Shown here: positions 1 to 64,000 of the stretch, in pieces
Layout: each line of letters starts with the position of its first letter
Position numbering within the stretch: the stretch's first letter is position 1
DNA from: an uncultured Gammaproteobacteria bacterium
Lineage (GTDB): Bacteria; Patescibacteriota; Microgenomatia; Levybacterales; GWA1-39-11
Direction of reading: 5' to 3'
Assembly: GCA_964409875.1 (NCBI GenBank)
Contig: CAYPEN010000001.1
Location: 356,275 to 420,274, forward strand
DNA: 64,000 nucleotides
Made by a program: the position numbers and the translations under genes
The notes under the pieces: model-generated
What the model was told of the DNA's origin: nothing
Seen by the model: only the letters and a program-made list of their open reading frames with translations
The model's database searches: none

Positions 1-3000
1 GCAACTGACGGAACGATAACCGCCACAGGAGACATCAATGCAAATTCGGGAGTTTTGGCAACAACTCAAAGTTCAGCTTCCTTATTTAATACTAATGCAA
101 CAACTCTTACTATCGGTGGTGCTGCAACAACGCTTACCCTTGGCGCATCAACAGGCACCGCTACCATAAATAACACGACCGTTGTAGCACCAAACTCACA
201 ATTTGGTATCGGGACTGCTTCTCCAATTTCAGCATTATATGTAACCCGCCCACTGACTCTTGGCTCAACAGGGAAGGCGCTTGCGATATTTGACCAAATA
301 GAGAACCAGGATATTTTGACAGCATCCGCTTCAGGTGTCACGAAATTCACCGTTTCAAATACAGGAAACGTTACAGCCGCGGGGAATTTGGACATTACAG
401 GAACCTCCCAATTAACAGGTAACGTCACAACTTCAGGCGACCTTGCTGTTAATGGTGGAGACATTACAACGACCAATGCGACAGCTACCTTATTTAATAC
501 GAATGCCACCAACCTGTCCATTGGGGGTGCTGCAACTACCGTTTCACTTGGAGCAGGAACAGGAACAACAACCGTCAATAATAACCTGAGCGTATCCGGC
601 ACAACCACCTCAACCGGGCTTATTACAGCAAATGGTGGACTTACGGTTGCCTCCAACCAAACATTGACTGCAAACGGTTCAGTTGCAATTGACCCGAATG
701 GAGCAAATGACATTACTATTACGACTGACTTCTCTGCCGGTTCGTACCTTACTATTACCGGTCTTGATACCCAGACTGGAAATACCCTCTGCGTTGACGG
801 GTCTAATAATGTAGTCAAATGTTCTGCCGCTTCAACGACGTTGCAGTCGGCATACAATGGCGGTAACACTATAACCACTTCAGACAACAGGGATATCGCA
901 TTTACACTGTCAGACACAACTACCGACAGCAACTTTACCGTAACAACTGCCGATAACTCAACAAGTTACAGCGCATTTACAAGAGCTAACGGTGCCGGCA
1001 CTTCCGATCCATCGCAGCTCATACTGGTTGATAACCTTGATACTGACCGTGCAATTGCAGCAGGTATTAAAATTCAGGCAGCTGCTGGTGGCATCACCAA
1101 TGCACTTGATGTTTCAGATCCTGAGATTGTTAATGCGCTCTCCTTTGGCCTAAATGACATCATCGGTACACACGTAACAATAACCGGTAGTAACGGTAAC
1201 ATCGCAACCGATGGTACTGTCAATGCAACCGGGGATATTACAACCGGTGGGGACTTGGCAGTAAACGGCGCAACATCCGCTGACGTTACAACCACAACCA
1301 CCACCGCGACGGTATTTAACACAAATGCTACGACACTTAACATAGGTGGTGCGGCAACGACCTTAACGCTTGGTGCATCCACTGGAACTGCAACCATCGC
1401 AAATGGAACGGTTACATTCTCAAATGCAACGGCTTTTGACGCGCTTACCGCTTTGGCAAGAGTTGACTCACTTCAAGTCGGCGGAGGGTATGGTTCAACT
1501 GGGGTAACTGTTTCAAACACTGGTAACATTCAAGCAAACGGAACGTTAACTGTAGACGGACTTTCGACGCTTACAGGCGGAGTGACATCGCCTGGCAACA
1601 TTACGACGACCGGAACCGGAGCAATAACATCTGCCGGAACGCTTACCGCCTCAAACGGTTTGACTCTTACAACCGGTGCATTAAGCCTGACAGCAACCTC
1701 CGGTTCGCTCAGTCTTTCGGGTCTTGGAGCATCATCTCTCAATTTTGGGGCGAATGATGTCACCTTCACATCAGCCAACTTCAATACCACGTCAACCGGT
1801 ATCAACGGGACGGCAATTGGAGCAACTACCCCCTCGACTGGTAACTTTACCAATTTGACGACCACATCAAACGCATCGTTCTCCGGCAACTTGACGCTTG
1901 CAGGCGCCCCCCGCTCTATCCAGACGACGGAAAACAATACCCTAACTCTTGGTGGGAATACAACCGGCAATATTAATCTTTCGCCTCTTAACGGAGTAGG
2001 CATAGTAACTGTCAATGGAAATACCGTAGTATCTGGTTCTAATACTCTTACAGTCGGAACAGGCCTTACTACCCTTGGAGGAGCATTGAATGTGGCGGGG
2101 ACATCAACGTTTACAGGCAATATTTCCCAAACGGGGGCAACAACCTTCTCAACCGGGACAGGGAACGTTTCGTTAAATGGCAACACTTCGGTTACCGGCT
2201 CTAACACATTCACCGTCGGAACAGGGCTTACCACACTTGGTGGAAACCTGTTGGCGCAAGGGACAGCTTCTATTTCAGGCGACTTAACATTGTACTCGAT
2301 ACCTACGATTCAATCGGCTGCAAACCAATCACTTACTCTTGGGGGGAACACAACCGGGACAATTAATCTTAATGACAACACAAATGTACTGGGGAGCAAT
2401 ACCTTTACTGTCGGGACTGGAGCAACAACTCTAGGCGGAACTCTTGATGTTGCAGGTGTTGCAACGTTTACAAATAACATCTCCCAGACGGGGACAGCAA
2501 CATTCTCTACAGGAACGGGTAATGTTTCGTTAAATGGCAATACATCCGTAACCGGAACCAACACATTCACCGTCGGAACAGGTCTTACCACTCTTGGCGG
2601 AAACCTGTTGGCACAAGGGACAGCCTCTGTCTCCGGCGGACTTACACTTTACACAATTCCAACTCTGCAATCGACCGCTAACCAGACACTTACCCTGGGT
2701 GGGAACACAACAGGAGATATATCATTTAAACCGGGGAACAATACTTCAACCCTTTATCTCTCATCAGCAGGTAAAGTTGGCATAGGCACATCAAATCCTC
2801 TCTATACCCTTGATGTCATAAACGGAACTGCTAATACTGGTACCGGTGGATATGGAGCAAATCCAGGCAGCTTCTCTATTACAGGTCCCGATTTGGCAGT
2901 TGGAGCGGCAGGTGGTAATATGGTCTTTACAACAAACAGTAACTTTGCTGCTGATGCAGGAGGGTCTATTGCGCTAGGAGGCCGATATATCTCAGCATCA

Positions 3001-6000
3001 TCAAACGACACTATTTTTGCAAAAATTAAGGGAGCTAAAGAAAACTCTTCAAGCAACAATAGAAATGGATATCTCTCCTTTGCAACCTATAATCACAATG
3101 CTGATTTGATGATAGAAAGAGTAAGAATAGATTCTAATGGGAATGTTGGTATTGGTACAACATCACCATTGGCAACGCTTGACGTGGCTGGTTCGGCTAC
3201 CATATCTGGTGCTTTGACCTTGAATTCCGTCGCGTCAATTCAAACTACCAATAACCAATCTCTGACACTTGGTGGCAATACGACCGGAAATATTTATCTC
3301 AATAATAATACTCAGGTTTTAGGCTCGAATACCTTCACTCTCGGTGCCTCCGCTGCCCTTATCGATTATGGCACTGCTGACTTTAGGAATTCATCAGGTT
3401 TGACGGTCGGGGAAGATTTGGCTACAAACACTCCCGGCCAAATAAAATTCATTGGGGCCGGTGCGAACAACTTCTCAACGACATTTGTTGCAGGGACCCA
3501 AACCCAAAATGTAACCTACACCCTTCCTCCGGATGATGGAAATAGCAATTATGTTCTCGTTACTGATGGGAGCGGAGGTCTCTCATGGCAGTCATCCTCT
3601 GGAATTGGGGCTGGAACAATTACTGCCGTTGGAAATGTTCTTTCAGGAACGGCATTTACCGGCTCTGATTCTTCAGCTAACAAAGGTAACCAACTCGTCT
3701 TTGAGGGTTCTACGACCGTTGATGATGCAAATGACATTACGCTTACCGCAGTTAACCCCGTCTCATCTGTTACCTATACGCTTCCCGATATTGGCACTAA
3801 CAGCGATATTGCTCTTTTGGCTGGAACCCAGACATTCACGGGGGCAAAGACTTTCTCTAATGGAATCAATGTTTCAGGCGGGAACGCAACGATTTCTGGT
3901 ACCCTTACTTTCTATGGAGGTCCCCAGTCAATCCAAACCACAAACGCAAGCTCACTGACATTGGGCGGGGATACTACTGGAGACATTTTCCTCCGACCTC
4001 GAAATAGTACCGGTCTTGTGCATATCGTTCACGGAAACAATGGTAACGGAGGTTTGATTTTGACTGACTCTGAAACCGATGCAACAAATAAGACCGCAAG
4101 GATTAAGTCCACAGCTTACAATAGTGCCTCATCACTTCCCGTTACCATGATGTTGGCGGCAAATTCAAATACCAAAAATCAACTTCAAATAGGAGGGGGT
4201 TCGGGCTCTGAATATGCTACGACTGAAATTCTATTCAGAACTGCAACGAATCTGACGACAACTGCGGGTACCATTAGATTGTATGTAGGTGGAACAGACG
4301 GATATGTTGGCGTAGGAGACAACAATATTACGCCTGTTGCGCCATTAGATGTTCTCAATAGCGGATCGAGTGGAAATGGTGAGAAATTGGCGCTTCGAAG
4401 AAGCGGCGCCGGGGATGTTGGTCTTTCATTCCAACAAAATGGAGTTTCAGCTTTCGGAATTGTTAATAAGAGTGGTGCCGGTAACGGCCTTGCATTCATT
4501 GATAACTACTGGGAAGGGGACACAGGAGTGGAGGTTGCCAGGTTCTATGCTTCTTCCGGTGTCGGAATTGGAACGAATGGAAGTTTACCGTTGGGGACAT
4601 TGGATGTAAGAGGAATATTCGCAAATTCCGGCACACAACCTGTAGCTTCACTATCTGGAACTACCACCTTTGCAGGTCTATTAGTTGATAATGCAGGTTT
4701 TGGCGATCTTTTGACCGCATCAACATCGGGGGCAACTAAATTTGTTGTATCAAATAACGGAAGCCTTACTGCATATGGCTCAATTACTTCGGGTCAGGAC
4801 AAGCCAAGCGGAACCAACAATGTCGGAGGACAGCTCAAGCTCTACTCTGAAGGCGACAACGCATATTCGACGGTATTTAAAACCCAAACCCAAACCCAGA
4901 ATGTCACTTACACACTTCCCGCTGATGACGGCTCTAACAATTACGTTCTGACAACTGACGGGACTGGTGCTCTGTCCTGGCAGTCAGCGTCAGGAGTCGG
5001 TGCAGGGACGATTACGGCTGTTGGAAACGTTATGACAGGAACAGCATTCACCGGTAATGACTCATCGGCTCAGAAAGGCAATAACTTAATCTTTGAAGGT
5101 TCCACAACAACGGATGATGCAAATGACATTACATTGACCGCAGTCAATCCTGCTGCGTCTCTTACATACACACTACCCGACCTTGGGACCAATGGAACTT
5201 TTGCGTTCCTTGAGGGATCACAGACTTTCACAGGGGCAAAGACGTTCTCTGACCTAACAATTTCCGACACAAATGTTTCCTTCTCCGGAGGAAATACTAC
5301 TCTTAATTTCGGAGCAAACAACGCAACAATTGACGCGTCCAATTTACTTACCACCGGGAATGCTTCTATTTCAGGCAACCTGACCCTTGCTGGCGGTGCG
5401 CGTTCCATTCAATCTACTGCCTTCAATACCCTAACTCTGGGCGGCAGTACGACGGGCAATATTCTTCTGAGGCCACAGAATGGTACAGGCTTCGTAGGCA
5501 TTAATGTCGCAAATCCTCAAAGCGAGTTAGATTTGAATGGGGTGCTTTCATTTAGAGACGTTTCCGGATTCACTTCAGATGTTGGGACCATTCAGTATGT
5601 TACGGGAGGAGTTGGAAACGGATACCTACGATTTACGGGGCAGGGAACAAACGGTACGTTGGCCGAATTTAGGGATTGTTGTAACTCGGTATTTTCTATA
5701 GGCACGACTGGAAATAGAAGTGGGTTTGGTTATGGATTGGATGTGGGTGGTCAGTTGAGGGGAGATACATCTATTGGTTTATATGCTGATAATACAAATG
5801 ACACCTATCCTTCCGTAGGGTTTACAGCTTCAGGGACTCTCGCATTTGGAGCAGGTGGAGCAAGTGCGACAGATACGACCATTTCACGCTTCGCAAAAGG
5901 TGATTTAAGAACAACCAATACAATATTGCAAGTTCAGGGTGGAAATACAGGCGGTCGGGCTGCTCTTATAGTTGATCAAAATGGTTCGACAACAAACGAC

Positions 6001-9000
6001 CTTATTACAGCCTCATCCTCAGGGGCGACAAAGTTTGAAGTTCTAAACGGAGGCGGCATCAGGATTGCTGCCGGTAACACAATTGACAATTTGACGTCTG
6101 GAACGCTTAGCATTGGAACCGTGAATGCTTCAACTTTGAATTTAGGCACCGCAACAACAGGAACGACGAATGTATACGGAGGAAATATAAATCTTAATGG
6201 GAATACCAATGTTGCATCCGGCAATACGTTTACAGTAGTTTCGGGTCAAGCTGTTATTACAGGTCAAAATTCTGGTGGTGCAACTACGTTAAGGGTTAAC
6301 AACCACACATCGGGTGGGTCAATTGCGGTATTCCAAAATGCGGCTGTTGATGTCTTCTCAATACTCAATGGCGGAAATGTTGCCGCGACGAAAGAGTTGA
6401 GTGTTTTGGGGAATGTAAGTGCAGGTACGACAACATCGCTCACATCTTTGTATGTTGACGGACAGAATTCAAAGGGTCGCGCGGCATTCATAGTCAACCA
6501 GACCGCATCATCATCAAATGACATTTTTGCCGCTTCCTCGTCTGGTACTACCAAGTTCCTGGTTGCCAATAATGGGGACACAACTATTTCTGGTACAACT
6601 AACCTCAACGGTGGAGCTACAGTTGCTTCGGGGCAGACCTTGTCTGTTCTTGGACCCGTGTCACTTGATCCTAACGGGGCAAACGACATAACGTTGACAA
6701 CCGATTACACAGCCGGCTCATACTTGAATGTTCCCGGACTTGATACCCAGGTTGGGACCCAGCTTTGTGTTGACGGGTCAAATAATGTCGTCAAATGTGC
6801 TGCAGGTTCGAATTCATTGCAAGCTGCATATAATGGAGGGAACACTATAACAACCTCAGATAACAGAGACATCGCATTTACCCTGACCGACACGGCAACC
6901 GACTCAAAGTTCACTATCACCAATCAAGGGACGGCAAATGCATTCGTCATCAATGACACGAATGGAGCCACGAACACACTTCTTGAGCTTCAGTCAGGTG
7001 GAGTCCAGAAATTAACAATTGATGAGTTAGGGAACATTACGACAGCTGGGGACGTTGCAGTCAATGGTGGAGATATAACTACAACGAACGCAACAGCAAC
7101 TGTGTTTAATACAAATGCAACAACTCTTCAAATCGGAGAAGCTGCGACTAACATTTCAATCGGAGCCTTGACCGGTTCAACAACTATTCACAACGCTGTC
7201 AATGCAAACGGACTTTTGACTGCAAACGCCGGTGCTATCGTTCCGAGCGGTCAAGCATTTGATGCCTCCGGTTCTGCGACGTTTGTTCCAAATGGAACAA
7301 ATTCTGTAACCATAGCAACTGATGCCGATTCATTCCTGAAATTGACTGGGCTTACCACCCCCGGTATATCAGGAAATGCTCTCTGTATTGATGCATCTAA
7401 CAATGTGACAAAGTGTTCTTCCTCAACCTTCACGCTGCAAGGAGCGTACAATGGAGGCAACACAATTAGCACTTCTGACAATAGGGATATTGCATTCACC
7501 CTCTCTAACACTACAACCGACAGTAACTTTAGTGTAACGACCGCTACCGACTCGACAGGCTACTCAGCCTTCACCCGAGCCGACGGAGCAGGGACTTCCG
7601 ATCCGTCCCAATTGGTGCTCATCCAAAATCTTGATACCAATAGAGCGCTTCCCGTGGGCCTTAAGATTGCCGGCGTAAGCGGTGGGAATGTTACAACAGC
7701 GCTAGATCTAACGGACAGTAATATCACGACAGCTATTGCATTGGGAACAAATAATGTGAACGGTACTAATTTCTCAATTACAGGGAGTTCGGGTAACATT
7801 ACAACATCCGGAGATATTGCAGTAAACGGCGGAGACCTTACAACCAGCCAGGCATCAGCTACCTTATTTGATACTAACGCGACAACCCTTAACCTTGGTG
7901 GAGCTGCTACAACCCTCAACCTTGGTGCTGCGACTGGAACGGCAACAATTGCAAACAACACGGTATCACTCTCAAATGCAACCGCATTCAATGCCCTTTC
8001 AGCCCTTGCAAAGGTAAGCTCTCTTGAAGTAGGTGGAGCGTATGGGTCAACAGGCGTGACCATTTCGAGTACAGGAGATATACAGGCAAATGGAACGCTC
8101 ACAATTGATGGAACCTCAACACTTACAGGTAATGTGACGGCAACAGGCGACATTGCGGTTAATGGAGGAGATATTACTTCAACATCAGGAACGGCAACGC
8201 TTTACAACTCCGGAGTATCAACTGTTAATATAGGAAGCGCAGCAACAACTGTAACGCTCGGCGCCGCAACAGGAACAACAACCGTTAACAACAATTTGGG
8301 CGTAACCGGGACCCTGACGTCAACCGGCCTTGCTCAATTTAACGGAAATGCACTCGTCCCTAACGACCGGTCGTTTGATGCGTCGGGGGCGGCCACTTTT
8401 GCACCAAATGCAACCAATGACGTTACATTTAATACAGACAGTGACTCAACTATTGTCTTGAATGGTCTTCAAACGGCAACAGGTACTACGCTTTGTGTCG
8501 ATGGATCGAACAACATTGTGAAGTGTTCTGCTGCTTCAATAACCCTTCAATCAGCCTACAACGGAGGGAACACTATCACAACCTCGGCCGGGCGCGATAT
8601 TGCCCTTACCCTTACCGATGCTAACTTCAGCGCTACAGCTTCAGCAGGTTCCAACGGGTTCTCACAATTTGCGCTTGCTAATGGTTCGAATGCAAATCCT
8701 GCAAACCAAATCGTTTTGGTTGAGAACCTCGATACTAACGAAGGGGTTACAACAGGAATTAAAGTACAAGCCTCTGCAGGTGGCATCACCAATGGAATCG
8801 ACCTCTCCGATCCTGAGCTTGTAAATGCGCTTGCCCTGGGTGCTAATGATGTTGTAGCTACAAACTTCTCAATAACCGGTTCGAATGGAAATATTGCGAC
8901 CAATGGTACTATTACTGCAACGGGCGACATTAATGTAAATTCCGGGACACTAGCTACAAATCAGACAACCGCAAATCTGTTCAACGCAACCGCTACGACT

Positions 9001-12000
9001 CTTAACATAGGTGGTGTTGCTACAACGCTTAACCTTGGGGCTTCTACCGGAACGGCGACTATCAATAACACAACCGTAAATCTTGCAAACGCGACAACCT
9101 TCACTGCAAATTCCGCAGCTGCTTCGTTTGATTCACTTACTGTTGGCGGCGGGTACGGGTCAACCGGGGTAACCGTTTCAAATACAGGCAACATTCAAGC
9201 TAATGGAACTTTGACAGTTGATGGTATCTCGACATTAACAGGTAATGTTACGACCTCAGGCACAATCAATGCTAACGGGGGAACAATTGCTACCAACCAA
9301 ACTACAGCCAACCTGTTCACAGCAAATGCCACCACTCTTAATATAGGAAGCGCGGCAACAACGGTGTCGCTCGGTGCTGGAAGCGGAACAACAACCGTCA
9401 ACAACGCTCTTACATCAACGGGTCTTATTACAGCAAATGGTGGACTCACTGTTTCATCGAGCCAAACTCTTACCGCCAATGGTCCTGTTTCAATTGATCC
9501 GAATTCTTCAAATGACATTGCGATAACAACAGATTTCTCAGCAGGTTCATACATCAATATCACAGGTCTTGACACGCAAAACGGAACAGCCCTTTGTATA
9601 GATGGCTCTAATAATGTTGTGAAATGTGCCAATGCTGCGGCAACATTGCAATCTGCTTACAACAATGGAAATACTATTCTTACTTCTGATTCAAAGGATA
9701 TAGCATTTACCTTATCCGACACTACAACTGACAGCAATTTCATGGTGATGACAGCTACAGGCTCAACAGGATACTCAGCGTTTACCCGGGCAGACGGAGC
9801 AGGAACCGCAGACCCTGCCCAATTAGTTTTGATTCAAAACCTTGACACAAACCGCGCCCAACCTATCGGTCTTAAAATCGCAGGTGTGTCAGGTGGAAAT
9901 ATCACTACTGCGCTTGATTTGTCGGACAGCAATATAACAACTGCGATAGCTTTGGGGACTAATAATATTTCCGCAACCCACTTCACGCTTACCGGCTCAA
10001 ATGGTAACATTGCAACTGATGGGACAATAACTGCAACAGGAGATATCACATCTACCGGCAATCTTGCTGCCAATGGCGGGACTCTTTCTACCACCAATTC
10101 GTCTGCCAATGTATTTAATGCCAATGCAACCACTCTAAATATAGGCGGCGCGGCTACAACGGTTTCACTGGGTGCCGGAAGCGGAACGACAACGGTTAAC
10201 AACAGTTTGACCGTTTCGGGTTCTGCTTTTGATGCCCTTTCAGCCCTTGCTAGAGTTGACTCTCTTCAGGTTGGTGGCGGATACGGCTCAACAGGTGTAA
10301 CAGTTTCTAACGCCGGTACTATCCAGGCAAACGGTAATTTAACCATTGACGGGACATCTACCCTCACGGGTAACGTTACTGCGACAGGAGATATCGCCCT
10401 TAACGGTGGTGACCTCACGACAACTTCAGGGACTGCGACCTTATTTAATGCCAATGCAACGACTTTGAATATCGGCGGCGCTGCAACGACTGTTTCGATT
10501 GGAGCAGGAACCGGTACAACGACGGTAAACAACAATCTGACCGTTGCCGGAAATGGGGTTTATGCAGGTACCTCTACATTCAATGGCGACGTCACGATAT
10601 CAAGTGACCGCTACTTTAATGCCTCGGGGTCTGCAATCTTTTCACCGGCTGGAACAGAGTCTGTAACGGTGAATACAGATGCAGACTCATTCCTGACGCT
10701 CAATGGGCTTACAACTCCCGGAGTTGCCGGAACAACACTTTGTATTGATGGGTCGAATAATGTTACGAAGTGTGCGGCAAGCACATTCTCGTTGCAAGGC
10801 GCATACAATGGCGGAAATACTATTAATACATCAGACAACAGGGATATTGCCTTCACGCTTTCCAACACCACAACGGACAGCAATTTCACGGTTACAACTG
10901 CCGACGGCTCAACAGGTTACTCGGTCTTCACCCGTGCAAACGGATCAGGCACGTCTGACCCAGCGCAACTCGTTCTCGTTGACAACCTTGACACAGACCG
11001 TCCGGTCGCAGCAGGAATTAAGGTGCAGGCTGCAGCGGGTGGTATAACCAACGGTATTGATTTGTCAGATGCAGAAATAGTGAATGCTTTGTCGCTTGGG
11101 GCAAATGACATCACATCAACCCACTTTACTCTAACGGGCAGCAACGGAAATATTGCAACTGATGGGACCATCACGGCGTCAGGGGACATTAACGCCAACT
11201 CCGGGACATTAGCAACGAATCAGACCACCGGTAACTTGTTCAACGCAACAGCAACGACTTTGAATATCGGTGGCGCTGCAACCACCGTATCTTTGGGAGC
11301 AGGTTCAGGCACGACAACCGTTAATAATTCGCTTACGGTCTCAGGAAGCGCGTTTGATGCGTTGTCTGCACTTGCCAGAGTTGACTCTCTTCAGGTTGGG
11401 GGCGGATATGGGTCAACAGGAGTAACTGTTTCAAATACCGGTAATATTCAGGCAAACGGAACGCTCACAATTGACGGCGTATCAACTTTGACCGGAAACA
11501 TCACAACTTCAGGGACAATCAACGCCAATGGAGGAACAATTGCCTCCACACAATCCTCATTTGATCTCTTTACATCAACCGTTACGACCCTTAACGCAGG
11601 AACAGCGGCTACCACCCTTAATTTGGGCGCGACAACAGGAACAGCCACTATTAACAATGCAACCGTTACCCTATCCAATGCAACCGCATTTAATGCCCTC
11701 ACTGCCCTTGCGAAAGTTGATTCACTGCAAGTCGGTGGCGGATATGGTTCGACAGGGCTCACCATCTCTAACGCCGGCAATATTCAGGCCAATGGAACAC
11801 TTACGGTTGATGGTACTTCAACGTTAACAGGAGATGTGACGGCCGCTGGAGACGTTGCAGTTAACGGTGGAGATATTACAACGACAGCTGCCTCTGCTAC
11901 CCTCTTCAACACTAACGCAACAACACTTGCTATTGGCGGCGCGGCAACCGGCTTGACGCTTGGCGCCTCAACCGGAACAACAACGGTCAACAACAATCTG

Positions 12001-15000
12001 GTGGTTGCAAAGACATCCACGTTCAATGGAGATGTCACAATTTCTGACAGTAGATATTTGAATGCTTCAGGCAGCGCAATATTCTCACCATCCGGAACAA
12101 ATTCGGTAACTGTTAATACAGATGCAGACTCGTTCTTGAAGGTTACGGGCCTTACAACCGCTTCGGGGACAGAGCTTTGTATTGATGGCTCCAACAATGT
12201 GGTGAAGTGTTCCGGAGTCTCAGTAAGTTTGCAAGGAGCGTACAATGGAGGCAACACTATAGTTACATCGGATAACAGGGATATTGCCTTTACCCTGTCA
12301 GATACCACAACCGACAGCAACTTTACGGTAACAACTGCAGCAGGTGGGTCCGGTTATAGCTATTTTGCACTGGCCGATGGTACTAACGCCACCCCACCTT
12401 CACAACTCTTGTTGGTTGAGAACTTAGACACAAATGAAGCGCTTCCAGTAGGCATAAAAATCCAGTCGGCTGCTGGAGGCATAACAACGGCTATTGACCT
12501 TTCCGACCCTGAAATTGTAACTGCACTCTCGCTTGGTGCAAACGATGTCGCCGCAACGAATTTCTCTGTAACAGGAAGCAATGGCAATATCACAACTGCA
12601 GGAGATATTGCAGTCAACGGTGCTGACATTACAACCTCATCAACCGGAACGGCAACTGTATTTAACACCAACGCTACGACTCTCAACATTGGCGGTGCGG
12701 CAACTACCTACACATTAGGTGCGACAAATGCAACCGGCAACATAAGAGGCACAACCATTAACTTCCCGAACGCAACCACACTTTCCGCTGCGGGAGCTGC
12801 CCTGACAATTGATTCGGTGAGTGTCGGCGGAGGATATGGCTCAACCGGTACTACGCTTTCAAATACCGGAGACATCCAGGCAAATGGAAATCTCACAATT
12901 GACGGCACGTCAACTCTGACAGGAAATGTGACAACTTCAGGCGACATTGCGGTAAATGGAGGAGACGTGACAACTACGGCCGCGTCAGCAACACTATTTA
13001 ATACCAACGCCACAACTCTTAATATCGGTGGGGCTGCGACTACGCTCAGCCTCGGAGCAGGAACAGGAACAACGACCGTTAACAACAATTTGAGTGTAAG
13101 TGGGACAACTACCTCGACAGGTCTTGTTACGGCTAACGGAGGATTGACAGTTTCTTCAGGCCAAACGCTTACCGCAAGCGGCCCTGTTTCAATTGACCCG
13201 AATGGAGCAAATGACATAACAGTAACGACCGATTTTGCAGCAGGCTCATACCTTATTGTTTCAGGACTTGATACTCAAGCCGGGACGAATGTTTGTATCG
13301 ATGGGTCTAACCACATAGTGAAATGCGCAAATGCAGCAGTCAGCCTACAGTCTGCGTATGAAGGTGGAAATACTATTGTCACTTCCGACAATAGGGATAT
13401 TTCATTCACGCTTTCTAACACCACAACCGACAGCAACTTCACCGTCACAACCGCAGCAGATTCAACAAGCTACAGTACATTTACAAGAGCAAATGGCGGG
13501 AGCGGTACAAATCCGTCTCAACTGGTTCTTATCCAAAATCTTGATTCAGGAAATGCGCTTCCTATTGGTCTTAAAATTGCAGGGGTTTCCGGAGGAAATG
13601 TAACCACTGCCCTCGATTTGTCAGATGCCAATATAACGACTGCTATTGCTTTGGGAGCCAACAGTATATCCGGAACCCATTTTACATTGACAGGTTCTAA
13701 CGGAAATATTGCAACAGACGGAACAATAACTGCAACAGGCAATATTAATGCAAATTCAGGAACTCTTGCAACGTCACAGACAACGGGCAATTTGTTCAAT
13801 ACAACCGCAACCACCCTCAATATCGGCGGTGCGGCAACTACTTATACCTTGGGTGCAACAACGGCTACCGGCAACATCAGAGGCACGACCATTAACTTCC
13901 CGAATGCCACAACCATTTCAGCAGGAAGCGCAGCTTTGACAATTGATTCACTTTCGGTAGGCGGAGGGTACGGTTCAACAGGCGTATCAATTGGTAATAC
14001 CGGCAATATTCAGGCAAACGGAGCACTCACAATTGACGGTACATCAACACTGACCGGAAACGTTACGGCCGGCGGAGACTTGGCCGTCAATGGCGCAACG
14101 AGTGCTGACATTACAACTACGACTACAACCGCAACCTTATTTAATACAAATGCAACAACCCTTAATATCGGAGGTGCTGCAACCACTCTCTCTCTTGGAG
14201 CAGGGACAGGTACGACTACGGTTAACAATGACCTTGCGGTTACAGGCACAACCACCGCAACCGGTCTTGCAACCTTCAATGGGGGCGCGACAGTTGCGAC
14301 AGGCCAAACATTTACGGCAAACGGAGCATCAACATTCTCGCCGGATTCGACGAATAGTGTTACGGTTAACACCGACGCCGATTCATTCCTTAAATTAACA
14401 GGGCTTACGACCCCCGGAACTGCCGGTTCTGTTCTTTGTGTTGATGCGTCCAACAACGTCACCAAATGTTCAGCAAATACTATCACGCTTCAGTCTGCTT
14501 ACAACGGCGGGAATACGATTAACACTTCCAATAACAGGGATATAGCGTTCACCCTCACAAACACCGCAACCGACAGTAATTTTGCTGTTACAACCGCGAC
14601 TGACTCAACAGGGTACAGTGCGTTCACCAGAGCTGATGGCGCCGGCATCAGTGACCCTGCTCAATTAGTTTTGATTAAGAATAATGATGTTGACCGCGCG
14701 CTTCCAGTAGGCCTTAAGATTGCAGGAGTTTCAGGAGGAGCTGTCACGACTGCAATTGACCTTTCGGATGCAAATATAACAACCGCCCTTTCCTTGGGTG
14801 CAGCTGATGTTACCGCAACCAATTACTCAATAACGGGAGCAACAGGAAATATTACAACATCGGGAGATATCGCAGTTAATGGAGGGGATATTACGACCAC
14901 TCAAGCAAGCGCCACATTGTTTAATACTAATGCGACAACACTTAATGTAGGCGGCGCAGCAACCACTCTTAATTTGGGTGCTGCAACCGGAACTGCAACA

Positions 15001-18000
15001 ATAGCTAATGGAACCGTAACATTCTCTAATGCGACTGCATTCAATGCCCTCACTGCCCTTGCGAAAGTCGATAGTCTCCAGGTCGGCGGCGGATACGGTT
15101 CAACAGGGGTAACTATTGGTAATACCGGTAACATCCAGGCAAATGGAACATTGACCGTTGACGGGACGTCAACTCTTACGGGAAATGTTACCGCCTCTGG
15201 AGACCTGGCTGTCAATGGAGCGACAAGCGCTGATATAACAACAACAACCGCAACCGCAACACTCTTTAATACTAATGCAACAACCCTTAATATCGGAGGC
15301 GCAGCAACAACCCTTACTCTTGGTGCAGGTGGCGGAACGACAACATTAACCAACAATCTGGCTGTAACTCTGAACGACAATTCTGTCGATGCGCTTGATA
15401 TACAGGAAGGGACAAATAATTACATCAATGTAAATACTACAGATGGTTCTGAAAACATTTCCTTTGGCAACACCACAACCAATCCGACATACTCATTCTT
15501 AGGTACGGGCGCGACAACCTTCTCAGGTAACATCAATGCCAATTCCGGAACCATTGCTACAAATCAAACTACGGGCAACGTATTCAACACAAATGCAACA
15601 ACTTTGAATATCGGTGGTGCCGCAACCAGCTACACGTTGGGTGCGACGAATGCAACCGGTAACGTAAGGGGCACTACCATCAACTTCCCGAATGCAACCG
15701 CCCTTAATGCTTCATCGGCATTAGCAACCCTTGACTCCGTTTCAGTGGGTGGCGGATACGGTTCGACGGGTACAACACTTTCAAATACCGGCAACATCCA
15801 GGCGAACGGGACATTAACTGTTGATGGCATATCAACGTTGACAGGAGATGTGACTACATCAGGGGATGTTGCTGTTAACGGTGGAGACCTAACAACAACT
15901 GCTGCTACTGCTACACTCTTTAATACAAATGCGACCACCCTTAATATTGGTGGCGCGGCAACGGCTTTAACATTAGGTGCAACAACAGGCACAACCTCTA
16001 TCAGAAACAACCTTATTGTTTCGGGAACATCGACATTCAACGGAGATGTGACCGTTTCAAATGCACGCTCATTTGATGCGTCGGGATCTGCTACCTTTAC
16101 ACCTTCCGGCACAAATGGGGTCACTATCAATACAGATGCGGATTCGTACCTGACTCTTACCGGACTTTCTTCAAGCACGGGAACTCCAATTTGTCTTGAC
16201 GGCTCAAACCATGTAATCGCATGTGCAAACGCAACGCTCTCACTCCAAAATGCATACAATGGCGGAAACACTATTGACACATCAGACAGTAGAGATATTG
16301 CATTTAATCTGTCAGACACCACAACCGACAGCAATTTTGCTGTGACGACCACGACCGGCTCAACAGGCTACAGCGCATTTACCAGGGCCGACGGCGCAGG
16401 AACAGCAGACCCAGCACAGCTCGTTCTTATCCAAAACCTTGATACCAATCGTGCACAGCCGATTGGCTTGAAAGTCGCAGGAGTCTCAGGAGGCAACATC
16501 ACAACAGGAATTGATTTGACCGATTCCAACCTGACGACCGCTTTGGCACTCGGGGCTAACAATGTGTCGGCAACCAACTTCTCGATAGCAGGTTCGACAG
16601 GGAACATCACGACTTCAGGAGATGTAGCTGTAAACGGCGGCGACTTGACAACAACCAATGCTACCGCAACCCTATTTAACGCGAATGCGACAAATCTTTC
16701 AATCGGAAGCGCAGCAACAACTTACACAGTGGGTAGCAACACGGCAACGGGCAATATTCACGGTACAACAGTCAACTTTAATAATGCAACCGCTCTTAAC
16801 GCCGCGTCCGCCTTGGCAACCCTCGATTCCGTTTCAGTGGGCGGTGGATACGGCTCAACCGGAGTTTCCATCTCTAACGCGGGTAATATCCAAGCAAATG
16901 GTGACTTAACTATTGACGGGGCATCAACGCTTACAGGGAACTCGTCTGTCGGTGGCACCTTTGATGTAACGGGTGCAACCACACTCCACTCGACGCTAGC
17001 CGTTACAAGCACCGGTACATTTGGCGGGGACATCAATGCAAATTCCGGCACCATTGCTACCAATCAGACAACCGGCAACATCTTCACGACTAACGCTACC
17101 ACTCTTAATATAGGAAGCGCAGCAACAACCGTCTCGCTCGGAGCGGGAAGCGGTACAACAACAGTCAACAATGCCCTGACGGCAACAGGTCTTATCACCG
17201 GTAACGCAGGGGTAACGGTTCCTTCCGGCCAGACTCTTTCTGCAAGCGGTCAGTCGACCTTTGCACCGAATTCAACAAATGACATAACATTTACAACCGA
17301 TGCTGACTCAACGATACATATCACAGGCCTTAGTGATACTACCGGTACACCACTTTGTCTGAACGGAACAAACGATGTTATTACCTGCTCGGGAAATAGC
17401 ATTACCCTGCAAAATGCGTATAACGGCGGCAACACAATTGACACATCTGACAACCGGGATATTGCGTTCAATCTGTCAAATACAACAACCGACAGCAATT
17501 TTGCTGTGACGACCACGACCGGCTCAACGGGCTACAGTGCATTTACAAGAGCAGACGGAGCTGGAACTGCAGACCCGGCACAATTGGTTCTCATCAAAAA
17601 TCTTGATACCAACCGGGCTCAGCCGATTGGCTTGAAAGTCGCAGGAGTTTCAGGAGGTAACATAACAACGGGAATTGATCTTACCGACAGCAACCTGACC
17701 ACCGCTCTTGCTTTGGGAGCAAACAATGTGTCAGCAACCAATTTCTCCCTCACCGGTTCAACGGGAGATATAACTACCGCTGGGGATATTGCAGTCAACG
17801 GCGGAGACGTGACTACAACTTCTTCAACCGGCAACCTCTTCAATGCGAATGCAACAACCGTTAATATTGCAGGCGCAGGGACCGGGGTCACAATCGGTGC
17901 CAACAATTCGGGAACGACGACCATCAGAAATGCTGCCGTTACATTCTCAAACGCTTCAACATTTGATGCGCTGAGCGCGACAGCCGGATTTGACACAGTT

Positions 18001-21000
18001 AACGTTGGTGGTGGATACGGTTCAACCGGCACTACCCTTTCTAACACAGGCAATATCCAGGCAAATGGGAACCTCACTATTGACGGTACTTCATTGCTAA
18101 CTGGTGCAGTTACCGCTTCAAATGGTATTACCGTTTCTGGCACTACAACTGCAGATATTATCTCATCAAAGACAACCGCAAACTTGTTTAACACTACCGC
18201 TACTACTCTTAATGTCGGTGGTGCCGCAACGACACTAGCTTTGGGAGCGTCAACGGGAACGGCGACTATCAACAACCTTACTCTTTCACTGCCGAATGCA
18301 ACAACTATCAATGCAACCGCTGCAACGGCTAATATTGACACTCTTAATGTCGGTGCCGGATACGGTTCAACTGGAGTCACCGTATCCAATGCAGGCAACA
18401 TCCAAGCCAATGGTGATTTGACCATTGATGGTTTGACAACATTGACCGGAAATCTTACTGAGACAGGAGATATTGCACTTAACGGTGGAGATCTTACTTC
18501 AAGCGCATCGACATTTAATATAGTAAATGCGGGTGTAACAACGCTTAATATCGGAGGTGCGGCAACGACTGTTACGCTTGGTGCCGGAACCGGAACAACA
18601 ACATTGAACAACAATTTGACTGCAAACTTGGTTGATAACAATACCGACGCGCTTGATATACAGGAAGCATCAAACAACTACATTAATATCAATACAACCA
18701 ACGGTTCGGAGAATATCTCATTCGGAAACACCACGACCAATCCGACCTACTCATTCTTGGGAACCGGTGCATCAACATTTAGTGGCAATATCAATGCCAA
18801 TTCGGGAACCATTGCGACCAATCAAACGACCGGTAATTTATTCAATACGACGGCAACCACACTTAATCTCGGTGGTGCAGCAACCACTTTAACTATTGGC
18901 GCAACTACCGGAACGGCCTCGGTGAGAAATGCAAATGTTACTCTTCCGAACGCGCTCGTAGGAATCGGCACAAACTCGCCAGCATCAGCATTGTTCGTAA
19001 CACGCCCGGCAAACCTTGCGTTTACCGGAAAAGCCGTAGCAATTTTTGACCAGAATGAGAACCAGGATATTATCACGGCCTCAGCATCCGGTACAACACG
19101 ATTTACGGTTGCAAGAACAGGAGATGTGGCAACATCTGGAGACGTAAATGTAAATGGAGGGGATATCATTACTTCTACTACAGGAACTGCGACGGTATTT
19201 AACACCAACGCCACAACCCTTAACATAGGTGGAGCTGCGACGGCGATTTCAATAGGGAATGGTTCAGGTTCAACAACCGTCAATAATGCACTCACGGCTG
19301 CTGGAACTATAAGTGCCAATGGAGGTTTGAATGTTGCAACCAACCAAACGCTTCAAGCGCTGGGACAATCAACCTTCACACCTTCAGGCACCAATGGTGT
19401 TACTATCACAACAGACAGTGATTCATTCCTGACGCTCGACGGTTTGCAATCATCATCAGGAACCGCACTTTGTGTGGATGGATCTAACCATGTGATAACC
19501 TGTGCAGCCGCCTCACAAAGCTTGCAGGCAGCCTACAACAATGGCAATACCATCAACACTTCCAACAACAGAGATATAGCCTTCACATTGTCCGATACAG
19601 CAACCGACAGTAACTTCACCGTGACTACGGCTGCAGGCTCAACAAGCACTTCAAAATTTGTGCTTGCAGATGGCTCTAATGCTACTCCGCCCTCCCAGCT
19701 CATACTGATTGACAATGCAGACAGCAACCAAGCCTTGACCTCGGGTCTCAAAGTGACCGCTTCAGGAGGAGCCGGAGGCGGCGTTACAACTGCATTGGAT
19801 GTATCTGACTCGTCAATTGTAACGGCTATTGATTTGGGTGCAAATGATATAGCCGGTACGAATTTCTCGGTTGACGGCTCGACAGGAGACACAACTATTG
19901 CAGGTACTATTAATGCAAATGGGGGAACTATTGCTACCACCAACACATCGGCAAGCGTGTTCAATGCAACTGCTACGACACTTAACGTGGGTGGCGCAGC
20001 GACATCCCTTACGCTCGGTGCGACAACAGGTACGGCTTCTATTAGAAATGCCACACTGTCATTGCCCAATGCAACAACGGTTAATGCAACAGGTGCAACC
20101 GCCAACTTCTCGCAGGTAACAACCGGAGGAGGATATGCCTCAACAGGAACGTCAATCACTAACACTGGCGACATTTCAGCAAAAGGAAACCTGACCATTG
20201 ATGGTACATCACAATTAACAGGCGCTCTTACAGCCTCTGCCGGCATCACTGTTTCTGGCGCTTCATCAGCTGACCTTATCTCATCAAAGACAACCGCAAA
20301 TCTGTTCAATACTACAGCCACAACGCTTAATATCGGTGGCGCTGCCACAACCATATCCCTCGGTGCCGCAGGAGGAACGACAACGGTGAATGGTGGCTTG
20401 ACGGTTGCTTCCGGAAAAACGTTGCTTGCCCAAGGGCAGTCAACATTTACCCCTTCCGGCACCAATGGGGTAACAATAAATACTGACTCTGATTCATTCC
20501 TGACCATTACCGGCCTTTCATCTGTTACGGGAAGCGCAGTTTGTGTGGATGGCTCTAACCATGTCGGAACCTGTAACGCCGCCTCACAAAGCTTGCAGGC
20601 AGCCTACAACAATGGCAACACCATTCTAACTTCAGACAACAGGGATATTGCATTTACTCTTTCAGATACCACAACCGACAGTAAGTTCACTGTTACAACT
20701 GCAACGGGGGCAACCGGCGGTAGTGAATTCACAAGAGCAGACGGAGCTGGAACTGCAGACCCTTCACAATTGGTTCTCATCAAAAATCTTGATACCAACA
20801 GAGCCCTTCCTGTAGGTCTTAAGATTGCAGGGGTAACTGGTGGAAATGTTACGACGGCAATTGATCTTTCAGACACCAATATTACAACTGCCCTCTCCCT
20901 TGGAGTTGGTGATGTTACTGCCACCCACTACACCATTACTGGTTCTAATGGAAATATCTCAACTGATGGAACGTTGACCGTTAAGGGCGGAACAATCGGC

Positions 21001-24000
21001 ACTAATCAAGCGTCATTTGACCTTCTCAATGCAACCGCGACAACCATCAACTTTGGAGGAGCTGCCTCAACCCTCAATATCGGAGCAACAGGTGGAACGG
21101 CTACCATCGCAAATGACACCCTATCACTTCCAAATGCTACCGGAATTAACGCAGGCTCAGCTGTTTTGACAATTGATTCCGCTTCAATTGGTGGCGGATA
21201 CGGTTCAACTGGAATTGCTCTCTCAAATACTGGGGACGTATCGGCAAATGGGAATCTTACAATTGACGGTACCTCCCAATTAACAGGAGCGGTTACTGCC
21301 TCAGCCGGCATTACTGTCTCAGGTGCATCAAGTGCAGACCTTATCTCATCAAAGACAACTGCCAACCTATTCAATACAACAGCTACAACTCTTAACATCG
21401 GCGGTGCTGCCACAACCCTTTCACTTGGAGCAGCAGCAGGCACTACAACCGTGAATGGTAATTTAACAGTCGGAGCAAATAAGACATTGACTTCAACAGG
21501 TGCTGTGTCCTTTACCCCATCAGGCACTAATGGCGTGACCATCACAACTGATACTGATTCATTCCTGACGGTTCCCGGCCTTACAACAACTGTTGGTGTC
21601 CAGCCGGCTGTCTGTATCGACGGGTCAAATCACATAGTGAAGTGCGATGCCACAGCCAACAATAGCTTGCAGACTGCATACAACAATGGAAATACCATAT
21701 TTACCTCCAACAATAGGGATATCGCATTCACCTTGTCAGATACTGCAACCGACAGCAACTTTACTGTCACTACCGCTGCGGGCTCGACAAGCACTTCAAA
21801 GTTTGTGTTAGCTGACGGTTCCAACCCTACACCAGCCGCGCAACTTGTTCTTATAGATAATGCTGACGCCAATCAACCTGCTACCGCCGGCCTTAAAGTT
21901 ACATCAACCGGTGGCGGAGGTGTCACTACCGCACTTGATGTATCCGATGCAAGTATTGTTACAGGACTTGCGCTCGGAGGAAGTGCAATAACGGGCACTA
22001 ACTTCAATGTTGCAAGCACGGGAGACATTACAACCGCCGCAAATATAGCTGTGAACGGCGGGTCGATTACTACCTCAGGTGCAACAGGTTCGGTGTTTGA
22101 CACTAATGCAACGACAGTTACTGTTGGTAGCGCGGCAACTTCATATACACTTGGTGCGACAACGGCAACTGGGAACCTCAGGGGTACTACCATCAACTTC
22201 CCGAATGCCACAACCATTTCAGCAGGAAGTGCTGCTCTAAATGTTCTCTCAACTGCTATCGGCGGCGGGTATGGATCAACTGGATTGAGTATTACCAATG
22301 CAGGTGATTTATCAACAAATGGAAACGTCACTGTTGATGGTACCTCCCAATTAACAGGAGCGGTTACTGCCTCAGCCGGCATTACTGTCTCAGGTGCATC
22401 AAGTGCAGACCTTATCTCATCAAAGACAACTGCCAACCTATTCAATACAACAGCTACAACTCTTAACATCGGCGGTGCTGCCACAACCCTTTCACTTGGA
22501 GCAGCAGCAGGCACTACAACCGTGAATGGTAATTTAACTGTTGCTTCGTCAAAGACCTTGTCAGCTCTTGGACCAGTTTCACTTGATCCTAACGCAGCAA
22601 ATGATGTAACCATTACAACAGACTACACAGCAGGTTCTTACTTGGTTATTCCAGGGCTTGATACCCAAGCAGGCTCGATACTTTGCGTAGACGGGTCAAA
22701 TAATGTTGTTAAGTGCGCAGCTTCTTCCCAAAGTTTACAAACTACTTATAATGCCGGAAACACTATAAATACTTCTGATGCCCGTGATATTGCATTTACT
22801 CTTTCCGATACCACAACCGATAGCAAATTCACGGTTACCACAGCAGACGGTTCTACCGGTTATTCACTATTCGAACGGGCAAATGGAACGGGAGTTGCCG
22901 ATCCGTCACAGTTAATACTTGTGAATAATGCAGATACCAACAGACCCGTGCCAACAGGAATCAAGGTTACTTCATCAGGCGGTGGCGGAGTAACAACTGC
23001 ACTTGATGTATCCGATTCGGGAATAACCACCGGTCTTGCGCTTGGCGCGACGGCGATTACCGGTACCAACTTTAGCGTGACTTCGGGTGGTTCAATCACT
23101 GCCGCAGGAGATGCAGCCATTAATAACGGCAACATTACAACTACGTCAACAGGAACTGCCGCTGTCTTTAACACTAATGCGACTACCCTTAACATGGGCG
23201 GAGACGCAACTGCCTATACGTTGGGTGCGACAACGGCAACCGGGAACCTCAGGGGTACTACCATCAACTTCCCGAATGCAACAACCATTTCTGCGGGAAG
23301 CGCTGACCTTAATATCCTCTCAACCTCAATTGGAGGGGGTTACGGCTCAACGGGGGTAACAATAACCAATGCCGGAGATATTTCGACTGATGGAAATGTA
23401 GTGATAGGTGGAACAACTACCTCAACCGGTCTTGTGACGGCTTCAACAGGTCTTAAAGTAAACGGTGCTTCTCAGGCTGATATTACAACGGATAAGACAA
23501 CTGCCACTGTCTTTAACTCAACAGCAACAACCCTTAAATTGGGAGAGGCTGCAACGACCGTTTCAATTGGTGCTGGAGGAGGAACAACGACTGTTAATGG
23601 AGCGCTCACCGTTGCATCCGGCAAGACATTTACGGCAAATGGCGCAGTAAGTCTTGCGCCATCAGGCTCAAATGGGGTCACTATTAATACGCCTAACGGT
23701 TCATCGTCATACCTGTCTCTCCTTGGGTTAACCGGCGGAGCAGGAACTTCCCTTTGTATTGATGGCTCGAATCACGTTGTTACATGTAGCGCAGGCTCAT
23801 CTGCTGCTACCCTGCAATCTGCATATAACACCGGAAACACCATCAACACTTCAGACAACAAAGACATAGCCTTCTCTCTGTCTGATACATCAACCGATAG
23901 TAAGTTTACTGTCACAACTGCTACTAATTCTACAGGCGGAACAGAATTCTTAAGGGCAGATGGTGCTGGTACAAATGACCCTTCACAATTGGTTCTTATA

Positions 24001-27000
24001 AAAAACCAAGATACGAATCGCGCGCTCCCAATTGGTCTTAAGGTTGCAGGTGTGTCGGGTGGAAATGTAACGACAGCACTTGATGTTTCGGATGCAAACG
24101 TTGTTACCGGTCTCGCATTAGGAGCATCCGCGATTACCGGTACCAATTTCGGAGTAGCTACCAACGGCGATATCACAACCGGTGGAGATATTGCTGTTAA
24201 TGGAGGAGACATTACAACCTCAAATACAACGGCTACAGTATTTAATACAAATGCCACGTCTGTCAATGCATTCGGTGATGCTACGACATTAATACTTGGC
24301 GCCAACAATTCCGGAACGGCAACCATCAGAAATTCGACCGTTACTCTTTCAAATGCAACGGCATTTAATGCAACGAGTGCTACCGGCGCCTTCAGCGTTT
24401 TGACAACAGGCGGCGGATACGCATCAGCAGGGACAACCATTGGTGCAACAGGCAACATTCAGACAAAGGGAGCACTTACCATAGACTCAACATCTACCTT
24501 GACCGGTCTGGTTACCGCATCAAGCGGCATAAAAATTAACGGTACGACGAGTGCTGACATCACAACGGATAAGACAACGGCAAACATCTTTGACTCAACC
24601 GCTACTACCATCAATCTCGGAGGCGGCGCAACAACTGCTCTCAATATTGCAAACGGTACCACCAACTACTCTGCTATTAATATAGGAAACGGGAATATCA
24701 CCTCAGGCACGAATACCATAGCAATTGGAAATGGAGCATCCGGCACAGGAGTTGAGGCAATAACCATTGGTAGCACAAATTCTTCGTCATCATTAGCGCT
24801 TAATGCAGGAACCGGCAATATATCTCTCTCGTCTGCCGGTACGCTCTCATTTACGGGTAGTGGCGCGTCATCGACAACGACATTCAATGTTCCATCAAGC
24901 CTGGCTTCAGCCTTTGACATCAAGCAGGCCGGAAATGATTACCTCAATATTTCAACAAACGGTACTCCTTCGCTTACTTTTGGAAACGGTACCACCAACC
25001 CAACCTACAGCTTTGCCGGAACAGGAAATGTCACGATAACAGGTGACCTTATTGTTAACGGTGGAGATGTTTCTGCAACCTCAGGAACATCTGTCAATCT
25101 CTTCAATACAGCTCAGACAACTTCTCTTAATGTTGGCGGATCTGCAGATGTTGCGCTCGGTGGTTCATCAAAGACCGTGACCGTTGGAGGAAACTTGACC
25201 GTCAACGGTGCGACTACGTCACTTGCTTCAACTGCTATTAATCTAACCGGAAATGGAGTAACCCTTGACCAGTCAGGTACGGGAACTTTGAGCATTAACA
25301 CAACCACCAATCGAGCAATCACACTTGGTTCGGGCACATTAACGCTTAACGGTAACACCATCAACCTTGCTGGTTCTGCTCCTGCTATTGCTGCAACAAC
25401 AACAAATGCTGCGCTTGCGCTTGACAGTAACGGAAGTGGCGCTCTTAACCTTCAAGGAACCAACAGTACTGGTAATGTAAATATAGCTGGAGGTTCAGGG
25501 TCAACAGGATGTACCATCACAAACTCAACCGGAGCGTTGGTTTGTGCAGGTTCCATAACATCAAATGCATCAACCGGAACCGTACAGCAAGGTTTCTTTA
25601 CCAAAGATTACAATACAAAGGTAATTTCAAATACCGCAGGAGATGACTACTTTGCCCTCGCAACATCAGGAGGAGCCAATTCTCTCCTATCCCTCTCATC
25701 ATCAGCTCTCACAACAAGCGGCGTTGCAGCATTTAATAATGCAGTTACCATTTCAGGCACTGCCGCTTCATCAACGTACTATGGCCAAAAGTTAGCCGTT
25801 ACTAATAACCAAGCTACAAATGCCGATACGGTGTACGGTCAATACATAACCTTCACCGATGCGGGAAGCTTAGCAAACACCATAACTGGTCTTTATGTGG
25901 ACGCTTCAACTGCAAACACTGCAGACACAACATATGCTGCAGTGTTTAGGAACACGTCAGGTGCGGCGGGGGTTGTCGGAATCGGAACTTCTGCTCCGAC
26001 TGCCGACCTTGACATCTCATCAGCACAGACTACCGGAAATGTCTTGAAGATTACCGATAACTCAATTACATCGGGCAACTTTATAACGGTTTCAAATAAG
26101 AACGCAAATTCTGTTACACCTTCAATACTAACCCTTAATGACCGCGATTTGACTGTCGGAGGGCACACAGACTTTAAGGCACCGGCCGGAAATGGGACCA
26201 TTTCCGACGTATTTGTGTATGACACTACAAAGGATTCAGACGGAGGTAACTGGACTGATAGTGATGCAGCGCGCTCCTCTTCGTGGTACAACGAGACACT
26301 TGACCACGCAGCTTCTACCTGTGTCGAGGGCACAGATGACAGGTGCGGACAACGAGCCTTCCCGCGAAAAGCGATAATTGTTGCAACCAATAGCGGTTCA
26401 AATGGAGCAAATGTTTCAATTTATGATGCCAAAGACAATTCACTTTGGATGCAGTTCCAAAAGAGCGGTTCGACAGATGGCATGATCGGTACTGCTACAA
26501 GCAACACTATTTCCTCAGTCTATGCTCTTAACGGAAAACTTTATGTCGGAAATAACGGTGCTTCAGCTGGAGGACTGTATGTCATCGACTTTACCCGAGA
26601 CACTGCATATAAATACAAGGCAACAGGAAATTACAATGGTTCGCTTCCAATTTCAAGCAGAAATTCTGCCAACACCTGGCTTGCGTATACAACGACAGGC
26701 AATAGCCTTATACCAAGCGCTACTATCAACCATGTAAGGGCTGCCTACATTCACGGGAAAGATTACTTTGCGGTCGCTACAGCCGGTGGAACAAGAGGAG
26801 CGGTTGGTCTCTTCAATTACACAACCCAAACACTAATTGCAAACTTTGGGGCGAACACTAACTCTACTCACGTTGCGCTTACCCCGAACGGCACACTCTA
26901 TTACACGATCACAAGCGGCAGCAATAATGCTATAAAGGCAAAGTACAATGCAATCTCAGCGTCAGGCAACACGCAGCTTGCAAGCGTAGTATACGGAACA

Positions 27001-30000
27001 ACATCAACTTCAAATTATGGAGCAACAACTACTGATACCAATACTTTTGGAAGCCTTTCATTCACGGCAGGACCTGCTCCTGTTGATGCAACATTTGCTC
27101 CAACGGGTCTTACTGTTGTTCCCAACTCTTCAACGGTTGATGGAACGTCAGATGTCATCTATGCTCCAAATGCTGATAACGTCTTAAGAATTGATACAAA
27201 GTACGGAGACGAGACGAATGGCATGGCTAAATACTACAATGCCAACTTTATTTCAGAAGACCTTATCGGTGACATCAGGGGCTACTTGCCATTTAATGGC
27301 TCTGGCAGCCTTGCAAATAATACGGCAATCACCGGTTCAACAGTGAAGGGCAATTCTTACATATCAAAGAATGCTAACGGAACCGGTATGGCGTATGGTT
27401 CAGGTGTCAGAGGAACAGGCCTTACCGGCATGACAACAGACGACTACATTTGTACTGGTTCAGGAAGTACTTGTGCAGATGATGCCGACTTTGATACGAC
27501 GACAGGAAGCATGACATTCGGAGCATGGGTAAAGAGGTCTTCAACAGGTTCTCTTCAAACAATTATGGCAAAGATGGGGAACGCCAATGCAGACCGCGCG
27601 TTCAGGCTTTCAATGAGTTCAACAGACTTCCCCACCCTTGAGGTAATGAATGGTACGGGAACCACAAGGACTGCTACCTCAGGTCAGGCAATAACAGACA
27701 CGACTAACTGGCACTATGTTGTCGGAGTATTCGACAACTCCGGCGGAAATCAGTATCTGTACGTTGATGGCGTTCAGGTAGCAACAACTACCAACACAAA
27801 TGACTCTGCCAACTCTGGTGTTGCATTCACCGTTGGTGCAGACCTCTCTGGCGCCTCAAACGCTGCAGCTGACTTCTGGAACGGTTCTATTGATGAACCG
27901 TTCTTCACAAGTGAAGTATTGTCCGCTACCCAAATCCAGCATATGTATGCTGTTGGACTTCAAGCTCTCCAAAACCACACCGCTTCCAGAGTCACAGGAG
28001 TAACAGGAGCTGATACCTATCAGAGGCTTTCGGGTGGTGGTAGTGCGGGTGTGGGTGTTTCAACTGCAACGTCAGTTGCAGTTGATGATAGTAATTCTAA
28101 GGTATTCATAGGTACAAGCGACGGTACAACAAATACCGGCGGCGTGTCGGTTATCTCAAATGCTTCCGATTCTCTGGTTGACCTATACTCTTCGGTCAAT
28201 ACTACGAAAGTTGACGACGGGAATAATACAATTGCAGCAAATGATGTGGTTGCTGTTTCGGTTTCAGGAAGCCCAACCAACGGTCAAGTTTTGGCTATTG
28301 GAGGTACAAATGACACTACCTATAAGGTCTGGGCTGAAACAAAGGATGTAAGCTTCCAGAACTTTATTGCCTCAAACTACAATCCCTTTGGAACAACACT
28401 AGTCCAACAGAACTTGAATGTAAATGGAATACTAAGTCTTAATAATGGAGGCATTGTATCAACGAGCACTAATTTCAATATCGACTTGCCTACCCTTTCC
28501 ACCTTCAGCATTTCAAATAGCTTGGGTACTATTCTTGCCCTGACCGATACGGCAACTACAGACACGCTCAGCCTTGGACTTGCAGGTTCCCGCAATGGCG
28601 CCATCTCATTCCAATCATCCGGCGCAGGAATTTCGGCACCGACAATTGCTGCAGACAGTCTTGGGAATTTGACCGTCCAGACAAATCAGTCGGGCACAAA
28701 TGTGACCGTCGGAAGCGGAAACGGAGCCATCAACATTGTTCCGACAAGCAACAACAACGTATTTGTATCACTTGGCTCCGGAGGCGCAACGGGAGATGTT
28801 CTTTACCAATCAAATGGAACGACATTCTCAACATTTACCGATACTGGGCGCGTCGGGGTAGGTAATTTCACCCCAACCGGATTCAAGTTTGAGGTTCAGG
28901 ATTCGCAGACTGCTTCTGCAGCTGCTCAAATTTACAATACATCAAGCAACACAGATGCTGACGGCCTTGTTGTGAAGCTTGGAAACACCTCGACCACGAC
29001 AGTATCAACGACAAATCATTTCATCAACTTTGAAACATCCGGAATTGGTATTGTCGGTAGCATCCAGGGTAATGGCGGTAAGAACGTCAACTACAAGACC
29101 AATGGTGTAGCTGACTTTTCTGAGTACATGAAGAAAGATCCGAATGAAGCTATACCTTGGGGTTCACTTGTTTGTCTTGGTACGGATGGAAATGTTCATC
29201 CATGCAACAACAACGGTGAGAAAGCTGTTGGAGTCGCTTCGGAATTCCCGACATTTACAGGAGGAGAAGATTTGGGTGACTCATCAATCACCGTTGGACT
29301 TTCAGGAATGGTGAATACCGTTGTTTCTAGCGCAAATGGTGACATCAATCCCGGAGACATGATTGCAGTATCCGCAACAACCGGTGTTGGGGTGAAGGCA
29401 ACCCAAGCTGGAGCAATAATCGGACGTGCTGTCGGTTCGTATTCCAATGCTGATACGAACGCAACAGGTAAGATTCTGGTTTCGGTTAATGTCGGGTACT
29501 ATGATCCGAATAATATTGCCACACACTTGAATTGGAACAATGGTACCCTTACTGCAGAAGGTGACCTGGTGACAACCGGCCAGCTTTCTGCAGGCACTGC
29601 TCTTCTTGGTTCAAGTGGTCAACTGTCGGTTGATGCTAACGGAAACATGTCGACGACCGGTGACATTATCGCCTCAAGTTTTGCTATTACAAACGGCAAG
29701 ATTTACTCCGACAACAATGGGAATCTTGTCAATCAGCTTGCAACAGATCTTAATGGCAACAACAATCCAACTAAGTTTGCCTTCAAGAATGCTGCCGGCA
29801 TGGAAGTTATGGGAATTGACAGTAATGGAAATGCGACCATTTCAGGAACTTTGACGACTAATATCGGTAACTACGATTTGGCAGAGGATTATCCGACCAA
29901 AGACGCAACAATTGAAGCAGGTGACGTTGTTGCGATTGATTCTGACAACGATACGCACATCACGAAGTCCCAGAAGGCATACGATACAGGCGTTATCGGT

Positions 30001-31563
30001 ATCTACTCTGAGAAGCCAGGTTTCAGACTCTCGCAGGTCGGTGGAATCAATGGAGATAAAGCAGTTCCGGTTGCACTTAACGGCCGCGTACCGGTCAAGG
30101 TCAATAATGAAAATGGACCAATTCATAAAGGTGATTACTTGACAACCTCCTCTACTCCGGGTGTTGCGATGAAGGCAACTAAGCCAGGACAGGTCATAGG
30201 TAAAGCATTACAGGACTTTAACGGAGCTAATGGCAAGATTACAGCTTTCGTGAATATCAGCTTTGCAGACCCAGGCAACTTTATTGCCAATCTTACCTCG
30301 GGCGATAAGACACTTTCATCAAGTGTTGTAAGTTCCGATTCAATTAAGCTTCCGCAGAATCTTGTAATTAACGGAAACGTTATCAATGGAAGCCTGTCAG
30401 ATGGTCTTCTTGCCCTCTCAGCAGGAATTAATAATACCCAGAGTGGAATTGACAGAATATCTCTGGCACTAGGCGAGACAAATGCGAAGACAGATGCCAT
30501 TGCCCTTAAGATTGCCTCACTTGAGGAGAAAAATGCATCTAACTCGGCTGCCATCGCAAAGGCCTTAGAGAATGGAGAGGAACTGGACGTCAAAGTCTCC
30601 TCCACCTCATCAGAGCTTGAGAATATTAATGTCAGAATTGAAGCAATACTTTCGCGTCTGAATGCGACAACAGCCTCGAATAGCTCCAATGTAGCGCTAG
30701 CAACCCCATCTGCAACCACAGCAACAGATAGCGCCTCTCCGAGCTATCTTGCAGTAACCGGAGGAAATGTCAGCTCGCCTGATAGCCTTATCAGCCAATC
30801 TGTTCCGACAGTCGATATAGCTACCCGCTCAACAGCTACGCTTCCAGCAGGAGACACCGATTCGCTTACTGTAAGAGACGGTCTCAAGTCTCTTGGCTCA
30901 ACATACCTTGGCAACACTACTGTTACAGGTGCTGTGACCGTTGCCGGACAAGCATACCTGTCCGACACAGACGTTGTAGGCAAGCTCACAGTGAATAACA
31001 CAATTACAATTACTGAAAACGCGGTAAATGTTCTGGGTGAGTCAACATCAAAAGACGAGGTGACCGGTGGCATTTTGTACTTGCAAAACGCTCCGCAAGC
31101 GGTCGGCCTTGATATCTTCTCTGGCAAAGTAACAATTGACAAGAATGGCAACCTCACAACCCAGGGCAGTGTCAATGTAAAAGGTAATCTCAATATTGAA
31201 GGTGCGATAACGGTTACTGCTACTGCGGGTGAGGAAATTAAGGCTCATGATGCGTTATATATCTCTGGCGAAAATACCGTAAAAAGAGCCGATGCAACAA
31301 TTGCCGAGCGTGCAAATGTAGTTGGAATTGCAGCTTCAGACACGAAGAAAGGCGCAATCGTTACTATCATCATAGGTGGGAAAGTAAAAGGATTCAAGAA
31401 CCTGCAGGCAGGAAAGAAGTATTACTTGCAAACAAATGCCGGTATTACCCCTACTCCTCCGCTAGGAAACGCAGTTTCGGTTCCTGTCGGTGTTGCATTC
31501 TCAAAGGATGAACTTCTCATCCAGCTCTCCTCAACGCAAGAGAATACGACCCAATCCAATTAA
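1..31563 (+). CDS. giant repetitive extracellular fibre/adhesin-like protein (>=10,502 aa inside window; 5' end upstream of window)
   Basis: Frame 1 is open from nt 1 (ATDGTITATGDINANSG... continues the repeat seen downstream) to TAA at 31561-31563. Thr/Gly/Asn/Ala-rich. Repeated LFNTNATTLNIGGAATT modules, 16 LC[VI]DGSNxVxKC units, ERVRIDSNGNVGIGTTSPLATLDV tail-fibre-like motif, LamG domain and two IMC-like domains near the C-terminus. Minus-strand ORFs inside it are V/P/A-rich antisense artefacts. Confidence 0.9.
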   Translation, partial: ATDGTITATGDINANSGVLATTQSSASLFNTNATTLTIGGAATTLTLGASTGTATINNTTVVAPNSQFGIGTASPISALYVTRPLTLGSTGKALAIFDQIENQDILTASASGVTKFTVSNTGNVTAAGNLDITGTSQLTGNVTTSGDLAVNGGDITTTNATATLFNTNATNLSIGGAATTVSLGAGTGTTTVNNNLSVSGTTTSTGLITANGGLTVASNQTLTANGSVAIDPNGANDITITTDFSAGSYLTITGLDTQTGNTLCVDGSNNVVKCSAASTTLQSAYNGGNTITTSDNRDIAFTLSDTTTDSNFTVTTADNSTSYSAFTRANGAGTSDPSQLILVDNLDTDRAIAAGIKIQAAAGGITNALDVSDPEIVNALSFGLNDIIGTHVTITGSNGNIATDGTVNATGDITTGGDLAVNGATSADVTTTTTTATVFNTNATTLNIGGAATTLTLGASTGTATIANGTVTFSNATAFDALTALARVDSLQVGGGYGSTGVTVSNTGNIQANGTLTVDGLSTLTGGVTSPGNITTTGTGAITSAGTLTASNGLTLTTGALSLTATSGSLSLSGLGASSLNFGANDVTFTSANFNTTSTGINGTAIGATTPSTGNFTNLTTTSNASFSGNLTLAGAPRSIQTTENNTLTLGGNTTGNINLSPLNGVGIVTVNGNTVVSGSNTLTVGTGLTTLGGALNVAGTSTFTGNISQTGATTFSTGTGNVSLNGNTSVTGSNTFTVGTGLTTLGGNLLAQGTASISGDLTLYSIPTIQSAANQSLTLGGNTTGTINLNDNTNVLGSNTFTVGTGATTLGGTLDVAGVATFTNNISQTGTATFSTGTGNVSLNGNTSVTGTNTFTVGTGLTTLGGNLLAQGTASVSGGLTLYTIPTLQSTANQTLTLGGNTTGDISFKPGNNTSTLYLSSAGKVGIGTSNPLYTLDVINGTANTGTGGYGANPGSFSITGPDLAVGAAGGNMVFTTNSNFAADAGGSIALGGRYISASSNDTIFAKIKGAKENSSSNNRNGYLSFATYNHNADLMIERVRIDSNGNVGIGTTSPLATLDVAGSATISGALTLNSVASIQTTNNQSLTLGGNTTGNIYLNNNTQVLGSNTFTLGASAALIDYGTADFRNSSGLTVGEDLATNTPGQIKFIGAGANNFSTTFVAGTQTQNVTYTLPPDDGNSNYVLVTDGSGGLSWQSSSGIGAGTITAVGNVLSGTAFTGSDSSANKGNQLVFEGSTTVDDANDITLTAVNPVSSVTYTLPDIGTNSDIALLAGTQTFTGAKTFSNGINVSGGNATISGTLTFYGGPQSIQTTNASSLTLGGDTTGDIFLRPRNSTGLVHIVHGNNGNGGLILTDSETDATNKTARIKSTAYNSASSLPVTMMLAANSNTKNQLQIGGGSGSEYATTEILFRTATNLTTTAGTIRLYVGGTDGYVGVGDNNITPVAPLDVLNSGSSGNGEKLALRRSGAGDVGLSFQQNGVSAFGIVNKSGAGNGLAFIDNYWEGDTGVEVARFYASSGVGIGTNGSLPLGTLDVRGIFANSGTQPVASLSGTTTFAGLLVDNAGFGDLLTASTSGATKFVVSNNGSLTAYGSITSGQDKPSGTNNVGGQLKLYSEGDNAYSTVFKTQTQTQNVTYTLPADDGSNNYVLTTDGTGALSWQSASGVGAGTITAVGNVMTGTAFTGNDSSAQKGNNLIFEGSTTTDDANDITLTAVNPAASLTYTLPDLGTNGTFAFLEGSQTFTGAKTFSDLTISDTNVSFSGGNTTLNFGANNATIDASNLLTTGNASISGNLTLAGGARSIQSTAFNTLTLGGSTTGNILLRPQNGTGFVGINVANPQSELDLNGVLSFRDVSGFTSDVGTIQYVTGGVGNGYLRFTGQGTNGTLAEFRDCCNSVFSIGTTGNRSGFGYGLDVGGQLRGDTSIGLYADNTNDTYPSVGFTASGTLAFGAGGASATDTTISRFAKGDLRTTNTILQVQGGNTGGRAALIVDQNGSTTNDLITASSSGATKFEVLNGGGIRIAAGNTIDNLTSGTLSIGTVNASTLNLGTATTGTTNVYGGNINLNGNTNVASGNTFTVVSGQAVITGQNSGGATTLRVNNHTSGGSIAVFQNAAVDVFSILNGGNVAATKELSVLGNVSAGTTTSLTSLYVDGQNSKGRAAFIVNQTASSSNDIFAASSSGTTKFLVANNGDTTISGTTNLNGGATVASGQTLSVLGPVSLDPNGANDITLTTDYTAGSYLNVPGLDTQVGTQLCVDGSNNVVKCAAGSNSLQAAYNGGNTITTSDNRDIAFTLTDTATDSKFTITNQGTANAFVINDTNGATNTLLELQSGGVQKLTIDELGNITTAGDVAVNGGDITTTNATATVFNTNATTLQIGEAATNISIGALTGSTTIHNAVNANGLLTANAGAIVPSGQAFDASGSATFVPNGTNSVTIATDADSFLKLTGLTTPGISGNALCIDASNNVTKCSSSTFTLQGAYNGGNTISTSDNRDIAFTLSNTTTDSNFSVTTATDSTGYSAFTRADGAGTSDPSQLVLIQNLDTNRALPVGLKIAGVSGGNVTTALDLTDSNITTAIALGTNNVNGTNFSITGSSGNITTSGDIAVNGGDLTTSQASATLFDTNATTLNLGGAATTLNLGAATGTATIANNTVSLSNATAFNALSALAKVSSLEVGGAYGSTGVTISSTGDIQANGTLTIDGTSTLTGNVTATGDIAVNGGDITSTSGTATLYNSGVSTVNIGSAATTVTLGAATGTTTVNNNLGVTGTLTSTGLAQFNGNALVPNDRSFDASGAATFAPNATNDVTFNTDSDSTIVLNGLQTATGTTLCVDGSNNIVKCSAASITLQSAYNGGNTITTSAGRDIALTLTDANFSATASAGSNGFSQFALANGSNANPANQIVLVENLDTNEGVTTGIKVQASAGGITNGIDLSDPELVNALALGANDVVATNFSITGSNGNIATNGTITATGDINVNSGTLATNQTTANLFNATATTLNIGGVATTLNLGASTGTATINNTTVNLANATTFTANSAAASFDSLTVGGGYGSTGVTVSNTGNIQANGTLTVDGISTLTGNVTTSGTINANGGTIATNQTTANLFTANATTLNIGSAATTVSLGAGSGTTTVNNALTSTGLITANGGLTVSSSQTLTANGPVSIDPNSSNDIAITTDFSAGSYINITGLDTQNGTALCIDGSNNVVKCANAAATLQSAYNNGNTILTSDSKDIAFTLSDTTTDSNFMVMTATGSTGYSAFTRADGAGTADPAQLVLIQNLDTNRAQPIGLKIAGVSGGNITTALDLSDSNITTAIALGTNNISATHFTLTGSNGNIATDGTITATGDITSTGNLAANGGTLSTTNSSANVFNANATTLNIGGAATTVSLGAGSGTTTVNNSLTVSGSAFDALSALARVDSLQVGGGYGSTGVTVSNAGTIQANGNLTIDGTSTLTGNVTATGDIALNGGDLTTTSGTATLFNANATTLNIGGAATTVSIGAGTGTTTVNNNLTVAGNGVYAGTSTFNGDVTISSDRYFNASGSAIFSPAGTESVTVNTDADSFLTLNGLTTPGVAGTTLCIDGSNNVTKCAASTFSLQGAYNGGNTINTSDNRDIAFTLSNTTTDSNFTVTTADGSTGYSVFTRANGSGTSDPAQLVLVDNLDTDRPVAAGIKVQAAAGGITNGIDLSDAEIVNALSLGANDITSTHFTLTGSNGNIATDGTITASGDINANSGTLATNQTTGNLFNATATTLNIGGAATTVSLGAGSGTTTVNNSLTVSGSAFDALSALARVDSLQVGGGYGSTGVTVSNTGNIQANGTLTIDGVSTLTGNITTSGTINANGGTIASTQSSFDLFTSTVTTLNAGTAATTLNLGATTGTATINNATVTLSNATAFNALTALAKVDSLQVGGGYGSTGLTISNAGNIQANGTLTVDGTSTLTGDVTAAGDVAVNGGDITTTAASATLFNTNATTLAIGGAATGLTLGASTGTTTVNNNLVVAKTSTFNGDVTISDSRYLNASGSAIFSPSGTNSVTVNTDADSFLKVTGLTTASGTELCIDGSNNVVKCSGVSVSLQGAYNGGNTIVTSDNRDIAFTLSDTTTDSNFTVTTAAGGSGYSYFALADGTNATPPSQLLLVENLDTNEALPVGIKIQSAAGGITTAIDLSDPEIVTALSLGANDVAATNFSVTGSNGNITTAGDIAVNGADITTSSTGTATVFNTNATTLNIGGAATTYTLGATNATGNIRGTTINFPNATTLSAAGAALTIDSVSVGGGYGSTGTTLSNTGDIQANGNLTIDGTSTLTGNVTTSGDIAVNGGDVTTTAASATLFNTNATTLNIGGAATTLSLGAGTGTTTVNNNLSVSGTTTSTGLVTANGGLTVSSGQTLTASGPVSIDPNGANDITVTTDFAAGSYLIVSGLDTQAGTNVCIDGSNHIVKCANAAVSLQSAYEGGNTIVTSDNRDISFTLSNTTTDSNFTVTTAADSTSYSTFTRANGGSGTNPSQLVLIQNLDSGNALPIGLKIAGVSGGNVTTALDLSDANITTAIALGANSISGTHFTLTGSNGNIATDGTITATGNINANSGTLATSQTTGNLFNTTATTLNIGGAATTYTLGATTATGNIRGTTINFPNATTISAGSAALTIDSLSVGGGYGSTGVSIGNTGNIQANGALTIDGTSTLTGNVTAGGDLAVNGATSADITTTTTTATLFNTNATTLNIGGAATTLSLGAGTGTTTVNNDLAVTGTTTATGLATFNGGATVATGQTFTANGASTFSPDSTNSVTVNTDADSFLKLTGLTTPGTAGSVLCVDASNNVTKCSANTITLQSAYNGGNTINTSNNRDIAFTLTNTATDSNFAVTTATDSTGYSAFTRADGAGISDPAQLVLIKNNDVDRALPVGLKIAGVSGGAVTTAIDLSDANITTALSLGAADVTATNYSITGATGNITTSGDIAVNGGDITTTQASATLFNTNATTLNVGGAATTLNLGAATGTATIANGTVTFSNATAFNALTALAKVDSLQVGGGYGSTGVTIGNTGNIQANGTLTVDGTSTLTGNVTASGDLAVNGATSADITTTTATATLFNTNATTLNIGGAATTLTLGAGGGTTTLTNNLAVTLNDNSVDALDIQEGTNNYINVNTTDGSENISFGNTTTNPTYSFLGTGATTFSGNINANSGTIATNQTTGNVFNTNATTLNIGGAATSYTLGATNATGNVRGTTINFPNATALNASSALATLDSVSVGGGYGSTGTTLSNTGNIQANGTLTVDGISTLTGDVTTSGDVAVNGGDLTTTAATATLFNTNATTLNIGGAATALTLGATTGTTSIRNNLIVSGTSTFNGDVTVSNARSFDASGSATFTPSGTNGVTINTDADSYLTLTGLSSSTGTPICLDGSNHVIACANATLSLQNAYNGGNTIDTSDSRDIAFNLSDTTTDSNFAVTTTTGSTGYSAFTRADGAGTADPAQLVLIQNLDTNRAQPIGLKVAGVSGGNITTGIDLTDSNLTTALALGANNVSATNFSIAGSTGNITTSGDVAVNGGDLTTTNATATLFNANATNLSIGSAATTYTVGSNTATGNIHGTTVNFNNATALNAASALATLDSVSVGGGYGSTGVSISNAGNIQANGDLTIDGASTLTGNSSVGGTFDVTGATTLHSTLAVTSTGTFGGDINANSGTIATNQTTGNIFTTNATTLNIGSAATTVSLGAGSGTTTVNNALTATGLITGNAGVTVPSGQTLSASGQSTFAPNSTNDITFTTDADSTIHITGLSDTTGTPLCLNGTNDVITCSGNSITLQNAYNGGNTIDTSDNRDIAFNLSNTTTDSNFAVTTTTGSTGYSAFTRADGAGTADPAQLVLIKNLDTNRAQPIGLKVAGVSGGNITTGIDLTDSNLTTALALGANNVSATNFSLTGSTGDITTAGDIAVNGGDVTTTSSTGNLFNANATTVNIAGAGTGVTIGANNSGTTTIRNAAVTFSNASTFDALSATAGFDTVNVGGGYGSTGTTLSNTGNIQANGNLTIDGTSLLTGAVTASNGITVSGTTTADIISSKTTANLFNTTATTLNVGGAATTLALGASTGTATINNLTLSLPNATTINATAATANIDTLNVGAGYGSTGVTVSNAGNIQANGDLTIDGLTTLTGNLTETGDIALNGGDLTSSASTFNIVNAGVTTLNIGGAATTVTLGAGTGTTTLNNNLTANLVDNNTDALDIQEASNNYININTTNGSENISFGNTTTNPTYSFLGTGASTFSGNINANSGTIATNQTTGNLFNTTATTLNLGGAATTLTIGATTGTASVRNANVTLPNALVGIGTNSPASALFVTRPANLAFTGKAVAIFDQNENQDIITASASGTTRFTVARTGDVATSGDVNVNGGDIITSTTGTATVFNTNATTLNIGGAATAISIGNGSGSTTVNNALTAAGTISANGGLNVATNQTLQALGQSTFTPSGTNGVTITTDSDSFLTLDGLQSSSGTALCVDGSNHVITCAAASQSLQAAYNNGNTINTSNNRDIAFTLSDTATDSNFTVTTAAGSTSTSKFVLADGSNATPPSQLILIDNADSNQALTSGLKVTASGGAGGGVTTALDVSDSSIVTAIDLGANDIAGTNFSVDGSTGDTTIAGTINANGGTIATTNTSASVFNATATTLNVGGAATSLTLGATTGTASIRNATLSLPNATTVNATGATANFSQVTTGGGYASTGTSITNTGDISAKGNLTIDGTSQLTGALTASAGITVSGASSADLISSKTTANLFNTTATTLNIGGAATTISLGAAGGTTTVNGGLTVASGKTLLAQGQSTFTPSGTNGVTINTDSDSFLTITGLSSVTGSAVCVDGSNHVGTCNAASQSLQAAYNNGNTILTSDNRDIAFTLSDTTTDSKFTVTTATGATGGSEFTRADGAGTADPSQLVLIKNLDTNRALPVGLKIAGVTGGNVTTAIDLSDTNITTALSLGVGDVTATHYTITGSNGNISTDGTLTVKGGTIGTNQASFDLLNATATTINFGGAASTLNIGATGGTATIANDTLSLPNATGINAGSAVLTIDSASIGGGYGSTGIALSNTGDVSANGNLTIDGTSQLTGAVTASAGITVSGASSADLISSKTTANLFNTTATTLNIGGAATTLSLGAAAGTTTVNGNLTVGANKTLTSTGAVSFTPSGTNGVTITTDTDSFLTVPGLTTTVGVQPAVCIDGSNHIVKCDATANNSLQTAYNNGNTIFTSNNRDIAFTLSDTATDSNFTVTTAAGSTSTSKFVLADGSNPTPAAQLVLIDNADANQPATAGLKVTSTGGGGVTTALDVSDASIVTGLALGGSAITGTNFNVASTGDITTAANIAVNGGSITTSGATGSVFDTNATTVTVGSAATSYTLGATTATGNLRGTTINFPNATTISAGSAALNVLSTAIGGGYGSTGLSITNAGDLSTNGNVTVDGTSQLTGAVTASAGITVSGASSADLISSKTTANLFNTTATTLNIGGAATTLSLGAAAGTTTVNGNLTVASSKTLSALGPVSLDPNAANDVTITTDYTAGSYLVIPGLDTQAGSILCVDGSNNVVKCAASSQSLQTTYNAGNTINTSDARDIAFTLSDTTTDSKFTVTTADGSTGYSLFERANGTGVADPSQLILVNNADTNRPVPTGIKVTSSGGGGVTTALDVSDSGITTGLALGATAITGTNFSVTSGGSITAAGDAAINNGNITTTSTGTAAVFNTNATTLNMGGDATAYTLGATTATGNLRGTTINFPNATTISAGSADLNILSTSIGGGYGSTGVTITNAGDISTDGNVVIGGTTTSTGLVTASTGLKVNGASQADITTDKTTATVFNSTATTLKLGEAATTVSIGAGGGTTTVNGALTVASGKTFTANGAVSLAPSGSNGVTINTPNGSSSYLSLLGLTGGAGTSLCIDGSNHVVTCSAGSSAATLQSAYNTGNTINTSDNKDIAFSLSDTSTDSKFTVTTATNSTGGTEFLRADGAGTNDPSQLVLIKNQDTNRALPIGLKVAGVSGGNVTTALDVSDANVVTGLALGASAITGTNFGVATNGDITTGGDIAVNGGDITTSNTTATVFNTNATSVNAFGDATTLILGANNSGTATIRNSTVTLSNATAFNATSATGAFSVLTTGGGYASAGTTIGATGNIQTKGALTIDSTSTLTGLVTASSGIKINGTTSADITTDKTTANIFDSTATTINLGGGATTALNIANGTTNYSAINIGNGNITSGTNTIAIGNGASGTGVEAITIGSTNSSSSLALNAGTGNISLSSAGTLSFTGSGASSTTTFNVPSSLASAFDIKQAGNDYLNISTNGTPSLTFGNGTTNPTYSFAGTGNVTITGDLIVNGGDVSATSGTSVNLFNTAQTTSLNVGGSADVALGGSSKTVTVGGNLTVNGATTSLASTAINLTGNGVTLDQSGTGTLSINTTTNRAITLGSGTLTLNGNTINLAGSAPAIAATTTNAALALDSNGSGALNLQGTNSTGNVNIAGGSGSTGCTITNSTGALVCAGSITSNASTGTVQQGFFTKDYNTKVISNTAGDDYFALATSGGANSLLSLSSSALTTSGVAAFNNAVTISGTAASSTYYGQKLAVTNNQATNADTVYGQYITFTDAGSLANTITGLYVDASTANTADTTYAAVFRNTSGAAGVVGIGTSAPTADLDISSAQTTGNVLKITDNSITSGNFITVSNKNANSVTPSILTLNDRDLTVGGHTDFKAPAGNGTISDVFVYDTTKDSDGGNWTDSDAARSSSWYNETLDHAASTCVEGTDDRCGQRAFPRKAIIVATNSGSNGANVSIYDAKDNSLWMQFQKSGSTDGMIGTATSNTISSVYALNGKLYVGNNGASAGGLYVIDFTRDTAYKYKATGNYNGSLPISSRNSANTWLAYTTTGNSLIPSATINHVRAAYIHGKDYFAVATAGGTRGAVGLFNYTTQTLIANFGANTNSTHVALTPNGTLYYTITSGSNNAIKAKYNAISASGNTQLASVVYGTTSTSNYGATTTDTNTFGSLSFTAGPAPVDATFAPTGLTVVPNSSTVDGTSDVIYAPNADNVLRIDTKYGDETNGMAKYYNANFISEDLIGDIRGYLPFNGSGSLANNTAITGSTVKGNSYISKNANGTGMAYGSGVRGTGLTGMTTDDYICTGSGSTCADDADFDTTTGSMTFGAWVKRSSTGSLQTIMAKMGNANADRAFRLSMSSTDFPTLEVMNGTGTTRTATSGQAITDTTNWHYVVGVFDNSGGNQYLYVDGVQVATTTNTNDSANSGVAFTVGADLSGASNAAADFWNGSIDEPFFTSEVLSATQIQHMYAVGLQALQNHTASRVTGVTGADTYQRLSGGGSAGVGVSTATSVAVDDSNSKVFIGTSDGTTNTGGVSVISNASDSLVDLYSSVNTTKVDDGNNTIAANDVVAVSVSGSPTNGQVLAIGGTNDTTYKVWAETKDVSFQNFIASNYNPFGTTLVQQNLNVNGILSLNNGGIVSTSTNFNIDLPTLSTFSISNSLGTILALTDTATTDTLSLGLAGSRNGAISFQSSGAGISAPTIAADSLGNLTVQTNQSGTNVTVGSGNGAINIVPTSNNNVFVSLGSGGATGDVLYQSNGTTFSTFTDTGRVGVGNFTPTGFKFEVQDSQTASAAAQIYNTSSNTDADGLVVKLGNTSTTTVSTTNHFINFETSGIGIVGSIQGNGGKNVNYKTNGVADFSEYMKKDPNEAIPWGSLVCLGTDGNVHPCNNNGEKAVGVASEFPTFTGGEDLGDSSITVGLSGMVNTVVSSANGDINPGDMIAVSATTGVGVKATQAGAIIGRAVGSYSNADTNATGKILVSVNVGYYDPNNIATHLNWNNGTLTAEGDLVTTGQLSAGTALLGSSGQLSVDANGNMSTTGDIIASSFAITNGKIYSDNNGNLVNQLATDLNGNNNPTKFAFKNAAGMEVMGIDSNGNATISGTLTTNIGNYDLAEDYPTKDATIEAGDVVAIDSDNDTHITKSQKAYDTGVIGIYSEKPGFRLSQVGGINGDKAVPVALNGRVPVKVNNENGPIHKGDYLTTSSTPGVAMKATKPGQVIGKALQDFNGANGKITAFVNISFADPGNFIANLTSGDKTLSSSVVSSDSIKLPQNLVINGNVINGSLSDGLLALSAGINNTQSGIDRISLALGETNAKTDAIALKIASLEEKNASNSAAIAKALENGEELDVKVSSTSSELENINVRIEAILSRLNATTASNSSNVALATPSATTATDSASPSYLAVTGGNVSSPDSLISQSVPTVDIATRSTATLPAGDTDSLTVRDGLKSLGSTYLGNTTVTGAVTVAGQAYLSDTDVVGKLTVNNTITITENAVNVLGESTSKDEVTGGILYLQNAPQAVGLDIFSGKVTIDKNGNLTTQGSVNVKGNLNIEGAITVTATAGEEIKAHDALYISGENTVKRADATIAERANVVGIAASDTKKGAIVTIIIGGKVKGFKNLQAGKKYYLQTNAGITPTPPLGNAVSVPVGVAFSKDELLIQLSSTQENTTQSN
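3520..5190. repeat. ~1.4-kb segmental duplication within the giant gene (YTLP.DDG.SNYVL.TDG.G.LSWQS...TYTLPD module present twice)
   Basis: Protein segments encoded at ~3520-3800 and ~4910-5190 are near-identical (QNVTYTLP.DDG.SNYVL.TDG.GALSWQS.SG.GAGTITAVGNV.TGTAFTG.DSSA.KGN.L.FEGSTT.DDANDITLTAVNP). Confidence 0.7.
6650..24100. repeat. in-frame tandem array of ~16 long repeat units (357-700 aa) inside the giant gene, each carrying a Cys-x10-Cys loop
   Basis: Cys codons of the LC.DGSN.V.KC motif at 6766, 7384, 8494, 9595, 10741, 12178, 13294, 14437, 16192, 17355, 19471, 20542, 21613, 22684 and 23755, plus a more divergent copy at 790. The last four spacings are exactly 1071 nt. 21244-21460 and 22324-22540 are near-identical over >200 nt. 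Confidence 0.85.
27440..27960 (+). other. LamG / concanavalin A-like lectin domain (Laminin_G_3-like) embedded in the giant protein
   Basis: Segment FGAWVKRSSTGSLQTIMAKMGNANADRAFRLSM...NWHYVVGVFDNSGGNQYLYVDGVQVATTT...FTVGADLSGAS...FWNGSIDEPFFTSEVLSATQIQHMY matches the LamG pattern (aWvk...W.hv...ylYvdG...F.G.iDE..f). Confidence 0.65.
29111..30285 (+). other. two tandem phage tail-fibre/spike-type intramolecular-chaperone (Peptidase_G2-like IMC) domains in the giant protein
   Basis: Copy 1 (29111-29508): ADFSEYMKKDPNEAIPWGSLVCLGTDGNVHPC...GKILVSVNVGYYDP. Copy 2 (29865-30285): DLAEDYPTKDATIEAGDVVAIDSDNDTHITKS...GKITAFVNISFADP. Both resemble the ADYAEYFEW...GDYILGVVS signature of phi29 gp12-type and Bacillus-prophage tail-fibre IMC domains, as recalled from memory. 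Confidence 0.55.
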
Positions 31564-31678
31564 GTTTGCTACTTATTGTGGGTCAATCAAAATGCCAAGT
31601 TCACTTTCTTGATATATAAGCAACTAAATAATGTATGTTGCGACTGATTAGTTGCAAATTATTGAGGGTTTCTAACGA

Positions 31679-32781
31679 CTAGTTCTGAGTTGTAATAATT
31701 AATTGAGGAGCAAACTGGCTTTCTTTGCTTCCAAAACTGACTTCTCCCGAAAGAGATTCATCATCTTTCTTTAAGATCCAGCCGAAGTTTGAAGAGCTAC
31801 TATTTAGAAAATCATTCAAGTCAGTCGTCACATTAAAATCAATAGTGCCGGTTTGATTGTTTACGATTGTGTTAGTTGCAGTGGGTAATGAAACGAATGG
31901 CAAAGTACTATTGTTTAGCATATCCCAGGAGGTTGCACAGTCGGTTAGTGTATTTCTTATATTATTATCTACAGAACAGCCCCAAGTTGCGCCTTGTCCC
32001 GTTCCTCGGTCCGGGTTAATTGCACCGTTTATAAATCCATTTCCTTCTACCCAGTCAGATGAGAGCCGATACAGTGAGATGGGGCCTACCTGTAGCGCTC
32101 CAATTATTGGCATTATTTACTATTTTTAATCGTAGGGTTGCATTTGAGATGGTTGAACTTCCTACTGCTGCCTGGATTTGCGATTGGTCAAATTTCACCA
32201 AGGCTCTATTCTTCCCGGTTGACTTCAAACGTAAAAAAGTAGATAGACCTTCATTTTCATTTGGATAATCTTTTTTAATCCATGTATCTGCGGAGGGTGT
32301 TAGTGTAATTGAATTCTGGTTTACTGTGGGATAATCGGATTCAAAGGGCATATTTTCAATCAGGAAATTAGGAGATACCGCTACCTGATTATCGCAGTCC
32401 TGGTTTGCATTTTCATAGACAATACTAAATCGTGCGATAGTATCTCCAAATTGAAATGGGTCACTGCCGAAAGTTCCGGATGTAGAAAATTGTGCCAATG
32501 GTACGATGTTTTGGTCTTGAATGCTATTGTTACTATCAAGCGGAGGATCTGACATATCTTGGGTCGAAGTATTGAGTGCTACCGAAAAAATCTGCAGGTG
32601 AGTTGCTTCCTGTGCAATCGCCAGTTAGGGCAGGAAGAGCAGCAATGTCGCTTGAGGTCCAGGACAAAGAATAATCCCAATTTCCATTGTTGTTATATGT
32701 CGATAAATGCCAGGCAAAAGATGGATTAACAATTCCGAACAAAAATATAAAGAGTCCTGTAAGTACTCCTAACTTTTTCAT
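31679..32781 (-). pseudogene. secreted DNRLRE-domain protein gene, split into three frames by two frameshifts (pseudogene, phase-variable gene or homopolymer sequencing errors)
   Basis: Three overlapping minus-strand ORFs in three frames (32536-32781 with signal peptide MKKLGVLTGLFIFLFGIVNPSFA; 32055-32555; 31679-32113). Together they read as one protein containing LRLKSTGKNRALVKFDQSQI...ISNATLRLKI...NNWSATG...YRLSSDWVEGNG...GATW, a DNRLRE-type domain. Deleting one base in the A6 run 32585-32590 fuses frames A and B. The second shift maps near the G4/C2 run at 32081-32086. Confidence 0.6.
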
Positions 32782-32851
32782 TTATTATATTAAGATTACA
32801 TCTATATATGATTTTGTCAACTGATGGCCTTTATATCAAAAGTGTTATTAC

Positions 32852-35332
32852 CTATTGTATCGTTGTTCCACCTTTTATTGTCGTTCCTCCTCTAATGTTG
32901 ACATCAAGAGGAATGGTTGTTACTTGCGGATAATTCCGATATGCAGCAAGGTCTGAACTATCAGAATTAGTGATTTTGATGCAATAGGTTACTGAAGTTG
33001 AATCATCGGAATTATCAATAAGAGAAAAATCAAAAAGTCCTGCTCGGTTATTGGCAATAGCATTCTGGTCATTTGAGATGTTGTCGTAAGCAAGTACACC
33101 AATATTGGTATCCTCAAAGTAGTTCTCAAGAACGGTAGTGTATGTCGGAGTATCTGCAGGGTCATTTGCCGTAGAGGATATTACATCACCCGATGCAGGA
33201 GTCGCATTAGGATTGAACGATATTGGAGTACCGCCGGAAGGGTCAAGTACCTGAGCATATGTCCCATCTGCGCAATTTCCGCTTGTTGGAAGCGCAGCAT
33301 ATTGAAGAATAAAATCTCCAGCATCCACTCCAAGACTTCCCGTAGCACTATCAACATCAAGAAGCATACGAAGACGGAACGGGTAATTCGGCTGAGCCAG
33401 TGTTATGGGAGAATTTACGGCTGTGGTGCCGCCAAAGATGGTAGTTGGGTTGGCGGCATCAGTATTTTCAAAAAAACGGTAACTGCCCTGTGAAATAGTA
33501 ATTTGGGCATTATAAGCAGCAACGGCTGAGGAACAAGTACCTCCGGCGCCAGACCAAGTGACAATATCACGTTGAGACGTTGGAGGATTATTAACGGCCT
33601 CTCCCCAACCGCTTGTGTAGCTTGCTGCCCCTCCGGAATAGCCATCAGATCCACCATTTATATCCGTATCCGTAAAACCCGTTGATGAAGCACCGGTAAT
33701 TGCATTATGAGAACTGACGGTAAGACTACCATTCGTTGATGCAGCTGCGCTTACTAAAAGTTCATCAGGATTTGTGGGTGTAAGTGTGTTGGAGGTTTCA
33801 GTATGTGCCCCAGTATTACAAGTAGTATTTCTATGAACTGATGATACTTTGTCAAAAAAGCCGCTTGATGAATTCCCTGAGAATTCAAGCAATTGTGCCG
33901 CTATCTCTCCACTATTTGTAGTTGTTGTGCACGCTTGGGACGATATAGGTGCAGCAGGAGCAGTTCTATCAAAAAGATATATATTCGGACTGTTAGCAAT
34001 TCTGAAACGGCGGGTCCAGCTGCCGGGAGTGGAGAACGTATTGCTTGTATCCCTTGAACAGATGAGTACAAGAAGATGGCCGGATGTGGTGGGCGTGCTA
34101 AGCGTTGCTGTTACAGATGTACCTGATGCAGCAGTGTTATGGGCTTCCTGAACAAGAGAGAAAATTGAGTCGGAGGCAATTTGCCACTCCTGCCCCTCAG
34201 AGAATTGCCCAACTTTGAAAGGCCCGACCAGATAAAATTCCGGTGAAATATAGGGGAATTTTATGGTGTAGGAAAGCACGTGAGTTTCGCCCTTTTTCCA
34301 ATCAACTTGCCACTCTAGAGTCTTAATCTTGTTGTAATCGGCTATATCTCCGTGCTCCGAAATATCAAATATTTGAAAATTTGATGGAACGGTGTCATAG
34401 ACTGTTCCCGCAAAATCCCTATTCGCAGTTACTTTGATTTTCACCGGATAGTTGAAGCGTGGATAGATACGCATCGGATATTGAACCCTTTCTATAGTAT
34501 ATGGGGCAAAATCTCTGACCGTAAAAAATGAATCCATTTCATTGCTTCCTAAATAATTTTGCGCTTTTATATGCATCGTGTAACGACCGGTTTCCAAAGC
34601 CTTCGTTTGGGCAGTAAAGTCCGGGATATTGGTAAATGAGCGGTCTGCACACGTCTTACTTCCTGATATTGTGCCATTATCAGTCGAGAATTCTTCGGTT
34701 TTGCCGGTAGGGCTTGTTATGGTGAGCCAGAGTTTTGCCGTACCGAAAACAATTTTTCCCTCTTTTGCAATGCATTTCGTGATACCAAAATCATCGAGAA
34801 CCGCCATGCCGATATTTACCTCATCTCCCTTCATGTAAAACCCCTTATTGGTGTTGATAGCCAAAACTCCCCAGGTAAAATCCTGCGTTACTGTAATGTC
34901 TTCACCTGTATATGTTTTTACTTTTACGTCTAACATGTAAAGACCGGGCTTGAACCTGTTTTCTGTCTTTGGGGTAACGATAAGCTGCTTGTCGCGGTCG
35001 TTAAATTGGGTGTCTACTTTGAGTGAGATATCTCCTTTAGCGTTAGTAACACTTCCTTTGACCATTTTTTCGCGTTCTGCTGCATGCGCAGTCCACATGT
35101 TTTTAAATTTTTCTTCTGTCAATTTGAAAGCAAACTGCGGCAATGTATTTGCCTGGACAGCAATAGGTTTGTCATTTTGGTTTTGTCCTACAACAAAAAG
35201 CTGCCGCTGTTGTTGAATAGGAGACGGAGTGACTGATTCAGGTGCTTTTAAATAGACAATTACGAAAAAAACAAGAAGTCCAAGTGGTAAAAGTAACGAA
35301 GCAAACAATAGAAAAAGCCTTTTTAGGTTCAT
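32852..35332 (-). CDS. hypothetical secreted/membrane-anchored protein (826 aa), paralog 1
   Basis: Complete ORF with an N-terminal hydrophobic anchor (LFLLFASLLLPLGLLVFFVIVYL). Shares about 40-50% identity and the same domain order with the 35372-37834 product. C-terminus YRNYPQVTTIPLDVNIRGGTTIKGGTTIQ. Confidence 0.8.
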   Translation of the reverse strand: MNLKRLFLLFASLLLPLGLLVFFVIVYLKAPESVTPSPIQQQRQLFVVGQNQNDKPIAVQANTLPQFAFKLTEEKFKNMWTAHAAEREKMVKGSVTNAKGDISLKVDTQFNDRDKQLIVTPKTENRFKPGLYMLDVKVKTYTGEDITVTQDFTWGVLAINTNKGFYMKGDEVNIGMAVLDDFGITKCIAKEGKIVFGTAKLWLTITSPTGKTEEFSTDNGTISGSKTCADRSFTNIPDFTAQTKALETGRYTMHIKAQNYLGSNEMDSFFTVRDFAPYTIERVQYPMRIYPRFNYPVKIKVTANRDFAGTVYDTVPSNFQIFDISEHGDIADYNKIKTLEWQVDWKKGETHVLSYTIKFPYISPEFYLVGPFKVGQFSEGQEWQIASDSIFSLVQEAHNTAASGTSVTATLSTPTTSGHLLVLICSRDTSNTFSTPGSWTRRFRIANSPNIYLFDRTAPAAPISSQACTTTTNSGEIAAQLLEFSGNSSSGFFDKVSSVHRNTTCNTGAHTETSNTLTPTNPDELLVSAAASTNGSLTVSSHNAITGASSTGFTDTDINGGSDGYSGGAASYTSGWGEAVNNPPTSQRDIVTWSGAGGTCSSAVAAYNAQITISQGSYRFFENTDAANPTTIFGGTTAVNSPITLAQPNYPFRLRMLLDVDSATGSLGVDAGDFILQYAALPTSGNCADGTYAQVLDPSGGTPISFNPNATPASGDVISSTANDPADTPTYTTVLENYFEDTNIGVLAYDNISNDQNAIANNRAGLFDFSLIDNSDDSTSVTYCIKITNSDSSDLAAYRNYPQVTTIPLDVNIRGGTTIKGGTTIQ

Positions 35333-35371
35333 TTAAATGATTGAATTCAATTTTATTATAGCAAATGAAAA

Positions 35372-37834
35372 TTACTGAATCGTTGTTCCTCCGGTAATTG
35401 TTGTTCCTCCTTTGATATTTACATCCAACGGAATGGTCGTTACTTTCGGATAATTTCTATATGCATCTAGTAGTGACTGGTCTCCATTTGCTACAACCAG
35501 GCAATACGTAGTTGAAACAGAATCGTCGGTGTTATCAATAAGAGAAAAATCAAAAAGTCCGGCCTGGTTATTGCCCATCGTCAAGTTGTGGTTTGTAATA
35601 TCCTCGCTTCCGTCAGAAAGCCACGTCTCCGCATAATCTTCAAGTCTTGTTGTGTAGCCGGTATCGGTAGGATCGTTTGCAGTCGCTCCAATAATAGCAT
35701 TATTCCCACCGGAATTTGGATTGGGGTTGTATGCAATCGGGGTTCCATCAGCTTGGGTTCCAACAGGGTTATAGGTTCCGTCCGCACAGTCCCCGGAAGA
35801 TGGAAGTGGTGCATACATCAATATCCAGTCACCGCTATCTACATCCACTATTGTGCCTGAGGGACTGTCAACATCAAGCAGTATCCTGAGCCTGAAAGCA
35901 TACCCGGGTTGGCTAAGAGTAATTGGACTATTTTCTGTTGCGGTTCCTCCAAAAACGGTAATGGGGTCTACCGCATCGGTGTTTTCGAAAAACTGATAGC
36001 TCCCTTGTGAGACCGTGACCGTTGGGTTGAAAGAAACAATGATATTTGCACACGTTCCGCCCGACGCGTTGTAGGTTGCGGTATCATGGGTTGATACTGG
36101 TGGATTATTAACCTGTTCTGACCATGAACTGTCAAAAGTTCCTGTTGAGCCGTTAAAGCTGGCTGCGGTATCAGCGTAATCACTCAGATGGCTTCCGACA
36201 CTCGTTGTACCTGTTGCCGCAAAGGCCGCAACAACCAGTTCGTCAGGATTAGCTGGTGTTATATTGGATGTTGCACTCTGATGGGCGCCAGTACTGCAAG
36301 AAAAAGCATTTCGTCTGGCACGCCTATCTCTCACGCTACTGGTCGAGTTGCCTGAAAACTCGAGTATTTGAATTCCCAATGTGCCTGAGCTTCCCGAGCA
36401 GGTGACCGTAGCTGACATTCCTGTCGGAACCACACGGTAAAACATATAGGCTCTCGGGTTGCTCGTTGAGTTATTGTATGCGAGGGTAAATCCTGACGGG
36501 GTGTTAAATGTTGCACTGTTGGTTCTATAACACATAACAAGAACAAGATTTCTTTGTGTAGGAGCTGAAGGCAGCGTTGCACTTACAGAAGTACCGCTTC
36601 CATTATTGTGGGTTTCCTGGACAAGCTGAAATATGGAGTCAGATGCAATTTTCCACTCTCTTTTTTCTGTGAATGTACCAATTGTAAAAGGTCCAACTAG
36701 ATAAAATTCGGGAGCGACTTGGGGAAAATGTATAGTGTATGAGAAGTGATAAGTCTTACCCTTTTTAAGCGTTGTTTCCCACCCGACTGCTTGATAATCA
36801 GTTGTGTTTTCTGTCACGCCACCGTTTGAAATGTGAGTAATTTTGAAATTTTTAGGTACAATATCATGAATATAGCCTGAAAAGTCCTCATTTGATTTAA
36901 TAGTAACAGTAACCGGGTAATCTACTTTTGGATAAATTCTTGTAGGAAATTTTGTCCGCTCTATCTCAAATTTTGGTTCATTTTGTTCTACAACAAATGA
37001 TGTTTGTATGCTTCTCTTGCCCAGATAATGTTCTGCGTCCATTTGAATTTGGTATGTTCCGACCTCATTTGCAGTAATTCTACTCAAAAAATCAGCTTTA
37101 TTAGTAACACTTCTGTCTTTACAGTCTCCGCTTCCCCATATAGACCCATCCTCAGTAGACAGTTTTGTAACTTTACCTGTAGGACTTGTTATTGTCAGCC
37201 ACACTTTGGCGGTATTTAATTGAATGTCACCTGTTGCAATGCATTTTGTCCTTCCATAATCGCCCAAAACAGCCATGCCAATATTTACATCCTCGCCTAC
37301 TCTATATAGTGCCTTATTAGTATTTATTGCCAAAACACCCCATGTGAAGTCTTGCGTTATCTCTTCAGCTACCCCTGTTGCAGTTTTTACTTTAACACTC
37401 AATGTATAGAGCCCTGGTTTAACCTTGTTATCGTATTCGGGAGCTACGAGTACCTCTTTTTTTGTGTCTGAAAAACTTATATTTACATCAAGTTCTGAGT
37501 TCCCGGTCGCATGAGCAAAGCTGGCCTCTACAAGTTTTGTTCGCTCTATACCACTCGCCCGCCAAACATTATCGAATTTATTGTTTGACAGAGATACAGC
37601 AAACTTCGGAAGAGTTGATGCTCTTACTGTGATGGGAGTTTCTGAAGTTCTTTTAGATATTGGGATTACTCGTTCTCTTAGAGGTTTCAGAGAAGCATAA
37701 TTATGGGTATTCTTTGTTGTTTTAGACGGTTTACTTTTGGACTGAGAAAGTACAATCAATATTGAAAAGCAGAGAGCTAAAACTAGGAAAGAAATTACAA
37801 AACTTCGGAGCATCTCTCTAAAAGTATAGCACAA
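35372..37834 (-). CDS. hypothetical secreted/membrane-anchored protein (820 aa), paralog 2
   Basis: Complete ORF with an N-terminal anchor (FVISFLVLALCFSILIVL). Shares the LVL..C.R..TP.G.T and LEFSGNS...C.TGAH...NPDEL motifs with paralog 1. C-terminus YRNYPKVTTIPLDVNIKGGTTITGGTTIQ. Confidence 0.8.
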   Translation of the reverse strand: MCYTFREMLRSFVISFLVLALCFSILIVLSQSKSKPSKTTKNTHNYASLKPLRERVIPISKRTSETPITVRASTLPKFAVSLSNNKFDNVWRASGIERTKLVEASFAHATGNSELDVNISFSDTKKEVLVAPEYDNKVKPGLYTLSVKVKTATGVAEEITQDFTWGVLAINTNKALYRVGEDVNIGMAVLGDYGRTKCIATGDIQLNTAKVWLTITSPTGKVTKLSTEDGSIWGSGDCKDRSVTNKADFLSRITANEVGTYQIQMDAEHYLGKRSIQTSFVVEQNEPKFEIERTKFPTRIYPKVDYPVTVTIKSNEDFSGYIHDIVPKNFKITHISNGGVTENTTDYQAVGWETTLKKGKTYHFSYTIHFPQVAPEFYLVGPFTIGTFTEKREWKIASDSIFQLVQETHNNGSGTSVSATLPSAPTQRNLVLVMCYRTNSATFNTPSGFTLAYNNSTSNPRAYMFYRVVPTGMSATVTCSGSSGTLGIQILEFSGNSTSSVRDRRARRNAFSCSTGAHQSATSNITPANPDELVVAAFAATGTTSVGSHLSDYADTAASFNGSTGTFDSSWSEQVNNPPVSTHDTATYNASGGTCANIIVSFNPTVTVSQGSYQFFENTDAVDPITVFGGTATENSPITLSQPGYAFRLRILLDVDSPSGTIVDVDSGDWILMYAPLPSSGDCADGTYNPVGTQADGTPIAYNPNPNSGGNNAIIGATANDPTDTGYTTRLEDYAETWLSDGSEDITNHNLTMGNNQAGLFDFSLIDNTDDSVSTTYCLVVANGDQSLLDAYRNYPKVTTIPLDVNIKGGTTITGGTTIQ

Positions 37835-37844
37835 TTAACCTAAG

Positions 37845-40148
37845 CTATTGCTTGGGAGCGGCTGTAGGAGTCGTATTGAGAGCTGGCAAATTAGCATTTG
37901 GATTCTTCTTTACTGCAGCGGGAGTTGCAGGGGTTGGAGGATTATTGAGTCCATTGACTCCTACGTTCTGAAGATTTTCGCCTTGCAGGCCAGTATTATT
38001 TTGTCCGGCTGGTGCGGTTTGGGTGTTCTTTGAAGCCTCTGCTGCTTTGTCTGTCAATTCTTTCAAAAGAGTTTGAGCAACTTTGTAATCATTGCTGTTA
38101 GGATTGTTCTTTGCAAGGATATTTACAACCTGCTCAGCTACAGTCTTGGCGTTTTGGACATCTCCCTTGTCGCGGAGTGCAATTGCCAGGTTAAAGTAAG
38201 CATTCGCATGGTTTGGTTTCAGGTTCGCCGCATCTGTAAAGAAGCGGATTGCCAAGTCATAATTCTTTGCTGCATAATACACTCCTCCAACATTAAGTCT
38301 AAGCTCAGGATTTAATGGATCCCTCTGGATTGCTCGGCCGTAAGCGTCGAGTGAGAATGCAAGTGCGTTTTGTGCAACCCCCGAGATATTTCTGTAGATT
38401 GATGCGAGAACTACCCAATTTCGTGACGAGAGAGGGCTAAGCGCTACAGCGATTCTTCCTTCGTTGATTGCCTGTGAAAGGAGTGTCTGGATTGTTCTTC
38501 TGTCCTGATCAGTAAGAGTACCTTTAGGGTTATCTTTTGTAGGACCTTTCTGGATAGCAAGCGCATTTGCGAGTGCGAAATTAGTTTGTGCAATATCTAC
38601 CCTATACAAGTCGATTACAGGATTGAGTGATTCAGCTTTTTGCAGGTTGGTATAAGTTTGAGTTCCACTCTTTGCGGCAACAGTCAAAGCCTGTCTGTGA
38701 TAATAATCAGCAAGGACAGCATTGTACGTAGTGTAAAGGACAGGAACAGCTACAATAAGAAATACTACGAAGAATATGATGGGAAGAAGGTCAAATTGCC
38801 TGTCATCAACTGTTGATGCTTTCAGTCCCATTGAGAAGTGCATGACTTTTTCCCTGATTGACTTCTGAGCAACCATTAGCGCGGCAAATACTATTATTGT
38901 CGCAACGAAAGATACAAGTGTCGATGCATGAATTGCAAGAAGAACAATGGTTGTGATTCCGCTAACAGCAAGTGCGGGAACAATTACTGTCGTATTATCA
39001 TGCTGTACTTCCGCCGCTCTCATGGAGAGATTTCTCCATGAATTTATGAACACAATAAGGCAGACAAGCGCGAGTGAAAGAAGTCCGAGTATTCCGATAG
39101 TTCCAAGTGTCTGAAGATATTCGTTGTACGCCGTATCGAAAGTGAAGTTCCAATAATCGAGAAGATTGAATTCAAGCGGCTTATAATTTGTGAAGTTGAA
39201 TAAATAGGTTGACGGTCCTGTGCCGATGAAAGGAGCATCTCTGAAAGTTGATGCAGAAATCTTCCATGAAACTGAGAAGGGAAGCTGTATTTCATGAGGG
39301 AATTTAGAAGCCAATTCCTGTACTTTATTGCCGGGAAATGGAAGATACACAAGAACTAATGCAAGAGCTACTACCGCAACTGGAGTTAGAAACATAGGCA
39401 AACCCTTTTTGAATTTCGCTACTTTATGAGGTTTTGTCACAAAGAAACATAAAGCAAATACAATGGCAAGCGCAATGTAGGCTGGTACAGACCCAATAAG
39501 CGCAACCGTTACACCGAAAAGAATCGAAAGTGCTAACGCAACAGGAGCCGGCATGTATTTATTCACACTAACAATAGAAAGCAAGGGAAGAGGAAGCAGC
39601 AATGTGAGAAGTGCTACAGTTGAGAAAGATGAACCTGTTGGAGTGAAGTTAACCGCTTTTGCAAAAGAAAATGGAAGATAAATATTAAAGAACGAAAGTA
39701 TTGAAATAAGAGCAACAACAGCTGCGCTTCCATATAATACATACAGCAAAGTCTTTAATTTGGTAAAGTTTTTGAGGTTGGATACGGCAACAAAATACAA
39801 CAAAATATATGTCACCCATGCCACGGCCGAACCGTGAACCCGTGGGAAATTGCCATATATTGATTGGAACCTCGATTGACTGAAGTAGGTAGATGCAATA
39901 ACAATACCTAGCAATATTAATAAAGGAATATCTAGGGGAGTTCTAGTTATCTGGACTTTCCCTTTCACAATCCATGAAAAAATCCAAAGTCCGACGAGAA
40001 GAACAGTTGCCACAACAAGAAAAATGAGCTTAGGCATTTCGAAAAACTCGGTGGTTTGATTGAGAAAAAGAAGAGGTGTTACACCTACTACGGCAAGTAG
40101 TAAAAATGAGATGGCATTATCAACAATAACTCCTAATTGACCTTTCAT
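37845..40148 (-). CDS. polytopic membrane protein with C-terminal TPR repeats (O-antigen ligase/Wzy-like topology)
   Basis: 767 aa. More than 10 predicted TM helices in the N-terminal 480 aa. C-terminal TPR-like helical repeats (AKNYDLAIRFFTDAANLKPNHANAYFNLAIALRDKGDVQNAK) and a Pro/Thr-rich tail. The Wzy assignment is by architecture only. Confidence 0.75.
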   Translation of the reverse strand: MKGQLGVIVDNAISFLLLAVVGVTPLLFLNQTTEFFEMPKLIFLVVATVLLVGLWIFSWIVKGKVQITRTPLDIPLLILLGIVIASTYFSQSRFQSIYGNFPRVHGSAVAWVTYILLYFVAVSNLKNFTKLKTLLYVLYGSAAVVALISILSFFNIYLPFSFAKAVNFTPTGSSFSTVALLTLLLPLPLLSIVSVNKYMPAPVALALSILFGVTVALIGSVPAYIALAIVFALCFFVTKPHKVAKFKKGLPMFLTPVAVVALALVLVYLPFPGNKVQELASKFPHEIQLPFSVSWKISASTFRDAPFIGTGPSTYLFNFTNYKPLEFNLLDYWNFTFDTAYNEYLQTLGTIGILGLLSLALVCLIVFINSWRNLSMRAAEVQHDNTTVIVPALAVSGITTIVLLAIHASTLVSFVATIIVFAALMVAQKSIREKVMHFSMGLKASTVDDRQFDLLPIIFFVVFLIVAVPVLYTTYNAVLADYYHRQALTVAAKSGTQTYTNLQKAESLNPVIDLYRVDIAQTNFALANALAIQKGPTKDNPKGTLTDQDRRTIQTLLSQAINEGRIAVALSPLSSRNWVVLASIYRNISGVAQNALAFSLDAYGRAIQRDPLNPELRLNVGGVYYAAKNYDLAIRFFTDAANLKPNHANAYFNLAIALRDKGDVQNAKTVAEQVVNILAKNNPNSNDYKVAQTLLKELTDKAAEASKNTQTAPAGQNNTGLQGENLQNVGVNGLNNPPTPATPAAVKKNPNANLPALNTTPTAAPKQ

Positions 40149-40319
40149 ACTAAATTAAATAATTCGTTCCTAAAGTTAAGGATTAAAATCGGGTTACTAA
40201 CTATATAATCATAAAAGATTTTTCGCGTCAAGTGGCAATTTTGGATTGCAAATACAATCTATTCGAGTGTTAGTTACTTTTCGGATAGTACTGTTTTTTT
40301 ACGGAGTTTTACTCTTTTT

Positions 40320-42266
40320 TTATGAAAGCGTGGCGCCAAATTTCTTTGTCAATACTTTGAGTAACTTTTCCCTTATGGGGGTAACGGCCTCATTTGTAAG
40401 ATTTCCTTTCGGGTCAAGATAGGTTATTCGGAAAGTCTTTTTGTTGTGATACACATCTAAAAGGTCAACTGAGGAGATGAGAACATCAACCTCAAGCAAG
40501 GCTTTCTGTACGTCAAAGTATGTATATTGGGGTGAAATCTCAGCACGAATATCTTCGATAACGGGAGGAAACTTTGGAGGTTGCTTGTAGGTTTTTTGAG
40601 ATGAGGCATGGGAGAGTATTGCTGAAAGGTCTATTTCAAAAGTAACCATATCCAACACTTCGATGTGTCCGATGGTTTTCTTCCCGAGCTGTATGGTTGC
40701 CCCACACAGAGCATCATCACTCTTTTCGAAAGTATAATTTCTTATTCCCAGAATTTGGAACACCCTCTCTACAATCCCCTTCGCATGCTCAAACGTTGCG
40801 CGCTCCCCTTTTATAAGTGCTGCAAGTGTTAATACTTCATCAGGAAGTGACTGCGTTTTCCTATAAACGTTTGAAATTTCGAAAAGCAGTAAGTCAGCCC
40901 TGTTTTTGTTATTTAGCGCGACCTCTATTATACTAGGTGTAAGTGTTTTTCTTAAATACACCCTATCTTCAGTCAGAGGATTTCTCAGTTTTATAGCGTC
41001 TTCAATTGGCCCGTCGAATTGTTCTTCCGAAACCATAGAATAAGTGTAAACTTCATTGAACCCCCAAAAACAAAAAGCATCCTTCAAGCGCTTTATCCAA
41101 TTGTACTCGCTTGTATCCTGATGGTAGTAATTCTGCTCGGTTAACGGAGGAAGAATGTTCGGAATTTTGTGGTACCCATATGTGCGAGCGATTTCTTCAA
41201 TAATATCTTCTTGAATTGCTATGTCGTTAGAGCGTACAGTTGGTACAGTAACGTTAAACATATTCTCCTTTTGTTGTACGCTAAAGCCGAGATTTTCAAG
41301 AATCTGGATAATCGTAGTATCGGGCAGCAATACACCGATAAGCGCTGATATTTTCTCTTTCGGTACAACTATCTGCTTTACTTTTGGCTTGTTGGGATAG
41401 ATGTCAATTATCGGGGAAATGACCTTGCCACTTGCATTCTTTTTCAGAAGGTCAATCCCTCGCAAGAGGGTTGGAAGCATAAGTTCCGGGTCTATCCCTT
41501 TTTCGTTAATTATTGCCGCCTCACTTCTGATACCTAAATTCATTGAAGTTTTCCGTAAAAGTTGTGGATTGTTGTTGTCAAGGAACAATACAATTCTTTT
41601 TGTGTCATCCGTTACCACACTATTAGAAGCCCCCATTATTCCTAGCAGGTCAACAATCTCCCCTTTTCCGTTGTCGGCTACAATATCTTCCCCCGGAAGA
41701 ACATGCACTTTACCATCAAGAGTCTTAAGCATTTCACCTTTTTTGGACTTGCGTATGATAAGTGAGTGGTCCTGCAGCCTATCGTAATCAAACACATGAG
41801 ACGGATGTCCGACTTCACGCATTATGTAGTTGGTGACGTCAATTACATTGTTCAGGCTTCTAATTCCTGTTTTTTCCAGTCTTTCAGTTATTATTTTGGG
41901 AGACGGTCCAAGATTTACTTCAAGAACAACAGCCAAAATTCTGTTTACCAGAGAGTTATCGTTTTCAATGCGGAGAATTGGGTCTTCTTTGACGGTTTTT
42001 ATTGAAATATTGGTTGTATGGGGCAAAAAAGTAGCTTCATATCCCTGCTGTGGAAGCACTGCTGTTGCTTCACGCGCTATTCCCTCAACACTCATAAGCT
42101 CCGGTCTATTGGTCGTTACCTCAATGTCATACACGATATCACCATTAACTTCACTCATCCGCTCAATTGAAACTGATGCAAGACTCATGGCTTTTGCAAA
42201 TTGCCTTGGCGTTGCGTTGGTTTTTAAAAATTCCCTTAGCCAGCTGTCGGGTATTAAAATATTCAT
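40320..42266 (-). CDS. pheT: phenylalanine--tRNA ligase beta subunit (short form, 648 aa)
   Basis: Product MNILIPDSWLREFLKTNATPRQFAKAMSLASVSIERMSEVNG... has B3/4-B5 and catalytic-like domains typical of PheT. It sits directly downstream of pheS. Confidence 0.9.
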   Translation of the reverse strand: MNILIPDSWLREFLKTNATPRQFAKAMSLASVSIERMSEVNGDIVYDIEVTTNRPELMSVEGIAREATAVLPQQGYEATFLPHTTNISIKTVKEDPILRIENDNSLVNRILAVVLEVNLGPSPKIITERLEKTGIRSLNNVIDVTNYIMREVGHPSHVFDYDRLQDHSLIIRKSKKGEMLKTLDGKVHVLPGEDIVADNGKGEIVDLLGIMGASNSVVTDDTKRIVLFLDNNNPQLLRKTSMNLGIRSEAAIINEKGIDPELMLPTLLRGIDLLKKNASGKVISPIIDIYPNKPKVKQIVVPKEKISALIGVLLPDTTIIQILENLGFSVQQKENMFNVTVPTVRSNDIAIQEDIIEEIARTYGYHKIPNILPPLTEQNYYHQDTSEYNWIKRLKDAFCFWGFNEVYTYSMVSEEQFDGPIEDAIKLRNPLTEDRVYLRKTLTPSIIEVALNNKNRADLLLFEISNVYRKTQSLPDEVLTLAALIKGERATFEHAKGIVERVFQILGIRNYTFEKSDDALCGATIQLGKKTIGHIEVLDMVTFEIDLSAILSHASSQKTYKQPPKFPPVIEDIRAEISPQYTYFDVQKALLEVDVLISSVDLLDVYHNKKTFRITYLDPKGNLTNEAVTPIREKLLKVLTKKFGATLS

Positions 42267-42272
42267 TGTAAT

Positions 42273-43349
42273 TTAAAATTGAGTTAAAAAGTCTAAATCA
42301 TTTGTGTACAACGTCCGCAAATCGTCTATCTTCAGGCCCGCTTTCATCAGAAGAACCCGCTCTACTCCCCAACCGAACGCAAAACCCGTGTATTTTGAGG
42401 TGTCAATGTTTCCTGCTTTCAATACATTTGGGTGCACCATGCCGCTCCCTCCCATTTCCAACCACCCTTCTTTGCAGAGTCTGCACCCTTTTCCGTTGCA
42501 TATTCCGCAGGTAATATCTATTTCAAAAGAAGGCTCGGTAAATTGAAAGTGGTAAGGACGAATCCTAAATTCCCTGTCTTCTCCGAAGTAAGACTTCACA
42601 AAATACTCAAGAACGCCTTTCAAGTGAGATATATTTATGCCTTTTGCTACCACCAATCCTTCAAATTGATGAAACATTTGGGTGTGTGACACGTCGGATT
42701 GTCTTCTGTAGCATTTTGCAATATTGAGCATTTTTATTGGCAATTTGCCTTTCTCCATTTCCCGCACCTGACCTGATGAGGTGTGGGGTGTAAGAACAAT
42801 GGGTCCTTTTTTTGGGTCATTTTGGAGCTCAACAAAAAAGGTTTCCCAATCGTCTCTTGCTGGGTGATTTTCGGGGAAATTCAGTGCCCCAAAGGCATAC
42901 CAGTCGTATTCGACCTCTGGGTATCTTACCTTTGTAAATCCAATTTTTTCAAAAATTGAGGTAATCTCTTCGATAGCCTGTGTTACGAGGTGAAGTGATC
43001 CCATAGGTGGCTTAATCCCGGGTATAGTAACATCTATATTTTCAGGAACATAATTATTTCTTTTATGTTCAACTCTTTTGTCTTTTGACTTTTGTCTGGT
43101 GCCTTTTAGTTCCCGTCTTTTATCCTCAATTTGCTCCTCCAAAATATCTTTTATTTCATTAGCAAGACGCCCTATTTCAGAGCGTTTTTCAGAAGGAAGT
43201 GAAGGAAGCTCCTTCATAGCCTTTGTGAGTCTTCCTTTTTTTCCCAAAAATTCCAGGAATATCCGCTCTACATCAGGGTCTTCCTCTAGCAGACGCGACA
43301 TTGCGTCGTTTTTTATTTGAATGAGTGTTTCTTCCATATTTGAATGCAC
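42273..43349 (-). CDS. pheS: phenylalanine--tRNA ligase alpha subunit
   Basis: 358 aa class II aaRS core (…FPENHPARDDWETFFVE…FQFTEPSFEIDI…GWGVERVLLM) immediately upstream of pheT. Confidence 0.95.
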   Translation of the reverse strand: MHSNMEETLIQIKNDAMSRLLEEDPDVERIFLEFLGKKGRLTKAMKELPSLPSEKRSEIGRLANEIKDILEEQIEDKRRELKGTRQKSKDKRVEHKRNNYVPENIDVTIPGIKPPMGSLHLVTQAIEEITSIFEKIGFTKVRYPEVEYDWYAFGALNFPENHPARDDWETFFVELQNDPKKGPIVLTPHTSSGQVREMEKGKLPIKMLNIAKCYRRQSDVSHTQMFHQFEGLVVAKGINISHLKGVLEYFVKSYFGEDREFRIRPYHFQFTEPSFEIDITCGICNGKGCRLCKEGWLEMGGSGMVHPNVLKAGNIDTSKYTGFAFGWGVERVLLMKAGLKIDDLRTLYTNDLDFLTQF

Positions 43350-43741
43350 TTCCGTACCATTTCGTATGTGTCATCAAGTGTTTTGAGCTTTTTTATTTCT
43401 TTCAATTCAAACCACCTCGCATCATTTGTTTCCTCATCGAGTGTTGTGTCAATTGTATCAGAAATAGGTCGAGTCAAAAATACATTCAGGTGAAAGCTAA
43501 CTTCCGGGTACGACTGCTCTATAATAAATGGTGAATCCGAAAGAATTTCAACGTCGAGTCCTGTTTCCTCTTTTGCCTCTCTTAAACAGGCGGCTGCAGG
43601 TGTTTCATCGTTTTCAATTCCACCACCCGGCACCTGCCAGCATAAATGTATATTTTTGTTCTTAGGATCATAGCGTTGAGTAAGTAATATTTTTCCTTGT
43701 GGATTTATTATTACTGCATTTGCAACATGAATATTTCCCAT
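43313..43741 (-). CDS. NUDIX hydrolase
   Basis: 142 aa with a Nudix box GGGIENDETPAAACLREAKEETGL. Overlaps the pheS start by 37 nt. Confidence 0.85.
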   Translation of the reverse strand: MGNIHVANAVIINPQGKILLTQRYDPKNKNIHLCWQVPGGGIENDETPAAACLREAKEETGLDVEILSDSPFIIEQSYPEVSFHLNVFLTRPISDTIDTTLDEETNDARWFELKEIKKLKTLDDTYEMVRKCIQIWKKHSFK

Positions 43742-43792
43742 AAATACAAAAAAAGCCTCTTTAAGAGGCTTGAAGTGAAGATGCAGAAAGGT

Positions 43793-44146
43793 TTATTTGG
43801 TTTCAAATGCCCTCTTCACAATATTGGTAAAAGCGTCTCTATTTTCAACAATAAGTGAAGCTAATATTTTTCTATCAAGTTCTATGTTTTTGCTCTTCAA
43901 CGCGTTCACGAATCTGCTATATGAGTATCCCTCTTCTTTTACCGCTTCACCGATTCGGACAACCCACAACCTTCTGAAGTCTCTCTTCTTTCTTTTTCTT
44001 CCATGGTATGCATATGCATCGGAATGAAGAACCGCAGCTGTAGCGGTGCGGATGAGACGGTTTCGGGTACCCCGATATCCCTTTGCCAGGTCAAATATCT
44101 TTTTATGTTTTTTGTGGGATACTATCCCTCTTTTTACTCTACTCAT
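43793..44146 (-). CDS. rplT: 50S ribosomal protein L20
   Basis: MSRVKRGIVSHKKHKKIFDLAKGYRGTRNRLIRTA... matches the canonical L20 sequence. It sits in the infC-rpmI-rplT context. Confidence 0.95.
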   Translation of the reverse strand: MSRVKRGIVSHKKHKKIFDLAKGYRGTRNRLIRTATAAVLHSDAYAYHGRKRKKRDFRRLWVVRIGEAVKEEGYSYSRFVNALKSKNIELDRKILASLIVENRDAFTNIVKRAFETK

Positions 44147-44150
44147 ATGT

Positions 44151-44348
44151 TTAAGCCTCTCCCAATAATTGCTTTATTTTTTTTGCGAACCCTGCCTGTA
44201 CCTGCTTCACTTCTTTTTGAGCTCTTAACGTTCCTTTTGATTTGTGGGAGCGCAAGTGACTCCTCATTTGTGAGCCACGAAGCACCTTTCCGGTCTTTGT
44301 AACCTTAAAACGCCTTTTAATGCTCCTTTTTGTTTTTAGTTTTGGCAT
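44151..44348 (-). CDS. rpmI: 50S ribosomal protein L35
   Basis: MPKLKTKRSIKRRFKVTKTGKVLRGSQMRSHLRSHK... is basic and 65 aa long, and lies between infC and rplT. Confidence 0.95.
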   Translation of the reverse strand: MPKLKTKRSIKRRFKVTKTGKVLRGSQMRSHLRSHKSKGTLRAQKEVKQVQAGFAKKIKQLLGEA

Positions 44349-44455
44349 ACTGCTTTTTCTTCAAAAAAAGAAATCCGAAATTCTAATTTCGAAATTCGAA
44401 ACTTTTAATTTTTTGCTTTTGTTTCGTGCTTCGAATTTAGTGCTTCGAGTTTGTT
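44349..44455 (-). promoter_or_regulatory. infC-rpmI intergenic palindrome/U-tract, candidate L20-type autoregulatory or attenuator element
   Basis: Minus-strand RNA contains the palindrome CGAAAUUAGAAUUUCG followed by GAUUUCUUUUUUUGAAG directly upstream of the rpmI start. In other bacteria this intergenic position carries L20 feedback structures. Confidence 0.3.
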
Positions 44456-44992
44456 TTACTTATTCCTGGCTATCATCATGGTCATTTGTCTTCCTTCCAT
44501 GCGTGCTTCTCTTTCAACTTTTGCTAGTTCTCCCAGCTTCTCAAGCACCATATCCAATTTCTGCCTTCCAATGTCCTGGTGTCCCATTTGTCTTCCGGTA
44601 AACCGTACCGCAAACTTTACCTTATTTCCCTCTTCCAAAAACTCTTTTGCCTTTTTTAACTTTATATCTAAATCGTGTTCCCCTATGAAAGGCCCAAAGC
44701 GTATTTGCTTTGTCTCAGACCCTTTTGCTCCCTTTTTCTCGTCCTGTTTCTTTTTTTTCAGTTGGTATAAAAACTTCGAAAAATCGATAATTTTTACTAC
44801 CGGAGGCTTTGCTTGGGGCGCTACCTCTACCAAATCTACTCCCTCTTCTTCTGATTTTAGGAGTGCTTCTTTAAGGCTCATTATTCCTATCTGCTCTCCC
44901 TTATCGTTCAATACCCTTACCTCGGAAGCCCGGATTTGGTAATTTTTCCTGTAAAAAACGTTTTGTGTAAATTTTTTAGTGTTTTGTCTCAA
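44456..44992 (-). CDS. infC: translation initiation factor IF-3
   Basis: ...NYQIRASEVRVLNDKGEQIGIMSLKEALLKSEEEGVDLVEVAPQAKPPVVKIIDFSKFLYQ... matches IF-3. The true start may be a non-AUG codon near the thrS stop. Confidence 0.9.
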   Translation of the reverse strand: MRQNTKKFTQNVFYRKNYQIRASEVRVLNDKGEQIGIMSLKEALLKSEEEGVDLVEVAPQAKPPVVKIIDFSKFLYQLKKKKQDEKKGAKGSETKQIRFGPFIGEHDLDIKLKKAKEFLEEGNKVKFAVRFTGRQMGHQDIGRQKLDMVLEKLGELAKVEREARMEGRQMTMMIARNK

Positions 44993-46745
44993 TTTCTTTT
45001 TGAATTTTTGTAATAAATTCGTCTAGCCTCAGTTGCCCAAGGTCTTTCCCGTCCCTTGTTCTTACAGTTACAATTAACTCTCCGTTTTTGGACTTTTCTT
45101 CTTCCTGACCGCCTATTATACACATGTAGGGTACTTTTTGTAAAGTAGCCTCACGGATTTTGTTCCCGAGCGTATTGTTAGAGCTATCATTTTCTACACG
45201 GACTCCGCAGTTTTTCAGCTGATTTTCTACCTTTGAAGCAAATGCAACAAATTTATCAGATACCGGCAGTAAGGCGACTTGTGTGGGTGCAAGCCAGGTG
45301 GGAAAAGCACCTGCATAATGCTCTATAAGAAATGCCATAACGCGCTCAATTGCACCTATTGAGGAACGGTGTATCACAACGGGTTGTTCCTCTACTCCTT
45401 CTTCATTAATAAAGGAGAGGTTGAAGCGCTGCGGCATAACAAAATCGTATTGCACTGTAAAAGCCGTATCCTCTTTGCCATTGACGTTTTTCATCTGGAC
45501 GTCAATTTTGGGACCGTAAAACGCTGCTTCGCCACTAGCTTCAACAAAATGTGCATTCCGTTCTTTGAGCACTTTTCTGAGTATTTCTTCAGCAAAATCC
45601 CAGGAAGCATCATCTTTAAAATATTTCTTGTCATCCGCCCTATCCCCTAGAGACAAACGGTAATGGTAATCTTTTCCTTGCTCAAGTCCAAAAACAGAGG
45701 CTAAATGCTCAATAAGGTTTAAAACTCCTTGTATCTCCTGCTCTGCTTTAGCCTTTGGGGTTACAATGTGGGCATCTGCAAGACAAAACGTTCTAACGCG
45801 TTGAAGTCCCATTAGTTCTCCCGATTTTTCAAACCGGTACAATTTTGCCAGCTCTGCAATTCTCATCGGAAGCTCTTTATAGCTATGCATTCGGGAAAGA
45901 TACAATTCGAAGTGATGAGGACAGGTCATGGGCCGTAGCATGAATTCCTCTCCTTCAATTTTAATAGGGGCATACATTGAATCTTTGTAAAACGGATAAT
46001 GTCCAGATTTTTTATATAAATCAATTTTTGCAATGTCAGGTGTATAAACATGCAAATATCCGCGTTTGAGTTCCTCATCAACGATAAATCTTTCAAGCTC
46101 ACGCCTTATTGTCGAACCCTTTGGGGTAAATAGTGGAAGGCCTTTTCCAACGGTTTCTGAGAAAACAAACAGTCCTAATTCACGTCCTAGTTTTTTGTGG
46201 TCCCGCTTTTCTGCCTCTTCAAGCATTTTTAAATGTTCATCAAGCTCCTCTTTTGTGGGGAAAGCAGTGCCATAGATTCGTGTCAACATTTTGTTTTTCT
46301 CGTTGCCTCTCCAATAAGCTCCTGCTAAGGATAAAAGCTTGAAAGCACCTATTTCCTTTGCTGGATTTTCAGCGTGTCCCCCTCGGCATAAGTCTTCAAA
46401 GTATCCCGCTTTATAAAGCGTTATTTTCTCACCCTTTTGAACAATTTCATCAATGAGCTCAAGTTTGTAAGGATTGTTATTGAAAATTTTTTTTGCTTCG
46501 TCTTCGGTTACTTCACGTGCCTCAAATTTATCCCAAGCCGGAAGGGTTTTTGCCATCATTTTCTCTATCTTTGGTAATTCAGATTCTGTTATGGGCTTCC
46601 CAAAATCAAAGTCGTAGTAAAATCCGTTTTCTATAGCAGGGCCAATAGTTGGCATAGCATCGGGATAGATTCTCAGAACGGCTGCTGCCAGCAAGTGCGC
46701 AGCTGAATGTCGCAATTTTACGATATTTTGTTCCATGTTACTCAT
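44976..46745 (-). CDS. thrS: threonine--tRNA ligase (short, 589 aa; no N-terminal TGS/editing extension)
   Basis: MSNMEQNIVKLRHSAAHLLAAAVLRIYPDAMPTIGPAIENGFYYDFDFG... has the class II core and an anticodon-binding domain. It lies upstream of infC. Confidence 0.9.
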   Translation of the reverse strand: MSNMEQNIVKLRHSAAHLLAAAVLRIYPDAMPTIGPAIENGFYYDFDFGKPITESELPKIEKMMAKTLPAWDKFEAREVTEDEAKKIFNNNPYKLELIDEIVQKGEKITLYKAGYFEDLCRGGHAENPAKEIGAFKLLSLAGAYWRGNEKNKMLTRIYGTAFPTKEELDEHLKMLEEAEKRDHKKLGRELGLFVFSETVGKGLPLFTPKGSTIRRELERFIVDEELKRGYLHVYTPDIAKIDLYKKSGHYPFYKDSMYAPIKIEGEEFMLRPMTCPHHFELYLSRMHSYKELPMRIAELAKLYRFEKSGELMGLQRVRTFCLADAHIVTPKAKAEQEIQGVLNLIEHLASVFGLEQGKDYHYRLSLGDRADDKKYFKDDASWDFAEEILRKVLKERNAHFVEASGEAAFYGPKIDVQMKNVNGKEDTAFTVQYDFVMPQRFNLSFINEEGVEEQPVVIHRSSIGAIERVMAFLIEHYAGAFPTWLAPTQVALLPVSDKFVAFASKVENQLKNCGVRVENDSSNNTLGNKIREATLQKVPYMCIIGGQEEEKSKNGELIVTVRTRDGKDLGQLRLDEFITKIQKEIETKH

Positions 46746-46785
46746 TATAGTTCAAATGAGCGTGAATTTGAAGTGTCAACCATCA

Positions 46786-47007
46786 TTAGAAATGAAAAGG
46801 GGAATTTACTTTTGCAGCATGGCTCATCACTTTTGCAACGAAATCTCCTATTATCGGAACAAAATCAACCTTAGAAAGGAGAAACACCACAAGTGCAATA
46901 ATGAAGGTTGTGCCTATCCAAACTCCTAAAGACCAAGAAATTCCTCCAATAAAATTATCAAGTATCATTTTCTTCCTACTTCGGTAGACATTTTCATTTT
47001 TTTCCAT
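46786..47007 (-). CDS. small membrane protein (73 aa), hypothetical
   Basis: Complete ORF with a single hydrophobic helix (GISWSLGVWIGTTFIIALVVFLL). Confidence 0.5.
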   Translation of the reverse strand: MEKNENVYRSRKKMILDNFIGGISWSLGVWIGTTFIIALVVFLLSKVDFVPIIGDFVAKVMSHAAKVNSPFHF

Positions 47008-47019
47008 AGTGTAATAGTA

Positions 47020-47598
47020 TCACGATTCAAATCCTAAGGATTGCGTAATTTGTTGCATTGCAGAAAGTACAATGGCAGTGTATTCCCTAATGGGAAAACC
47101 CAATTTTTCTTCGCAAATAACGATTTGCGCCCTGTCAACATTTTTTGCGAAATTTGAGTCCTGCATTTTTTGAATAACCATATCTACTGTTACAGTATTT
47201 AATTTCTTTTCCCTTTGGGAGAGCGCACATGAAATTACAAACCCTGTTAGCTCATCGCACGTATAAAGTGCCCAGTCCATCGAGGTTTGCGGTGGAATAC
47301 CTGTAAAACGGTAATTATGCGCCTTAATAGCACTCAGTACATCCTTCGAAAGGACGTTGCCAATTTTCTCTTCCAAATACAGAGTGTGTTTTTCTGGATG
47401 ACTCCTGGTCAATTCGTAATCCGCATCGTGTAGCAATCCGGCAATAGCCCAACTCTCTTCATTTTCAGCCTTTCTCGTTTTTGCTGCATATACCCGGCAA
47501 ATGGCCCGCATCGCAGCCTCAACTGCCAAATGATGGCGTATAAGGTTGGGTGCTTTCGTATATACCTGCAGTGTTTGTATTGCTTCTTGTCTTGTCAT
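47020..47598 (-). CDS. HD-domain phosphohydrolase
   Basis: 192 aa with an HD motif (RHHLAVEAAMRAI...IAGLLHDADYE). Confidence 0.8.
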   Translation of the reverse strand: MTRQEAIQTLQVYTKAPNLIRHHLAVEAAMRAICRVYAAKTRKAENEESWAIAGLLHDADYELTRSHPEKHTLYLEEKIGNVLSKDVLSAIKAHNYRFTGIPPQTSMDWALYTCDELTGFVISCALSQREKKLNTVTVDMVIQKMQDSNFAKNVDRAQIVICEEKLGFPIREYTAIVLSAMQQITQSLGFES

Positions 47599-47660
47599 TA
47601 AAAAAGTATACTACTTTTAGGGTTTAGGGTTTAGGCAAAATTTGTAGTAAAAGCTTTTTT

Positions 47661-47757
47661 TGTGGATAATATAGGATTCGAACTTGTGACCTTTGCAATG
47701 TGAATGTGCCGTAATGAAATGGTTAATGCCCTGGGGTGCAACGCTCTACTTTTTTAA
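47661..47757 (-). pseudogene. degenerate tRNA-Val-like pseudogene with a ~31-nt insertion in the anticodon arm and no 5' acceptor/D-arm
   Basis: The reverse complement reads ...GTAGAGCGTTGCA[CCCCAGGGCATTAACCATTTCATTACGGCACA]TTCACATTGCAAAGGTCACAAGTTCGAATCC... It aligns to tRNA-Val but has an insertion and a T-stem that does not pair. Confidence 0.45.
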
Positions 47758-47873
47758 TAAAGGCAAGCTGCGCTTATCTAGCTGAACTAATCGTCTCCGG
47801 TAATAATTTAGAGGCAAGACTCATCACTTCTAAAACAAGTTTTTCTACATGTAATTGCCCAACCAGATGTATG

Positions 47874-47945
47874 TGGACGACGTTGGGATCGAACCAGCGA
47901 CCTCTTCGATGTGAACGAAGCGTTCTACCACTAAACTAGTCGTCC
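47874..47945 (-). tRNA. tRNA-Val (anticodon CAC)
   Basis: Manual cloverleaf: GGACGAC TA GTTT AGTGGTA GAAC G CTTCG TTCACAT CGAAG AGGTC GCTGG TTCGATC CCAAC GTCGTCC A. One C·A mismatch in the T-stem. No encoded CCA. Confidence 0.7.
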
Positions 47946-47966
47946 TCACCCACCGTATTTTCTTTG

Positions 47967-48041
47967 TGGACCCAAGAGAACTCGAATCTCTGACCTTTGC
48001 AATGTCAATGCAACGCTCTAACCAAACTGAGCTATGGGTCC
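47967..48041 (-). tRNA. tRNA-Val (anticodon GAC)
   Basis: Manual cloverleaf: GGACCCA TA GCTC AGTTTGGTTA GAGC G TTGCA TTGACAT TGCAA AGGTC AGAGA TTCGAGT TCTCT TGGGTCC A. Confidence 0.8.
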
Positions 48042-48077
48042 ACAAAGAAAACAACCCTCAATGGAACATGCTTCATT

Positions 48078-48102
48078 GCAACCAGCTGAGCTATTCGTCC
48101 AC
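48078..48102 (-). pseudogene. tRNA-Val 5' fragment (acceptor + D-arm only)
   Basis: The reverse complement GGACGAATAGCTCAGCTGGTTGC matches the first ~23 nt of tRNA-Val(UAC) at 57774-57846, and nothing follows it. Confidence 0.5.
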
Positions 48103-48145
48103 GGGCTTTCCGCTATTTTATCAAATTGTCCGTGCGTGAACAAAC

Positions 48146-48577
48146 TTAAGCGACATTCGTTGGATTTGCCGAAGTAGGCAATGCTTCTTTACGCCCTATC
48201 AAATGCAGCGCGCTATTCGGTAGCAAACCGGTATCATCAATGGTTGCAAGAACCATAATGCTCGATTCTTCGCTTAGGTGTTCTTCGTGAAGTTCGCTTA
48301 CGAGCGCAAGATCTCCTTTTCCTTCAATTACTGCCTGAACTGCTTCGTCTTCTGTGTCTCTTCTTGAGTAAGCGGCTACATTTCGATGCCGCATGTTTTC
48401 CGCACCGAGTAGATTTTCAACAACAGAAATCGGTTCAACTGTGGTTATTCTTGGCTGGTGAATTTCGGTTGTTTTGTCTCCTAACATAATATCTCGAGGG
48501 TTGACCATAACAGAAATTTCCTGCCCTCCTACAGTTAATAATTTGCGTTGCGGTTTACCCTTCTTCTCATTTTCCAT
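48146..48577 (-). CDS. hypothetical protein (143 aa)
   Basis: The ORF extends to 48625, but the internal ATG at 48577 is preceded by AGGAGGTG (MENEKKGKPQRKLL...). It overlaps and follows the 70-aa gene. Confidence 0.6.
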   Translation of the reverse strand: MENEKKGKPQRKLLTVGGQEISVMVNPRDIMLGDKTTEIHQPRITTVEPISVVENLLGAENMRHRNVAAYSRRDTEDEAVQAVIEGKGDLALVSELHEEHLSEESSIMVLATIDDTGLLPNSALHLIGRKEALPTSANPTNVA

Positions 48578-48602
48578 ATTACAATACACCTCCTTTCCAT
48601 AT

Positions 48603-48815
48603 TTATACGAAAAGTTCTCCACCATTTTGACTTAAATCTGCCAATTCAAGCCGCACTTGCATAAGCCGGATTTCATCTGCGTATTCTTGTGCAAGTTGTG
48701 CAAAATTATCAATAAAATCAATTCCTTTACCAATTGGTTGCATTTGAACGCTACCGCCGGCAATAAGACTTTCTTCATTTTTTTGTAAAATTAATTCCGT
48801 TTCCATAAAAATCAC
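48603..48815 (-). CDS. hypothetical protein (70 aa)
   Basis: The ATG is preceded by AAGGAGGTGATTTTT. Product MIFMETELILQKNEESLIAGGSVQMQPIGKGIDFIDNFAQ... Confidence 0.55.
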   Translation of the reverse strand: MIFMETELILQKNEESLIAGGSVQMQPIGKGIDFIDNFAQLAQEYADEIRLMQVRLELADLSQNGGELFV

Positions 48816-48893
48816 CTCCTTAATGCGTCAGGAGGAAATCCTCCCTTCGAGTGTTAAGTATTTTGTCTTCCAATCTGTGTCCATTTTTCCAAC

Positions 48894-48982
48894 AAAAAAC
48901 CTTCGCGTTTTTGGAACTTTCGTTCCTGCGAAGGTTGTATAAGCATTAGCCCAGTGGGATACAACCCTCGCTTACGCGAAGG
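48894..48982 (-). promoter_or_regulatory. structured 5'-leader/attenuator-like element: nested hairpins plus an intrinsic-terminator-like stem followed by U6
   Basis: Minus-strand RNA: CCUUCGCG ... GGUUGUAU-(18 nt)-AUACAACC ... CCUUCGCAGG AACGAAAGUUCC AAAAA CGCGAAGG UUUUUU. Three copies of CCUUCGC(G), two of which can pair with the single CGCGAAGG. It lies ~80 nt upstream of the 70-aa gene start. Confidence 0.4.
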
Positions 48983-49071
48983 TAAAGTATCTAAACCACT
49001 TATGTGCTAATGTTTTCATTATTAATTATTGTAATAAGTAATTGTTTCCTCGTCAAGGGTAAATTACTTTT

Positions 49072-49746
49072 TTACGCATTCATATTGTCAAAAAAGTTGC
49101 GCCGGCGTTGTAAATCATCGAGAACCAATGACGCCTCATCGATAACATTGTAAGGTATATTCGCCGTAAGTCTAATGGGATCATTCTCTAAAAATGAGGG
49201 TAAGAAGTTGGGTAGTGACTCCAACTTTGCATGCAATTCCTCAAGAGAACCTACATCTGGAATAGGTAGCGGTCTTTTTTGGGTTGGCATAGTATCAAAC
49301 GATTTCTGGGCTAAGCCCATTGACCTCACCAAATCCTCAGCAAATTGCACCTCAGTAATTGGAGCTGTTGAATTCCGGTTAAAGATATCTGTTGCATGAG
49401 ACAGGGGAATAATTCGTACCGGAACTTTTACTCTATCTGTATACCGTGCCCTGTGATGTCCGTCAGTTATTGCCAAATAGGCAGCATCCCTACAAAAAAG
49501 TGGCACTGCCAATGTCGGATTTTTAAGAAGAGTCAAATACCCTTGTCCTTCTTCTTGTTGCAGCAGTTTTTCTGTTCCCCTTCTGCTTTTAATTGAGTAC
49601 GCTTCTTTCGGCTGCACACCATATAAATGAATTTTGGGCACAAGAAACACACCGGTTTTTGAAATATCAGAAGGAGTCAGAAAATCTTGCCTCAAGCATG
49701 GTTCGGCAAATGATGTAAGTATTCCTCTATTTTCTTGTTTTTCCAT
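49072..49746 (-). CDS. ParB/Srx-like nuclease-domain protein (putative)
   Basis: 224 aa. The motif LAITDGHHRARY resembles the ParB N-terminal/ParB-like nuclease DGHHR signature. No HTH is recognised. Confidence 0.5.
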   Translation of the reverse strand: MEKQENRGILTSFAEPCLRQDFLTPSDISKTGVFLVPKIHLYGVQPKEAYSIKSRRGTEKLLQQEEGQGYLTLLKNPTLAVPLFCRDAAYLAITDGHHRARYTDRVKVPVRIIPLSHATDIFNRNSTAPITEVQFAEDLVRSMGLAQKSFDTMPTQKRPLPIPDVGSLEELHAKLESLPNFLPSFLENDPIRLTANIPYNVIDEASLVLDDLQRRRNFFDNMNA

Positions 49747-49757
49747 AAATTAACCAC

Positions 49758-49783
49758 AAAAAAACCTCCCGTCTTGTGGGAGG
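49758..49783 (-). terminator. rho-independent terminator (CCUCCC-loop-GGGAGG followed by U7 on the minus strand)
   Basis: Plus strand: AAAAAAA CCTCCC GTCTTGT GGGAGG. It lies downstream of the 49920 gene stop. Confidence 0.6.
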
Positions 49784-49919
49784 TTTGTAAAAATTATCTA
49801 CTATTCCTCCACACTACTACACTCCTAGAAGGAGCATGCAAGTAATGTGAAGAGAATTTCTTTTCATTTTGTTTATTTTAATGAGCATACTACTATTTTG
49901 TCAACGAGGAAATAAACAT

Positions 49920-50357
49920 TTATTCTCCGTCAGAACCTTCGCTTGCGCTGGAATCACTGTCCGAGCTTCCGACTACTCCATCAAAGCCAGAATTATCTGT
50001 GGTTGCTTCAGCTGTTGCTTCAGGAGCAGCTTCCCAACTTACATCAGTGCTGCTTGTTTGCTCAGAGTCCATAATTGATGCCAATTCTCCCCGAACCTCC
50101 TCGAGTTGAGCGTCTTCAGATGATATTGTAGGGCTAGTTAGGTTAACGGCTTCATTGTTAAGCCGCACTGCTTCTCCTAAAAACATTGCTCCACTCAAAA
50201 GTGGTGCTCCGTCAGGAGTAACATTTAACGGCTCAATACGTTCATGCCTCTCATTTCTTGCCGTGGCAAAACTTAGACCACGTAACCTATTATCGATAAT
50301 TCTCGTTACGTCGTTTACAATTTCCTCTCGTAATATATTTGCTTCAAAACGATTCAT
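49920..50357 (-). CDS. hypothetical acidic protein (145 aa; ORF could extend to a GTG at 50414)
   Basis: MNRFEANILREEIVNDVTRIIDNRL... with a C-terminal acidic Ser/Asp/Glu-rich tail. The ATG at 50357 lies immediately downstream of the terminator hairpin at 50364-50389, and the longer version would translate that hairpin. Confidence 0.55.
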   Translation of the reverse strand: MNRFEANILREEIVNDVTRIIDNRLRGLSFATARNERHERIEPLNVTPDGAPLLSGAMFLGEAVRLNNEAVNLTSPTISSEDAQLEEVRGELASIMDSEQTSSTDVSWEAAPEATAEATTDNSGFDGVVGSSDSDSSASEGSDGE

Positions 50358-50363
50358 AATCAC

Positions 50364-50389
50364 AAAAAAACCTCCCGTTTTGTGGGAGG
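50364..50389 (-). terminator. rho-independent terminator, near-identical copy of the 49758-49783 element
   Basis: Plus strand: AAAAAAA CCTCCC GTTTTGT GGGAGG. It lies downstream of the 50484 gene stop. Confidence 0.6.
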
Positions 50390-50483
50390 CACTAAAAACT
50401 TTTCTCCCACACACCCTCTAACCCTTAATAAGGTTAAAAAGATGTATGTAAGAAAAGTTTCTATTCATATTTAAATTATAATT

Positions 50484-51161
50484 CTAGCCAGTCTGTGTTG
50501 CAACTGCCCTATCGTGATGCATTGTGTAGCTTGTCCCGCCCTTTTTGGCCATTGCGTGATAGCTCCTCTCCTGTTTGCGGCTCCTAAATAGCTGGGCATA
50601 AATTACCCCATCTTGAACTTTGTCACGCATTTTTATAACAAGCTTCAAAAATCCCTCGTAAAATGTAAGGTGATAAATACCTGGTTTTTCTGGAACCTCA
50701 TCAATTACGACGTCTTTGAAAACCGTTTCAAGTTCATCGGACGAGTCTTTTAATTTTCTCAGTTCTGCAAGAATCATCTCGAGCTGCTGTCTTATAGCAA
50801 CTGAATCTTCATTGGTCCTTTTATTTTCGGAATTTCTCTTAAACTCAGCAAAATATTGTTGATGTTCAACCGTTGCAACTGCTTTTTCATGCGTTGCCTC
50901 AGATGAAACTTTCTCTTTTTCTCTGGCAGCCAAGGAAACCGATTTTCCTGCCTTAAGTTCAACCCCGAATATTTGATTAAGAACGACATTGAATTCCGTT
51001 TTTGCCTCACTTGCGACCGCTTTATTTGCAGATTTTATTGTTTCTGTATTGAATAGTTGAGGTTTTTTTGCGCTCTCGAAGAACTTTTTGAACAGATTTC
51101 CCCCATCCGAGTGAACTCTTTCCTCTCCTGTATATTTTGTAGGTTTTACCTGCCCTTTCAT
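50484..51161 (-). CDS. hypothetical protein (225 aa)
   Basis: Complete ORF, charged and Lys/Glu-rich. No recognised motif. Confidence 0.55.
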   Translation of the reverse strand: MKGQVKPTKYTGEERVHSDGGNLFKKFFESAKKPQLFNTETIKSANKAVASEAKTEFNVVLNQIFGVELKAGKSVSLAAREKEKVSSEATHEKAVATVEHQQYFAEFKRNSENKRTNEDSVAIRQQLEMILAELRKLKDSSDELETVFKDVVIDEVPEKPGIYHLTFYEGFLKLVIKMRDKVQDGVIYAQLFRSRKQERSYHAMAKKGGTSYTMHHDRAVATQTG

Positions 51162-51269
51162 AGCCGCATTATACTACTTAGGCTCAAATTTATCAATCCT
51201 ATAATGAAATTGTAACACGTAGAGAGAAAATTAAAAGAGGTGTTGCGAATGAAATTTGTAAGAGTTTCT

Positions 51270-52133
51270 CTAAAGCGCTGAGAGGAAACTTATGGTTTTC
51301 TGCTGACGGATAATTGATGCAACAAGATATGGGTTTTTCATAATTTCTTCCCGTTCTGTAGGATTTTCAATGCTTGCAAGCGCTTTTTCAATATCATCTT
51401 TCTCAACCGTTATTTTTTCTTCATCTGCCACTTTTCTTAAGAAAAACTCGAGTTTTAAGTCTTGTTCGGCCTTCTTTTTGTATTCCTCCCTCAGCTTTTC
51501 AGGATCCATTTGTCGCGAAGTAAGATATTGGTCCAATGTGAGTCCTAGCTTTTTGAGCTCATCAAGCATTTGCGACAAAAGTCTTGATACCTCATTCTCT
51601 ATCAAAACATTAGGTACATTAATATTTACTTCTTTCATCGCAGCATCTAGTATGTCATCAAGAGAGGCTTTTTCTTCATTTTTGCCTGGAATTACTATTT
51701 TGCTTTTTGCGGTTATCTTTTGGATTGCCTCTTTATAATTTCCTAGCTCAATTTTAGGCTCTTCACATGTTTCAGCAGTAAAAACTATGTCAGTACCTTC
51801 ATTGAAAACTTCTATATGAATGTGCGGGGTAATAAGCGGGTTCAGGTTGTGCTTTTTAATTGCGTCATTGTAAGCTGCTCCTACAACCTTTTTGAGCATT
51901 TCCTCACGTACTGTCTCGGCATTCAGCCGTGCTTTTGCAATGTTTTTAGGAGCTTGTCCGGGCCGGAATCCTGCTATTTTTACGTGTTTTAGAAGTTCAT
52001 TTTCAATTTCTTCTTGTGCCTTTTTTGCCTCAGACCATGGGATTATAACCGTTATTTCAATAGTTCCGTCGTTTTTTCGCACCAAACCTTCTTTTGGAGC
52101 CGTTTTTTGTGTCTTTTTTACTTCTTCAGCCAT
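51270..52133 (-). CDS. tig: trigger factor, short form (287 aa, no obvious PPIase domain)
   Basis: The N-terminal ribosome-binding signature GFRPGQAP (GFRxGxxP) and helical arm-like C-terminal region are present. The protein is much shorter than the canonical ~430 aa. Confidence 0.75.
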   Translation of the reverse strand: MAEEVKKTQKTAPKEGLVRKNDGTIEITVIIPWSEAKKAQEEIENELLKHVKIAGFRPGQAPKNIAKARLNAETVREEMLKKVVGAAYNDAIKKHNLNPLITPHIHIEVFNEGTDIVFTAETCEEPKIELGNYKEAIQKITAKSKIVIPGKNEEKASLDDILDAAMKEVNINVPNVLIENEVSRLLSQMLDELKKLGLTLDQYLTSRQMDPEKLREEYKKKAEQDLKLEFFLRKVADEEKITVEKDDIEKALASIENPTEREEIMKNPYLVASIIRQQKTISFLSAL

Positions 52134-52191
52134 AAGAAGTAATTATAACTTGAATACCTTATGATGTAAAGGCTGGTTGAAGCGAATAATT

Positions 52192-53199
52192 TTAATGCAA
52201 GCTTCTGGTATAACTATATGGTTGATAATATTCTGCAGGAGCATACGGCTCAATTTCACCACTTTTTGAGTCAAAACTTTTTATCGGGCCATATTGGGTG
52301 ACCAAGTTATTTTTTTCTTCTATTGGTCGCATTATATCTGCTGAATTGTCGCCCCATGAAACATGCCAGTCTTCCCCCGGATATACGGTAAGTTCAGCCA
52401 TTTCACTCACTTTGGCAAATATTTGTCTTGTTCTATATTGCTCCCATGTGACAAACGGATAGTCTATTGCAACCTGTGCTCCAAGTGCAAGATATGGATG
52501 ACCCAAATCTAAAGAATTTCCTTCAATTGATTTCAATGTCATATCCACAGATGCACCCGCCTTATGACCTGAAATCCACGGGGATATTGCTACCATGCTA
52601 CGTGCTTCGGCAAGCAGCTGTCCGTCTGAAATATTACCTTTTTCAGAAACAATCCTGTTAACAACAGTTTGAAAAAGGCCTTCCTGCACCCCATAAGGAC
52701 GGAAGGCATCTTCAAAATGTGGCACCAGTCCAATTTTGTTATACGCACTTCCTGCTTTTATCAACTTTTCAGCAACTCTCTCGCGGACCCAGAAAACCTT
52801 GGGTTTTCCTGCCCATTCACCACCAAACTCATTAATAGGTGCCTGGCTAAAACTTGTCTTCACACCATTTTCGGGAAGGACGGTTTGAAGATTTACCATC
52901 CTGTCTCCTGCTTCTTGAATATTAATAGGGCGCAGTCCGTCTTGCAGATTCATAAAATAATTGCCATAAGGTACGTTCAACATGTCGCCAAGCATTTTTC
53001 TTTGGGATTCTGTAGGAGCATCGACAAGTATTCCATTGTGTGAATGCGGGAATTCAAAATCTGCTTTTAGCTCTTCTGCGGCAAGAAATAGGGTATCTGT
53101 CAACTCACTTATCTCCTCCTTTGTGGGTTGTCTGAACTGAAGACCTACTATTTCGCCTATCTCACGTACATTTGCTGTATTTTCATGATTTTTCGACAT
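52192..53199 (-). CDS. VanX/DdpX-like D-Ala-D-Ala dipeptidase family zinc metallopeptidase (M15)
   Basis: 335 aa with the motifs SGHKAGASVD (SxHxxGxAxD) and EDWHVSWGD (E..WH) of LAS/M15D dipeptidases. Confidence 0.6.
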   Translation of the reverse strand: MSKNHENTANVREIGEIVGLQFRQPTKEEISELTDTLFLAAEELKADFEFPHSHNGILVDAPTESQRKMLGDMLNVPYGNYFMNLQDGLRPINIQEAGDRMVNLQTVLPENGVKTSFSQAPINEFGGEWAGKPKVFWVRERVAEKLIKAGSAYNKIGLVPHFEDAFRPYGVQEGLFQTVVNRIVSEKGNISDGQLLAEARSMVAISPWISGHKAGASVDMTLKSIEGNSLDLGHPYLALGAQVAIDYPFVTWEQYRTRQIFAKVSEMAELTVYPGEDWHVSWGDNSADIMRPIEEKNNLVTQYGPIKSFDSKSGEIEPYAPAEYYQPYSYTRSLH

Positions 53200-53438
53200 G
53201 GCTGCATTATATCATTTGATTTCAAGCTGGATCCGTTATCTTGTCGAGTGAAAGCAAACTTAATTCACGTTGAAGTATAATAATGCATTATGATTGCCAA
53301 TTTGAGGTATTTATTGGCAAGTTGAAGTAGTTGCTTCAAGAGATTTAGGGTCAAGTGGCTGAGAATGGAGTTAATCAGCTGTTTTTAAGCGGTTGTATTT
53401 CGAAGAAATACAATTCACGCTTTTGGTCCAAGTGCTTT

Positions 53439-53459
53439 TGGTGCGGATAAAAGGACTCG
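53439..53459 (-). pseudogene. tRNA-Leu(UAG) 3'-end fragment with CCA
   Basis: tggtgcggataaaaggactcg matches gtgcggatgaaaggactcgaacc at the 3' end of the tRNA-Leu(UAG) gene (53619-53640). Its reverse complement ends ...ATCCGCACCA. Confidence 0.4.
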
Positions 53460-53524
53460 CTCAGATGCTGTTGGCATATGTGCGAAGCACAATTCACCAT
53501 GTCATTGGTGCAGACAGAATTTAT

Positions 53525-53570
53525 TGGTGCCCGAGAAAGGAGTTGAACCTTCACGTCGTTACCGACACTA
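53525..53570 (-). pseudogene. tRNA-Leu 3' half (variable arm + T-arm + acceptor + encoded CCA) without a usable 5' half
   Basis: The reverse complement ...TGTCGGTAACGACGT GAAGG TTCAACT CCTTT CTCGGGC A CCA parallels the 3' half of tRNA-Leu(CAG) at 55546-55628. The sequence upstream cannot form an acceptor, D-arm or anticodon arm. Confidence 0.5.
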
Positions 53571-53618
53571 GTTCCGCTCTCAAATTGCTTCGCAATTCGT
53601 AAAACTAACGTGTGTCAG

Positions 53619-53701
53619 TGCGGATGAAAGGACTCGAACCTTCACGCTTTTTAAGGCACTGGTTCCTAAAACCAGCGTGTATACCATTTCACCACATCCG
53701 C
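53619..53701 (-). tRNA. tRNA-Leu (anticodon UAG), type II
   Basis: GCGGATG TG GTG AAATGGTATA CAC G CTGGT TTTAGGA ACCAG TGCCTTAAAAAGCGT GAAGG TTCGAGT CCTTT CATCCGC A. Confidence 0.8.
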
Positions 53702-53768
53702 AGGAAAGTAGCTAAATTATAACGCAAAAGATGGTTTGAGGCCAGTTTAAAAAGGTTAATTTGTTAAG

Positions 53769-53860
53769 GCAAGCTTAGTGTGAAACACCAAGCTTCGTTT
53801 AGATAGTGAGGGCAAGCTTAGTGTGAAACATCAAGTTTCGTTTAGATAGTGAGGGCAAGC
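53769..53860. repeat. ~41-nt tandem direct repeat (2.3 copies) overlapping the stop region of the 53842-54369 gene
   Basis: ggcaagcttagtgtgaaaca(c/t)caag(c/t)ttcgtttagatagtgag occurs twice, then a partial third copy ggcaagctta. The last 7 codons of the gene lie in the final unit. Confidence 0.7.
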
Positions 53861-54369
53861 TTATTCATGCCCAATTTCTGGTACTCTGCGTCGATTTCGT
53901 TCATGAATCTCCTCACTCTTGGAGCCCAGGTTGGACTTTCTGAATAAATAGGAGCTATTGTTTCAACAGTTGTGGCCCCACGACTCATATACCGAGTTTT
54001 AAGTCCATTCAGAACCGTATCTATTCCGTCTTCAACGGAGTTAAAGTAAATTCTTCCGCCGCCCCACCCATAAGAGTTGTACGAACCGGCCAATTGAGCC
54101 TTACCAAAAGAGGATTCAAGACCAGCTATAGCAGGTAAAAGCTTCCAGTCAATATCATACTTGTCTGCAATAGAAACATATGAGTCAGCATAAGAGATAA
54201 GAGGTGAATGGTACTTTTCAAATACCTTTTTCAAAGCCTTCGCTCTCATATCTGAGGCATTCATAGCAATAACTATGGACTGTGATTGCTTTTCGGCCGC
54301 ATCTGTCCTTACCGCTGAAAAAGCGGTTAGTAGTAGAATTGTGAGCAGAACAGTGATTGTTTTTTGCAT
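53842..54369 (-). CDS. secreted glucosaminidase-domain (GH73/FlgJ-like) peptidoglycan hydrolase
   Basis: Signal peptide MQKTITVLLTILLLTAFSAVRTDA. The motif DWKLLPAIAGLESSFGKAQLAGSYNSYGWGGG resembles the GH73 ..AQA.LESgwG.S.La..nN.FG.. signature. Confidence 0.6.
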   Translation of the reverse strand: MQKTITVLLTILLLTAFSAVRTDAAEKQSQSIVIAMNASDMRAKALKKVFEKYHSPLISYADSYVSIADKYDIDWKLLPAIAGLESSFGKAQLAGSYNSYGWGGGRIYFNSVEDGIDTVLNGLKTRYMSRGATTVETIAPIYSESPTWAPRVRRFMNEIDAEYQKLGMNKLALTI

Positions 54370-54443
54370 ATTTGGGAAAGCTTTTGTAGCTTTCCTAAAT
54401 ATGAGGTTTGAGGGAGATTCAAACCTAAAAGGAGGTGATTACC

Positions 54444-54481
54444 AAAAAAAAATCCTAAAGTAGTTTTGGGCTACCTTAGGA
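54444..54481 (-). terminator. rho-independent terminator (stem UCCUAA/UUAGGA followed by U9 on the minus strand)
   Basis: Plus strand: AAAAAAAAA TCCTAA AGTAGTTTTGGGCTACC TTAGGA. Confidence 0.5.
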
Positions 54482-54499
54482 TCTAATGTGTATTCTATC

Positions 54500-54765
54500 A
54501 AATAACTATGGGTTTGTCAAGTGTATAACTATAAGTTGCTGTGAGTTATTTGGCTTCAAAATTCTACCATTTATTGACAAACACAGAACAATTCGGAGAA
54601 TTTTCATGGGTTTGTCAAGTGTATAACTATAAGTTGCTGCGCGTTATTTGAGGCTAATGTGCAGCAACTTTATTTCATATAAGTTACCTAATATTATTTG
54701 ATGCTAATATACAGTAATTTTATTATATATAAGTTACTGTGGGTAATTTGAGGCTATTTATAGAG
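54500..54765. repeat. array of four imperfect direct repeats (TATAAGTTRCY-N4-6-TTATTTGRNGCTA) including a 45-nt near-perfect duplicate and an 8-bp inverted repeat
   Basis: 54507-54555 and 54604-54652 share (t)gggtttgtcaagtgtataactataagttgctg. Further copies lie at ~54678-54710 and ~54728-54765. The hairpin is gttgctgc-N20-gcagcaac at 54636-54672. Confidence 0.7.
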
Positions 54766-55408
54766 AATCAGAGAGTTTTTGCATGATGAGTGTCACGACT
54801 TGTGGCCATTTTCCCGTATCTGAAGGGGTATATAGCTTCACAATGTCATGAGGGTTCACCAAACCTTTTTGAACGTATTTTTTGGCTAATGTTGAAGTTA
54901 CGGTCGAAATAGCTTCATCATAGCTGGAAAACCTTGTAATTTTACCCCCATAAATCCCAAATCCCCAACAATTGTACGAATTTTTGATTATTTTTCTACA
55001 TAACGTGCTCTCCTGCATGGCAATAGCAGGAAGGAGTCTATAGTCGATATCGTGCTTGTCAGCCTCAGAAACTATAGTTTGTGCGTGACCGAGAAGAGGT
55101 GAATCATATTTGGCAAAAAAATCATCCAGCGCCTTCACTCTGGCATCAGTTGTTTCTACACCTACGCTACTTTGGGTATTGGCATCTGGAAGTGCTTGGA
55201 ATTGAGGCTTATGCTCCTGACGGGCAAAGTAACCGTTTCCTTGATACTTCACATACAAAGAGAAGAGGACTAAAAAAACAATGAAGAGTGGAATAACGGA
55301 GAGGTACGTTGCAATAAAAAGAAGGCGCTTTGTGCTCGGTGTTTTGGGGGCATTTTGAACTTGATTTAGAAGAATATTGTCTTCTTTTACGAGTTCCTCC
55401 TGTTCCAT
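54758..55408 (-). CDS. membrane-anchored glucosaminidase-domain (GH73-like) protein, paralog of 53842-54369
   Basis: N-terminal TM (LLFIATYLSVIPLFIVFLVLFSLYV). The motif DIDYRLLPAIAMQESTLCRKIIKNSYNCWGFGIYGG parallels the downstream paralog. Confidence 0.6.
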   Translation of the reverse strand: MEQEELVKEDNILLNQVQNAPKTPSTKRLLFIATYLSVIPLFIVFLVLFSLYVKYQGNGYFARQEHKPQFQALPDANTQSSVGVETTDARVKALDDFFAKYDSPLLGHAQTIVSEADKHDIDYRLLPAIAMQESTLCRKIIKNSYNCWGFGIYGGKITRFSSYDEAISTVTSTLAKKYVQKGLVNPHDIVKLYTPSDTGKWPQVVTLIMQKLSDSL

Positions 55409-55545
55409 GTCCTTACTTAATCACGTGAAAATTTTTGTGTCAATGATGTAAATAATATACTCAATAGTACAAACTGGTATAAGTTACTTTCTTTGGTAAA
55501 ATAAGAAAATACCCGGGTGGGATAGCCACTCGGGAATAATTAAAC

Positions 55546-55628
55546 GCCCGAGTGGTGAAATGGTATACACGCAGTGTTCAGAACGCTGTATCGGTAACGG
55601 TGTGGAGGTTCGAGTCCTCTCTCGGGCA
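55546..55628 (+). tRNA. tRNA-Leu (anticodon CAG), type II
   Basis: GCCCGAG TG GTG AAATGGTATA CAC G CAGTG TTCAGAA CGCTG TATCGGTAACGGTGT GGAGG TTCGAGT CCTCT CTCGGGC A. Confidence 0.8.
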
Positions 55629-55705
55629 CTAGAAAAGAAGTTTAGGCTTTGGCTTAAAATTCTTTTTTTATGCCTGAAGACCTCGAACCTCTAGAAGGAA
55701 AAGCC

Positions 55706-55738
55706 GACTAGCTGGTTCAAGTTCTCTCCCTGGCACAC
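55706..55738 (+). repeat. imperfect direct repeat of the tRNA-Leu(CAG) 3' end (T-loop + acceptor)
   Basis: ggttcaagttctctccctggcacact compared with ggttcgagtcctctctcgggcact at the tRNA 3' end 78 nt upstream. Confidence 0.5.
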
Positions 55739-55807
55739 TTCTTGCTCCTGTTTCTTACTTGATTCTGAACTGTTTGTTTTTTACCCTTAAAGTGTGACCC
55801 GTATGCT

Positions 55808-56035
55808 GTGTGGATGAAAATTATAGTTATGTCACTGGTGCCGGGAGCTATTTTTGCAACTTTGATGGATTATGTTTTTCCGCATTTGACGAGCTTGGGG
55901 TTCGTTTACTCTTTTATTGCTGGCATGATTTTCTTCATAGTATGTGTTCATGTACTCTCTTCGCTCTTAGGCAATAGACAGTTAAAAAGACAAGAAAACG
56001 AACCACTCACCTTCTTACGCACCAAACTCTATTGA
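55808..56035 (+). CDS. possible small membrane protein (75 aa, GTG start)
   Basis: Two hydrophobic helices (IIVMSLVPGAIFATL / FIAGMIFFIVCVHVLSSLL). No clear SD. Confidence 0.3.
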   Translation: MWMKIIVMSLVPGAIFATLMDYVFPHLTSLGFVYSFIAGMIFFIVCVHVLSSLLGNRQLKRQENEPLTFLRTKLY

Positions 56036-56099
56036 CTCCATTAGTCAGCAAATGATATGTTCAATTTAGGTTTTTGGGTTGAGAGAGGAGGTGAATGAA

Positions 56100-56507
56100 A
56101 TGCCATCTGTTAATGTATTAGCGGTTATTCTATCAGCGGTTCTAAGTATGGTTGTCGGCTCCTTGTGGTACGGTCCACTTTTCGGGAAGAAATGGATGAA
56201 ATTGATTTCCATGACAAAAGAGGAAATGGAAAAAGGGAAAAAGGACATGCCAAAGACTTATGGCATGATGTTTGTGGGCTCTCTTGTTACCTCATACGTT
56301 TTAGCCATAACAATTGGCATGGCAGCAACGAAAGACATAACAACAGGAGTACTTATTGCTTTCTTTATGTGGTTAGGTTTTATCGTTCCTGCCAAGCTTT
56401 CTGAAGTGCTTTTTGAAAAAAAGGCATGGGCCCTTTTTTATATCGAAAGCGGATACTATTTTGTATTTTTGCTTATTGCCGGGGGCGTTATCGGAGTGCT
56501 GGCTTAA
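56100..56507 (+). CDS. DUF1761-family membrane protein
   Basis: MPSVNVLAVILSAVLSMVVGSLWYGPLFGKKWMKL... matches the DUF1761 N-terminal pattern. GAGGAGGTG lies 7 nt upstream of this ATG, and the ORF itself opens at 56079. Confidence 0.7.
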   Translation: MPSVNVLAVILSAVLSMVVGSLWYGPLFGKKWMKLISMTKEEMEKGKKDMPKTYGMMFVGSLVTSYVLAITIGMAATKDITTGVLIAFFMWLGFIVPAKLSEVLFEKKAWALFYIESGYYFVFLLIAGGVIGVLA

Positions 56508-57411
56508 CGTTCCTCGAGCGGTTAAAGAAGTACCCTATTATGACAAGCGTTGAAAGTGGAGAAATCCACGTGGGAAATTTGTAGCCAAAACCGTCAAAAA
56601 GCATTATTGTGCCAAGCACCCCAATTGAGTACATCGCCCCATTTTTAAGATAGCGGTACTGTTTTATTCTTTCGATATTGCCAACTGTTAACTGCCTCAA
56701 TACAAATGCCCCTATACCGTTTCCGATAAGAATAAGAAGTACCGATAACGTAAATGCAAAAGCACCTACAACCCCGTCTATGGAGAATGTTGCATCAAGG
56801 ATTTCAAGGTAAATAATTTTACTGATATCAGACATTTGCCCCTGCGAGCGTACCAAATTGCGCTCTTGTTTTTCGGCTTGTTCACGTACTCCATGAATAA
56901 TAAAAAAGCCCGTTGAACCGACAACTGCACCTATCGCAAGAGTCGGATTTATACCTACACTTGACCAAACTATAATAGTAAGTAGTATCGATACAACCGC
57001 GTAAAACCACACTCCCTGGTTTAAAAGGAACCGCTCAAACCTGAATGCATATTCCTTTGTTTCTAAAAATGCCCAATTTAAAAAAAGAAAGATTAAAAAA
57101 ACTCCTCCTCCTATAAGAAGCACTTTTGAAGACTCTTCTATGATGTGAGCCGATTGTTCTGATCCACTAAATGTTGTGCCCAAAACCTGCCAGAAAGAGT
57201 GGGTAGGATTTGTCAGGTAAATTATTAAAAAAGGCAAAAAACCTCTAATAACAAAAACGGCGAAGAGAATTCCCCAAAACAAGAACCATTTTCTTGCTTT
57301 CTGGCTCATGGTGGAGAGAACATTTGCATTGATTATTGCGTTGTCAATGCTTGTCACTATCTCAAAAACCGCAAGACCTATTATTGTCAGAAGTGGAGTA
57401 AGAAATCCCAT
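56488..57411 (-). CDS. DUF475/TerC-related integral membrane protein
   Basis: 307 aa and polytopic. Duplicated E..SIDNAI / E.LDATFSIDGV motifs typical of this family. Confidence 0.6.
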   Translation of the reverse strand: MGFLTPLLTIIGLAVFEIVTSIDNAIINANVLSTMSQKARKWFLFWGILFAVFVIRGFLPFLIIYLTNPTHSFWQVLGTTFSGSEQSAHIIEESSKVLLIGGGVFLIFLFLNWAFLETKEYAFRFERFLLNQGVWFYAVVSILLTIIVWSSVGINPTLAIGAVVGSTGFFIIHGVREQAEKQERNLVRSQGQMSDISKIIYLEILDATFSIDGVVGAFAFTLSVLLILIGNGIGAFVLRQLTVGNIERIKQYRYLKNGAMYSIGVLGTIMLFDGFGYKFPTWISPLSTLVIIGYFFNRSRNVKPALR

Positions 57412-57433
57412 GCGTTCTATTGTAGCAAAAATG

Positions 57434-57505
57434 AGCGGCGAACCAGACTTGAACTGGCGACCTCTTCCTTGGCAAGGAAGCGTTCTACCACTGAACTACC
57501 GCCGC
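57434..57505 (-). tRNA. tRNA-Gly (anticodon GCC)
   Basis: GCGGCGG TA GTTC AGTGGTA GAAC G CTTCC TTGCCAA GGAAG AGGTC GCCAG TTCAAGT CTGGT TCGCCGC T (discriminator U). Confidence 0.8.
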
Positions 57506-57537
57506 AGGTAGAAATATTCAAGGCGTTAGGAAGTGGC

Positions 57538-57566
57538 AAGCTAGGCTTAACACTGAACTACCGCCG
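57538..57566 (-). repeat. duplicated 5' fragment of tRNA-Gly (first 17 nt exact) with no remainder of the tRNA
   Basis: The reverse complement GCGGCGGTAGTTCAGTGttaagcc lies 33 nt upstream of the intact tRNA-Gly gene. Confidence 0.5.
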
Positions 57567-57587
57567 CGAACTTAAAATTTAATTTTG

Positions 57588-57660
57588 TGCCAAGACCAGG
57601 AATCGAACCCGGATAACGTGTTCTTCAGACACGCGCCTTGACCAACTTGGCAATCTTGGC
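57588..57660 (-). tRNA. tRNA-Phe (anticodon GAA)
   Basis: GCCAAGA TT GCCA AGTTGGTCA AGGC G CGTGT CTGAAGA ACACG TTAT CCGGG TTCGATT CCTGG TCTTGGC A. Confidence 0.75.
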
Positions 57661-57773
57661 ATGATTGTTTTGGGTGTCCGACTTCTTTTCGGCTTGTTTA
57701 ATCGGCGGCTGACAACCCACCGACCCAAATTGGTCTAGCTTGTGGACGATGAGCAAGCTTGTCATCCACTTTG

Positions 57774-57846
57774 TGGACGATAAGGGACTCGAACCCCTGA
57801 CACCTTGTGTGTAAAACAAGTGCTCTACCAACTGAGCTAATCGTCC
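57774..57846 (-). tRNA. tRNA-Val (anticodon UAC)
   Basis: GGACGAT TA GCTC AGTTGGTA GAGC A CTTGT TTTACAC ACAAG GTGTC AGGGG TTCGAGT CCCTT ATCGTCC A. Confidence 0.8.
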
Positions 57847-57866
57847 TCAATTCGTTCTTTCTCACT

Positions 57867-57951
57867 TGGTGGGCTTGAGAGGACTCGAACCTCCACACCT
57901 TACGGCACAGCCACCTCAAGACTGCGTGTATACCAATTTCACCACAAGCCC
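57867..57951 (-). tRNA. tRNA-Leu (anticodon GAG), type II, CCA encoded
   Basis: GGGCTTG TG GTG AAATTGGTATA CAC G CAGTC TTGAGGT GGCTG TGCCGTAAGGTGT GGAGG TTCGAGT CCTCT CAAGCCC A CCA. Confidence 0.8.
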
Positions 57952-57984
57952 AAATTATTCTAGTTCAATATTTTATCAAAATTA

Positions 57985-58602
57985 TTGATTAGTGTCCACG
58001 AACTCTATACACTCAAATCATTGAATATGAACATAAGAATTTTATTTGTTTTCATTATCTTATTTACCCTTGTAATTGCGTCCGCTTTTTTCTATTCTGG
58101 TACTACACACAAGGAAGTGTCAGTTAAAAACAAGTCACAAAAGGGAATAGCTATGAAACAATTAATTATTAAAAGTAGTGCATTTGTAGACAAGGGAAGA
58201 ATTCCTGCTACCTATACTTGTGATGGTGAAGATATTAATCCGCCTTTACTATTTGAAAATGTTCCTGATGATGCCCGAAGCCTTACTCTTATTGTCGAAG
58301 ACCCTGATGCACCCGGCAAGACCTGGGTTCACTGGGTTGTTTTTAATATATCTGCCGACACTACCCATATCAACGAAGATAGTGTCCCGCAAGGGGCGGT
58401 CGAGGCGATGACAGATTTCGGAAATGTAGGGTATGGTGGCCCCTGCCCTCCCCAAGGTGTTCACCGATACCACTTCAAATTATACGCACTTGATACAGTT
58501 CTTGATTTAACGGAAGATGTAACACTTGAAGAAATACGTCATGCAATGGAGCGGCATATTATAGAAGAAGCAGAATTGGTAGGGTTATATTCCCGCGAGT
58601 AA
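57985..58602 (+). CDS. YbhB/YbcL-family Raf-kinase-inhibitor-like (PEBP) protein with N-terminal signal/anchor
   Basis: ...ATYTCDGEDINPPLLFENVPDDARSLTLIVEDPDAPGKTWVHWVVFNI...GYGGPCPPQGVHRYHFKLYALD matches the bacterial PEBP signature. An alternative start is the ATG at 58027 (MNIRILFVF...). Confidence 0.85.
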   Translation: MISVHELYTLKSLNMNIRILFVFIILFTLVIASAFFYSGTTHKEVSVKNKSQKGIAMKQLIIKSSAFVDKGRIPATYTCDGEDINPPLLFENVPDDARSLTLIVEDPDAPGKTWVHWVVFNISADTTHINEDSVPQGAVEAMTDFGNVGYGGPCPPQGVHRYHFKLYALDTVLDLTEDVTLEEIRHAMERHIIEEAELVGLYSRE

Positions 58603-58741
58603 GATAATCTTCGGTATATTTTGACTACTTGTGTATGAAAAGTACATAAAACTTGTAATAAAACAAAGAGTCTGCTATAGTAAAAAAATTCTACTCTTCG
58701 AATTTATCTTCTAGTTTCCTAATAAAAGGAGGTGTATTTAC

Positions 58742-58828
58742 TTGAAAAAATTTTTGTCTAAGTTAATCGAGCTTTTTATTCCAAAACGTCCGGCTTACGT
58801 TCCGGTTCCTGTCAGGCGCCGCTATTAA
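58742..58828 (+). CDS. candidate small ORF (28 aa, TTG start) encoding a basic Pro-rich peptide
   Basis: AAAGGAGGTG at 58726-58735, then 6 nt, then TTG. Product MKKFLSKLIELFIPKRPAYVPVPVRRRY. Confidence 0.35.
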   Translation: MKKFLSKLIELFIPKRPAYVPVPVRRRY

Positions 58829-58949
58829 GCCATCCTTTTCTACAAGAATGCCGTATATAGTATTTGATTAGTTAGTGCTTTTTTCCTCTCCTTAAATCTC
58901 ATCACTTTTTTATTTCAACAATCAATTGCAAATTCTTACATTCAAAAGG

Positions 58950-58978
58950 TTGACATAGCAATTCAATTTTGCTAAACT
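58950..58978 (+). promoter_or_regulatory. putative sigma70-type promoter upstream of the GH18 gene
   Basis: TTGACA (58950-58955), a 17-nt spacer, then TAAACT (58973-58978). It lies ~100 nt upstream of the ATG at 59081. Confidence 0.35.
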
Positions 58979-59080
58979 CCTGGCGTTTCCTCATAAGAAC
59001 TTAACATCTTTCTTACGAATTAATTACATCTTCATCGGCCAGAGGAAAGACTTATAGTTAACGTTTATTGGTCGCTACTC

Positions 59081-60379
59081 ATGAATGTTTCAATACGAAA
59101 ATACATCGATAAGCTCAACCATGCGCAAAAAGCTACGCTGGTTACCCAAATGCTAACTGGGGCTCTCTGTTTTCTATTTGCGCTTATTTTTGCAATCAAT
59201 CAATTTGCCCCTTCCTGGGCGCTTGGAAGTGCAATATTTGAAAACTCTGAAAAAATCACTTCATTGAAGGCAACACAGAAAAACGCGTATGAAGTTTTCG
59301 GTTTTGCTCCATATTGGACACTGGGAAAAATGGATAATGTAGATTTTGGAGTACTGACCACTTTAGCCTATTTTGGTGTTGGCGTAAATCCAGACGGGAC
59401 ACTTGATGAAAATTCTCCGGGATATTCTAAATTCTATTCAGACTTCGCAACTCAGCTTTTTCAAAAAGCACATCAGAATGGTACCCGCGTGGTTTTGACC
59501 GTAACTCAGATGGATGATGACACTATTTCAACTTTCCTTCAGGACGGTCAAGCTCAAAAAAGGGCCATCGAGTCAATAGTCTCAACAGTCAAGTCGCGTG
59601 GAATTGATGGGGTAAATGTAGATTTTGAATACGTTGGAACCACGGATGAGCAGATGAAGCACAATTTTTCCGGCTTTGTGTCAAGTCTCGCAAAAGAGCT
59701 CCACTCTTCCCTTTCCGGTTCATATATTACAGTTAGTGTGTATGCTTCATCAGCAAGCGGCAAAAAACTCTACGATTTACCGTCTCTTTCAAGCTCAACT
59801 GACGGTATTTTTATGATGGCCTACGATTTTGCTACCACTGGCTCGGATAATGCGATGCCTACGGCGCCATTATATGGATATAAAGAAGGGAAATATTGGT
59901 ACGACATATCAACGGCTGTATCGGATTTTTTGGCAAAGATGCCAAAGGAAAAGCTTATTTTGGGACTCCCGTGGTACGGATATGATTACCCTGTAGCTTC
60001 CCCAGCAGTTAAGGCGCAGAAGGATTATGGGTATTACTCATATTATTGGTACCGAGGCAGAAGGTACCGCACTTTCATCGGGCGAGAAGGTGCATATGCT
60101 GCAACATATGCATCGGCTAAAAGCGTAACGCCCGATATGCAAGGCTGGGATGAGGTTGCACAGGTTGGATGGGAAGCATATAAGAGTAACGATGGGTGGC
60201 GCATGATTTTTTTGGATGATGAACGTTCACTTGCAGTTAAATATGATTTTGCCAAGGAAAAAGGGCTTGGAGGCGTCGGCATGTGGGCTCTTGGATTTGA
60301 CGATGGAAAAACTGAACTTTGGCAACTTCTCGAAAGTAAATTCGGAAAGAAATTGGTTGCCAGCAATATTGTCCCTTAA
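59081..60379 (+). CDS. glycoside hydrolase family 18 (chitinase-like) protein with N-terminal TM
   Basis: 432 aa. DGVNVDFEY (DxxDxDxE catalytic motif) and MAYDF / LGLPWYGYDY motifs typical of GH18. Confidence 0.8.
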   Translation: MNVSIRKYIDKLNHAQKATLVTQMLTGALCFLFALIFAINQFAPSWALGSAIFENSEKITSLKATQKNAYEVFGFAPYWTLGKMDNVDFGVLTTLAYFGVGVNPDGTLDENSPGYSKFYSDFATQLFQKAHQNGTRVVLTVTQMDDDTISTFLQDGQAQKRAIESIVSTVKSRGIDGVNVDFEYVGTTDEQMKHNFSGFVSSLAKELHSSLSGSYITVSVYASSASGKKLYDLPSLSSSTDGIFMMAYDFATTGSDNAMPTAPLYGYKEGKYWYDISTAVSDFLAKMPKEKLILGLPWYGYDYPVASPAVKAQKDYGYYSYYWYRGRRYRTFIGREGAYAATYASAKSVTPDMQGWDEVAQVGWEAYKSNDGWRMIFLDDERSLAVKYDFAKEKGLGGVGMWALGFDDGKTELWQLLESKFGKKLVASNIVP

Positions 60380-60381
60380 AT

Positions 60382-61434
60382 ATGAAACATCACATAAAAG
60401 AACTATTTGTCCGTTTTGCCATTTTGGCCATACTTCTGTTGTCGGTCTTTGAATTACGGCAAAGTCTTGTCTCAACATTTTCCATGATTTCACCCCTACC
60501 AATTAAAGGAAGTTCTAAGGAAATATTTGAGAAAAAAGTGTTACCCCGCCTTACCGTTTACAAAAATAACTTTCATCTTATGCAAAATTTTTCGTTTATT
60601 CCAAGAGTTGAAGCGCAAGATTTATCTATCGATGCGCCTTCTTATCTTTTAGCCGACCTTGACACGGGAGAAGTGCTTTTTGAAAAAAATGGCAACAAGA
60701 AGCTACCTATTGCATCCCTTACAAAGATTATGTCTTCAATAGTTGCCCTTGATCTCGCAAAAAAAGATGACATTTACGTCGTCTCCGATAACGCTTCCAA
60801 AATAACACCGACAAGAATTGGCGTTATACCCCGTGAAGAAATGAAGATGCAAGAACTTTTGGAGGCGATGCTTATGACTTCTGCAAACGATGCAGCTGAG
60901 GTTTTAAAAGAAGGAATAGATGGGTACTATCAGGCTCCCGTTTTTGTTGAAGCCATGAATAAGAAAGCCCAACTATTGGGGCTCAAAAATACCCATTTTG
61001 AAAACCCGCAAGGATTTGATAGCTCAAGCAACTTTAGTAGTTCCGAAGACCTGGCAGTACTAATCCAATATGCGCTGAAAAACTACCCGTTCTTTTCTGA
61101 AACCGTGCAAAAAGACTATGGCTACCTACCTCAAAACAATCTTCATAAGCAATTTGACCTTCCGAATTGGAATGGGCTTATTGACGTCTATCCAGATGTT
61201 ATTGGGATAAAAATCGGAAATACTGATGCTGCTGGTATGACAACAGCTGTTGTATCAAAAAGAGGGGGAAAAAGACTTCTTGCCGTGGTCCTTGGTGCTA
61301 GGGATATTTTTGCAAGAGACTTGCAGGCAGCAACTCTACTTGACGAAGGATACATGAAAACTCTAGGGCTTGAAAAAGTCAATGTATCAAGGGAACAATT
61401 ACAACAGAAATATAATTCTTGGTATCAAAAGTAG
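60382..61434 (+). CDS. D-alanyl-D-alanine carboxypeptidase (serine-type, S11/PBP5-like)
   Basis: The SLTK (SxxK), SAND (SxN) and KIGNT (KTG-like) motifs are in the right order. N-terminal anchor. Confidence 0.8.
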   Translation: MKHHIKELFVRFAILAILLLSVFELRQSLVSTFSMISPLPIKGSSKEIFEKKVLPRLTVYKNNFHLMQNFSFIPRVEAQDLSIDAPSYLLADLDTGEVLFEKNGNKKLPIASLTKIMSSIVALDLAKKDDIYVVSDNASKITPTRIGVIPREEMKMQELLEAMLMTSANDAAEVLKEGIDGYYQAPVFVEAMNKKAQLLGLKNTHFENPQGFDSSSNFSSSEDLAVLIQYALKNYPFFSETVQKDYGYLPQNNLHKQFDLPNWNGLIDVYPDVIGIKIGNTDAAGMTTAVVSKRGGKRLLAVVLGARDIFARDLQAATLLDEGYMKTLGLEKVNVSREQLQQKYNSWYQK

Positions 61435-61497
61435 CTTCTTACAATTCTTTTTCACGCTTATCACCAATTCGATTTCTGGCCGCTGTATTCTACATGT

Positions 61498-63624
61498 GTG
61501 CAGATACGGACTTTCTTAAAAATTATCTTATTACTGTCATTCACTTTTTTTATTGGACTTGTCAGTTTTGTATATGTTTTCTTCGATCCTTATGTATCGT
61601 CTCCTCAGAGACTCCTTAATTACAAAGATAAGGGAATTATCCTTACCGATAGAAACAACGTGCCTTTTTACTATATTAATAACGCAAAGGATGACTCATA
61701 TGTACCATTAAATGAAATTTCTCCGTATTTGCCGAAAGCAATTATTACATCAGAGGACCGAAATTTCTATTATCACTTGGGCATTTCTGTGCAAGGCATA
61801 CTTCGCTCGACACTTCTCAATATACAGTCAGGCTCATTTTCATATGGAGGCTCTACAATAACGCAGCAATTGGTGAAGAATACACTCCTTTCCCCAAAAA
61901 AGAGCATCTCAAGAAAACTTGAGGAAGCAATTCTCGCTTTTGACATTGAGAGTAAGTATTCAAAAGATAAAATACTCGAAATGTATATGAATACAATCTA
62001 TTATGGAGATGGTGCGGTTGGTATAGAAGAAGCTTCAAAGCTATATTTCAATAAAAAACCTAAAGATTTAACTTTATCTGAAGCCTCGTATCTTGCCGGC
62101 ATGCTGAAGTTCCCCAGCTTACTCTCCCCTTATACAGGGGACATTGCCCGCGGTCAGCGTATACAAAAGCAGCTCATTGAAAATATGGAACGGGAGGGAA
62201 TTATCACTCCGCAGGAAAAAGACCAAGCTCTTAGTTCAAAAATCTCGTTTACAAAAGGGGATACCAAGTTCGCAAACGATGCGCCGCATTTTGCTCTCAT
62301 GGTAGAAGATAAATTAAAAGAAATGTACGGATCTGGCGTAGTGTATGAAGGGTTGAAGGTAAAAACGTCACTTGACCTTGAATGGCAGAAATATGCACAA
62401 AGCATTCTCAAAGCAGGAGTTGACAGTAATGCAGGGAATGGTGTTGGGAATGGGGCTGTAGTTGTGATGGATCCAAAAGATGGAGAGATATTAGTTCTTG
62501 TAGGAAGCAAAGATTGGTTCAATGAGCGCTATGGACGCGTAAATATGGCTACTTCCCCGCGCCAACCAGGATCATCCTTTAAACCTATTGTCTACTCGCT
62601 TGCGCTTGAGGCAGGCATAATAACGCCAGCTACAGTTCTCCAAGACAAGCCGACAAAATATATTCTTGACCCCAACTGCACTAGCCAGATAAGAAGCAAT
62701 TGTATTTATACGCCGCATGACTTTGATAACAGTTATAGAGGCCCTGTTACTGTCCGACGGGCCCTGGCCAACTCCCTGAATATTCCGGCAGTTGAGGTGA
62801 TGAATAGAGTCGGAATAGATGCAGTCCTTGAAAAAGCACCTGAATTCGGTATAACAACGCTTAAGGATAAGTCGTATTATGGAAAAGGTCTCTCTTTAGT
62901 ACTTGGAAGCGCTGAAGTTTCCCCTCTTCAAATGGCTGATGCATATGCAACGTTTGCAAATTTAGGGAACCGGCCGGATCCGGTTCTTGTACTTGAAGTA
63001 AGAGATAAATTTAATAATGTAAAATATTCCTACCAGCCTTCATTGCACCAGGTTATCTCACCCGAAGCTTCATATCTTATTACCTCTATTCTTTCTGATG
63101 AGAACGCAAGAAGAGAAGAATTCGGTTCGCTTCTGTCTACTCCCTTCAAAGCTGCTGTAAAAACAGGAACAACCGAAAATTTCCGCGATGCATGGACCAT
63201 AGGATATACACCGCGGATTGTAACAGCCGTATGGGTCGGCAATAATGATGCACGGCCAATATATAACCTTCCAGGCTCGCTTGCTGCGGCCCCTATCTGG
63301 AGAGAGCTTATGGAGAAATTTGTTCCGGCTACTTTCCGAGGTTTTCTAAAGCCTGATGGCATTGTCCAAGTACCTTATTGTGATAGCACGAGCTCCGGCT
63401 CGGCAAAGATGGAAGTCTTTATGCAAGGTACAGAACCGCAAGGCGATTGCACGAGACTGGCAAAAAGCCACAACAGACTCACTGATTTTTTCAATGGTGA
63501 TTCAGGTCATGAAGTTGAAACCGGAACACCTACGCCTACGCCTCAAGAGTCAATAACACCTACTCCTACCCCACCTGAAGCGTCACCAACACCTACACCC
63601 CAACACTCAGAAAATTCCGACTAG
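61498..63624 (+). CDS. class A penicillin-binding protein (glycosyltransferase GT51 + transpeptidase), PBP1A-like
   Basis: GTG start. GT51 motifs (ITSEDRNFYYHLGI, GGSTITQQLVKN) and transpeptidase motifs SSFKP, SLN and KTGT. Pro/Thr-rich C-terminal tail. Confidence 0.85.
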   Translation: MQIRTFLKIILLLSFTFFIGLVSFVYVFFDPYVSSPQRLLNYKDKGIILTDRNNVPFYYINNAKDDSYVPLNEISPYLPKAIITSEDRNFYYHLGISVQGILRSTLLNIQSGSFSYGGSTITQQLVKNTLLSPKKSISRKLEEAILAFDIESKYSKDKILEMYMNTIYYGDGAVGIEEASKLYFNKKPKDLTLSEASYLAGMLKFPSLLSPYTGDIARGQRIQKQLIENMEREGIITPQEKDQALSSKISFTKGDTKFANDAPHFALMVEDKLKEMYGSGVVYEGLKVKTSLDLEWQKYAQSILKAGVDSNAGNGVGNGAVVVMDPKDGEILVLVGSKDWFNERYGRVNMATSPRQPGSSFKPIVYSLALEAGIITPATVLQDKPTKYILDPNCTSQIRSNCIYTPHDFDNSYRGPVTVRRALANSLNIPAVEVMNRVGIDAVLEKAPEFGITTLKDKSYYGKGLSLVLGSAEVSPLQMADAYATFANLGNRPDPVLVLEVRDKFNNVKYSYQPSLHQVISPEASYLITSILSDENARREEFGSLLSTPFKAAVKTGTTENFRDAWTIGYTPRIVTAVWVGNNDARPIYNLPGSLAAAPIWRELMEKFVPATFRGFLKPDGIVQVPYCDSTSSGSAKMEVFMQGTEPQGDCTRLAKSHNRLTDFFNGDSGHEVETGTPTPTPQESITPTPTPPEASPTPTPQHSENSD

Positions 63625-63652
63625 TGTTTTACAAAAAGTGTATACTTGAATT

Positions 63653-64000
63653 GTGAACACAAAAGAAAAAATTTTGACTTTTGAAAAAAAAGGGAAAACA
63701 AGCACAATTACGGTAAGCCACATTACAGTAAGACAGAGCATTTTTTTTCTTGTTCTAAAACTTCTTTTCCTTGAGCTCGTTGCTGCATGTGCAATTATCG
63801 GTTTTCATGTTTTTTTAACCTCATACTCAACCCGGCTATCTATAAACGCAAGCTTTTTTAACATTCCCGTTTTTGTAATTCTTGTGCTTCTGAAGACGGT
63901 TTTTATGATTTATGTGATAGTAACTTGGCTTGAGGAATATTACGAACTTACACCAACGGAAGTAATTCACAAAAAGGGTTTTCTTTTTCGGCAGGAAGAA
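63653..64000 (+). CDS. possible membrane protein, 3'-truncated by the window end (no ATG; GTG at 63653 or TTG at 63674)
   Basis: The frame is open from 63650 to the window end. Hydrophobic segments (LVLKLLFLELVAACAIIGFHVFL; IPVFVILVLLKTVFMIYVIVTWL), then ...TEVIHKKGFLFRQEE, which resembles bacterial PH-domain (YdbT-like) proteins. Confidence 0.3.
   Translation, partial: MNTKEKILTFEKKGKTSTITVSHITVRQSIFFLVLKLLFLELVAACAIIGFHVFLTSYSTRLSINASFFNIPVFVILVLLKTVFMIYVIVTWLEEYYELTPTEVIHKKGFLFRQEE

Follow-up and report, generated by a model that had tools for sequence, protein, structure and literature searches.

An open frame of 10,520 codons encodes part of a putative giant cell-surface fibre in a Levybacteria-type bacterium

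Introduction

Patescibacteria, which live attached to other microbes, account for much of bacterial diversity, and to our knowledge the molecules with which they find and hold a host are unknown for almost all lineages outside Saccharibacteria. In cultivated members, adhesins are essential for epibiotic growth (PMC10633639, PMC11665869). Here, we asked what is encoded by a reading frame that runs open through 31.5 kb at one edge of the window, i.e., the 64,000 nucleotides of DNA analyzed in this work. An earlier note, made from the sequence alone, had read this frame as a 5′-truncated giant mosaic fibre- or adhesin-like gene of a small-genome organism that combines tail-fibre modules, IMC-type domains, and a LamG domain, and the PHROG, profile, and Pfam matches described below support that reading.

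The open frame is real and evolves under strong purifying selection

The gene lies at the 5′ edge of the window:

1..31563, plus strand: giant open reading frame, truncated at its 5′ end by the window edge (10,520 codons and a stop)

As first noticed, a single frame is open for 31.5 kb and continues past nt 1. Specifically, frame +1 holds no stop in nt 1–31560 (10,520 codons) and is closed by a TAA at 31561–31563; the remaining five frames hold 164–926 stops, with ~530 predicted from composition. Since the frame is already open at nt 1, the gene starts outside the window. A relative on contig CAZMSF010000017.1, which comes from a separate assembly and separate sequencing data, is collinear with window nt 4–20351 (~79% nucleotide identity over 20 kb), open throughout, and has the same order of modules. 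Across 6,743 aligned codons the two proteins were 89.6% identical, with a pS of 0.625 and a dN/dS of ~0.06, and orthologous modules were 92–94% identical between species. The long stop-free frame together with this collinear orthologue establishes a genuine gene of at least 10,520 codons under strong purifying selection. Upstream of the position equivalent to the window start, the orthologue frame stays open for 947 more codons, and the full protein is probably at least 11,467 aa long.

Searches for relatives and for the upstream part of the gene gave little beyond this. A contig scan of genomes returned a 91%-identical orthologue on a contig open at both ends, and an exact-protein look-up of the neighbouring genes returned only 18-kb Logan contigs ending inside an 820-aa gene. 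None of the hits from a metagenome scan for relatives was closer than 62%, and none from a homologue search with the orthologue-upstream and window sequence was above 60%. An apparent start of the frame in one relative (L006, at 2915) was an artefact of an N run. Protein collections apparently hold no family member longer than ~4,600 aa.

Five residues dominate the product (T 18.1, G 13.1, A 11.5, N 10.2, and S 9.9%), and their sum of 62.7% agrees with the ~60% first estimated; Ser and Thr together make up 28% of the window protein. No NCBIfam family matched the window protein, no hydrophobic segment of transmembrane (TM) strength was found in it, and its hydrophobic periodicity was weak (lag 9/18). 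At 10,520 aa, the product falls in the “large” class (≥10,000 aa) of prokaryotic proteins of West-Roberts et al. (10.1101/2023.11.21.568195). Ranking it among the largest bacterial proteins, as the earlier note did, went too far, since the accessible text of that source reports proteins of up to 85,804 aa.

The genes flanking the giant gene encode PheS/T, ThrRS, IF3, L20, L35, a short, PPIase-less trigger factor, and DUF5660/5665, and relatives of the ThrRS carry the names Levybacteria or Patescibacteria. Judged from these flanking genes and named relatives, the giant gene thus sits in a Levybacteria-type CPR chromosome. Related contigs of 0.84–1.32 Mb look like near-complete genomes. The neighbourhood also includes a Wzy_C and TPR membrane protein and cell-wall enzymes, and a frameshifted gene lies directly downstream of the giant gene.

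Sixteen cysteine-loop modules and a tail-fibre-like segment

Ahead of its C-terminal region, the protein is a long modular stalk with at least 16 disulfide-type loop-plus-knob units and a phage tail-fibre-like segment:

634..1209, plus strand: first Cys-loop and knob unit (aa 212–403; HMM from the module alignment, 297 bits)
2746..3468, plus strand: phage tail-fibre-like segment (aa 916–1156; PHROG matches and motifs)
6610..24180, plus strand: 15 further modules of ~357–390 aa each (aa 2204–8060; self-BLAST, alignment, and HMM counts)
21268..21467, plus strand: first copy of an exact 200-nt repeat, the second copy lying one module (1071 nt) downstream at 22339–22538

In each module, a stalk segment rich in T, G, N, and A comes with a C-x9-C loop and a ~110-aa knob, and the HMM counted exactly 16 loop-plus-knob units, i.e., the one at aa 212–403 and 15 within aa 2204–8060. 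This matches the number of loops reported earlier; the motif given for them, LC.DGSN.V.KC, occurs literally in only 6 of the 16, while C[VIL][DN][GA][ST]N..(V/I)..C describes them all. The accompanying statement that these loops hold the only cysteines was slightly overstated: they account for 32 of 42, and the other ten lie in loops 8504/8515, 8774/8782, 9151/9158, and 9725/9735 and in a CC pair at 1893–1894. Except for the latter pair, all cysteines lie in short C-x6-10-C loops.

The modules have diverged in sequence, with 40–67% amino acid identity between paralogous copies. TRF found no DNA tandem array in the giant gene, and repeats other than the exact 200-nt one were just 60–85% identical in DNA. 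The exact repeat reflects either local gene conversion or the sole spot where a short-read assembly could have miscounted a module.

The segment at aa 916–1156 matched the PHROG tail fiber families phrog_18345 (E 5.3e-10) and phrog_9942 (E 1e-9). Within it lies the VGIGTTSP motif (aa 1049, nt 3145–3168) that had been placed at ~3120–3200, and similar motifs occur at aa 68, 926 (VGIGTSNP), 6320, and 8659. For the stalk module itself, AF2 monomer modelling with a 16-sequence alignment was of low confidence: it gave a pLDDT of 65–84 with no secondary structure across 240 residues, and a pLDDT of 60.9 for an extended chain that had no Foldseek match. A sub-threshold bactofilin match was seen at aa 5042–5083.

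A propeller–LamG head on a common stalk

Beyond the modules, the protein carries a head cassette:

26164..28482, plus strand: seven-bladed beta-propeller with an inserted LamG domain (aa 8722–9494)
27466..27939, plus strand: LamG/concanavalin-A-like lectin domain (aa 9156–9313; Pfam PF13385)

The LamG lectin domain named in the earlier note was confirmed by PF13385 (Laminin_G_3), with 75.8 bits against a cut-off of 27.6, an E-value of 5.4e-21, and coverage of profile positions 6–151 of 151. In the predicted structure, the LamG jellyroll sits between propeller blades, and its Foldseek matches were phage LamG-like jellyroll structural proteins. The beta-propeller around it had previously been missed. 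Propellers and LamG domains are found in enzymes and sensors too.

The cassette was in none of the giant relatives retrieved. The last 750 aa are common to one relative (L042) at 53% identity, though L042 is without the propeller–LamG cassette, and relatives that share the stalk module carry S74 (PF13884), CBM5/12, LamG, or G2 domains at their ends. C-terminal heads are thus swapped between family members on a common stalk.

C-terminal domains resembling a phage auto-chaperone

Four further features follow the head:

29104..29505, plus strand: Peptidase_G2/IMC-like beta domain, copy 1 (aa 9702–9835; PF11962 near-match and profile)
29869..30270, plus strand: auto-chaperone-like beta domain, copy 2 (aa 9957–10090; alignment and profile against phi29 gp12)
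30499..30663, plus strand: probable alpha-helical/coiled-coil stretch (aa ~10167–10221; mainly a reading of the sequence, held with low confidence)
31201..31560, plus strand: terminal beta domain, third and divergent copy in the fold class of copies 1 and 2 (aa 10401–10520)

By profile comparison, two clear domains and one divergent one are homologous to the auto-chaperone of phi29 gp12. A profile of the C-terminal beta domains matched the phi29 gp12 structures 3gqh_A (E 8e-7) and 6qz9_A (E 7.6e-6; range to 8e-5), in alignments whose first residue is the D of the S|D site, and also the chaperone domain of tailspike Dpo31 (E 1.2e-4); queried directly, the C-terminal 1,920 aa had yielded nothing useful among PDB sequences. 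For copy 1, PF11962 scored 24.0 bits against a cut-off of 25 (E 2.9e-5, profile positions 44–97 of 228 only), and the same family was above threshold in homologous copies of relatives (best E 2.4e-10; also P0015 and P0019). Copy 2 gave weak matches to PF23982, PF09956, and phrog_6427/673. The third copy, 23% identical to the others, matched phrog_4368 (E 4.7e-12) and PF09956 (E 5e-4). The helical stretch had a weak ZapB-like match (E 0.24). Peptidase_S74 (PF13884) had no match at E ≤ 0.01 across the 10,520 aa; it is present in relatives sharing the stalk module (P0033, P0299, P0300, P0047, P0073, and P0320). The earlier placement of IMC domains near the C-terminus therefore stands for the Peptidase_G2 type (profile E 8e-7) and falls for the S74 type. 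As for the three Pfam families suggested for a check, PF13385 is present, PF11962 comes within one bit of its cut-off in a single copy, and PF13884 is absent.

The motif A9704|D9705-F-S-E of copy 1 aligns with the phi29 gp12 cleavage site S691|D692-F-A-E (6qz9_A), and copy 2 reads Y9958|D9959-L-A-E. Both copies retain Asp-[Phe/Leu]-[Ser/Ala]-Glu, with the preceding Ser replaced by Ala9704 or Tyr9958. The PF11962 class is defined by a domain that ends a trimeric beta-helical spike and is removed by autoproteolysis, whereas here copies 1 and 2 lie inside the chain, 815 and 560 aa short of its end, and only the divergent third copy is terminal. The best copy in the window falls narrowly short of the Pfam threshold, so the ability to self-cleave may be gone and these domains may be no more than structural knobs.

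Smaller paralogues are anchored in the membrane

Fibre relatives were found in Levyibacteriota MAGs, with several family members per genome. Complete smaller paralogues begin with a cytoplasmic domain, either two copies of Phage_int_SAM_1 (E 1.4e-20) or a MerR HTH (E 2e-11), which is followed by a single TM helix and a weak Bdello_MAT_N-like match; two others (L014 and L029) have a short signal anchor only. In paralogue L011, the region just past the TM helix scored 27.3 bits against a cut-off of 60 for NF053851 (Bdello_MAT_N), the NCBIfam model of the N-terminal domain of the MAT superfamily (~130 aa, beta-rich, after a signal peptide). Database names for relatives include “MerR family DNA-binding transcriptional regulator” (one case) and “beta strand repeat-containing protein” at NCBI, and “fibronectin-binding autotransporter adhesin” for one relative at JGI.

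Discussion

Overall, we favour, with little more than even confidence, the reading that the window encodes the extracellular part of a membrane-anchored, probably trimeric giant cell-surface fibre adhesin of a Levybacteria-like bacterium. An extracellular location is suggested by the lack of a TM segment in the window part, the cysteines held in short loops, and the PHROG tail-fibre matches. As in the complete paralogues, a single N-terminal helix after a small cytoplasmic domain would hold the protein in the membrane, and the chain would be exported in an unfolded state. The C-terminal auto-chaperone domains, with the probable helical stretch, would nucleate trimerisation, and the stalk would zip up starting at its C-terminal end and running to the N-terminal one, the way phage fibres do. 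The chaperone domains may then self-cleave off at A9704|D9705 or Y9958|D9959, which would leave the propeller–LamG lectin head near the distal tip. The trimeric state itself is predicted from homology and from the stalk monomer model that did not fold. Scaled from the unrelated MAT (mosaic adhesive trimer) fibres of Bdellovibrio, which measure 95–142 Å per 334–370 residues (PMC10769870), the fibre would be ~0.3–0.4 µm long, i.e., longer than a ~0.2 µm cell. We infer a role in partner-cell attachment, in which the ligands of the fibre would be glycans or proteins of a host or partner cell and swapped head cassettes would give each genome a repertoire of specificities.

The layout of a stalk followed by a head also resembles that of RTX adhesins, and we consider it rather unlikely that the protein is a giant “extender plus head” adhesin of the RTX/LapA/MpIBP or FHA type that stays monomeric and uncleaved. 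Each of its modules would fold by itself into a single-chain solenoid with a knob, and its auto-chaperone-like domains would be mere beta-sandwich knobs of structural use. The “beta strand repeat-containing” and “fibronectin-binding autotransporter adhesin” names of relatives fit such a protein, as do the sub-threshold match to bactofilin, a single-chain beta-helix, and the IMC-like domains that are internal, repeated, and under the Pfam threshold in the window. However, RTX, BIg, TPS, and autotransporter domains were not found, the AF2 monomer gave no beta-helix for the stalk despite its 16-sequence alignment, and the homology to trimeric phage fibre parts and chaperones, together with S74 in relatives, points to trimers. 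Alternatively, the high Ser and Thr content, the nearby Wzy_C and TPR membrane protein and cell-wall enzymes, and the several family members per genome might be expected of an S-layer-like or glycocalyx protein, in which a heavily glycosylated, Thr/Ser-rich chain would serve as a protective or spacing coat and not as a specific adhesin. We consider this improbable: lattice-forming proteins do not look like a chain of >10,000 aa that has parts of the phage receptor-binding type and a distinct lectin-type head, and the conservation of each module between species, with heads swapped between paralogues, is typical of recognition proteins.

The fusion of Phage_int_SAM_1 or MerR HTH domains to a TM helix and fibre in complete paralogues, together with the naming of one relative as a transcriptional regulator, raises the idea of a contact sensor. 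There, the fibre would be the extracellular input of a ToxR-like one-component TM regulator whose cytoplasmic part, SAM-like or MerR, answers when the fibre is pulled or bound. Such a role seems very improbable given that L014 and L029 have only a short signal anchor and that the SAM-like domain may be a mere cytoplasmic anchoring or oligomerisation module. Hardly credible, and largely refuted, is the view that the gene is an artefact, i.e., a chimeric assembly of repeats, a pseudogene, or part of a phage contig. The exact 200-nt repeat between adjacent modules, the frameshifted downstream neighbour, and the phage-like domains would all fit it, but a chimera is contradicted by the collinear orthologue, with its low dN/dS over 20 kb, and is at odds with the divergence of the other repeats, while a prophage or phage contig was rejected on account of the housekeeping and tRNA neighbours and the absence of phage genes nearby. 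A polymorphic toxin or CDI system was likewise rejected, with neither toxin nor TPS domains found.

Compared with known systems, the fibre adhesin that we favour is of a known kind, with a gene of unusual size. The earlier suggestion that the domain combination is undescribed holds in so far as literature searches found no paper on this CPR fibre family, yet the kind itself is already represented by the Bdellovibrio MAT fibres (PMC10769870), which appear to be the closest described functional analogue. These too are phage-tail-fibre-like surface fibres of a bacterium living on other bacteria (PMC10769870), a location that is deduced here, and both groups have several members per genome, heads at the C-terminus that are mosaic and swappable (lectin folds among them), and subgroups with and without an IMC. 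Further likenesses are a near-match to the capping loop (VGIGTxxPxxxL here, V-G-G/N-pi-x-x-P-x-x-x-L there) and the weak N-terminal match in paralogues (27 bits; cut-off 60). In contrast, the giant fibre is ~10× longer (>10,500 vs ~1,000 aa), its chaperone is of the G2 (phi29 gp12) type instead of S74, and its C-x9-C loop and knob modules are not described in MATs. In addition, the paralogues are TM-anchored after a cytoplasmic SAM-like or MerR domain where MATs have a signal peptide, and the organism is a monoderm-like CPR bacterium.

The likeness to the phi29 gp12 preneck appendage is one of sequence, with homologous C-terminal beta domains that keep D-[FL]-[SA]-E; the differences are that the domains occur here in 2–3 copies, are internal, have Ala or Tyr instead of Ser before the Asp, and are not preceded in the giant protein by a pectin-lyase-type beta-helix. 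Similarly, the PHROG matches at aa 916–1156 and the LamG fold recall phage tail fibres and LamG structural proteins, but the giant gene is chromosomal, has no phage neighbours, is far larger than any phage fibre, and has its LamG inserted in a beta-propeller. Giant repetitive adhesins (RTX adhesins such as MpIBP/LapA/SiiE, Giant1-5 of Apilactobacillus kunkeei, PMC12863079, and a Mobiluncus adhesin of 7,651 aa, PMC10619420) resemble it in having an anchor, a long repetitive extender, and distal ligand-binding domains; they differ in that the repeat unit here is unrelated and the parts are phage-derived. No Pfam or NCBIfam match to Ig-like/BIg, RTX, LPXTG, or T1SS signals was found in any 1,000-aa chunk of the giant protein.

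With the Omnitrophota-type giants (30,000–85,804 aa, with many TM regions and SecA-DEAD-like domains, according to the accessible text of 10.1101/2023.11.21.568195), the protein shares the ≥10,000-aa class, an ultra-small host-dependent bacterium, and a proposed role in prey or host attachment. There is no sequence relationship, and neither a SecA DEAD helicase domain (Pfam) nor a TM-strength segment was found in the part of the giant protein seen. The accessible text does not name CPR among the phyla enriched for large genes.

Should the favoured reading hold, the giant fibre would be a concrete host-recognition candidate for Levybacteria-type CPR, with a testable layout of stalk, propeller–LamG head, and self-cleaving-type chaperone domains. 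It would also extend the use of a domesticated phage fibre as a cellular adhesin, as in Bdellovibrio MAT, to a second, unrelated cell-dependent group and to ten times the size. Attention is also drawn to the puzzling fusion of such fibres to cytoplasmic DNA-binding-type domains in the paralogues. A bolder idea, which we think distinctly unlikely, is that the gene is the biggest in an undescribed family spread across CPR, whose members join a self-assembling, phage-derived fibre with a length of several cell diameters, through a single membrane helix, to a cytoplasmic domain of DNA-binding type (tandem integrase-SAM-like or MerR), so that one molecule both captures the host and reports contact directly to the chromosome. 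The family would then represent a mechanical one-component “fishing line” sensor, and the 16 or more modules would each be conserved because fibre length and register matter.

With relatives whose genomes measure ~0.8–1.3 Mb, the bacterium spends ~3% of its DNA on this one gene, every module of which is kept under strong purifying selection. A large share of a small genome is likewise spent on giant adhesin genes in Apilactobacillus kunkeei, where the five genes Giant1-5 make up 6% of a 1.5 Mb genome (PMC12863079).

A single open frame of at least 10,520 codons

Frame +1 contains no stop over nt 1-31560 (10,520 codons), where ~530 would be expected from base composition, and ends in a TAA at 31561-31563; the five other frames carry 164-926 stops each in the same stretch. 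Since nt 1 itself lies inside the open frame, the giant gene is cut by the window edge, and the 5'-truncated giant described in the earlier note was borne out. Overall, that observation is confirmed, with small corrections. Thr (18.1%), Gly (13.1%), Ala (11.5%), Asn (10.2%) and Ser (9.9%) make up 62.7% of the product, and nearly all of its 42 cysteines fall within short loops: 32 in sixteen C-x9-C loops of the type C[VIL][DN][GA][ST]N..[VI]..C and 8 in four further loops close to the C-terminus, the other 2 being adjacent to each other (aa 1893-1894). The number of sixteen loops noted earlier stands, but the literal pattern LC.DGSN.V.KC fits only six of them, and they do not hold the only cysteines, 10 of the 42 lying outside. 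A repeat-derived HMM recovers exactly 16 loop-plus-knob units and ~25 stalk units. The VGIGTTSP motif is where it had been placed (nt 3145-3168), with similar motifs at four more places.

The gene has a G+C content of 46-50%, versus 39-43% across window positions 32000-64000; A+G account for 75% of the bases at codon position 1, and C for 39% at position 2. The high G+C follows from the amino acid bias (Thr/Ala/Gly/Ser codons), with no need for horizontal transfer. Two antisense frames of 352-356 codons (17622-18677 and 19536-20603, minus strand) are probably not genes, since biased codon usage leaves frame -2 low in stops (164).

The repeats are old and diverged: modules (stalk segment, loop and knob) share 40-67% protein and mostly 60-85% DNA identity, and TRF reported no tandem DNA array. 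The sole assembly hazard is a 200-nt stretch shared exactly by two neighbouring modules (21268-21467 = 22339-22538) whose DNA identity is otherwise just 30-50%. It suggests that local gene conversion took place here recently, and it is where an assembly from short reads might add or drop a module. We searched GTDB species genomes for relatives and found CAZMSF010000017.1, a 24.6-kb contig assembled independently from different sequencing data, with one open frame across the 23.4 kb examined. Window nt 4-20351 are collinear with it at ~79% nucleotide identity (one alignment spans 17.2 kb); across 6,743 aligned codons, protein identity is 89.6%, with synonymous sites nearly saturated (pS 0.625) and dN/dS ~0.06. 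Orthologous modules are 92-94% identical, against 40-67% for paralogous modules inside one protein, thus each module is conserved individually and the array is not homogenised. The orthologous frame is open for 947 codons upstream of the point matching window nt 1, which puts the probable minimum length of the full protein at 11,467 aa. On the 1.32-Mb contig CAZDOJ010000001.1, the frame of a more distant homologue is open over all 33.7 kb examined. The apparent ORF start there was rejected as an artefact of a run of N (L006:2950-3050), a masked stretch or scaffold gap that also fakes a frame change. We consider the giant gene near-certainly real, and an artefact very improbable.

Phage-fibre-like stalk, lectin-type head and auto-chaperone-like domains

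The protein has an extracellular-type composition and comprises, in order, a phage-fibre-like stalk, a lectin-type head and auto-chaperone-type domains.

aa 1-8400, plus strand: modular stalk (module repeats, HMM)
aa 1-403: first stalk module
aa ~420-2000: region unlike the modules
between aa 2204 and 8060: fifteen further modules
aa 9702-9835 and 9957-10090: paired beta domains, copies 1 and 2
aa 10401-10520: third, divergent copy

Each module runs from a T/G/N/A-rich segment through the C-x9-C loop to a conserved knob of ~110 aa (module alignment A1), and two PHROG tail-fibre families match at aa 916-1156 (E 5e-10 and 1e-9). Taken singly, the beta domains give hits below threshold, to PF11962 (24.0 bits, cut-off 25) and to families of phage cement and decoration proteins; in relatives, homologous copies exceed the PF11962 threshold. 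A profile built from the three copies and their homologues (A3) matches gp12, the phi29 preneck appendage, in its C-terminal auto-chaperone (3gqh_A, E 8e-7; also 6qz9_A and 3suc_A), as well as tailspike Dpo31 in its chaperone domain (E 1.2e-4). Of the IMC domains noted near the C-terminus, the phi29 gp12-type homology therefore holds, whereas no Peptidase_S74 domain was found in the window protein. The A3 alignment starts exactly at the first Asp of the 163-residue chain 3gqh_A, next after Ser691 of the full-length chain, and the putative cleavage motifs read A|DFSE and Y|DLAE in the window versus S|DFAE in phi29. According to Xiang et al. 2009, gp12 reportedly cleaves itself at this Ser-Asp bond once the domain has aided trimer folding. 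The stretch separating copies 2 and 3 comprises a segment that is probably helical and a beta-rich one. No RTX, BIg, TPS or autotransporter domain or LPXTG motif was found in the window protein, and the part inside the window holds no segment of transmembrane (TM) strength.

A mosaic fibre family

A module-profile search over 1.84 billion returned 1,535 cluster representatives at E <= 1e-3, 204 of them at E <= 1e-30; among the best 150 matches none exceeds 4,611 aa. At many loci of relatives, a frame of 4,800-7,200 codons stays open from one end of the sequence to the other and runs off both, so giant members are mostly recovered in fragments. Among the smaller paralogues that are complete (2,300-5,400+ aa), three kinds of N-terminus occur: a tandem pair of integrase-type SAM-like domains (PF02899, E 1.4e-20; XerC/D N-terminal-like) followed by one TM helix at aa ~350-390 (loci L011:795-2294, L017, L020, L022, L027, L028 and L035), a MerR-type HTH and then a TM helix at aa ~144-209 (L013, L025 and L037), or a signal anchor alone. 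In the first two types, 2,000-5,400+ aa of fibre follow the helix, so that one protein joins a cytoplasmic domain of DNA-binding type and an extracellular fibre.

Relatives with the stalk module end in S74 or Peptidase_G2 IMC domains, LamG or CBM5/12. Over its last 750 aa the window protein is 53% identical to another giant relative, and the head cassette, a seven-bladed beta-propeller with inserted LamG, is in none of the giant relatives fetched. Given these varied ends, the absence of the cassette and several members per genome, the family is mosaic, with swappable heads.

Proposed function and known systems

Specifically, we propose, by comparison with the paralogues, that the giant protein is anchored in the membrane at its N-terminus and would be exported unfolded; the C-terminal domains would then nucleate trimerisation and the stalk fold backwards, as in phage fibres. 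Self-cleavage may occur at the predicted sites A9704|D9705 or Y9958|D9959, which would leave the propeller-LamG head ~200 residues from the mature tip, and the fibre could bind surface glycans or proteins of a partner cell. Scaling from solved fragments of the Bdellovibrio mosaic adhesive trimers (MATs; 142 Å per 370 residues and 95 Å per 334 residues, PMC10769870), we guess at an order of magnitude of 0.3-0.4 µm for its length; CPR cells average ~0.2 µm in diameter (PMC7906910). An attachment role is plausible, since epibiotic growth of cultivated Saccharibacteria requires several adhesins (PMC10633639, PMC11665869).

That the protein is an extracellular fibre is highly probable, and we predict, with less assurance, that it is an adhesin; for a trimer with a functional auto-chaperone the chances look evenly balanced. 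Taken whole, a membrane-anchored, exported, trimeric, auto-chaperoned partner-cell adhesin fibre is the best explanation, and we lean slightly towards it. A monomeric adhesin made of extender and head is its chief rival, though a rather unlikely one. An AlphaFold2 monomer model of one module was poor (pLDDT 60.9, pTM 0.36), with moderate confidence and zero secondary structure over residues 12-250, and Foldseek found no match to it; such a result would be expected if the stalk folds solely as an intertwined oligomer, and proves nothing. An envelope or glycocalyx protein is improbable, and a ToxR-like contact sensor slightly more so.

Among described systems, the MAT family comes closest to the partner-cell adhesin proposed here. 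MATs are trimeric, phage-like fibres whose tips are mosaic; some subgroups bear an IMC and others lack one, and the bacterium carrying them attacks other bacteria. On present evidence the window protein would work like MAT fibres, but it differs in chaperone type and module and is ten times longer. MAT membership, defined by an N-terminal domain, was not assigned: one paralogue has a weak MAT N-terminal match straight after its helix (27 bits, cut-off 60), and the N-terminus of the giant itself lies outside the window. Homology to phi29 gp12-type auto-chaperones is partial, but here the domain is not a terminal single copy. Domesticated phage-fibre adhesins and giant surface adhesins are already known, and the protein is a variant of these. 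Our literature search found no description of this CPR fibre family, and public annotations of relatives read only 'beta strand repeat-containing protein', 'hemagglutinin family protein' or 'hypothetical'.

The protein is 'large' as defined by West-Roberts et al. (10,000 aa or more). To call it one of the largest bacterial proteins, as the earlier note did, is an overstatement: these authors report up to 85,804 aa, and the text covered does not list CPR among the enriched phyla (10.1101/2023.11.21.568195). A gene of this size does stand out in a CPR genome. Several related MAG contigs (0.84-1.32 Mb) resemble near-complete genomes, and one gene of at least 31.5 kb would take up roughly 3% of such a genome.

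Host and neighbouring genes

31679-32781, minus strand: DNRLRE/CBM96-domain secreted protein, frameshift-split into ORFs of 81 (signal peptide), 166 and 144 aa
32852-35332 and 35372-37834, minus strand: tandem paralogues, 826 and 820 aa
37845-40148, minus strand: Wzy_C protein (O-antigen ligase/PglL-type family), 767 aa
47873-48041 and 57433-57951: tRNA clusters Val-Val and Gly-Phe-Val-Leu
51270-52133: trigger factor without PPIase domain, 287 aa
59081-63624: GH18 enzyme, PBP5-type carboxypeptidase and class A PBP

In the split gene directly downstream of the giant gene, the NF033679 profile is divided between two successive ORFs (positions 1-63, then 74-164); the gene is a pseudogene unless an indel error caused the split. 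The 826- and 820-aa proteins (47% mutual identity, each with an N-terminal hydrophobic anchor; family membership not recognisable) are encoded between the giant and Wzy_C genes and could be envelope partners of the fibre. The Wzy_C protein, with roughly 13 TM segments and C-terminal TPR repeats, is a putative candidate enzyme for surface-protein O-glycosylation or polymer ligation; its gene lies 6 kb from that of the fibre, which is 28% Ser plus Thr.

The window also encodes PheT, PheS, a NUDIX protein, L20, L35, IF3, ThrRS, HD, DUF5665 and DUF5660 proteins, VanY- and TerC-family proteins and eight tRNAs, including two lone tRNA-Leu genes besides the clusters. The tRNAs, PPIase-less trigger factor and cell-wall genes are typical CPR chromosome content. 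A phage origin was rejected on this gene content in favour of a cellular chromosome. ThrRS relatives (66-70% identity) bear the names Candidatus Levybacteria, 'Patescibacteria group' and, once, Candidatus Saccharimonadales, and fibre relatives are located in Levyibacteriota MAGs. Many TPA MAGs with Levybacteria-type giant fibre genes (CAZMSF, CAZDOJ, CAYTCO and others; loci L002-L007, L012, L013, L015-L017, L019-L021 and others, one a 1.32-Mb single contig) are titled 'uncultured Gammaproteobacteria bacterium', a label that looks wrong.

Follow-up and report, generated by a model that had tools for sequence, protein, structure and literature searches.

A conserved locus for putative surface proteins in Candidatus Levyibacteriota

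The 64-kb stretch of DNA analyzed here (the window) belongs to a tiny uncultured Candidatus Levyibacteriota bacterium (Patescibacteria/CPR) and contains a neighborhood that is conserved in related genomes. It consists of a gene for a polytopic membrane protein with a Wzy_C domain and a C-terminal TPR domain (Wzy_C+TPR), one or two genes of a family of about 820 aa, and a giant gene. We see about an even chance that this is a conserved cell-surface fiber locus of Candidatus Levyibacteriota in which the Wzy_C+TPR enzyme acts on the neighboring surface proteins. The ORF calls recovered all five genes that the first-pass annotation had grouped into one locus, at approximately the same coordinates. 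The features are as follows.

1..31563, + strand, giant ORF, open from base 1, stop codon at 31561-31563, at least 10,520 codons with no internal stop
6376..24447, + strand, array of about 15 super-repeats, each of about 357-380 aa with a C-x9-C loop
26200..28356, + strand, conserved non-repeat module of about 700 aa with a LamG insert
27466..27939, + strand, Laminin_G_3 (concanavalin A-like lectin/glucanase) domain (Pfam, E 1.9e-20)
29104..29508, + strand, C-terminal module X1 (DFSEY...GD...)
29869..30279, + strand, C-terminal module X2 (YDLAEDYP...GDVV...GRVPVKV...), from the C-terminal alignment
30394..30666, + strand, coiled-coil segment of the giant
31201..31527, + strand, conserved C-terminal end domain of the giant, from the C-terminal alignment
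31679..32781, - strand, DNRLRE/CBM96 gene in three frames, probable pseudogene
32081..32084, - strand, C4 homopolymer at the second frame switch of the DNRLRE gene
32852..35332, - strand, paralog A, 826 aa, with N-terminal TM anchor, MG2-like module, two further beta domains, and C-terminal tag
32855..32896, - strand, C-terminal tag of paralog A, IRGGTTIKGGTTIQ, an unstructured tail in the AF2 model
35372..37834, - strand, paralog B, 820 aa from a TTG start
35375..35416, - strand, C-terminal tag of paralog B, IKGGTTITGGTTIQ
37845..40148, - strand, Wzy_C (O-antigen-ligase family) polytopic membrane protein with C-terminal TPR domain, 767 aa
38028..38711, - strand, TPR domain, aa ~480-707, predicted outside the membrane
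39072..39530, - strand, Wzy_C domain, aa 207-359, with a large loop carrying invariant K296, R303, and GTG309-311
40320..46745, - strand, pheT, pheS, NUDIX, rplT, rpmI, infC, and thrS, same strand and upstream, context only

Gene order and synteny

The giant ORF is a + strand gene; the other four, tightly packed and co-oriented, occupy the - strand and converge on it. Because of this arrangement, the giant gene shares no operon with the other four and is not co-transcribed with them. The locus had been described as lying upstream of housekeeping operons; in the direction of transcription, the four - strand genes are instead downstream, 3' of thrS-infC-rpmI-rplT-NUDIX-pheS-pheT, with a gap of 171 bp between pheT and the first of them.

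A homologous giant gene is found near the Wzy_C+TPR gene in 13/13 evaluable Levyibacteriota loci, and in the clade of the window the 820-aa family lies between the two. The order of Wzy_C+TPR, one or two 820-aa genes, and a convergent giant occurs in L001-L007, L009, L011, L012, and L020, with outer flanks that differ by locus (the pheST operon, COX/GH130 genes, or an IS1595-like gene). The sequence of L010 ends before the Wzy position, and the 820-aa gene adjoins the giant there, while L021 and L024 keep all three genes in a rearranged form. In three more Wzy_C+TPR contexts that have no 820-aa gene, a homologous giant is still at most 4 kb away. The genes between Wzy_C+TPR and the giant vary and include PPDK, a toxin-antitoxin pair, a 547-aa protein, and beta-lactamase-family genes. 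In a second clade (L046, L068, and L071), the Wzy_C+TPR gene is accompanied by a co-oriented gene for a 2,556-aa protein whose N-terminus is formed by the MG2-like module also seen in the 820-aa proteins. Against the fiber-locus reading, two other contexts harbor mid-size homologs of the giant's propeller and LamG module with no Wzy_C gene nearby. Synteny is thus kept for three of the five genes originally grouped together (Wzy_C+TPR, 820-aa, and giant), and the DNRLRE gene is outside the conserved set.

The giant ORF

An open frame of 10,520 codons cannot have arisen by chance. As the frame is open at the left edge of the window, the N-terminus and the export signal of the protein lie outside it. 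The visible protein is rich in Thr (18%), Gly (13%), Ala (11.5%), Asn (10%), and Ser (10%), and orthologs are called at 18,686, at least 15,142, 7,567, and 6,357 aa. One extra super-repeat unit is located near nt 400-1480, ahead of the main array. The super-repeats have a mean protein identity of 56.6% (range 40-72%) and a DNA identity of 64-69%; no tandem DNA repeat is detected in the gene by TRF.

The non-repeat module of about 700 aa looks beta-propeller-like from its sequence and is shared with proteins of 1,800-2,700 aa, several of which have signal peptides. The first-pass annotation had proposed lectin modules in the giant; a Laminin_G_3 domain (PF13385) is indeed present (E 2e-20; 74 bits against a cutoff of 27.6), in one copy rather than several. 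X2 is the best-conserved part of the C-terminal alignment (invariant columns 46-171), and X1, on reading of the two sequences, appears to be its paralogous copy. Matches of the coiled coil to trimeric coiled coils (P22 gp26 and reovirus sigma-1) are compositional only. There are no TM helices in the last 5,500 aa, the part checked, and no SecA-like or enzyme domain within the visible 10,520 aa. The label "tail-fiber-like" serves as a description only, as no tail-fiber family is matched by PHROG (N- and C-terminal parts), Pfam (whole ORF), or NCBIfam (~8,500 of its residues). The giant is most likely a long surface fiber or adhesin.

Anchored proteins of the 820-aa family

Paralogs A and B are 49% identical. 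Paralog B likely starts at the ATG at 37813 and is then 813 aa long, as is P0024. Each has one long N-terminal hydrophobic helix, indicating that both are anchored in the membrane at the N-terminus with the remainder outside as arrays of beta-sandwich domains; they are therefore not free secreted proteins, as had been suggested. The common C-terminal tag, on the other hand, is borne out as a family-wide motif, [IV][RKQ]GG[ST]xIxGG[TS]x[IL][QR], at the extreme C-terminus. The hydrophobic segment found in known sorting signals (LPXTG, PEP-CTERM, etc.) is missing from it, and it has no NCBIfam match. The MG2-like module of paralog A spans aa ~60-390. Neither paralog has a Pfam A2M or MG2 match of its own; related proteins carry precomputed Pfam MG2 assignments, and two scored below the Pfam cutoff when scanned. 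This N-terminal module occurs across CPR/DPANN, in many cases fused to M23 peptidase, LamG, or DUF2341. The family has 35 full-length matches, and its A-type gene is located between Wzy_C+TPR and the giant wherever the flanking sequence reaches, whereas B-type paralogs are located elsewhere in some genomes.

The Wzy_C+TPR membrane protein

The Wzy_C domain (PF04932) scores 43.3 bits against a Pfam cutoff of 31.7 (E 4e-11), in favor of the fiber-locus reading. The AF2 model of the protein predicts 13 TM helices and a loop at residues 269-338, in agreement with hydropathy and K/R counts, and the model together with the positive-inside rule places the TPR domain and the Wzy_C loop on the same side. 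The predicted topology is thus consistent with the periplasmic TPRs of the first-pass annotation. The protein has 488 matches; full-length identity is 62-93% for more than 120 clusters, a level unusual for Wzy/WaaL proteins.

The Wzy_C motif of the WaaL/PglL type comprises conserved Arg, Arg, and His (R215, R288, and H338 in E. coli WaaL; PMC3643930). In a motif alignment made by eye, WaaL H338 (HLHNEIIEAG) falls at Y341 (AYNEYLQTLG), and the column at the catalytic His contains Y in 26, N in 3, and F, Q, and T in 1 each of 32 sequences. On this alignment the histidine of WaaL seems not to be retained at its usual position. K296, R303, and H407 are invariant. The PglL_A motif (PF15864) was not detected among Pfam matches at E ≤ 0.01, hhalign gave no significant alignment to E. 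coli WaaL, and no solved structure matches the membrane domain significantly.

Comparison with known systems

WsfB of Paenibacillus alvei, a single-membrane bacterium, is a Wzy_C polytopic membrane protein with a C-terminal TPR motif and is reported to move a lipid-linked glycan onto an abundant S-layer surface protein (PMC2943079). The likeness is one of architecture as described, since Wzy_C and a C-terminal TPR domain are combined in one polypeptide here too. WsfB and WsaB/WsaA (Geobacillus stearothermophilus) are S-layer O-oligosaccharyltransferases, whereas the window has no slg-type glycan-assembly cluster, and in place of an S-layer protein the candidate acceptors are the fiber, which exceeds 10,000 aa, and the anchored beta-sandwich proteins. 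PglL genes adjoin their substrate genes in 21/31 cases (PMC3643930), and the present locus resembles PglL/PilO (TfpO) in that a gene of the Wzy_C family adjoins candidate surface-protein genes, an adjacency that is conserved here. It differs in the undetected PglL_A, the non-His residue at the catalytic-His position aligned by eye, a neighbor that is not a pilin, and a convergent giant. WaaL/Wzy proteins share the Pfam Wzy_C domain, the numerous TM helices, and conserved basic residues in a large outer loop, but WaaL lacks TPR, the window has no lipopolysaccharide genes, and the identity within the present family is as high as given above.

In other Patescibacteria, host contact has been proposed to involve very large surface proteins that carry adhesion domains (PMC13059738). 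The large proteins of Absconditicoccaceae and the giants of Omnitrophota, from episymbiotic or predatory bacteria, are likewise huge, repetitive lectin-domain proteins that take up much of the coding capacity of small genomes and are proposed to act in cell-cell contact (PMC13059738; bioRxiv 10.1101/2023.11.21.568195); the present giant belongs to a different sequence family and, in its visible part, has neither a SecA-like nor an enzyme domain. The literature searched contained no description of a giant, Wzy_C+TPR, and MG2-like anchored protein pairing.

Proposed function and alternative explanations

The giant is built of diverged super-repeats of ~360 aa, followed by a conserved non-repeat region consisting, in order, of the propeller-like module with LamG, two small modules, the coiled coil, and the terminal domain. 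If the locus functions as a unit, the Wzy_C+TPR enzyme would pick up a lipid-linked glycan on the outside of the membrane and pass it to a protein bound by its TPR domain; this acceptor could be the giant fiber and/or the anchored proteins encoded alongside. By analogy to the WsfB and PglL O-oligosaccharyltransferases, the enzyme may glycosylate or attach the neighboring surface proteins, and the anchored 820-aa proteins may be cell-proximal partners or co-adhesins. The locus is a good, though unproven, candidate for a cell-attachment apparatus, and we infer the "dedicated attachment system" of the first-pass annotation in this sense. The synteny, including the rearranged loci, the contexts without an 820-aa gene, and the second clade, argues for a surface fiber locus, as do the full-length conservation of Wzy_C+TPR, the TPR domain and Wzy_C loop on the same side, the all-beta model of the paralog, the signal peptides on smaller homologs of the giant's module, and the precedents of WsfB, PglL, and the very large proteins of other Patescibacteria. 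The convergent giant gene, the absence of PglL_A, the variable residue at the His position, the lack of a significant match of the membrane domain to a solved structure or to E. coli WaaL, and the location of the giant's N-terminus beyond the window count against it, as does the lack of glycan-assembly genes (the ORFs scanned in the window include no glycosyltransferase, flippase, or initiating transferase).

A possible but less probable explanation is that these genes are neighbors by descent. Wzy_C+TPR would then be a core envelope enzyme that polymerizes or ligates a wall or surface glycopolymer, and its gene would simply share a stable part of the chromosome with those of an independently acting giant adhesin and unrelated anchored surface proteins. 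All of the evidence comes from one candidate phylum, so the synteny could be by descent, and variable intervening genes such as PPDK and the toxin-antitoxin pair are also the pattern expected of a conserved chromosomal region without functional coupling. Compared with the 820-aa family, Wzy_C+TPR also has a far wider distribution and stronger conservation (488 matches versus 35 at full length); it is often found directly after pheT, and the convergent giant, the B-type paralogs elsewhere, and the missing glycan-assembly genes fit descent as well. However, the adjacency has outlasted changed outer flanks and the gain and loss of intervening genes in every evaluable locus, a distant clade independently pairs Wzy_C+TPR with a large protein bearing the MG2-like module, and the predicted outward TPR domain suggests a protein partner. 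It is unlikely that the 820-aa proteins are instead alpha-2-macroglobulin-like protective or inhibitor proteins, or general wall scaffolds, with no specific link to the fiber. The best fold matches of the paralog model are MG arrays of complement (C5 and C3) and bacterial alpha-2-macroglobulin, and the wide distribution and fusions of the N-terminal module would suit such a role; yet TM-scores of only 0.10-0.14 point to a generic beta-sandwich array, a CxEQ thioester motif is missing from both paralogs, and the A-type gene keeps its place between Wzy_C+TPR and the giant. The fold resemblance, a string of beta-sandwich domains, is the sole link to alpha-2-macroglobulin and complement, and compared with those proteins the paralogs are considerably shorter, are anchored in the membrane at the N-terminus, and have other C-terminal domains.

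Derivation of the giant gene from a phage or mobile tail-fiber cassette is disfavored and very improbable. Its GC content (0.46-0.50, compared to 0.39-0.42 in the surroundings), fiber-like repeats, and coiled coil resembling those of viral fibers would fit such an origin, but the raised GC follows from the Thr/Gly/Ala-rich composition, the PHROG search of the N- and C-terminal parts was negative, the neighbors are housekeeping genes with no integrase or phage genes nearby, and the chromosomal position is kept across the phylum. Even more doubtful is an assembly artifact with collapsed or concatenated repeats, which so repetitive an architecture might invite, as the repeats are diverged at both the DNA and protein levels, TRF detects no tandem repeat, and at this locus independent assemblies contain orthologs ranging from 6,357 to 18,686 aa.

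A probable DNRLRE pseudogene

The DNRLRE lectin that the first-pass annotation had counted as a member of the locus is present as a gene, but it is broken over three frames, and no copy occurs in L001, L009, or L010, the three closest relatives compared. The signal peptide is in ORF 32781-32536 (- strand), profile positions 1-63 are in ORF 32555-32055, and positions 74-164 are in ORF 32113-31679; no complete DNRLRE (NF033679) or CBM96 (PF24517) domain is present here in one intact frame. A T6 run (32585-32590) lies within the zone of the first frame switch, and the second switch falls on the C4 homopolymer. The gene has probably decayed into a pseudogene in this genome, whereas L021, a distant relative, encodes an intact 911-aa homolog in which the two halves of the profile are contiguous and in frame.

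Gene Organization of the Locus

The locus consists of a giant ORF and four minus-strand genes that converge on it and are tightly packed, with gaps of 10–70 nt (window coordinates):

1–31563 (stop codon 31561–31563), plus strand, giant ORF, open from base 1, 10,520 codons visible
31679–32781, minus strand, DNRLRE/CBM96 gene, broken into three frames
32852–35332, minus strand, paralog A, 826 aa
35372–37834, minus strand, paralog B, 820 aa
37845–40148, minus strand, Wzy_C+TPR membrane protein, 767 aa

Because the giant frame is open at base 1, the gene begins outside the window, and its convergent orientation means that it cannot be co-transcribed with the minus-strand genes. Paralogs A and B, which represent the 820-aa family, are 49% identical. 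The minus-strand set lies 171 nt from pheT at the 3′ end of thrS-infC-rpmI-rplT-NUDIX-pheS-pheT and is thus transcriptionally downstream of these housekeeping genes, not directly upstream of core housekeeping operons as the first-pass annotation had placed the locus. Promoter and terminator scans gave no signal above shuffle level. The named sources of close relatives of the locus proteins are all Candidatus Levyibacteriota or Patescibacteria group. Among the homologous loci from other genomes (numbered with the prefix L), eight (L010, L011, L012, L016, L017, L019, L021, and L024) come from MAG records titled “uncultured Gammaproteobacteria”; these loci closely match Levyibacteriota genes, and the titles are probably mislabelled.

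The Giant Protein

The giant protein is 63% Thr, Gly, Ala, Asn, and Ser, a composition that accounts for the higher GC content of its gene, and charged residues stay below 10% along most of its length. The protein contains 16 super-repeat units of approximately 357–380 aa, each with a C-x9-C loop. With a mean protein identity of 56.6%, a DNA identity of 64–69%, and no tandem DNA repeat in the gene according to TRF, the repeats are old and have diverged from one another. This speaks against explaining the ORF as an assembly artefact, and that explanation was rejected. A phage origin of the gene was also considered and rejected.

Scanned over its full length, the protein has a single Pfam match, a Laminin_G_3 domain at nt 27466–27939 (E 2e-20), and PHROGs and NCBIfam gave no match in the scanned parts. 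The LamG domain is nested in a conserved module of approximately 700 aa, which is about 40% identical to its counterpart in proteins of 1,800–2,700 aa; several of these proteins have an N-terminal signal peptide. Mid-size homologs of this propeller-like module with LamG occur in two other contexts with no Wzy_C gene nearby. The last 600 aa are 45–86% identical among orthologs. They hold a module that is strongly conserved (YDLAEDYP...GDVV...GRVPVKV), together with a coiled coil and an end domain. Searched against solved structures as a single sequence and as a profile, the C-terminus gave matches to coiled-coil segments alone, and these are read as compositional, including the profile matches to P22 gp26 and reovirus sigma-1, which were confined to the coiled coil. 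The homology search with the C-terminus returned proteins of up to 2,767 aa and missed very long orthologs; called lengths of orthologous giants are 18,686 aa and 15,142 aa or more. At the equivalent position of the relative locus L019 is a large gene (12688–21567, minus strand) with similar repeats and another C-terminal end (...KFNWWIVN), of the type found in the 1,800–2,700-aa homologs, a possible sign that the fibre end has been swapped.

Conservation of the Neighborhood

The proposal of a five-gene giant-fibre surface system, for which synteny had been named as the test, holds for part of the locus. The Wzy_C+TPR gene and the giant are neighbors in 13 out of 13 distinct loci with enough flank, usually with an 820-aa gene between them, but the three closest relatives in the comparison have no DNRLRE gene, and only approximately 150–230 bp separate their 820-aa gene from the stop codon of the giant. 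L001–L007, L009, L011, L012, and L020 have the order Wzy_C+TPR, one or two 820-aa genes, and a convergent giant homologous to that of the window. L019 shares this layout with two extra genes and the different giant C-terminus, and L010 has the 820-aa gene beside the giant, its sequence ending before the Wzy position. L021 and L024 are rearranged, keeping all three genes with beta-lactamase-family genes added; in these two divergent relatives, beta-lactamase2-family genes lie between the giant and the MG2-like gene (L021:5066–7049 and L024:8764–9783, both minus strand). Three more Wzy_C+TPR orthologs, sampled on long contigs, are without an 820-aa gene, yet a homologous giant (at least 2,675, 7,567, and 6,357 aa) lies less than 4 kb away. 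In a separate clade (L046, L068, and L071), a Wzy protein of 28% identity and the same architecture is followed by a co-oriented 2,556-aa protein starting with the MG2-like module. B-type paralogs are located elsewhere in some genomes.

The outer flanks vary, with the pheST operon at some loci and cytochrome oxidase and GH130 genes at others. In some Levyibacteriota, the locus is flanked by COX1, COX2/COX_ARM, COX4_pro, and GH130 genes (L002:1–1829, L004:1–1813, and L088:4992–8804); terminal-oxidase genes are not the default expectation in CPR bacteria. A small IS1595-type zinc-ribbon gene is located directly upstream of the Wzy_C+TPR gene at L087:9447–9902, L088:9417–9878, and L089:9303–9794 (minus strand), in the position taken by the pheST operon in the window.

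In the window, the DNRLRE domain is divided between frames, with the second switch exactly on a C4 run (32081–32084) and a T6 run (32585–32590) within the zone of the first. In L021, the corresponding stretch lies in one uninterrupted frame, as the C-terminal end of a 911-aa protein that has four CarboxypepD_reg domains. Two frame breaks in 1.1 kb, compared with none in the 31.5-kb giant ORF, make real decay more likely than sequencing error. The DNRLRE gene is an accessory, probably decaying passenger outside the locus core.

The 820-aa Proteins and Their C-Terminal Tag

Each paralog has a single long N-terminal hydrophobic helix and no second one, and is read from this predicted topology as membrane-anchored with its bulk outside. 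The AF2 model of the paralog (pLDDT 77.5) is all-beta and multi-domain, and its best fold matches are the MG arrays of complement C5 and alpha-2-macroglobulin, with a low TM-score. The thioester motif is absent from the paralogs, and the paralog profile had no match among solved structures. The N-terminal MG2-like module (aa ~60–390 of paralog A, window 34166–35155, ending in EWQIASD) is very widespread in many CPR lineages and DPANN archaea. In CPR relatives, it often carries an inserted M23 peptidase or appended LamG/DUF2341 domains. It also occurs at 32–38% identity in archaea-titled records, mostly DPANN (Woesearchaeota and Nanoarchaeota); loci with the module include L035, L038, L051, L062, L070, L077, L078, and L080.

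The C-terminal domain of approximately 200 aa is a separate, repeatable module, which matched 389 cluster representatives and up to 13 stretches in one protein. At the extreme C-terminus, nearly all paralog orthologs examined carry the tag [IV][RKQ]GG[ST]xIxGG[TS]x[IL][QR]-COOH or a close variant, which is a flexible tail in the AF2 model. Because it lacks a hydrophobic segment, the tag fits no known type of sorting signal. The idea that it travels with the 200-aa domain was rejected, as among 146 representatives with this domain only 6 have the tag, all of them apparent family members or fragments of such members. Two further CPR ORFs, otherwise unrelated, end in tandem RGGTxIxGGTxL (L031:9599–15247 and L064:5409–6686, both plus strand), and no similarity to the paralog C-terminal region was detected in them; the tag thus also occurs outside the 820-aa family. 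Of the two records, at least that of L064 is titled Saccharibacteria.

The Wzy_C+TPR Protein

The Wzy_C domain of the 767-aa protein exceeds the Pfam cut-off. Its AF2 model (pLDDT 73) has 13 TM helices, a large loop (269–338), and, C-terminal to the final helix, the TPR domain. Counting the helices and applying the positive-inside rule places the TPR domain on the outer face, the predicted side of the loop. Conservation is unusually high, with more than 120 clusters at 62–93% identity over the full length. The membrane domain had no match among solved structures, and the 50 Foldseek matches listed for the model are TPR proteins only, with none for the membrane fold. The hhalign alignment with E. 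coli WaaL was not significant. In a motif alignment made by eye, the position of WaaL H338 is Tyr or variable, while K296, R303, and H407 are invariant in the family. PglL_A was also not detected, and the protein may be a ligase, a polymerase, or a protein O-transferase. In many Levyibacteriota, the gene adjoins one for a membrane protein of approximately 547 aa with a HEYLH motif (e.g., L088:12340–13983, minus strand; also L002–L004, L012, L013, L018–L020, L087, and L089), which has no Pfam match and no homolog in the window and, judging by the motif, is possibly a metalloprotease.

Potential Function and Significance

Host recognition and attachment by ultrasmall Patescibacteria are largely obscure beyond a few cultured lineages, in which type IV pili and large adhesins have been implicated, and Levyibacteriota has no known cultured member. 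CPR genomes are approximately 1 Mb in size; at this general size, a giant gene of 31–56 kb would occupy several per cent of the genome, which would imply strong selection for it. Neither giant adhesins in symbionts with small genomes nor Wzy_C enzymes encoded next to their protein substrates are new ideas. A literature search found no description of this giant family, of Levyibacteriota proteins of at least 10,000 aa, or of the conserved trio, and in a giant-gene survey, the phyla given as rich in proteins of that length do not include CPR lineages (bioRxiv 10.1101/2023.11.21.568195).

From the observed gene content, predicted topology and architecture, and conserved neighborhood, a model can be drawn in which the giant would be exported to serve as a surface fibre or adhesin, with the 820-aa proteins as anchored partners at the cell surface. 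The Wzy_C+TPR enzyme in this model may pass a lipid-linked glycan on to an acceptor protein that docks on the TPR domain. Host contact via very large surface proteins is a proposed view for Patescibacteria (PMC13059738). As enzymatic precedents, WsfB, a Wzy_C+TPR O-oligosaccharyltransferase, is reported to act on an S-layer protein (PMC2943079), and PglL/PilO genes adjoin those of their substrates (PMC3643930). On the other hand, the convergent orientation, the varying genes in between, the absence of glycan-assembly genes nearby, the missing PglL_A motif, and the apparently non-canonical catalytic position all count against an enzymatic link. The main rival explanation is that the Wzy_C+TPR protein is a core envelope enzyme merely sharing a stable region with the fibre gene.

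TPR domains are known to capture C-terminal peptides, as in PEX5 and Hop. A bolder reading, which we consider improbable, is that the locus would encode an undescribed system by which ultrasmall bacteria assemble or decorate fibres. Here, a non-canonical Wzy_C protein without the usual catalytic His would use its outward TPR domain to capture the flexible C-terminal RGGTTIxGGTTIQ tag of neighbor-encoded proteins; it would go on to glycosylate these proteins or to join them to the 10,000–19,000-aa fibre, with the MG2-like module as a general membrane-proximal appendage base in CPR and DPANN.

As a putative cell-surface fibre locus, the conserved three-gene neighborhood offers testable candidates for the fibre, a possible modifying enzyme, and membrane-anchored partners, and the MG2-like module common to CPR and DPANN hints at a surface architecture shared by both radiations of tiny symbionts.

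Other Features of the Window

Cell-wall genes are concentrated at 52192–54369 and 59081–63624, encoding an M15/VanY peptidase, a glucosaminidase-like protein, a GH18 protein, an S11 D-Ala-D-Ala carboxypeptidase, and a class A PBP (transglycosylase and transpeptidase). Eight tRNA genes are located at 47873–48041, 53618–53701, 55546–55629, and 57433–57951, and four of them (Gly-GCC, Phe-GAA, Val-TAC, and Leu-GAG) form a cluster; apart from tRNAs, Rfam gave no match in the window at gathering score. The ORF at 50484–51161 (minus strand) matches DUF5660, a family of unknown function. A 73-aa ORF at 46786–47007 (minus strand) is inferred to be DUF5665, also of unknown function, from comparison with L005, where the equivalent position upstream of thrS is taken by a 73-aa DUF5665 gene.

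Follow-up and report, generated by a model that had tools for sequence, protein, structure and literature searches.

Two phi29 gp12-like domains in a recurrent C-terminal cassette of a giant patescibacterial protein, with a possible role in fibre maturation

The C-terminal domain of gp12, the spike protein of phage phi29, is an intramolecular chaperone (IMC) that passes through trimerisation, autocleavage and ATP-dependent release (PMC13397572) and is not present in the virion (PMC9863714). In the ECOD classification, its fold is listed under head decoration (PMC13397572). Chaperones of the Peptidase_S74 type follow a similar logic, in that a C-terminal trimerising chaperone removes itself after folding of the trimer (PMC4690869; PMC8326128). 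The IMC of K1F endosialidase is described as structurally different from that of phi29, and the type represented by T5 and K1F has a coiled-coil core with long tentacles (PMC4690869).

In this study we analysed a stretch of DNA of 64,000 nucleotides (referred to as the window), which encodes the C-terminal part of a giant protein carrying two relatives of the gp12 domain. The protein stems from a chromosome of Patescibacteria (CPR), with a Levyibacteriota MAG as closest relative. These bacteria are ultra-small, and those few that have been cultivated live attached to host cells.

The giant reading frame and its cellular setting

The giant open reading frame lies in frame 1, is free of stops from nucleotide 1 to the stop codon at 31561-31563, and encodes at least 10,520 amino acids (Table 1). 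Judged by cysteine spacing, it is built of repeat modules, marked by a Cx9C pair roughly once per 360 aa. In a self-BLAST, the only match of the giant protein was the identity match, and a Pfam search of aa 1-9500 returned no domain. Three short open reading frames within 29111-30285 (29196-29447, 29606-29854 and 29842-30126; minus strand, one on plus) are taken as shadows of the giant gene, because they lie wholly inside the 31.5-kb reading frame.

Table 1. Features of the giant gene, given as nucleotide positions of the window and residues of the encoded protein.
Feature	Positions (nt)	Residues (aa)	Strand	Basis
Giant open reading frame	1..31563		+	truncated at the left end of the window; composition rich in T, G, A, N and S
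Laminin_G_3 (concanavalin-like lectin) domain	27466..27939	~9156-9313	+	Pfam PF13385, E 6.2e-21, 75.6 bits
Predicted cleavage site 1	29110..29115	Ala9704 / Asp9705	+	motif D-F-S-E (Asp9705, Glu9708)
G2-like IMC copy 1	29113..29508	9705-9836	+	family HMM E 7.5e-34; Pfam Peptidase_G2 E 3.6e-5, 23.7 bits
Spacer	29509..29874	9837-9958	+	beta-rich, fibre-like; conserved in orthologues
Predicted cleavage site 2	29872..29877	Tyr9958 / Asp9959	+	motif D-L-A-E (Asp9959, Glu9962)
G2-like IMC copy 2	29875..30273	9959-10091	+	family HMM E 2.7e-63; better conserved copy
Long predicted alpha-helix	30394..30681	10132-10227	+	AF2, tail residues 53-148, block pLDDT ~56-76
Beta-rich stalk segment	30868..31200	~10290-10400	+	orthologue alignment; short AF2 strands, low confidence
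Terminal Phage_cement_2-like domain	31204..31503	~10402-10501	+	Pfam PF09956, 24.0 bits, E 5.3e-5

The neighbours of the giant gene encode PheRS alpha and beta, ThrRS, IF3, L20/L35, penicillin-binding proteins and Wzy. These housekeeping flanks bear out the view of an earlier note on this DNA that the protein is cellular. An exact search with PheT led to a Logan contig of 18 kb, on which the giant gene is absent. The gene does encode phage-type domains, and its G+C content of 0.46-0.50 exceeds that of the remaining window (0.39-0.43), as might be expected of a prophage or phage tail-fibre gene, or of an assembly chimera. However, no phage genes were found near it, the raised G+C content is consistent with a composition rich in Thr, Gly and Ala, and orthologous giant reading frames that share its C-terminal cassette are present in many independent CPR MAGs, some of them on contigs of 1.3-1.6 Mb. 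A non-cellular origin thus appears highly improbable.

A Laminin_G_3 domain precedes the first predicted cleavage site by about 390 aa. Its role is inferred, and we regard it as a candidate for the domain with which the mature fibre binds at its distal end.

Two G2-like copies related to phi29 gp12

A family HMM, run against the 10,520 aa and all six frames, gives exactly two matches, at aa 9696-9838 and aa 9950-10092. The two copies are paralogous and about 135 aa each, with 35% identity over 142 aa (BLASTP, E 3e-19). The homology of the two copies claimed at the outset is hence real; they had been taken as consecutive, but they are not adjacent, being separated by about 112-120 aa (aa 9839-9949 by HMM matches, aa 9837-9958 by domain boundaries). 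This spacer has no Pfam match and ends in a conserved pre-cleavage strand, NPTKFAFKNAAGMEVMGIDSNGNATISGTLTTNIGNY. The pattern D[LIVFYM][AS]E occurs just twice in the giant protein, each time at a domain start. The sequence ADFSEYMK begins at aa 9704 (nt 29110), so that the start given before as 29111 is one base off codon phase; DLAEDYP begins at aa 9959 (nt 29875). The first hairpin of copy 1 holds a Cx9C pair (C9725/C9735). Both copies lie within the last 8% of the giant protein and are followed by 684 (copy 1) and 429 (copy 2) more residues; in many family members, the domain forms the protein's end.

The two copies are compact relatives of the C-terminal domain of phi29 gp12 (Peptidase_G2, head-decoration fold). 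When a profile of the family (A1, 43 sequences) was compared with all PDB entries, the gp12 structures 6qz9, 3gqh and 3suc took ranks 1-3 (E 3.1e-4, 6e-4 and 5.4e-3), the match being confined mainly to the first ~60 residues. The family profile is needed to reach gp12, as a phmmer search of the two-copy region against PDB sequences gave noise only. A check against Peptidase_G2 profiles had been proposed in the earlier note, and its outcome is mixed: A1 finds gp12, but neither copy reaches the gathering threshold of Pfam PF11962 Peptidase_G2 (25 bits). Scanned alone, copy 1 matches profile positions 46-97 below this cut-off (Table 1), and copy 2 gives no Peptidase_G2 match; the whole 1,020-aa C-terminal stretch has no G2 or S74 match in Pfam, PHROGs or NCBIfam. 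Three homologues (P0022, P0040 and P0089) exceed the cut-off over the same segment, with 26.9-35.9 bits. Copy 2 was modelled by AF2 with a pLDDT of 93, and according to the modelling the copies adopt the all-beta, head-decoration-like fold of gp12 domain D4.

Additional support comes from the putative cleavage sites. D9705/E9708 and D9959/E9962 align with the DFAE motif of gp12 (Ser691/Asp692...Glu695), and the PDB fragment 3GQH starts at that Asp. We take Asp692 and Glu695 to be the catalytic residues of gp12 (MEROPS family G2), as was reportedly described by Xiang et al. in 2009 in Mol Cell 34:375. With gp12 as top PDB match and the motif aligned on its cleavage site, the relationship to the IMC domain of phi29 gp12 put forward earlier is upheld. 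Out of 105 family domains, 103 have the Asp and 103 the Glu, which form the nearly invariant columns D9 and E12 of A1. In copy 1, both residues are retained by the window protein and by 10 of 11 orthologues; in copy 2, the other 13 sequences of the alignment (11 genome loci, P0004 and P0005) all retain the motif Y-D-L/I-A-E-D-Y/F. A Ser/Asp/Glu triad had also been expected. Its Asp and Glu are found in both copies, but the motif Asp is preceded by Ala in copy 1 and by Tyr in copy 2, and in just 4 of the 105 family domains by Ser; with no conserved Ser, there is no such triad.

The comparison with K1F endosialidase did not withstand analysis. Domains of the type of K1F endosialidase and T5 pb1 (Peptidase_S74) use a Ser-Lys dyad and form a different family, which shares with the G2 type the general analogy that both are C-terminal self-cleaving chaperones of trimeric fibres. 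No S74 match was obtained in the window protein even at E values up to 10, the junction Ser is not conserved, and the model of the window domain is all-beta, unlike the coiled-coil core of T5 and K1F. Peptidase_S74 identity was rejected on these grounds, and its probability is practically negligible.

The two copies may not be equivalent. One orthologue (L010) has lost the Asp and the Glu of copy 1 and has copy 2 intact, and cleavage at copy 1 is hence not indispensable. This could mean that copy 2 alone is a working self-cleaving chaperone, that copy 1 and the spacer form the distal tip of the mature fibre, and that a cut at Tyr9958/Asp9959 removes only the helix, the stalk and the cement-like tail. 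Copy 2 and its pre-cleavage strand are indeed far better conserved (E ~1e-60 versus ~1e-35), with YDLAEDY essentially invariant. Against a structural role of copy 1 stands the retention of its Asp and Glu in the window, in nearly all orthologues, and in nearly all first copies among 150 double-copy representatives of the family; moreover, Pfam Peptidase_G2 scores on copy 1, not on copy 2. We consider a restriction of cleavage to copy 2 quite improbable.

The double cassette and its recurrence in CPR genomes

Downstream of copy 2, a helix of about 95 residues is predicted, in line with the position 30400-30700 given before for a coiled coil. The prediction stems from an AF2 monomer model of the 441-aa tail with low confidence (pLDDT 51), which served for the helix call only. 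A crude heptad scan is compatible with a coiled coil, and the helix is probably a trimeric one. The C-terminal domain of ~120 aa noted earlier proved to be real. Its Phage_cement_2 score lies exactly at the 24-bit gathering threshold, which makes it a borderline member of this family; PF09956 matches the end domains of 10 out of 10 orthologues, with a best E value of 2.4e-7. Aligned to the G2-like profile by hhalign, the end domain gives a probability of 59% (E 9e-5, 40 columns), and it is devoid of the D-x-x-E motif. It probably shares the head-decoration fold with the G2-like copies, as a third such domain.

Two G2 domains, spacer, helix, stalk and cement-like end thus make up a conserved C-terminal unit of about 820 aa, the double-G2 cassette. 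Ten related CPR genome loci show the same arrangement, at the end of reading frames still open after a 10 kb flank. The family comprises 31,929 clusters (defined at 50% identity); the best 150 of them all carry at least two copies, in proteins of up to 6,814 aa, with a median spacer of 129 aa (10th-90th percentile 93-178). A tandem layout can hence not be called unusual. Our search of open-access PMC and bioRxiv full text found no description of tandem G2 domains, or of this cassette, in CPR giant proteins. Taken together, the observation of the earlier note is confirmed for the two domains, the helix, the end domain and the cellular gene, but not for adjacency and rarity; its interpretation holds for the cleavage-site Asp and Glu, the helix and the C-terminal domain, while the K1F type, the Ser triad, adjacency and oddity had to be given up.

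The presence of a third, motif-free domain of probably the same fold may suggest that the two G2-like domains do not cleave either, but stay in the mature fibre as trimeric, cement-like clamps, with D-x-A-E serving a structural or binding function. The position of both copies inside the protein and the lack of ATP outside the cell for a gp12-style release would fit such a role, and copy 2 scores higher against capsid-protein Pfam families than against Peptidase_G2. On the other hand, it is the proteolytic gp12 domain, and not a cement protein, that matches best in structure and in profile. The near-invariant Asp and Glu sit exactly at the scissile position of gp12, and the retention of two acidic residues across ~32,000 clusters would be surprising for an N-terminal strand with a purely structural role. 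We regard non-cleaving clamps as unlikely, albeit as an alternative to be taken seriously.

Possible maturation of the fibre and comparison with known systems

Based on these data, we hypothesize that both domains act as IMC/autoproteolytic domains of the gp12 type, which would register the trimer at the C-terminus and then excise themselves. We hold this reading, with moderate confidence, to be the probable one. Cleavage in the window protein and in the compact family members is a prediction from sequence. We infer trimerisation, cleavage, their order and a location at the cell surface, as follows. The protein would be exported and anchored by its N-terminus, which lies beyond the window. The cement-like domain, the coiled coil and the two G2 domains would register three chains at the far C-terminus, and the long beta-structured fibre would then fold from the C-terminus towards the N-terminus. 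Once the trimeric geometry is reached, D9705/E9708 and D9959/E9962 would each hydrolyse the bond just before their own Asp. The cassette would come off in two parts, aa 9705-9958 and aa 9959-10520, and the mature fibre would end near the LamG lectin domain. For the first of these steps, 80 of 125 full-length family representatives have an N-terminal hydrophobic segment; since the N-terminus of the window protein is missing, export and anchoring are deduced from relatives only.

In a more speculative form, extracellular giant fibres of CPR bacteria may possess in the double cassette a maturation device specific to them, which works in two steps and without ATP. Cleavage at the outer site would release a trimeric helix/cement 'cap', and cleavage at the inner site would excise a trimeric plug of ~255 aa, so that the adhesive, LamG-bearing tip is unmasked only once the fibre, more than 10,000 aa long, is folded in the extracellular space. 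We consider this extension doubtful. Under this reading, the trimeric pieces that are shed could also serve some function themselves.

The proposed scheme offers a concrete and testable route of fibre assembly, namely phage-style trimer registration at the C-terminus, after which the cassette would excise itself at two defined bonds. An annotation gap also becomes apparent. The compact gp12-like family holds ~32,000 clusters, and the window copies and most of the listed relatives score below the Pfam Peptidase_G2 threshold, so that most relatives have neither a Pfam domain nor an informative name. A new profile of the compact form would annotate them and flag likely processing sites. The authors of the gp12 structure are said to have already raised the idea of a gp12-like maturation of bacterial adhesins; the present finding hence extends known biology and does not establish a new principle.

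Among known systems, domain D4 of phi29 gp12 (PF11962; MEROPS G2; 3GQH, 3SUC) is the closest. In both, D-x-A/S-E forms the first residues of the domain, where gp12 is cut, and the domain comes after a fibre segment of beta structure, the pre-cleavage strands being similar. The window copies comprise ~135 aa, whereas the gp12 domain has 163, with an insertion of ~50 residues that is absent from the compact family. Conversely, the invariant Gly-Asp and Lys of the compact family (G94, D95 and K108 in A1) are not conserved in gp12, as judged by visual comparison. The window protein is cellular, exceeds 10,000 aa and carries two copies, neither of which is the last domain; gp12 is a phage spike of 854 aa with a single copy at its very end. 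As an observation that speaks against shedding of the gp12 kind, each window copy has further protein behind it, an atypical situation for a chaperone that is shed. In addition, ATP is required for the release of gp12 but would be unavailable to an extracellular fibre, and ATP-dependent release is unlikely to apply to the window protein.

The cement proteins (Phage_cement_2, XM1_gp53_minor_capsid; HFTV1, Sf11, Pam3, BB1 and the phi29 gp8.5 base) are free-standing, bind capsids and are not known to be proteolytic. The G2-like copies are closer to gp12 than to these proteins, although the fold is common to them. The S74 chaperones (K1F endosialidase, T5 pb1, GA-1 gp12 and the eukaryotic MYRF) are unrelated to the window copies in fold and in their catalytic Ser-Lys. 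The same compact form occurs in Pseudomonas phage PA5oct, where gp359 ('virion structural protein') has ~41% identity to copy 2. The match starts at the Asp of DLAE, and the gene adjoins tail-fibre genes. Agrobacterium phage Atu_ph07 provides a further jumbo-phage fibre protein with a compact G2-like C-terminal domain. In contrast to the window protein, the jumbo-phage protein has a single copy, which ends a protein of 478 aa, and no double cassette.

Two G2-like domains near the end of a giant protein

Frame 1 of the plus strand is already open at nt 1. The start of the encoded protein is thus missing from the window, which covers its C-terminal 10,520 residues. Thr, Gly, Ala, Asn and Ser are abundant in these, charged residues are scarce, and a hydrophobic anchor is absent from the C-terminus. 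A Pfam scan of the first 9,500 residues matched zero families. About twenty Cx9C pairs are found there (e.g. aa 2256/2266, 2832/2842 ... 7919/7929), which mark ~360-aa repeat modules with a probable disulfide hairpin. A Laminin_G_3 lectin domain is recognised by Pfam in a 1,100-aa piece (E 6e-21). This match is lost when the region is scanned within a 4,700-aa chunk, presumably through the bias/whole-sequence correction of HMMER on a low-complexity giant; for proteins of this size, domains should therefore be searched for in tiles.

Features of the giant protein and its downstream flank (aa counted and nt given from the left edge of the window)
Feature	aa	nt	Strand	Remark
Giant ORF, frame 1	1-10520	1-31563	+	stop at 31561-31563
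Cx9C pairs	1-9500	1-28500	+	spacing ~357-380 aa
Laminin_G_3	~9156-9313	27466-27939	+	
ADFSEYMK	9704	29110	+	start of copy 1 region
Copy 1, family HMM	9696-9838		+	
DLAEDYP	9959	29875	+	start of copy 2
Copy 2, family HMM	9950-10092		+	
Predicted long helix	10132-10227	30394-30681	+	after copy 2
Terminal domain		31204-31503	+	
Adjacent ORF, 826 aa		32852-35332	-	just downstream of giant gene
Adjacent ORF, 820 aa		35372-37834	-	just downstream of giant gene

Two stretches of ~140 aa near the C-terminus display 35% identity (E 3e-19). An HMM of 105 family domains, run against the giant protein and all six window frames, detects these two copies and no others; within the 10,520 residues, D[LIVFYM][AS]E is seen at just two positions, both of which open a copy. 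For these reasons the duplication is real and not due to chance. The earlier note had proposed two consecutive domains in a cellular giant protein. The two homologous domains stand, but they are not strictly consecutive, since about 112-120 aa of fibre-like sequence lie between them. A Cx9C pair is also present in the first hairpin of copy 1 (C9725/C9735), as in the repeat modules. A monomer model, otherwise poor (pLDDT 51), predicts a long helix after copy 2, with which a crude heptad scan is compatible; a Ser/Thr/Ala-rich linker, a beta-rich stretch and the terminal domain follow.

The gene is indeed cellular, being located on a bacterial chromosome and not on a phage: downstream of it lie genes for PheRS alpha and beta, ThrRS, IF3, L35/L20, a Wzy-type ligase, a GH18 enzyme and penicillin-binding proteins. 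The two minus-strand ORFs have no match in Pfam at E<=1e-5. G+C is 0.46-0.50 in the giant gene versus 0.39-0.43 in 32000-64000, a difference that probably stems from the gene's many Thr/Gly/Ala codons and not from a foreign origin.

Relation to the chaperone of phage phi29 gp12

The 1,020-aa C-terminal stretch matched neither Peptidase_G2 nor Peptidase_S74 in Pfam, PHROGs and NCBIfam. The earlier note had expected a Peptidase_G2 profile hit; copy 1 alone gives one (E 3.6e-5, profile positions 46-97 around the cleavage site), but its 23.7 bits are slightly below the Pfam cut-off of 25 bits. Several homologues exceed this cut-off over the same segment (5.8-billion-protein search). A profile of 43 family domains, compared with all PDB sequences, places gp12 at ranks 1-3 (6QZ9, 3GQH, 3SUC; E 3.1e-4 to 5.4e-3). 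Around its cut (slash), gp12 reads GGNTWS/DFAEYFES, and the crystallised C-terminal fragment begins at that Asp. The predicted junctions in the window read NGVA/DFSEYMK (copy 1) and IGNY/DLAEDYP (copy 2), so that the cleavage-site Asp and Glu are found in both copies, aligned with DFAE of gp12. Each of the two residues is present in 103 of the 105 family domains. Xiang et al. reportedly identified the corresponding Asp692 and Glu695 of gp12 in 2009 as catalytic residues of MEROPS family G2. The residue before Asp is variable (Ala 54, Tyr 16, Phe 9 and Ser only 4 of 105), and a Ser/Asp/Glu triad, as once suggested, does not exist.

Both copies are homologous to the gp12 C-terminal domain and share its fold, with motif and architecture conserved. 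However, they are a compact form without the ~50-residue insertion present in gp12, and sequence similarity is limited to about the first 60 residues, which is why Pfam misses this form. K1F had been named beside phi29 as a model. The gp12 type was roughly right, whereas Peptidase_S74, the structurally different chaperone of K1F, T5 and GA-1 (PMC4690869), is unrelated; this identity is ruled out by the different structure and the lack of a match here.

Distribution of the tandem cassette

The order copy 1, spacer, copy 2, tail recurs in 10 of 17 related genome loci, with a spacer of about 100-300 aa (longest in L010, L011 and L012) and a tail of 330-470 aa. In these ten, the copy 2 motif Y-D-L-A-E-D-Y/F is essentially invariant, and the cassette ends an ORF still open past the 10 kb upstream flank. 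The nearest locus belongs to a Candidatus Levyibacteriota MAG (89% identity); further relatives are Daviesbacteria, Saccharimonadales and unclassified Patescibacteria MAGs. A single-domain profile search of 1.84 billion cluster representatives yielded 31,929 proteins at E<=1e-3. The best 150 of these all carry two or three copies on re-scanning (up to four stretches by the search's own count), although ranking by summed score favours multi-copy proteins and this is not a multi-copy fraction. In the best 150, spacers have a median of 129 aa and tails one of 247 aa; the proteins are 485 to 6,814 aa long, and D-x-A-E is present in nearly all copies. The named members are Candidatus Uhrbacteria. 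Because the same order is found in 10 of 17 loci and at least two copies in all of the best 150, the tandem layout is not unusual, and its rarity had been overrated. The feature is best described as a G2-type domain, compact and sub-threshold, that occurs in a stereotyped double cassette in giant proteins of Patescibacteria (CPR). A full-text search of open-access PMC and bioRxiv found no description of this double cassette.

Hydrophobic segments lie within the first 400 aa in 80 of 125 full-length representatives, which fits export or N-terminal anchoring. In several large family members (loci L015 and L017, protein P0126), the N-terminus resembles by eye a MerR/excisionase-type helix-turn-helix; a transmembrane segment comes next, near residue 180-220, and the fibre begins after it; a putative DNA-binding head in the cytoplasm would be odd on an apparently extracellular giant. 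Two other homologues, P0015 and P0019, display a Hint/Intein_splicing C-terminal segment that precedes the G2-like domain by about 60 residues. This segment could represent another type of autoprocessing module within this fibre family. The NCBI name of P0015, 'replicative DNA helicase', is probably wrong and caused by this intein-like piece.

Possible maturation route and phage counterparts

Xiang et al. reportedly described the gp12 C-terminal domain in 2009 as a chaperone aiding trimerisation. The domain cuts itself off once the trimer has formed and then leaves, an order of cleavage and release that has been described (PMC13397572), and it is absent from the virion (PMC9863714). By analogy, we hypothesize that the cassette probably registers three chains at their C-terminal end, distal to the cell, and starts the folding of the beta-structured fibre, and that it would then be excised between Ala9704 and Asp9705 and between Tyr9958 and Asp9959. 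The mature fibre would end about 390 aa past the LamG domain. Trimerisation, cleavage, which copy cuts first, ATP-free release and surface location are all inferred.

The main rival to excision takes the G2-like domains as uncleaved, cement-like trimer clamps. The terminal domain matches Pfam Phage_cement_2 with 24.0 bits, exactly at threshold, and 10 of 10 orthologues tested also match this family; the domain shows a weak similarity to the G2-like profile (hhalign probability 59%) and is without the D-x-x-E motif. Orthologous cassettes carry one of two alternative end domains, either Phage_cement_2-like as in the window or '...SASAG...NGDYSPA.RYWI...FNWWIVN' (compared in loci L006, L011 and L012 and proteins P0006-P0009). 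The end of P0006 displays a weak K1-lyase_C match. A narrower variant of the excision model would have copy 2 alone cutting itself. In one orthologue, L010, copy 1 (frame-1 translation of the locus, aa ~3087-3206) reads AFTGSHY in place of D-x-A-E-x-Y, with Asp and Glu lost; the loss is confined to this copy, and copy 2 is intact.

Excision of the cassette would be a route, open to testing, by which giant surface fibres of CPR mature, and the compact G2-type family indicates a large annotation gap. In jumbo phages (PA5oct-like, Atu_ph07), a virion structural protein encoded beside tail-fibre genes has one compact copy with DLAE as its very last part. In Pseudomonas phage PA5oct gp359 (L020, 1966-3402), this end bears the motif Y-A-D-L-A-E-R-Y and is not recognised by Pfam as Peptidase_G2; the annotation gap therefore extends to phage fibre proteins. 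The underlying principle is already established phage biology, and the authors of the gp12 structure are said to have anticipated it for bacterial adhesins.
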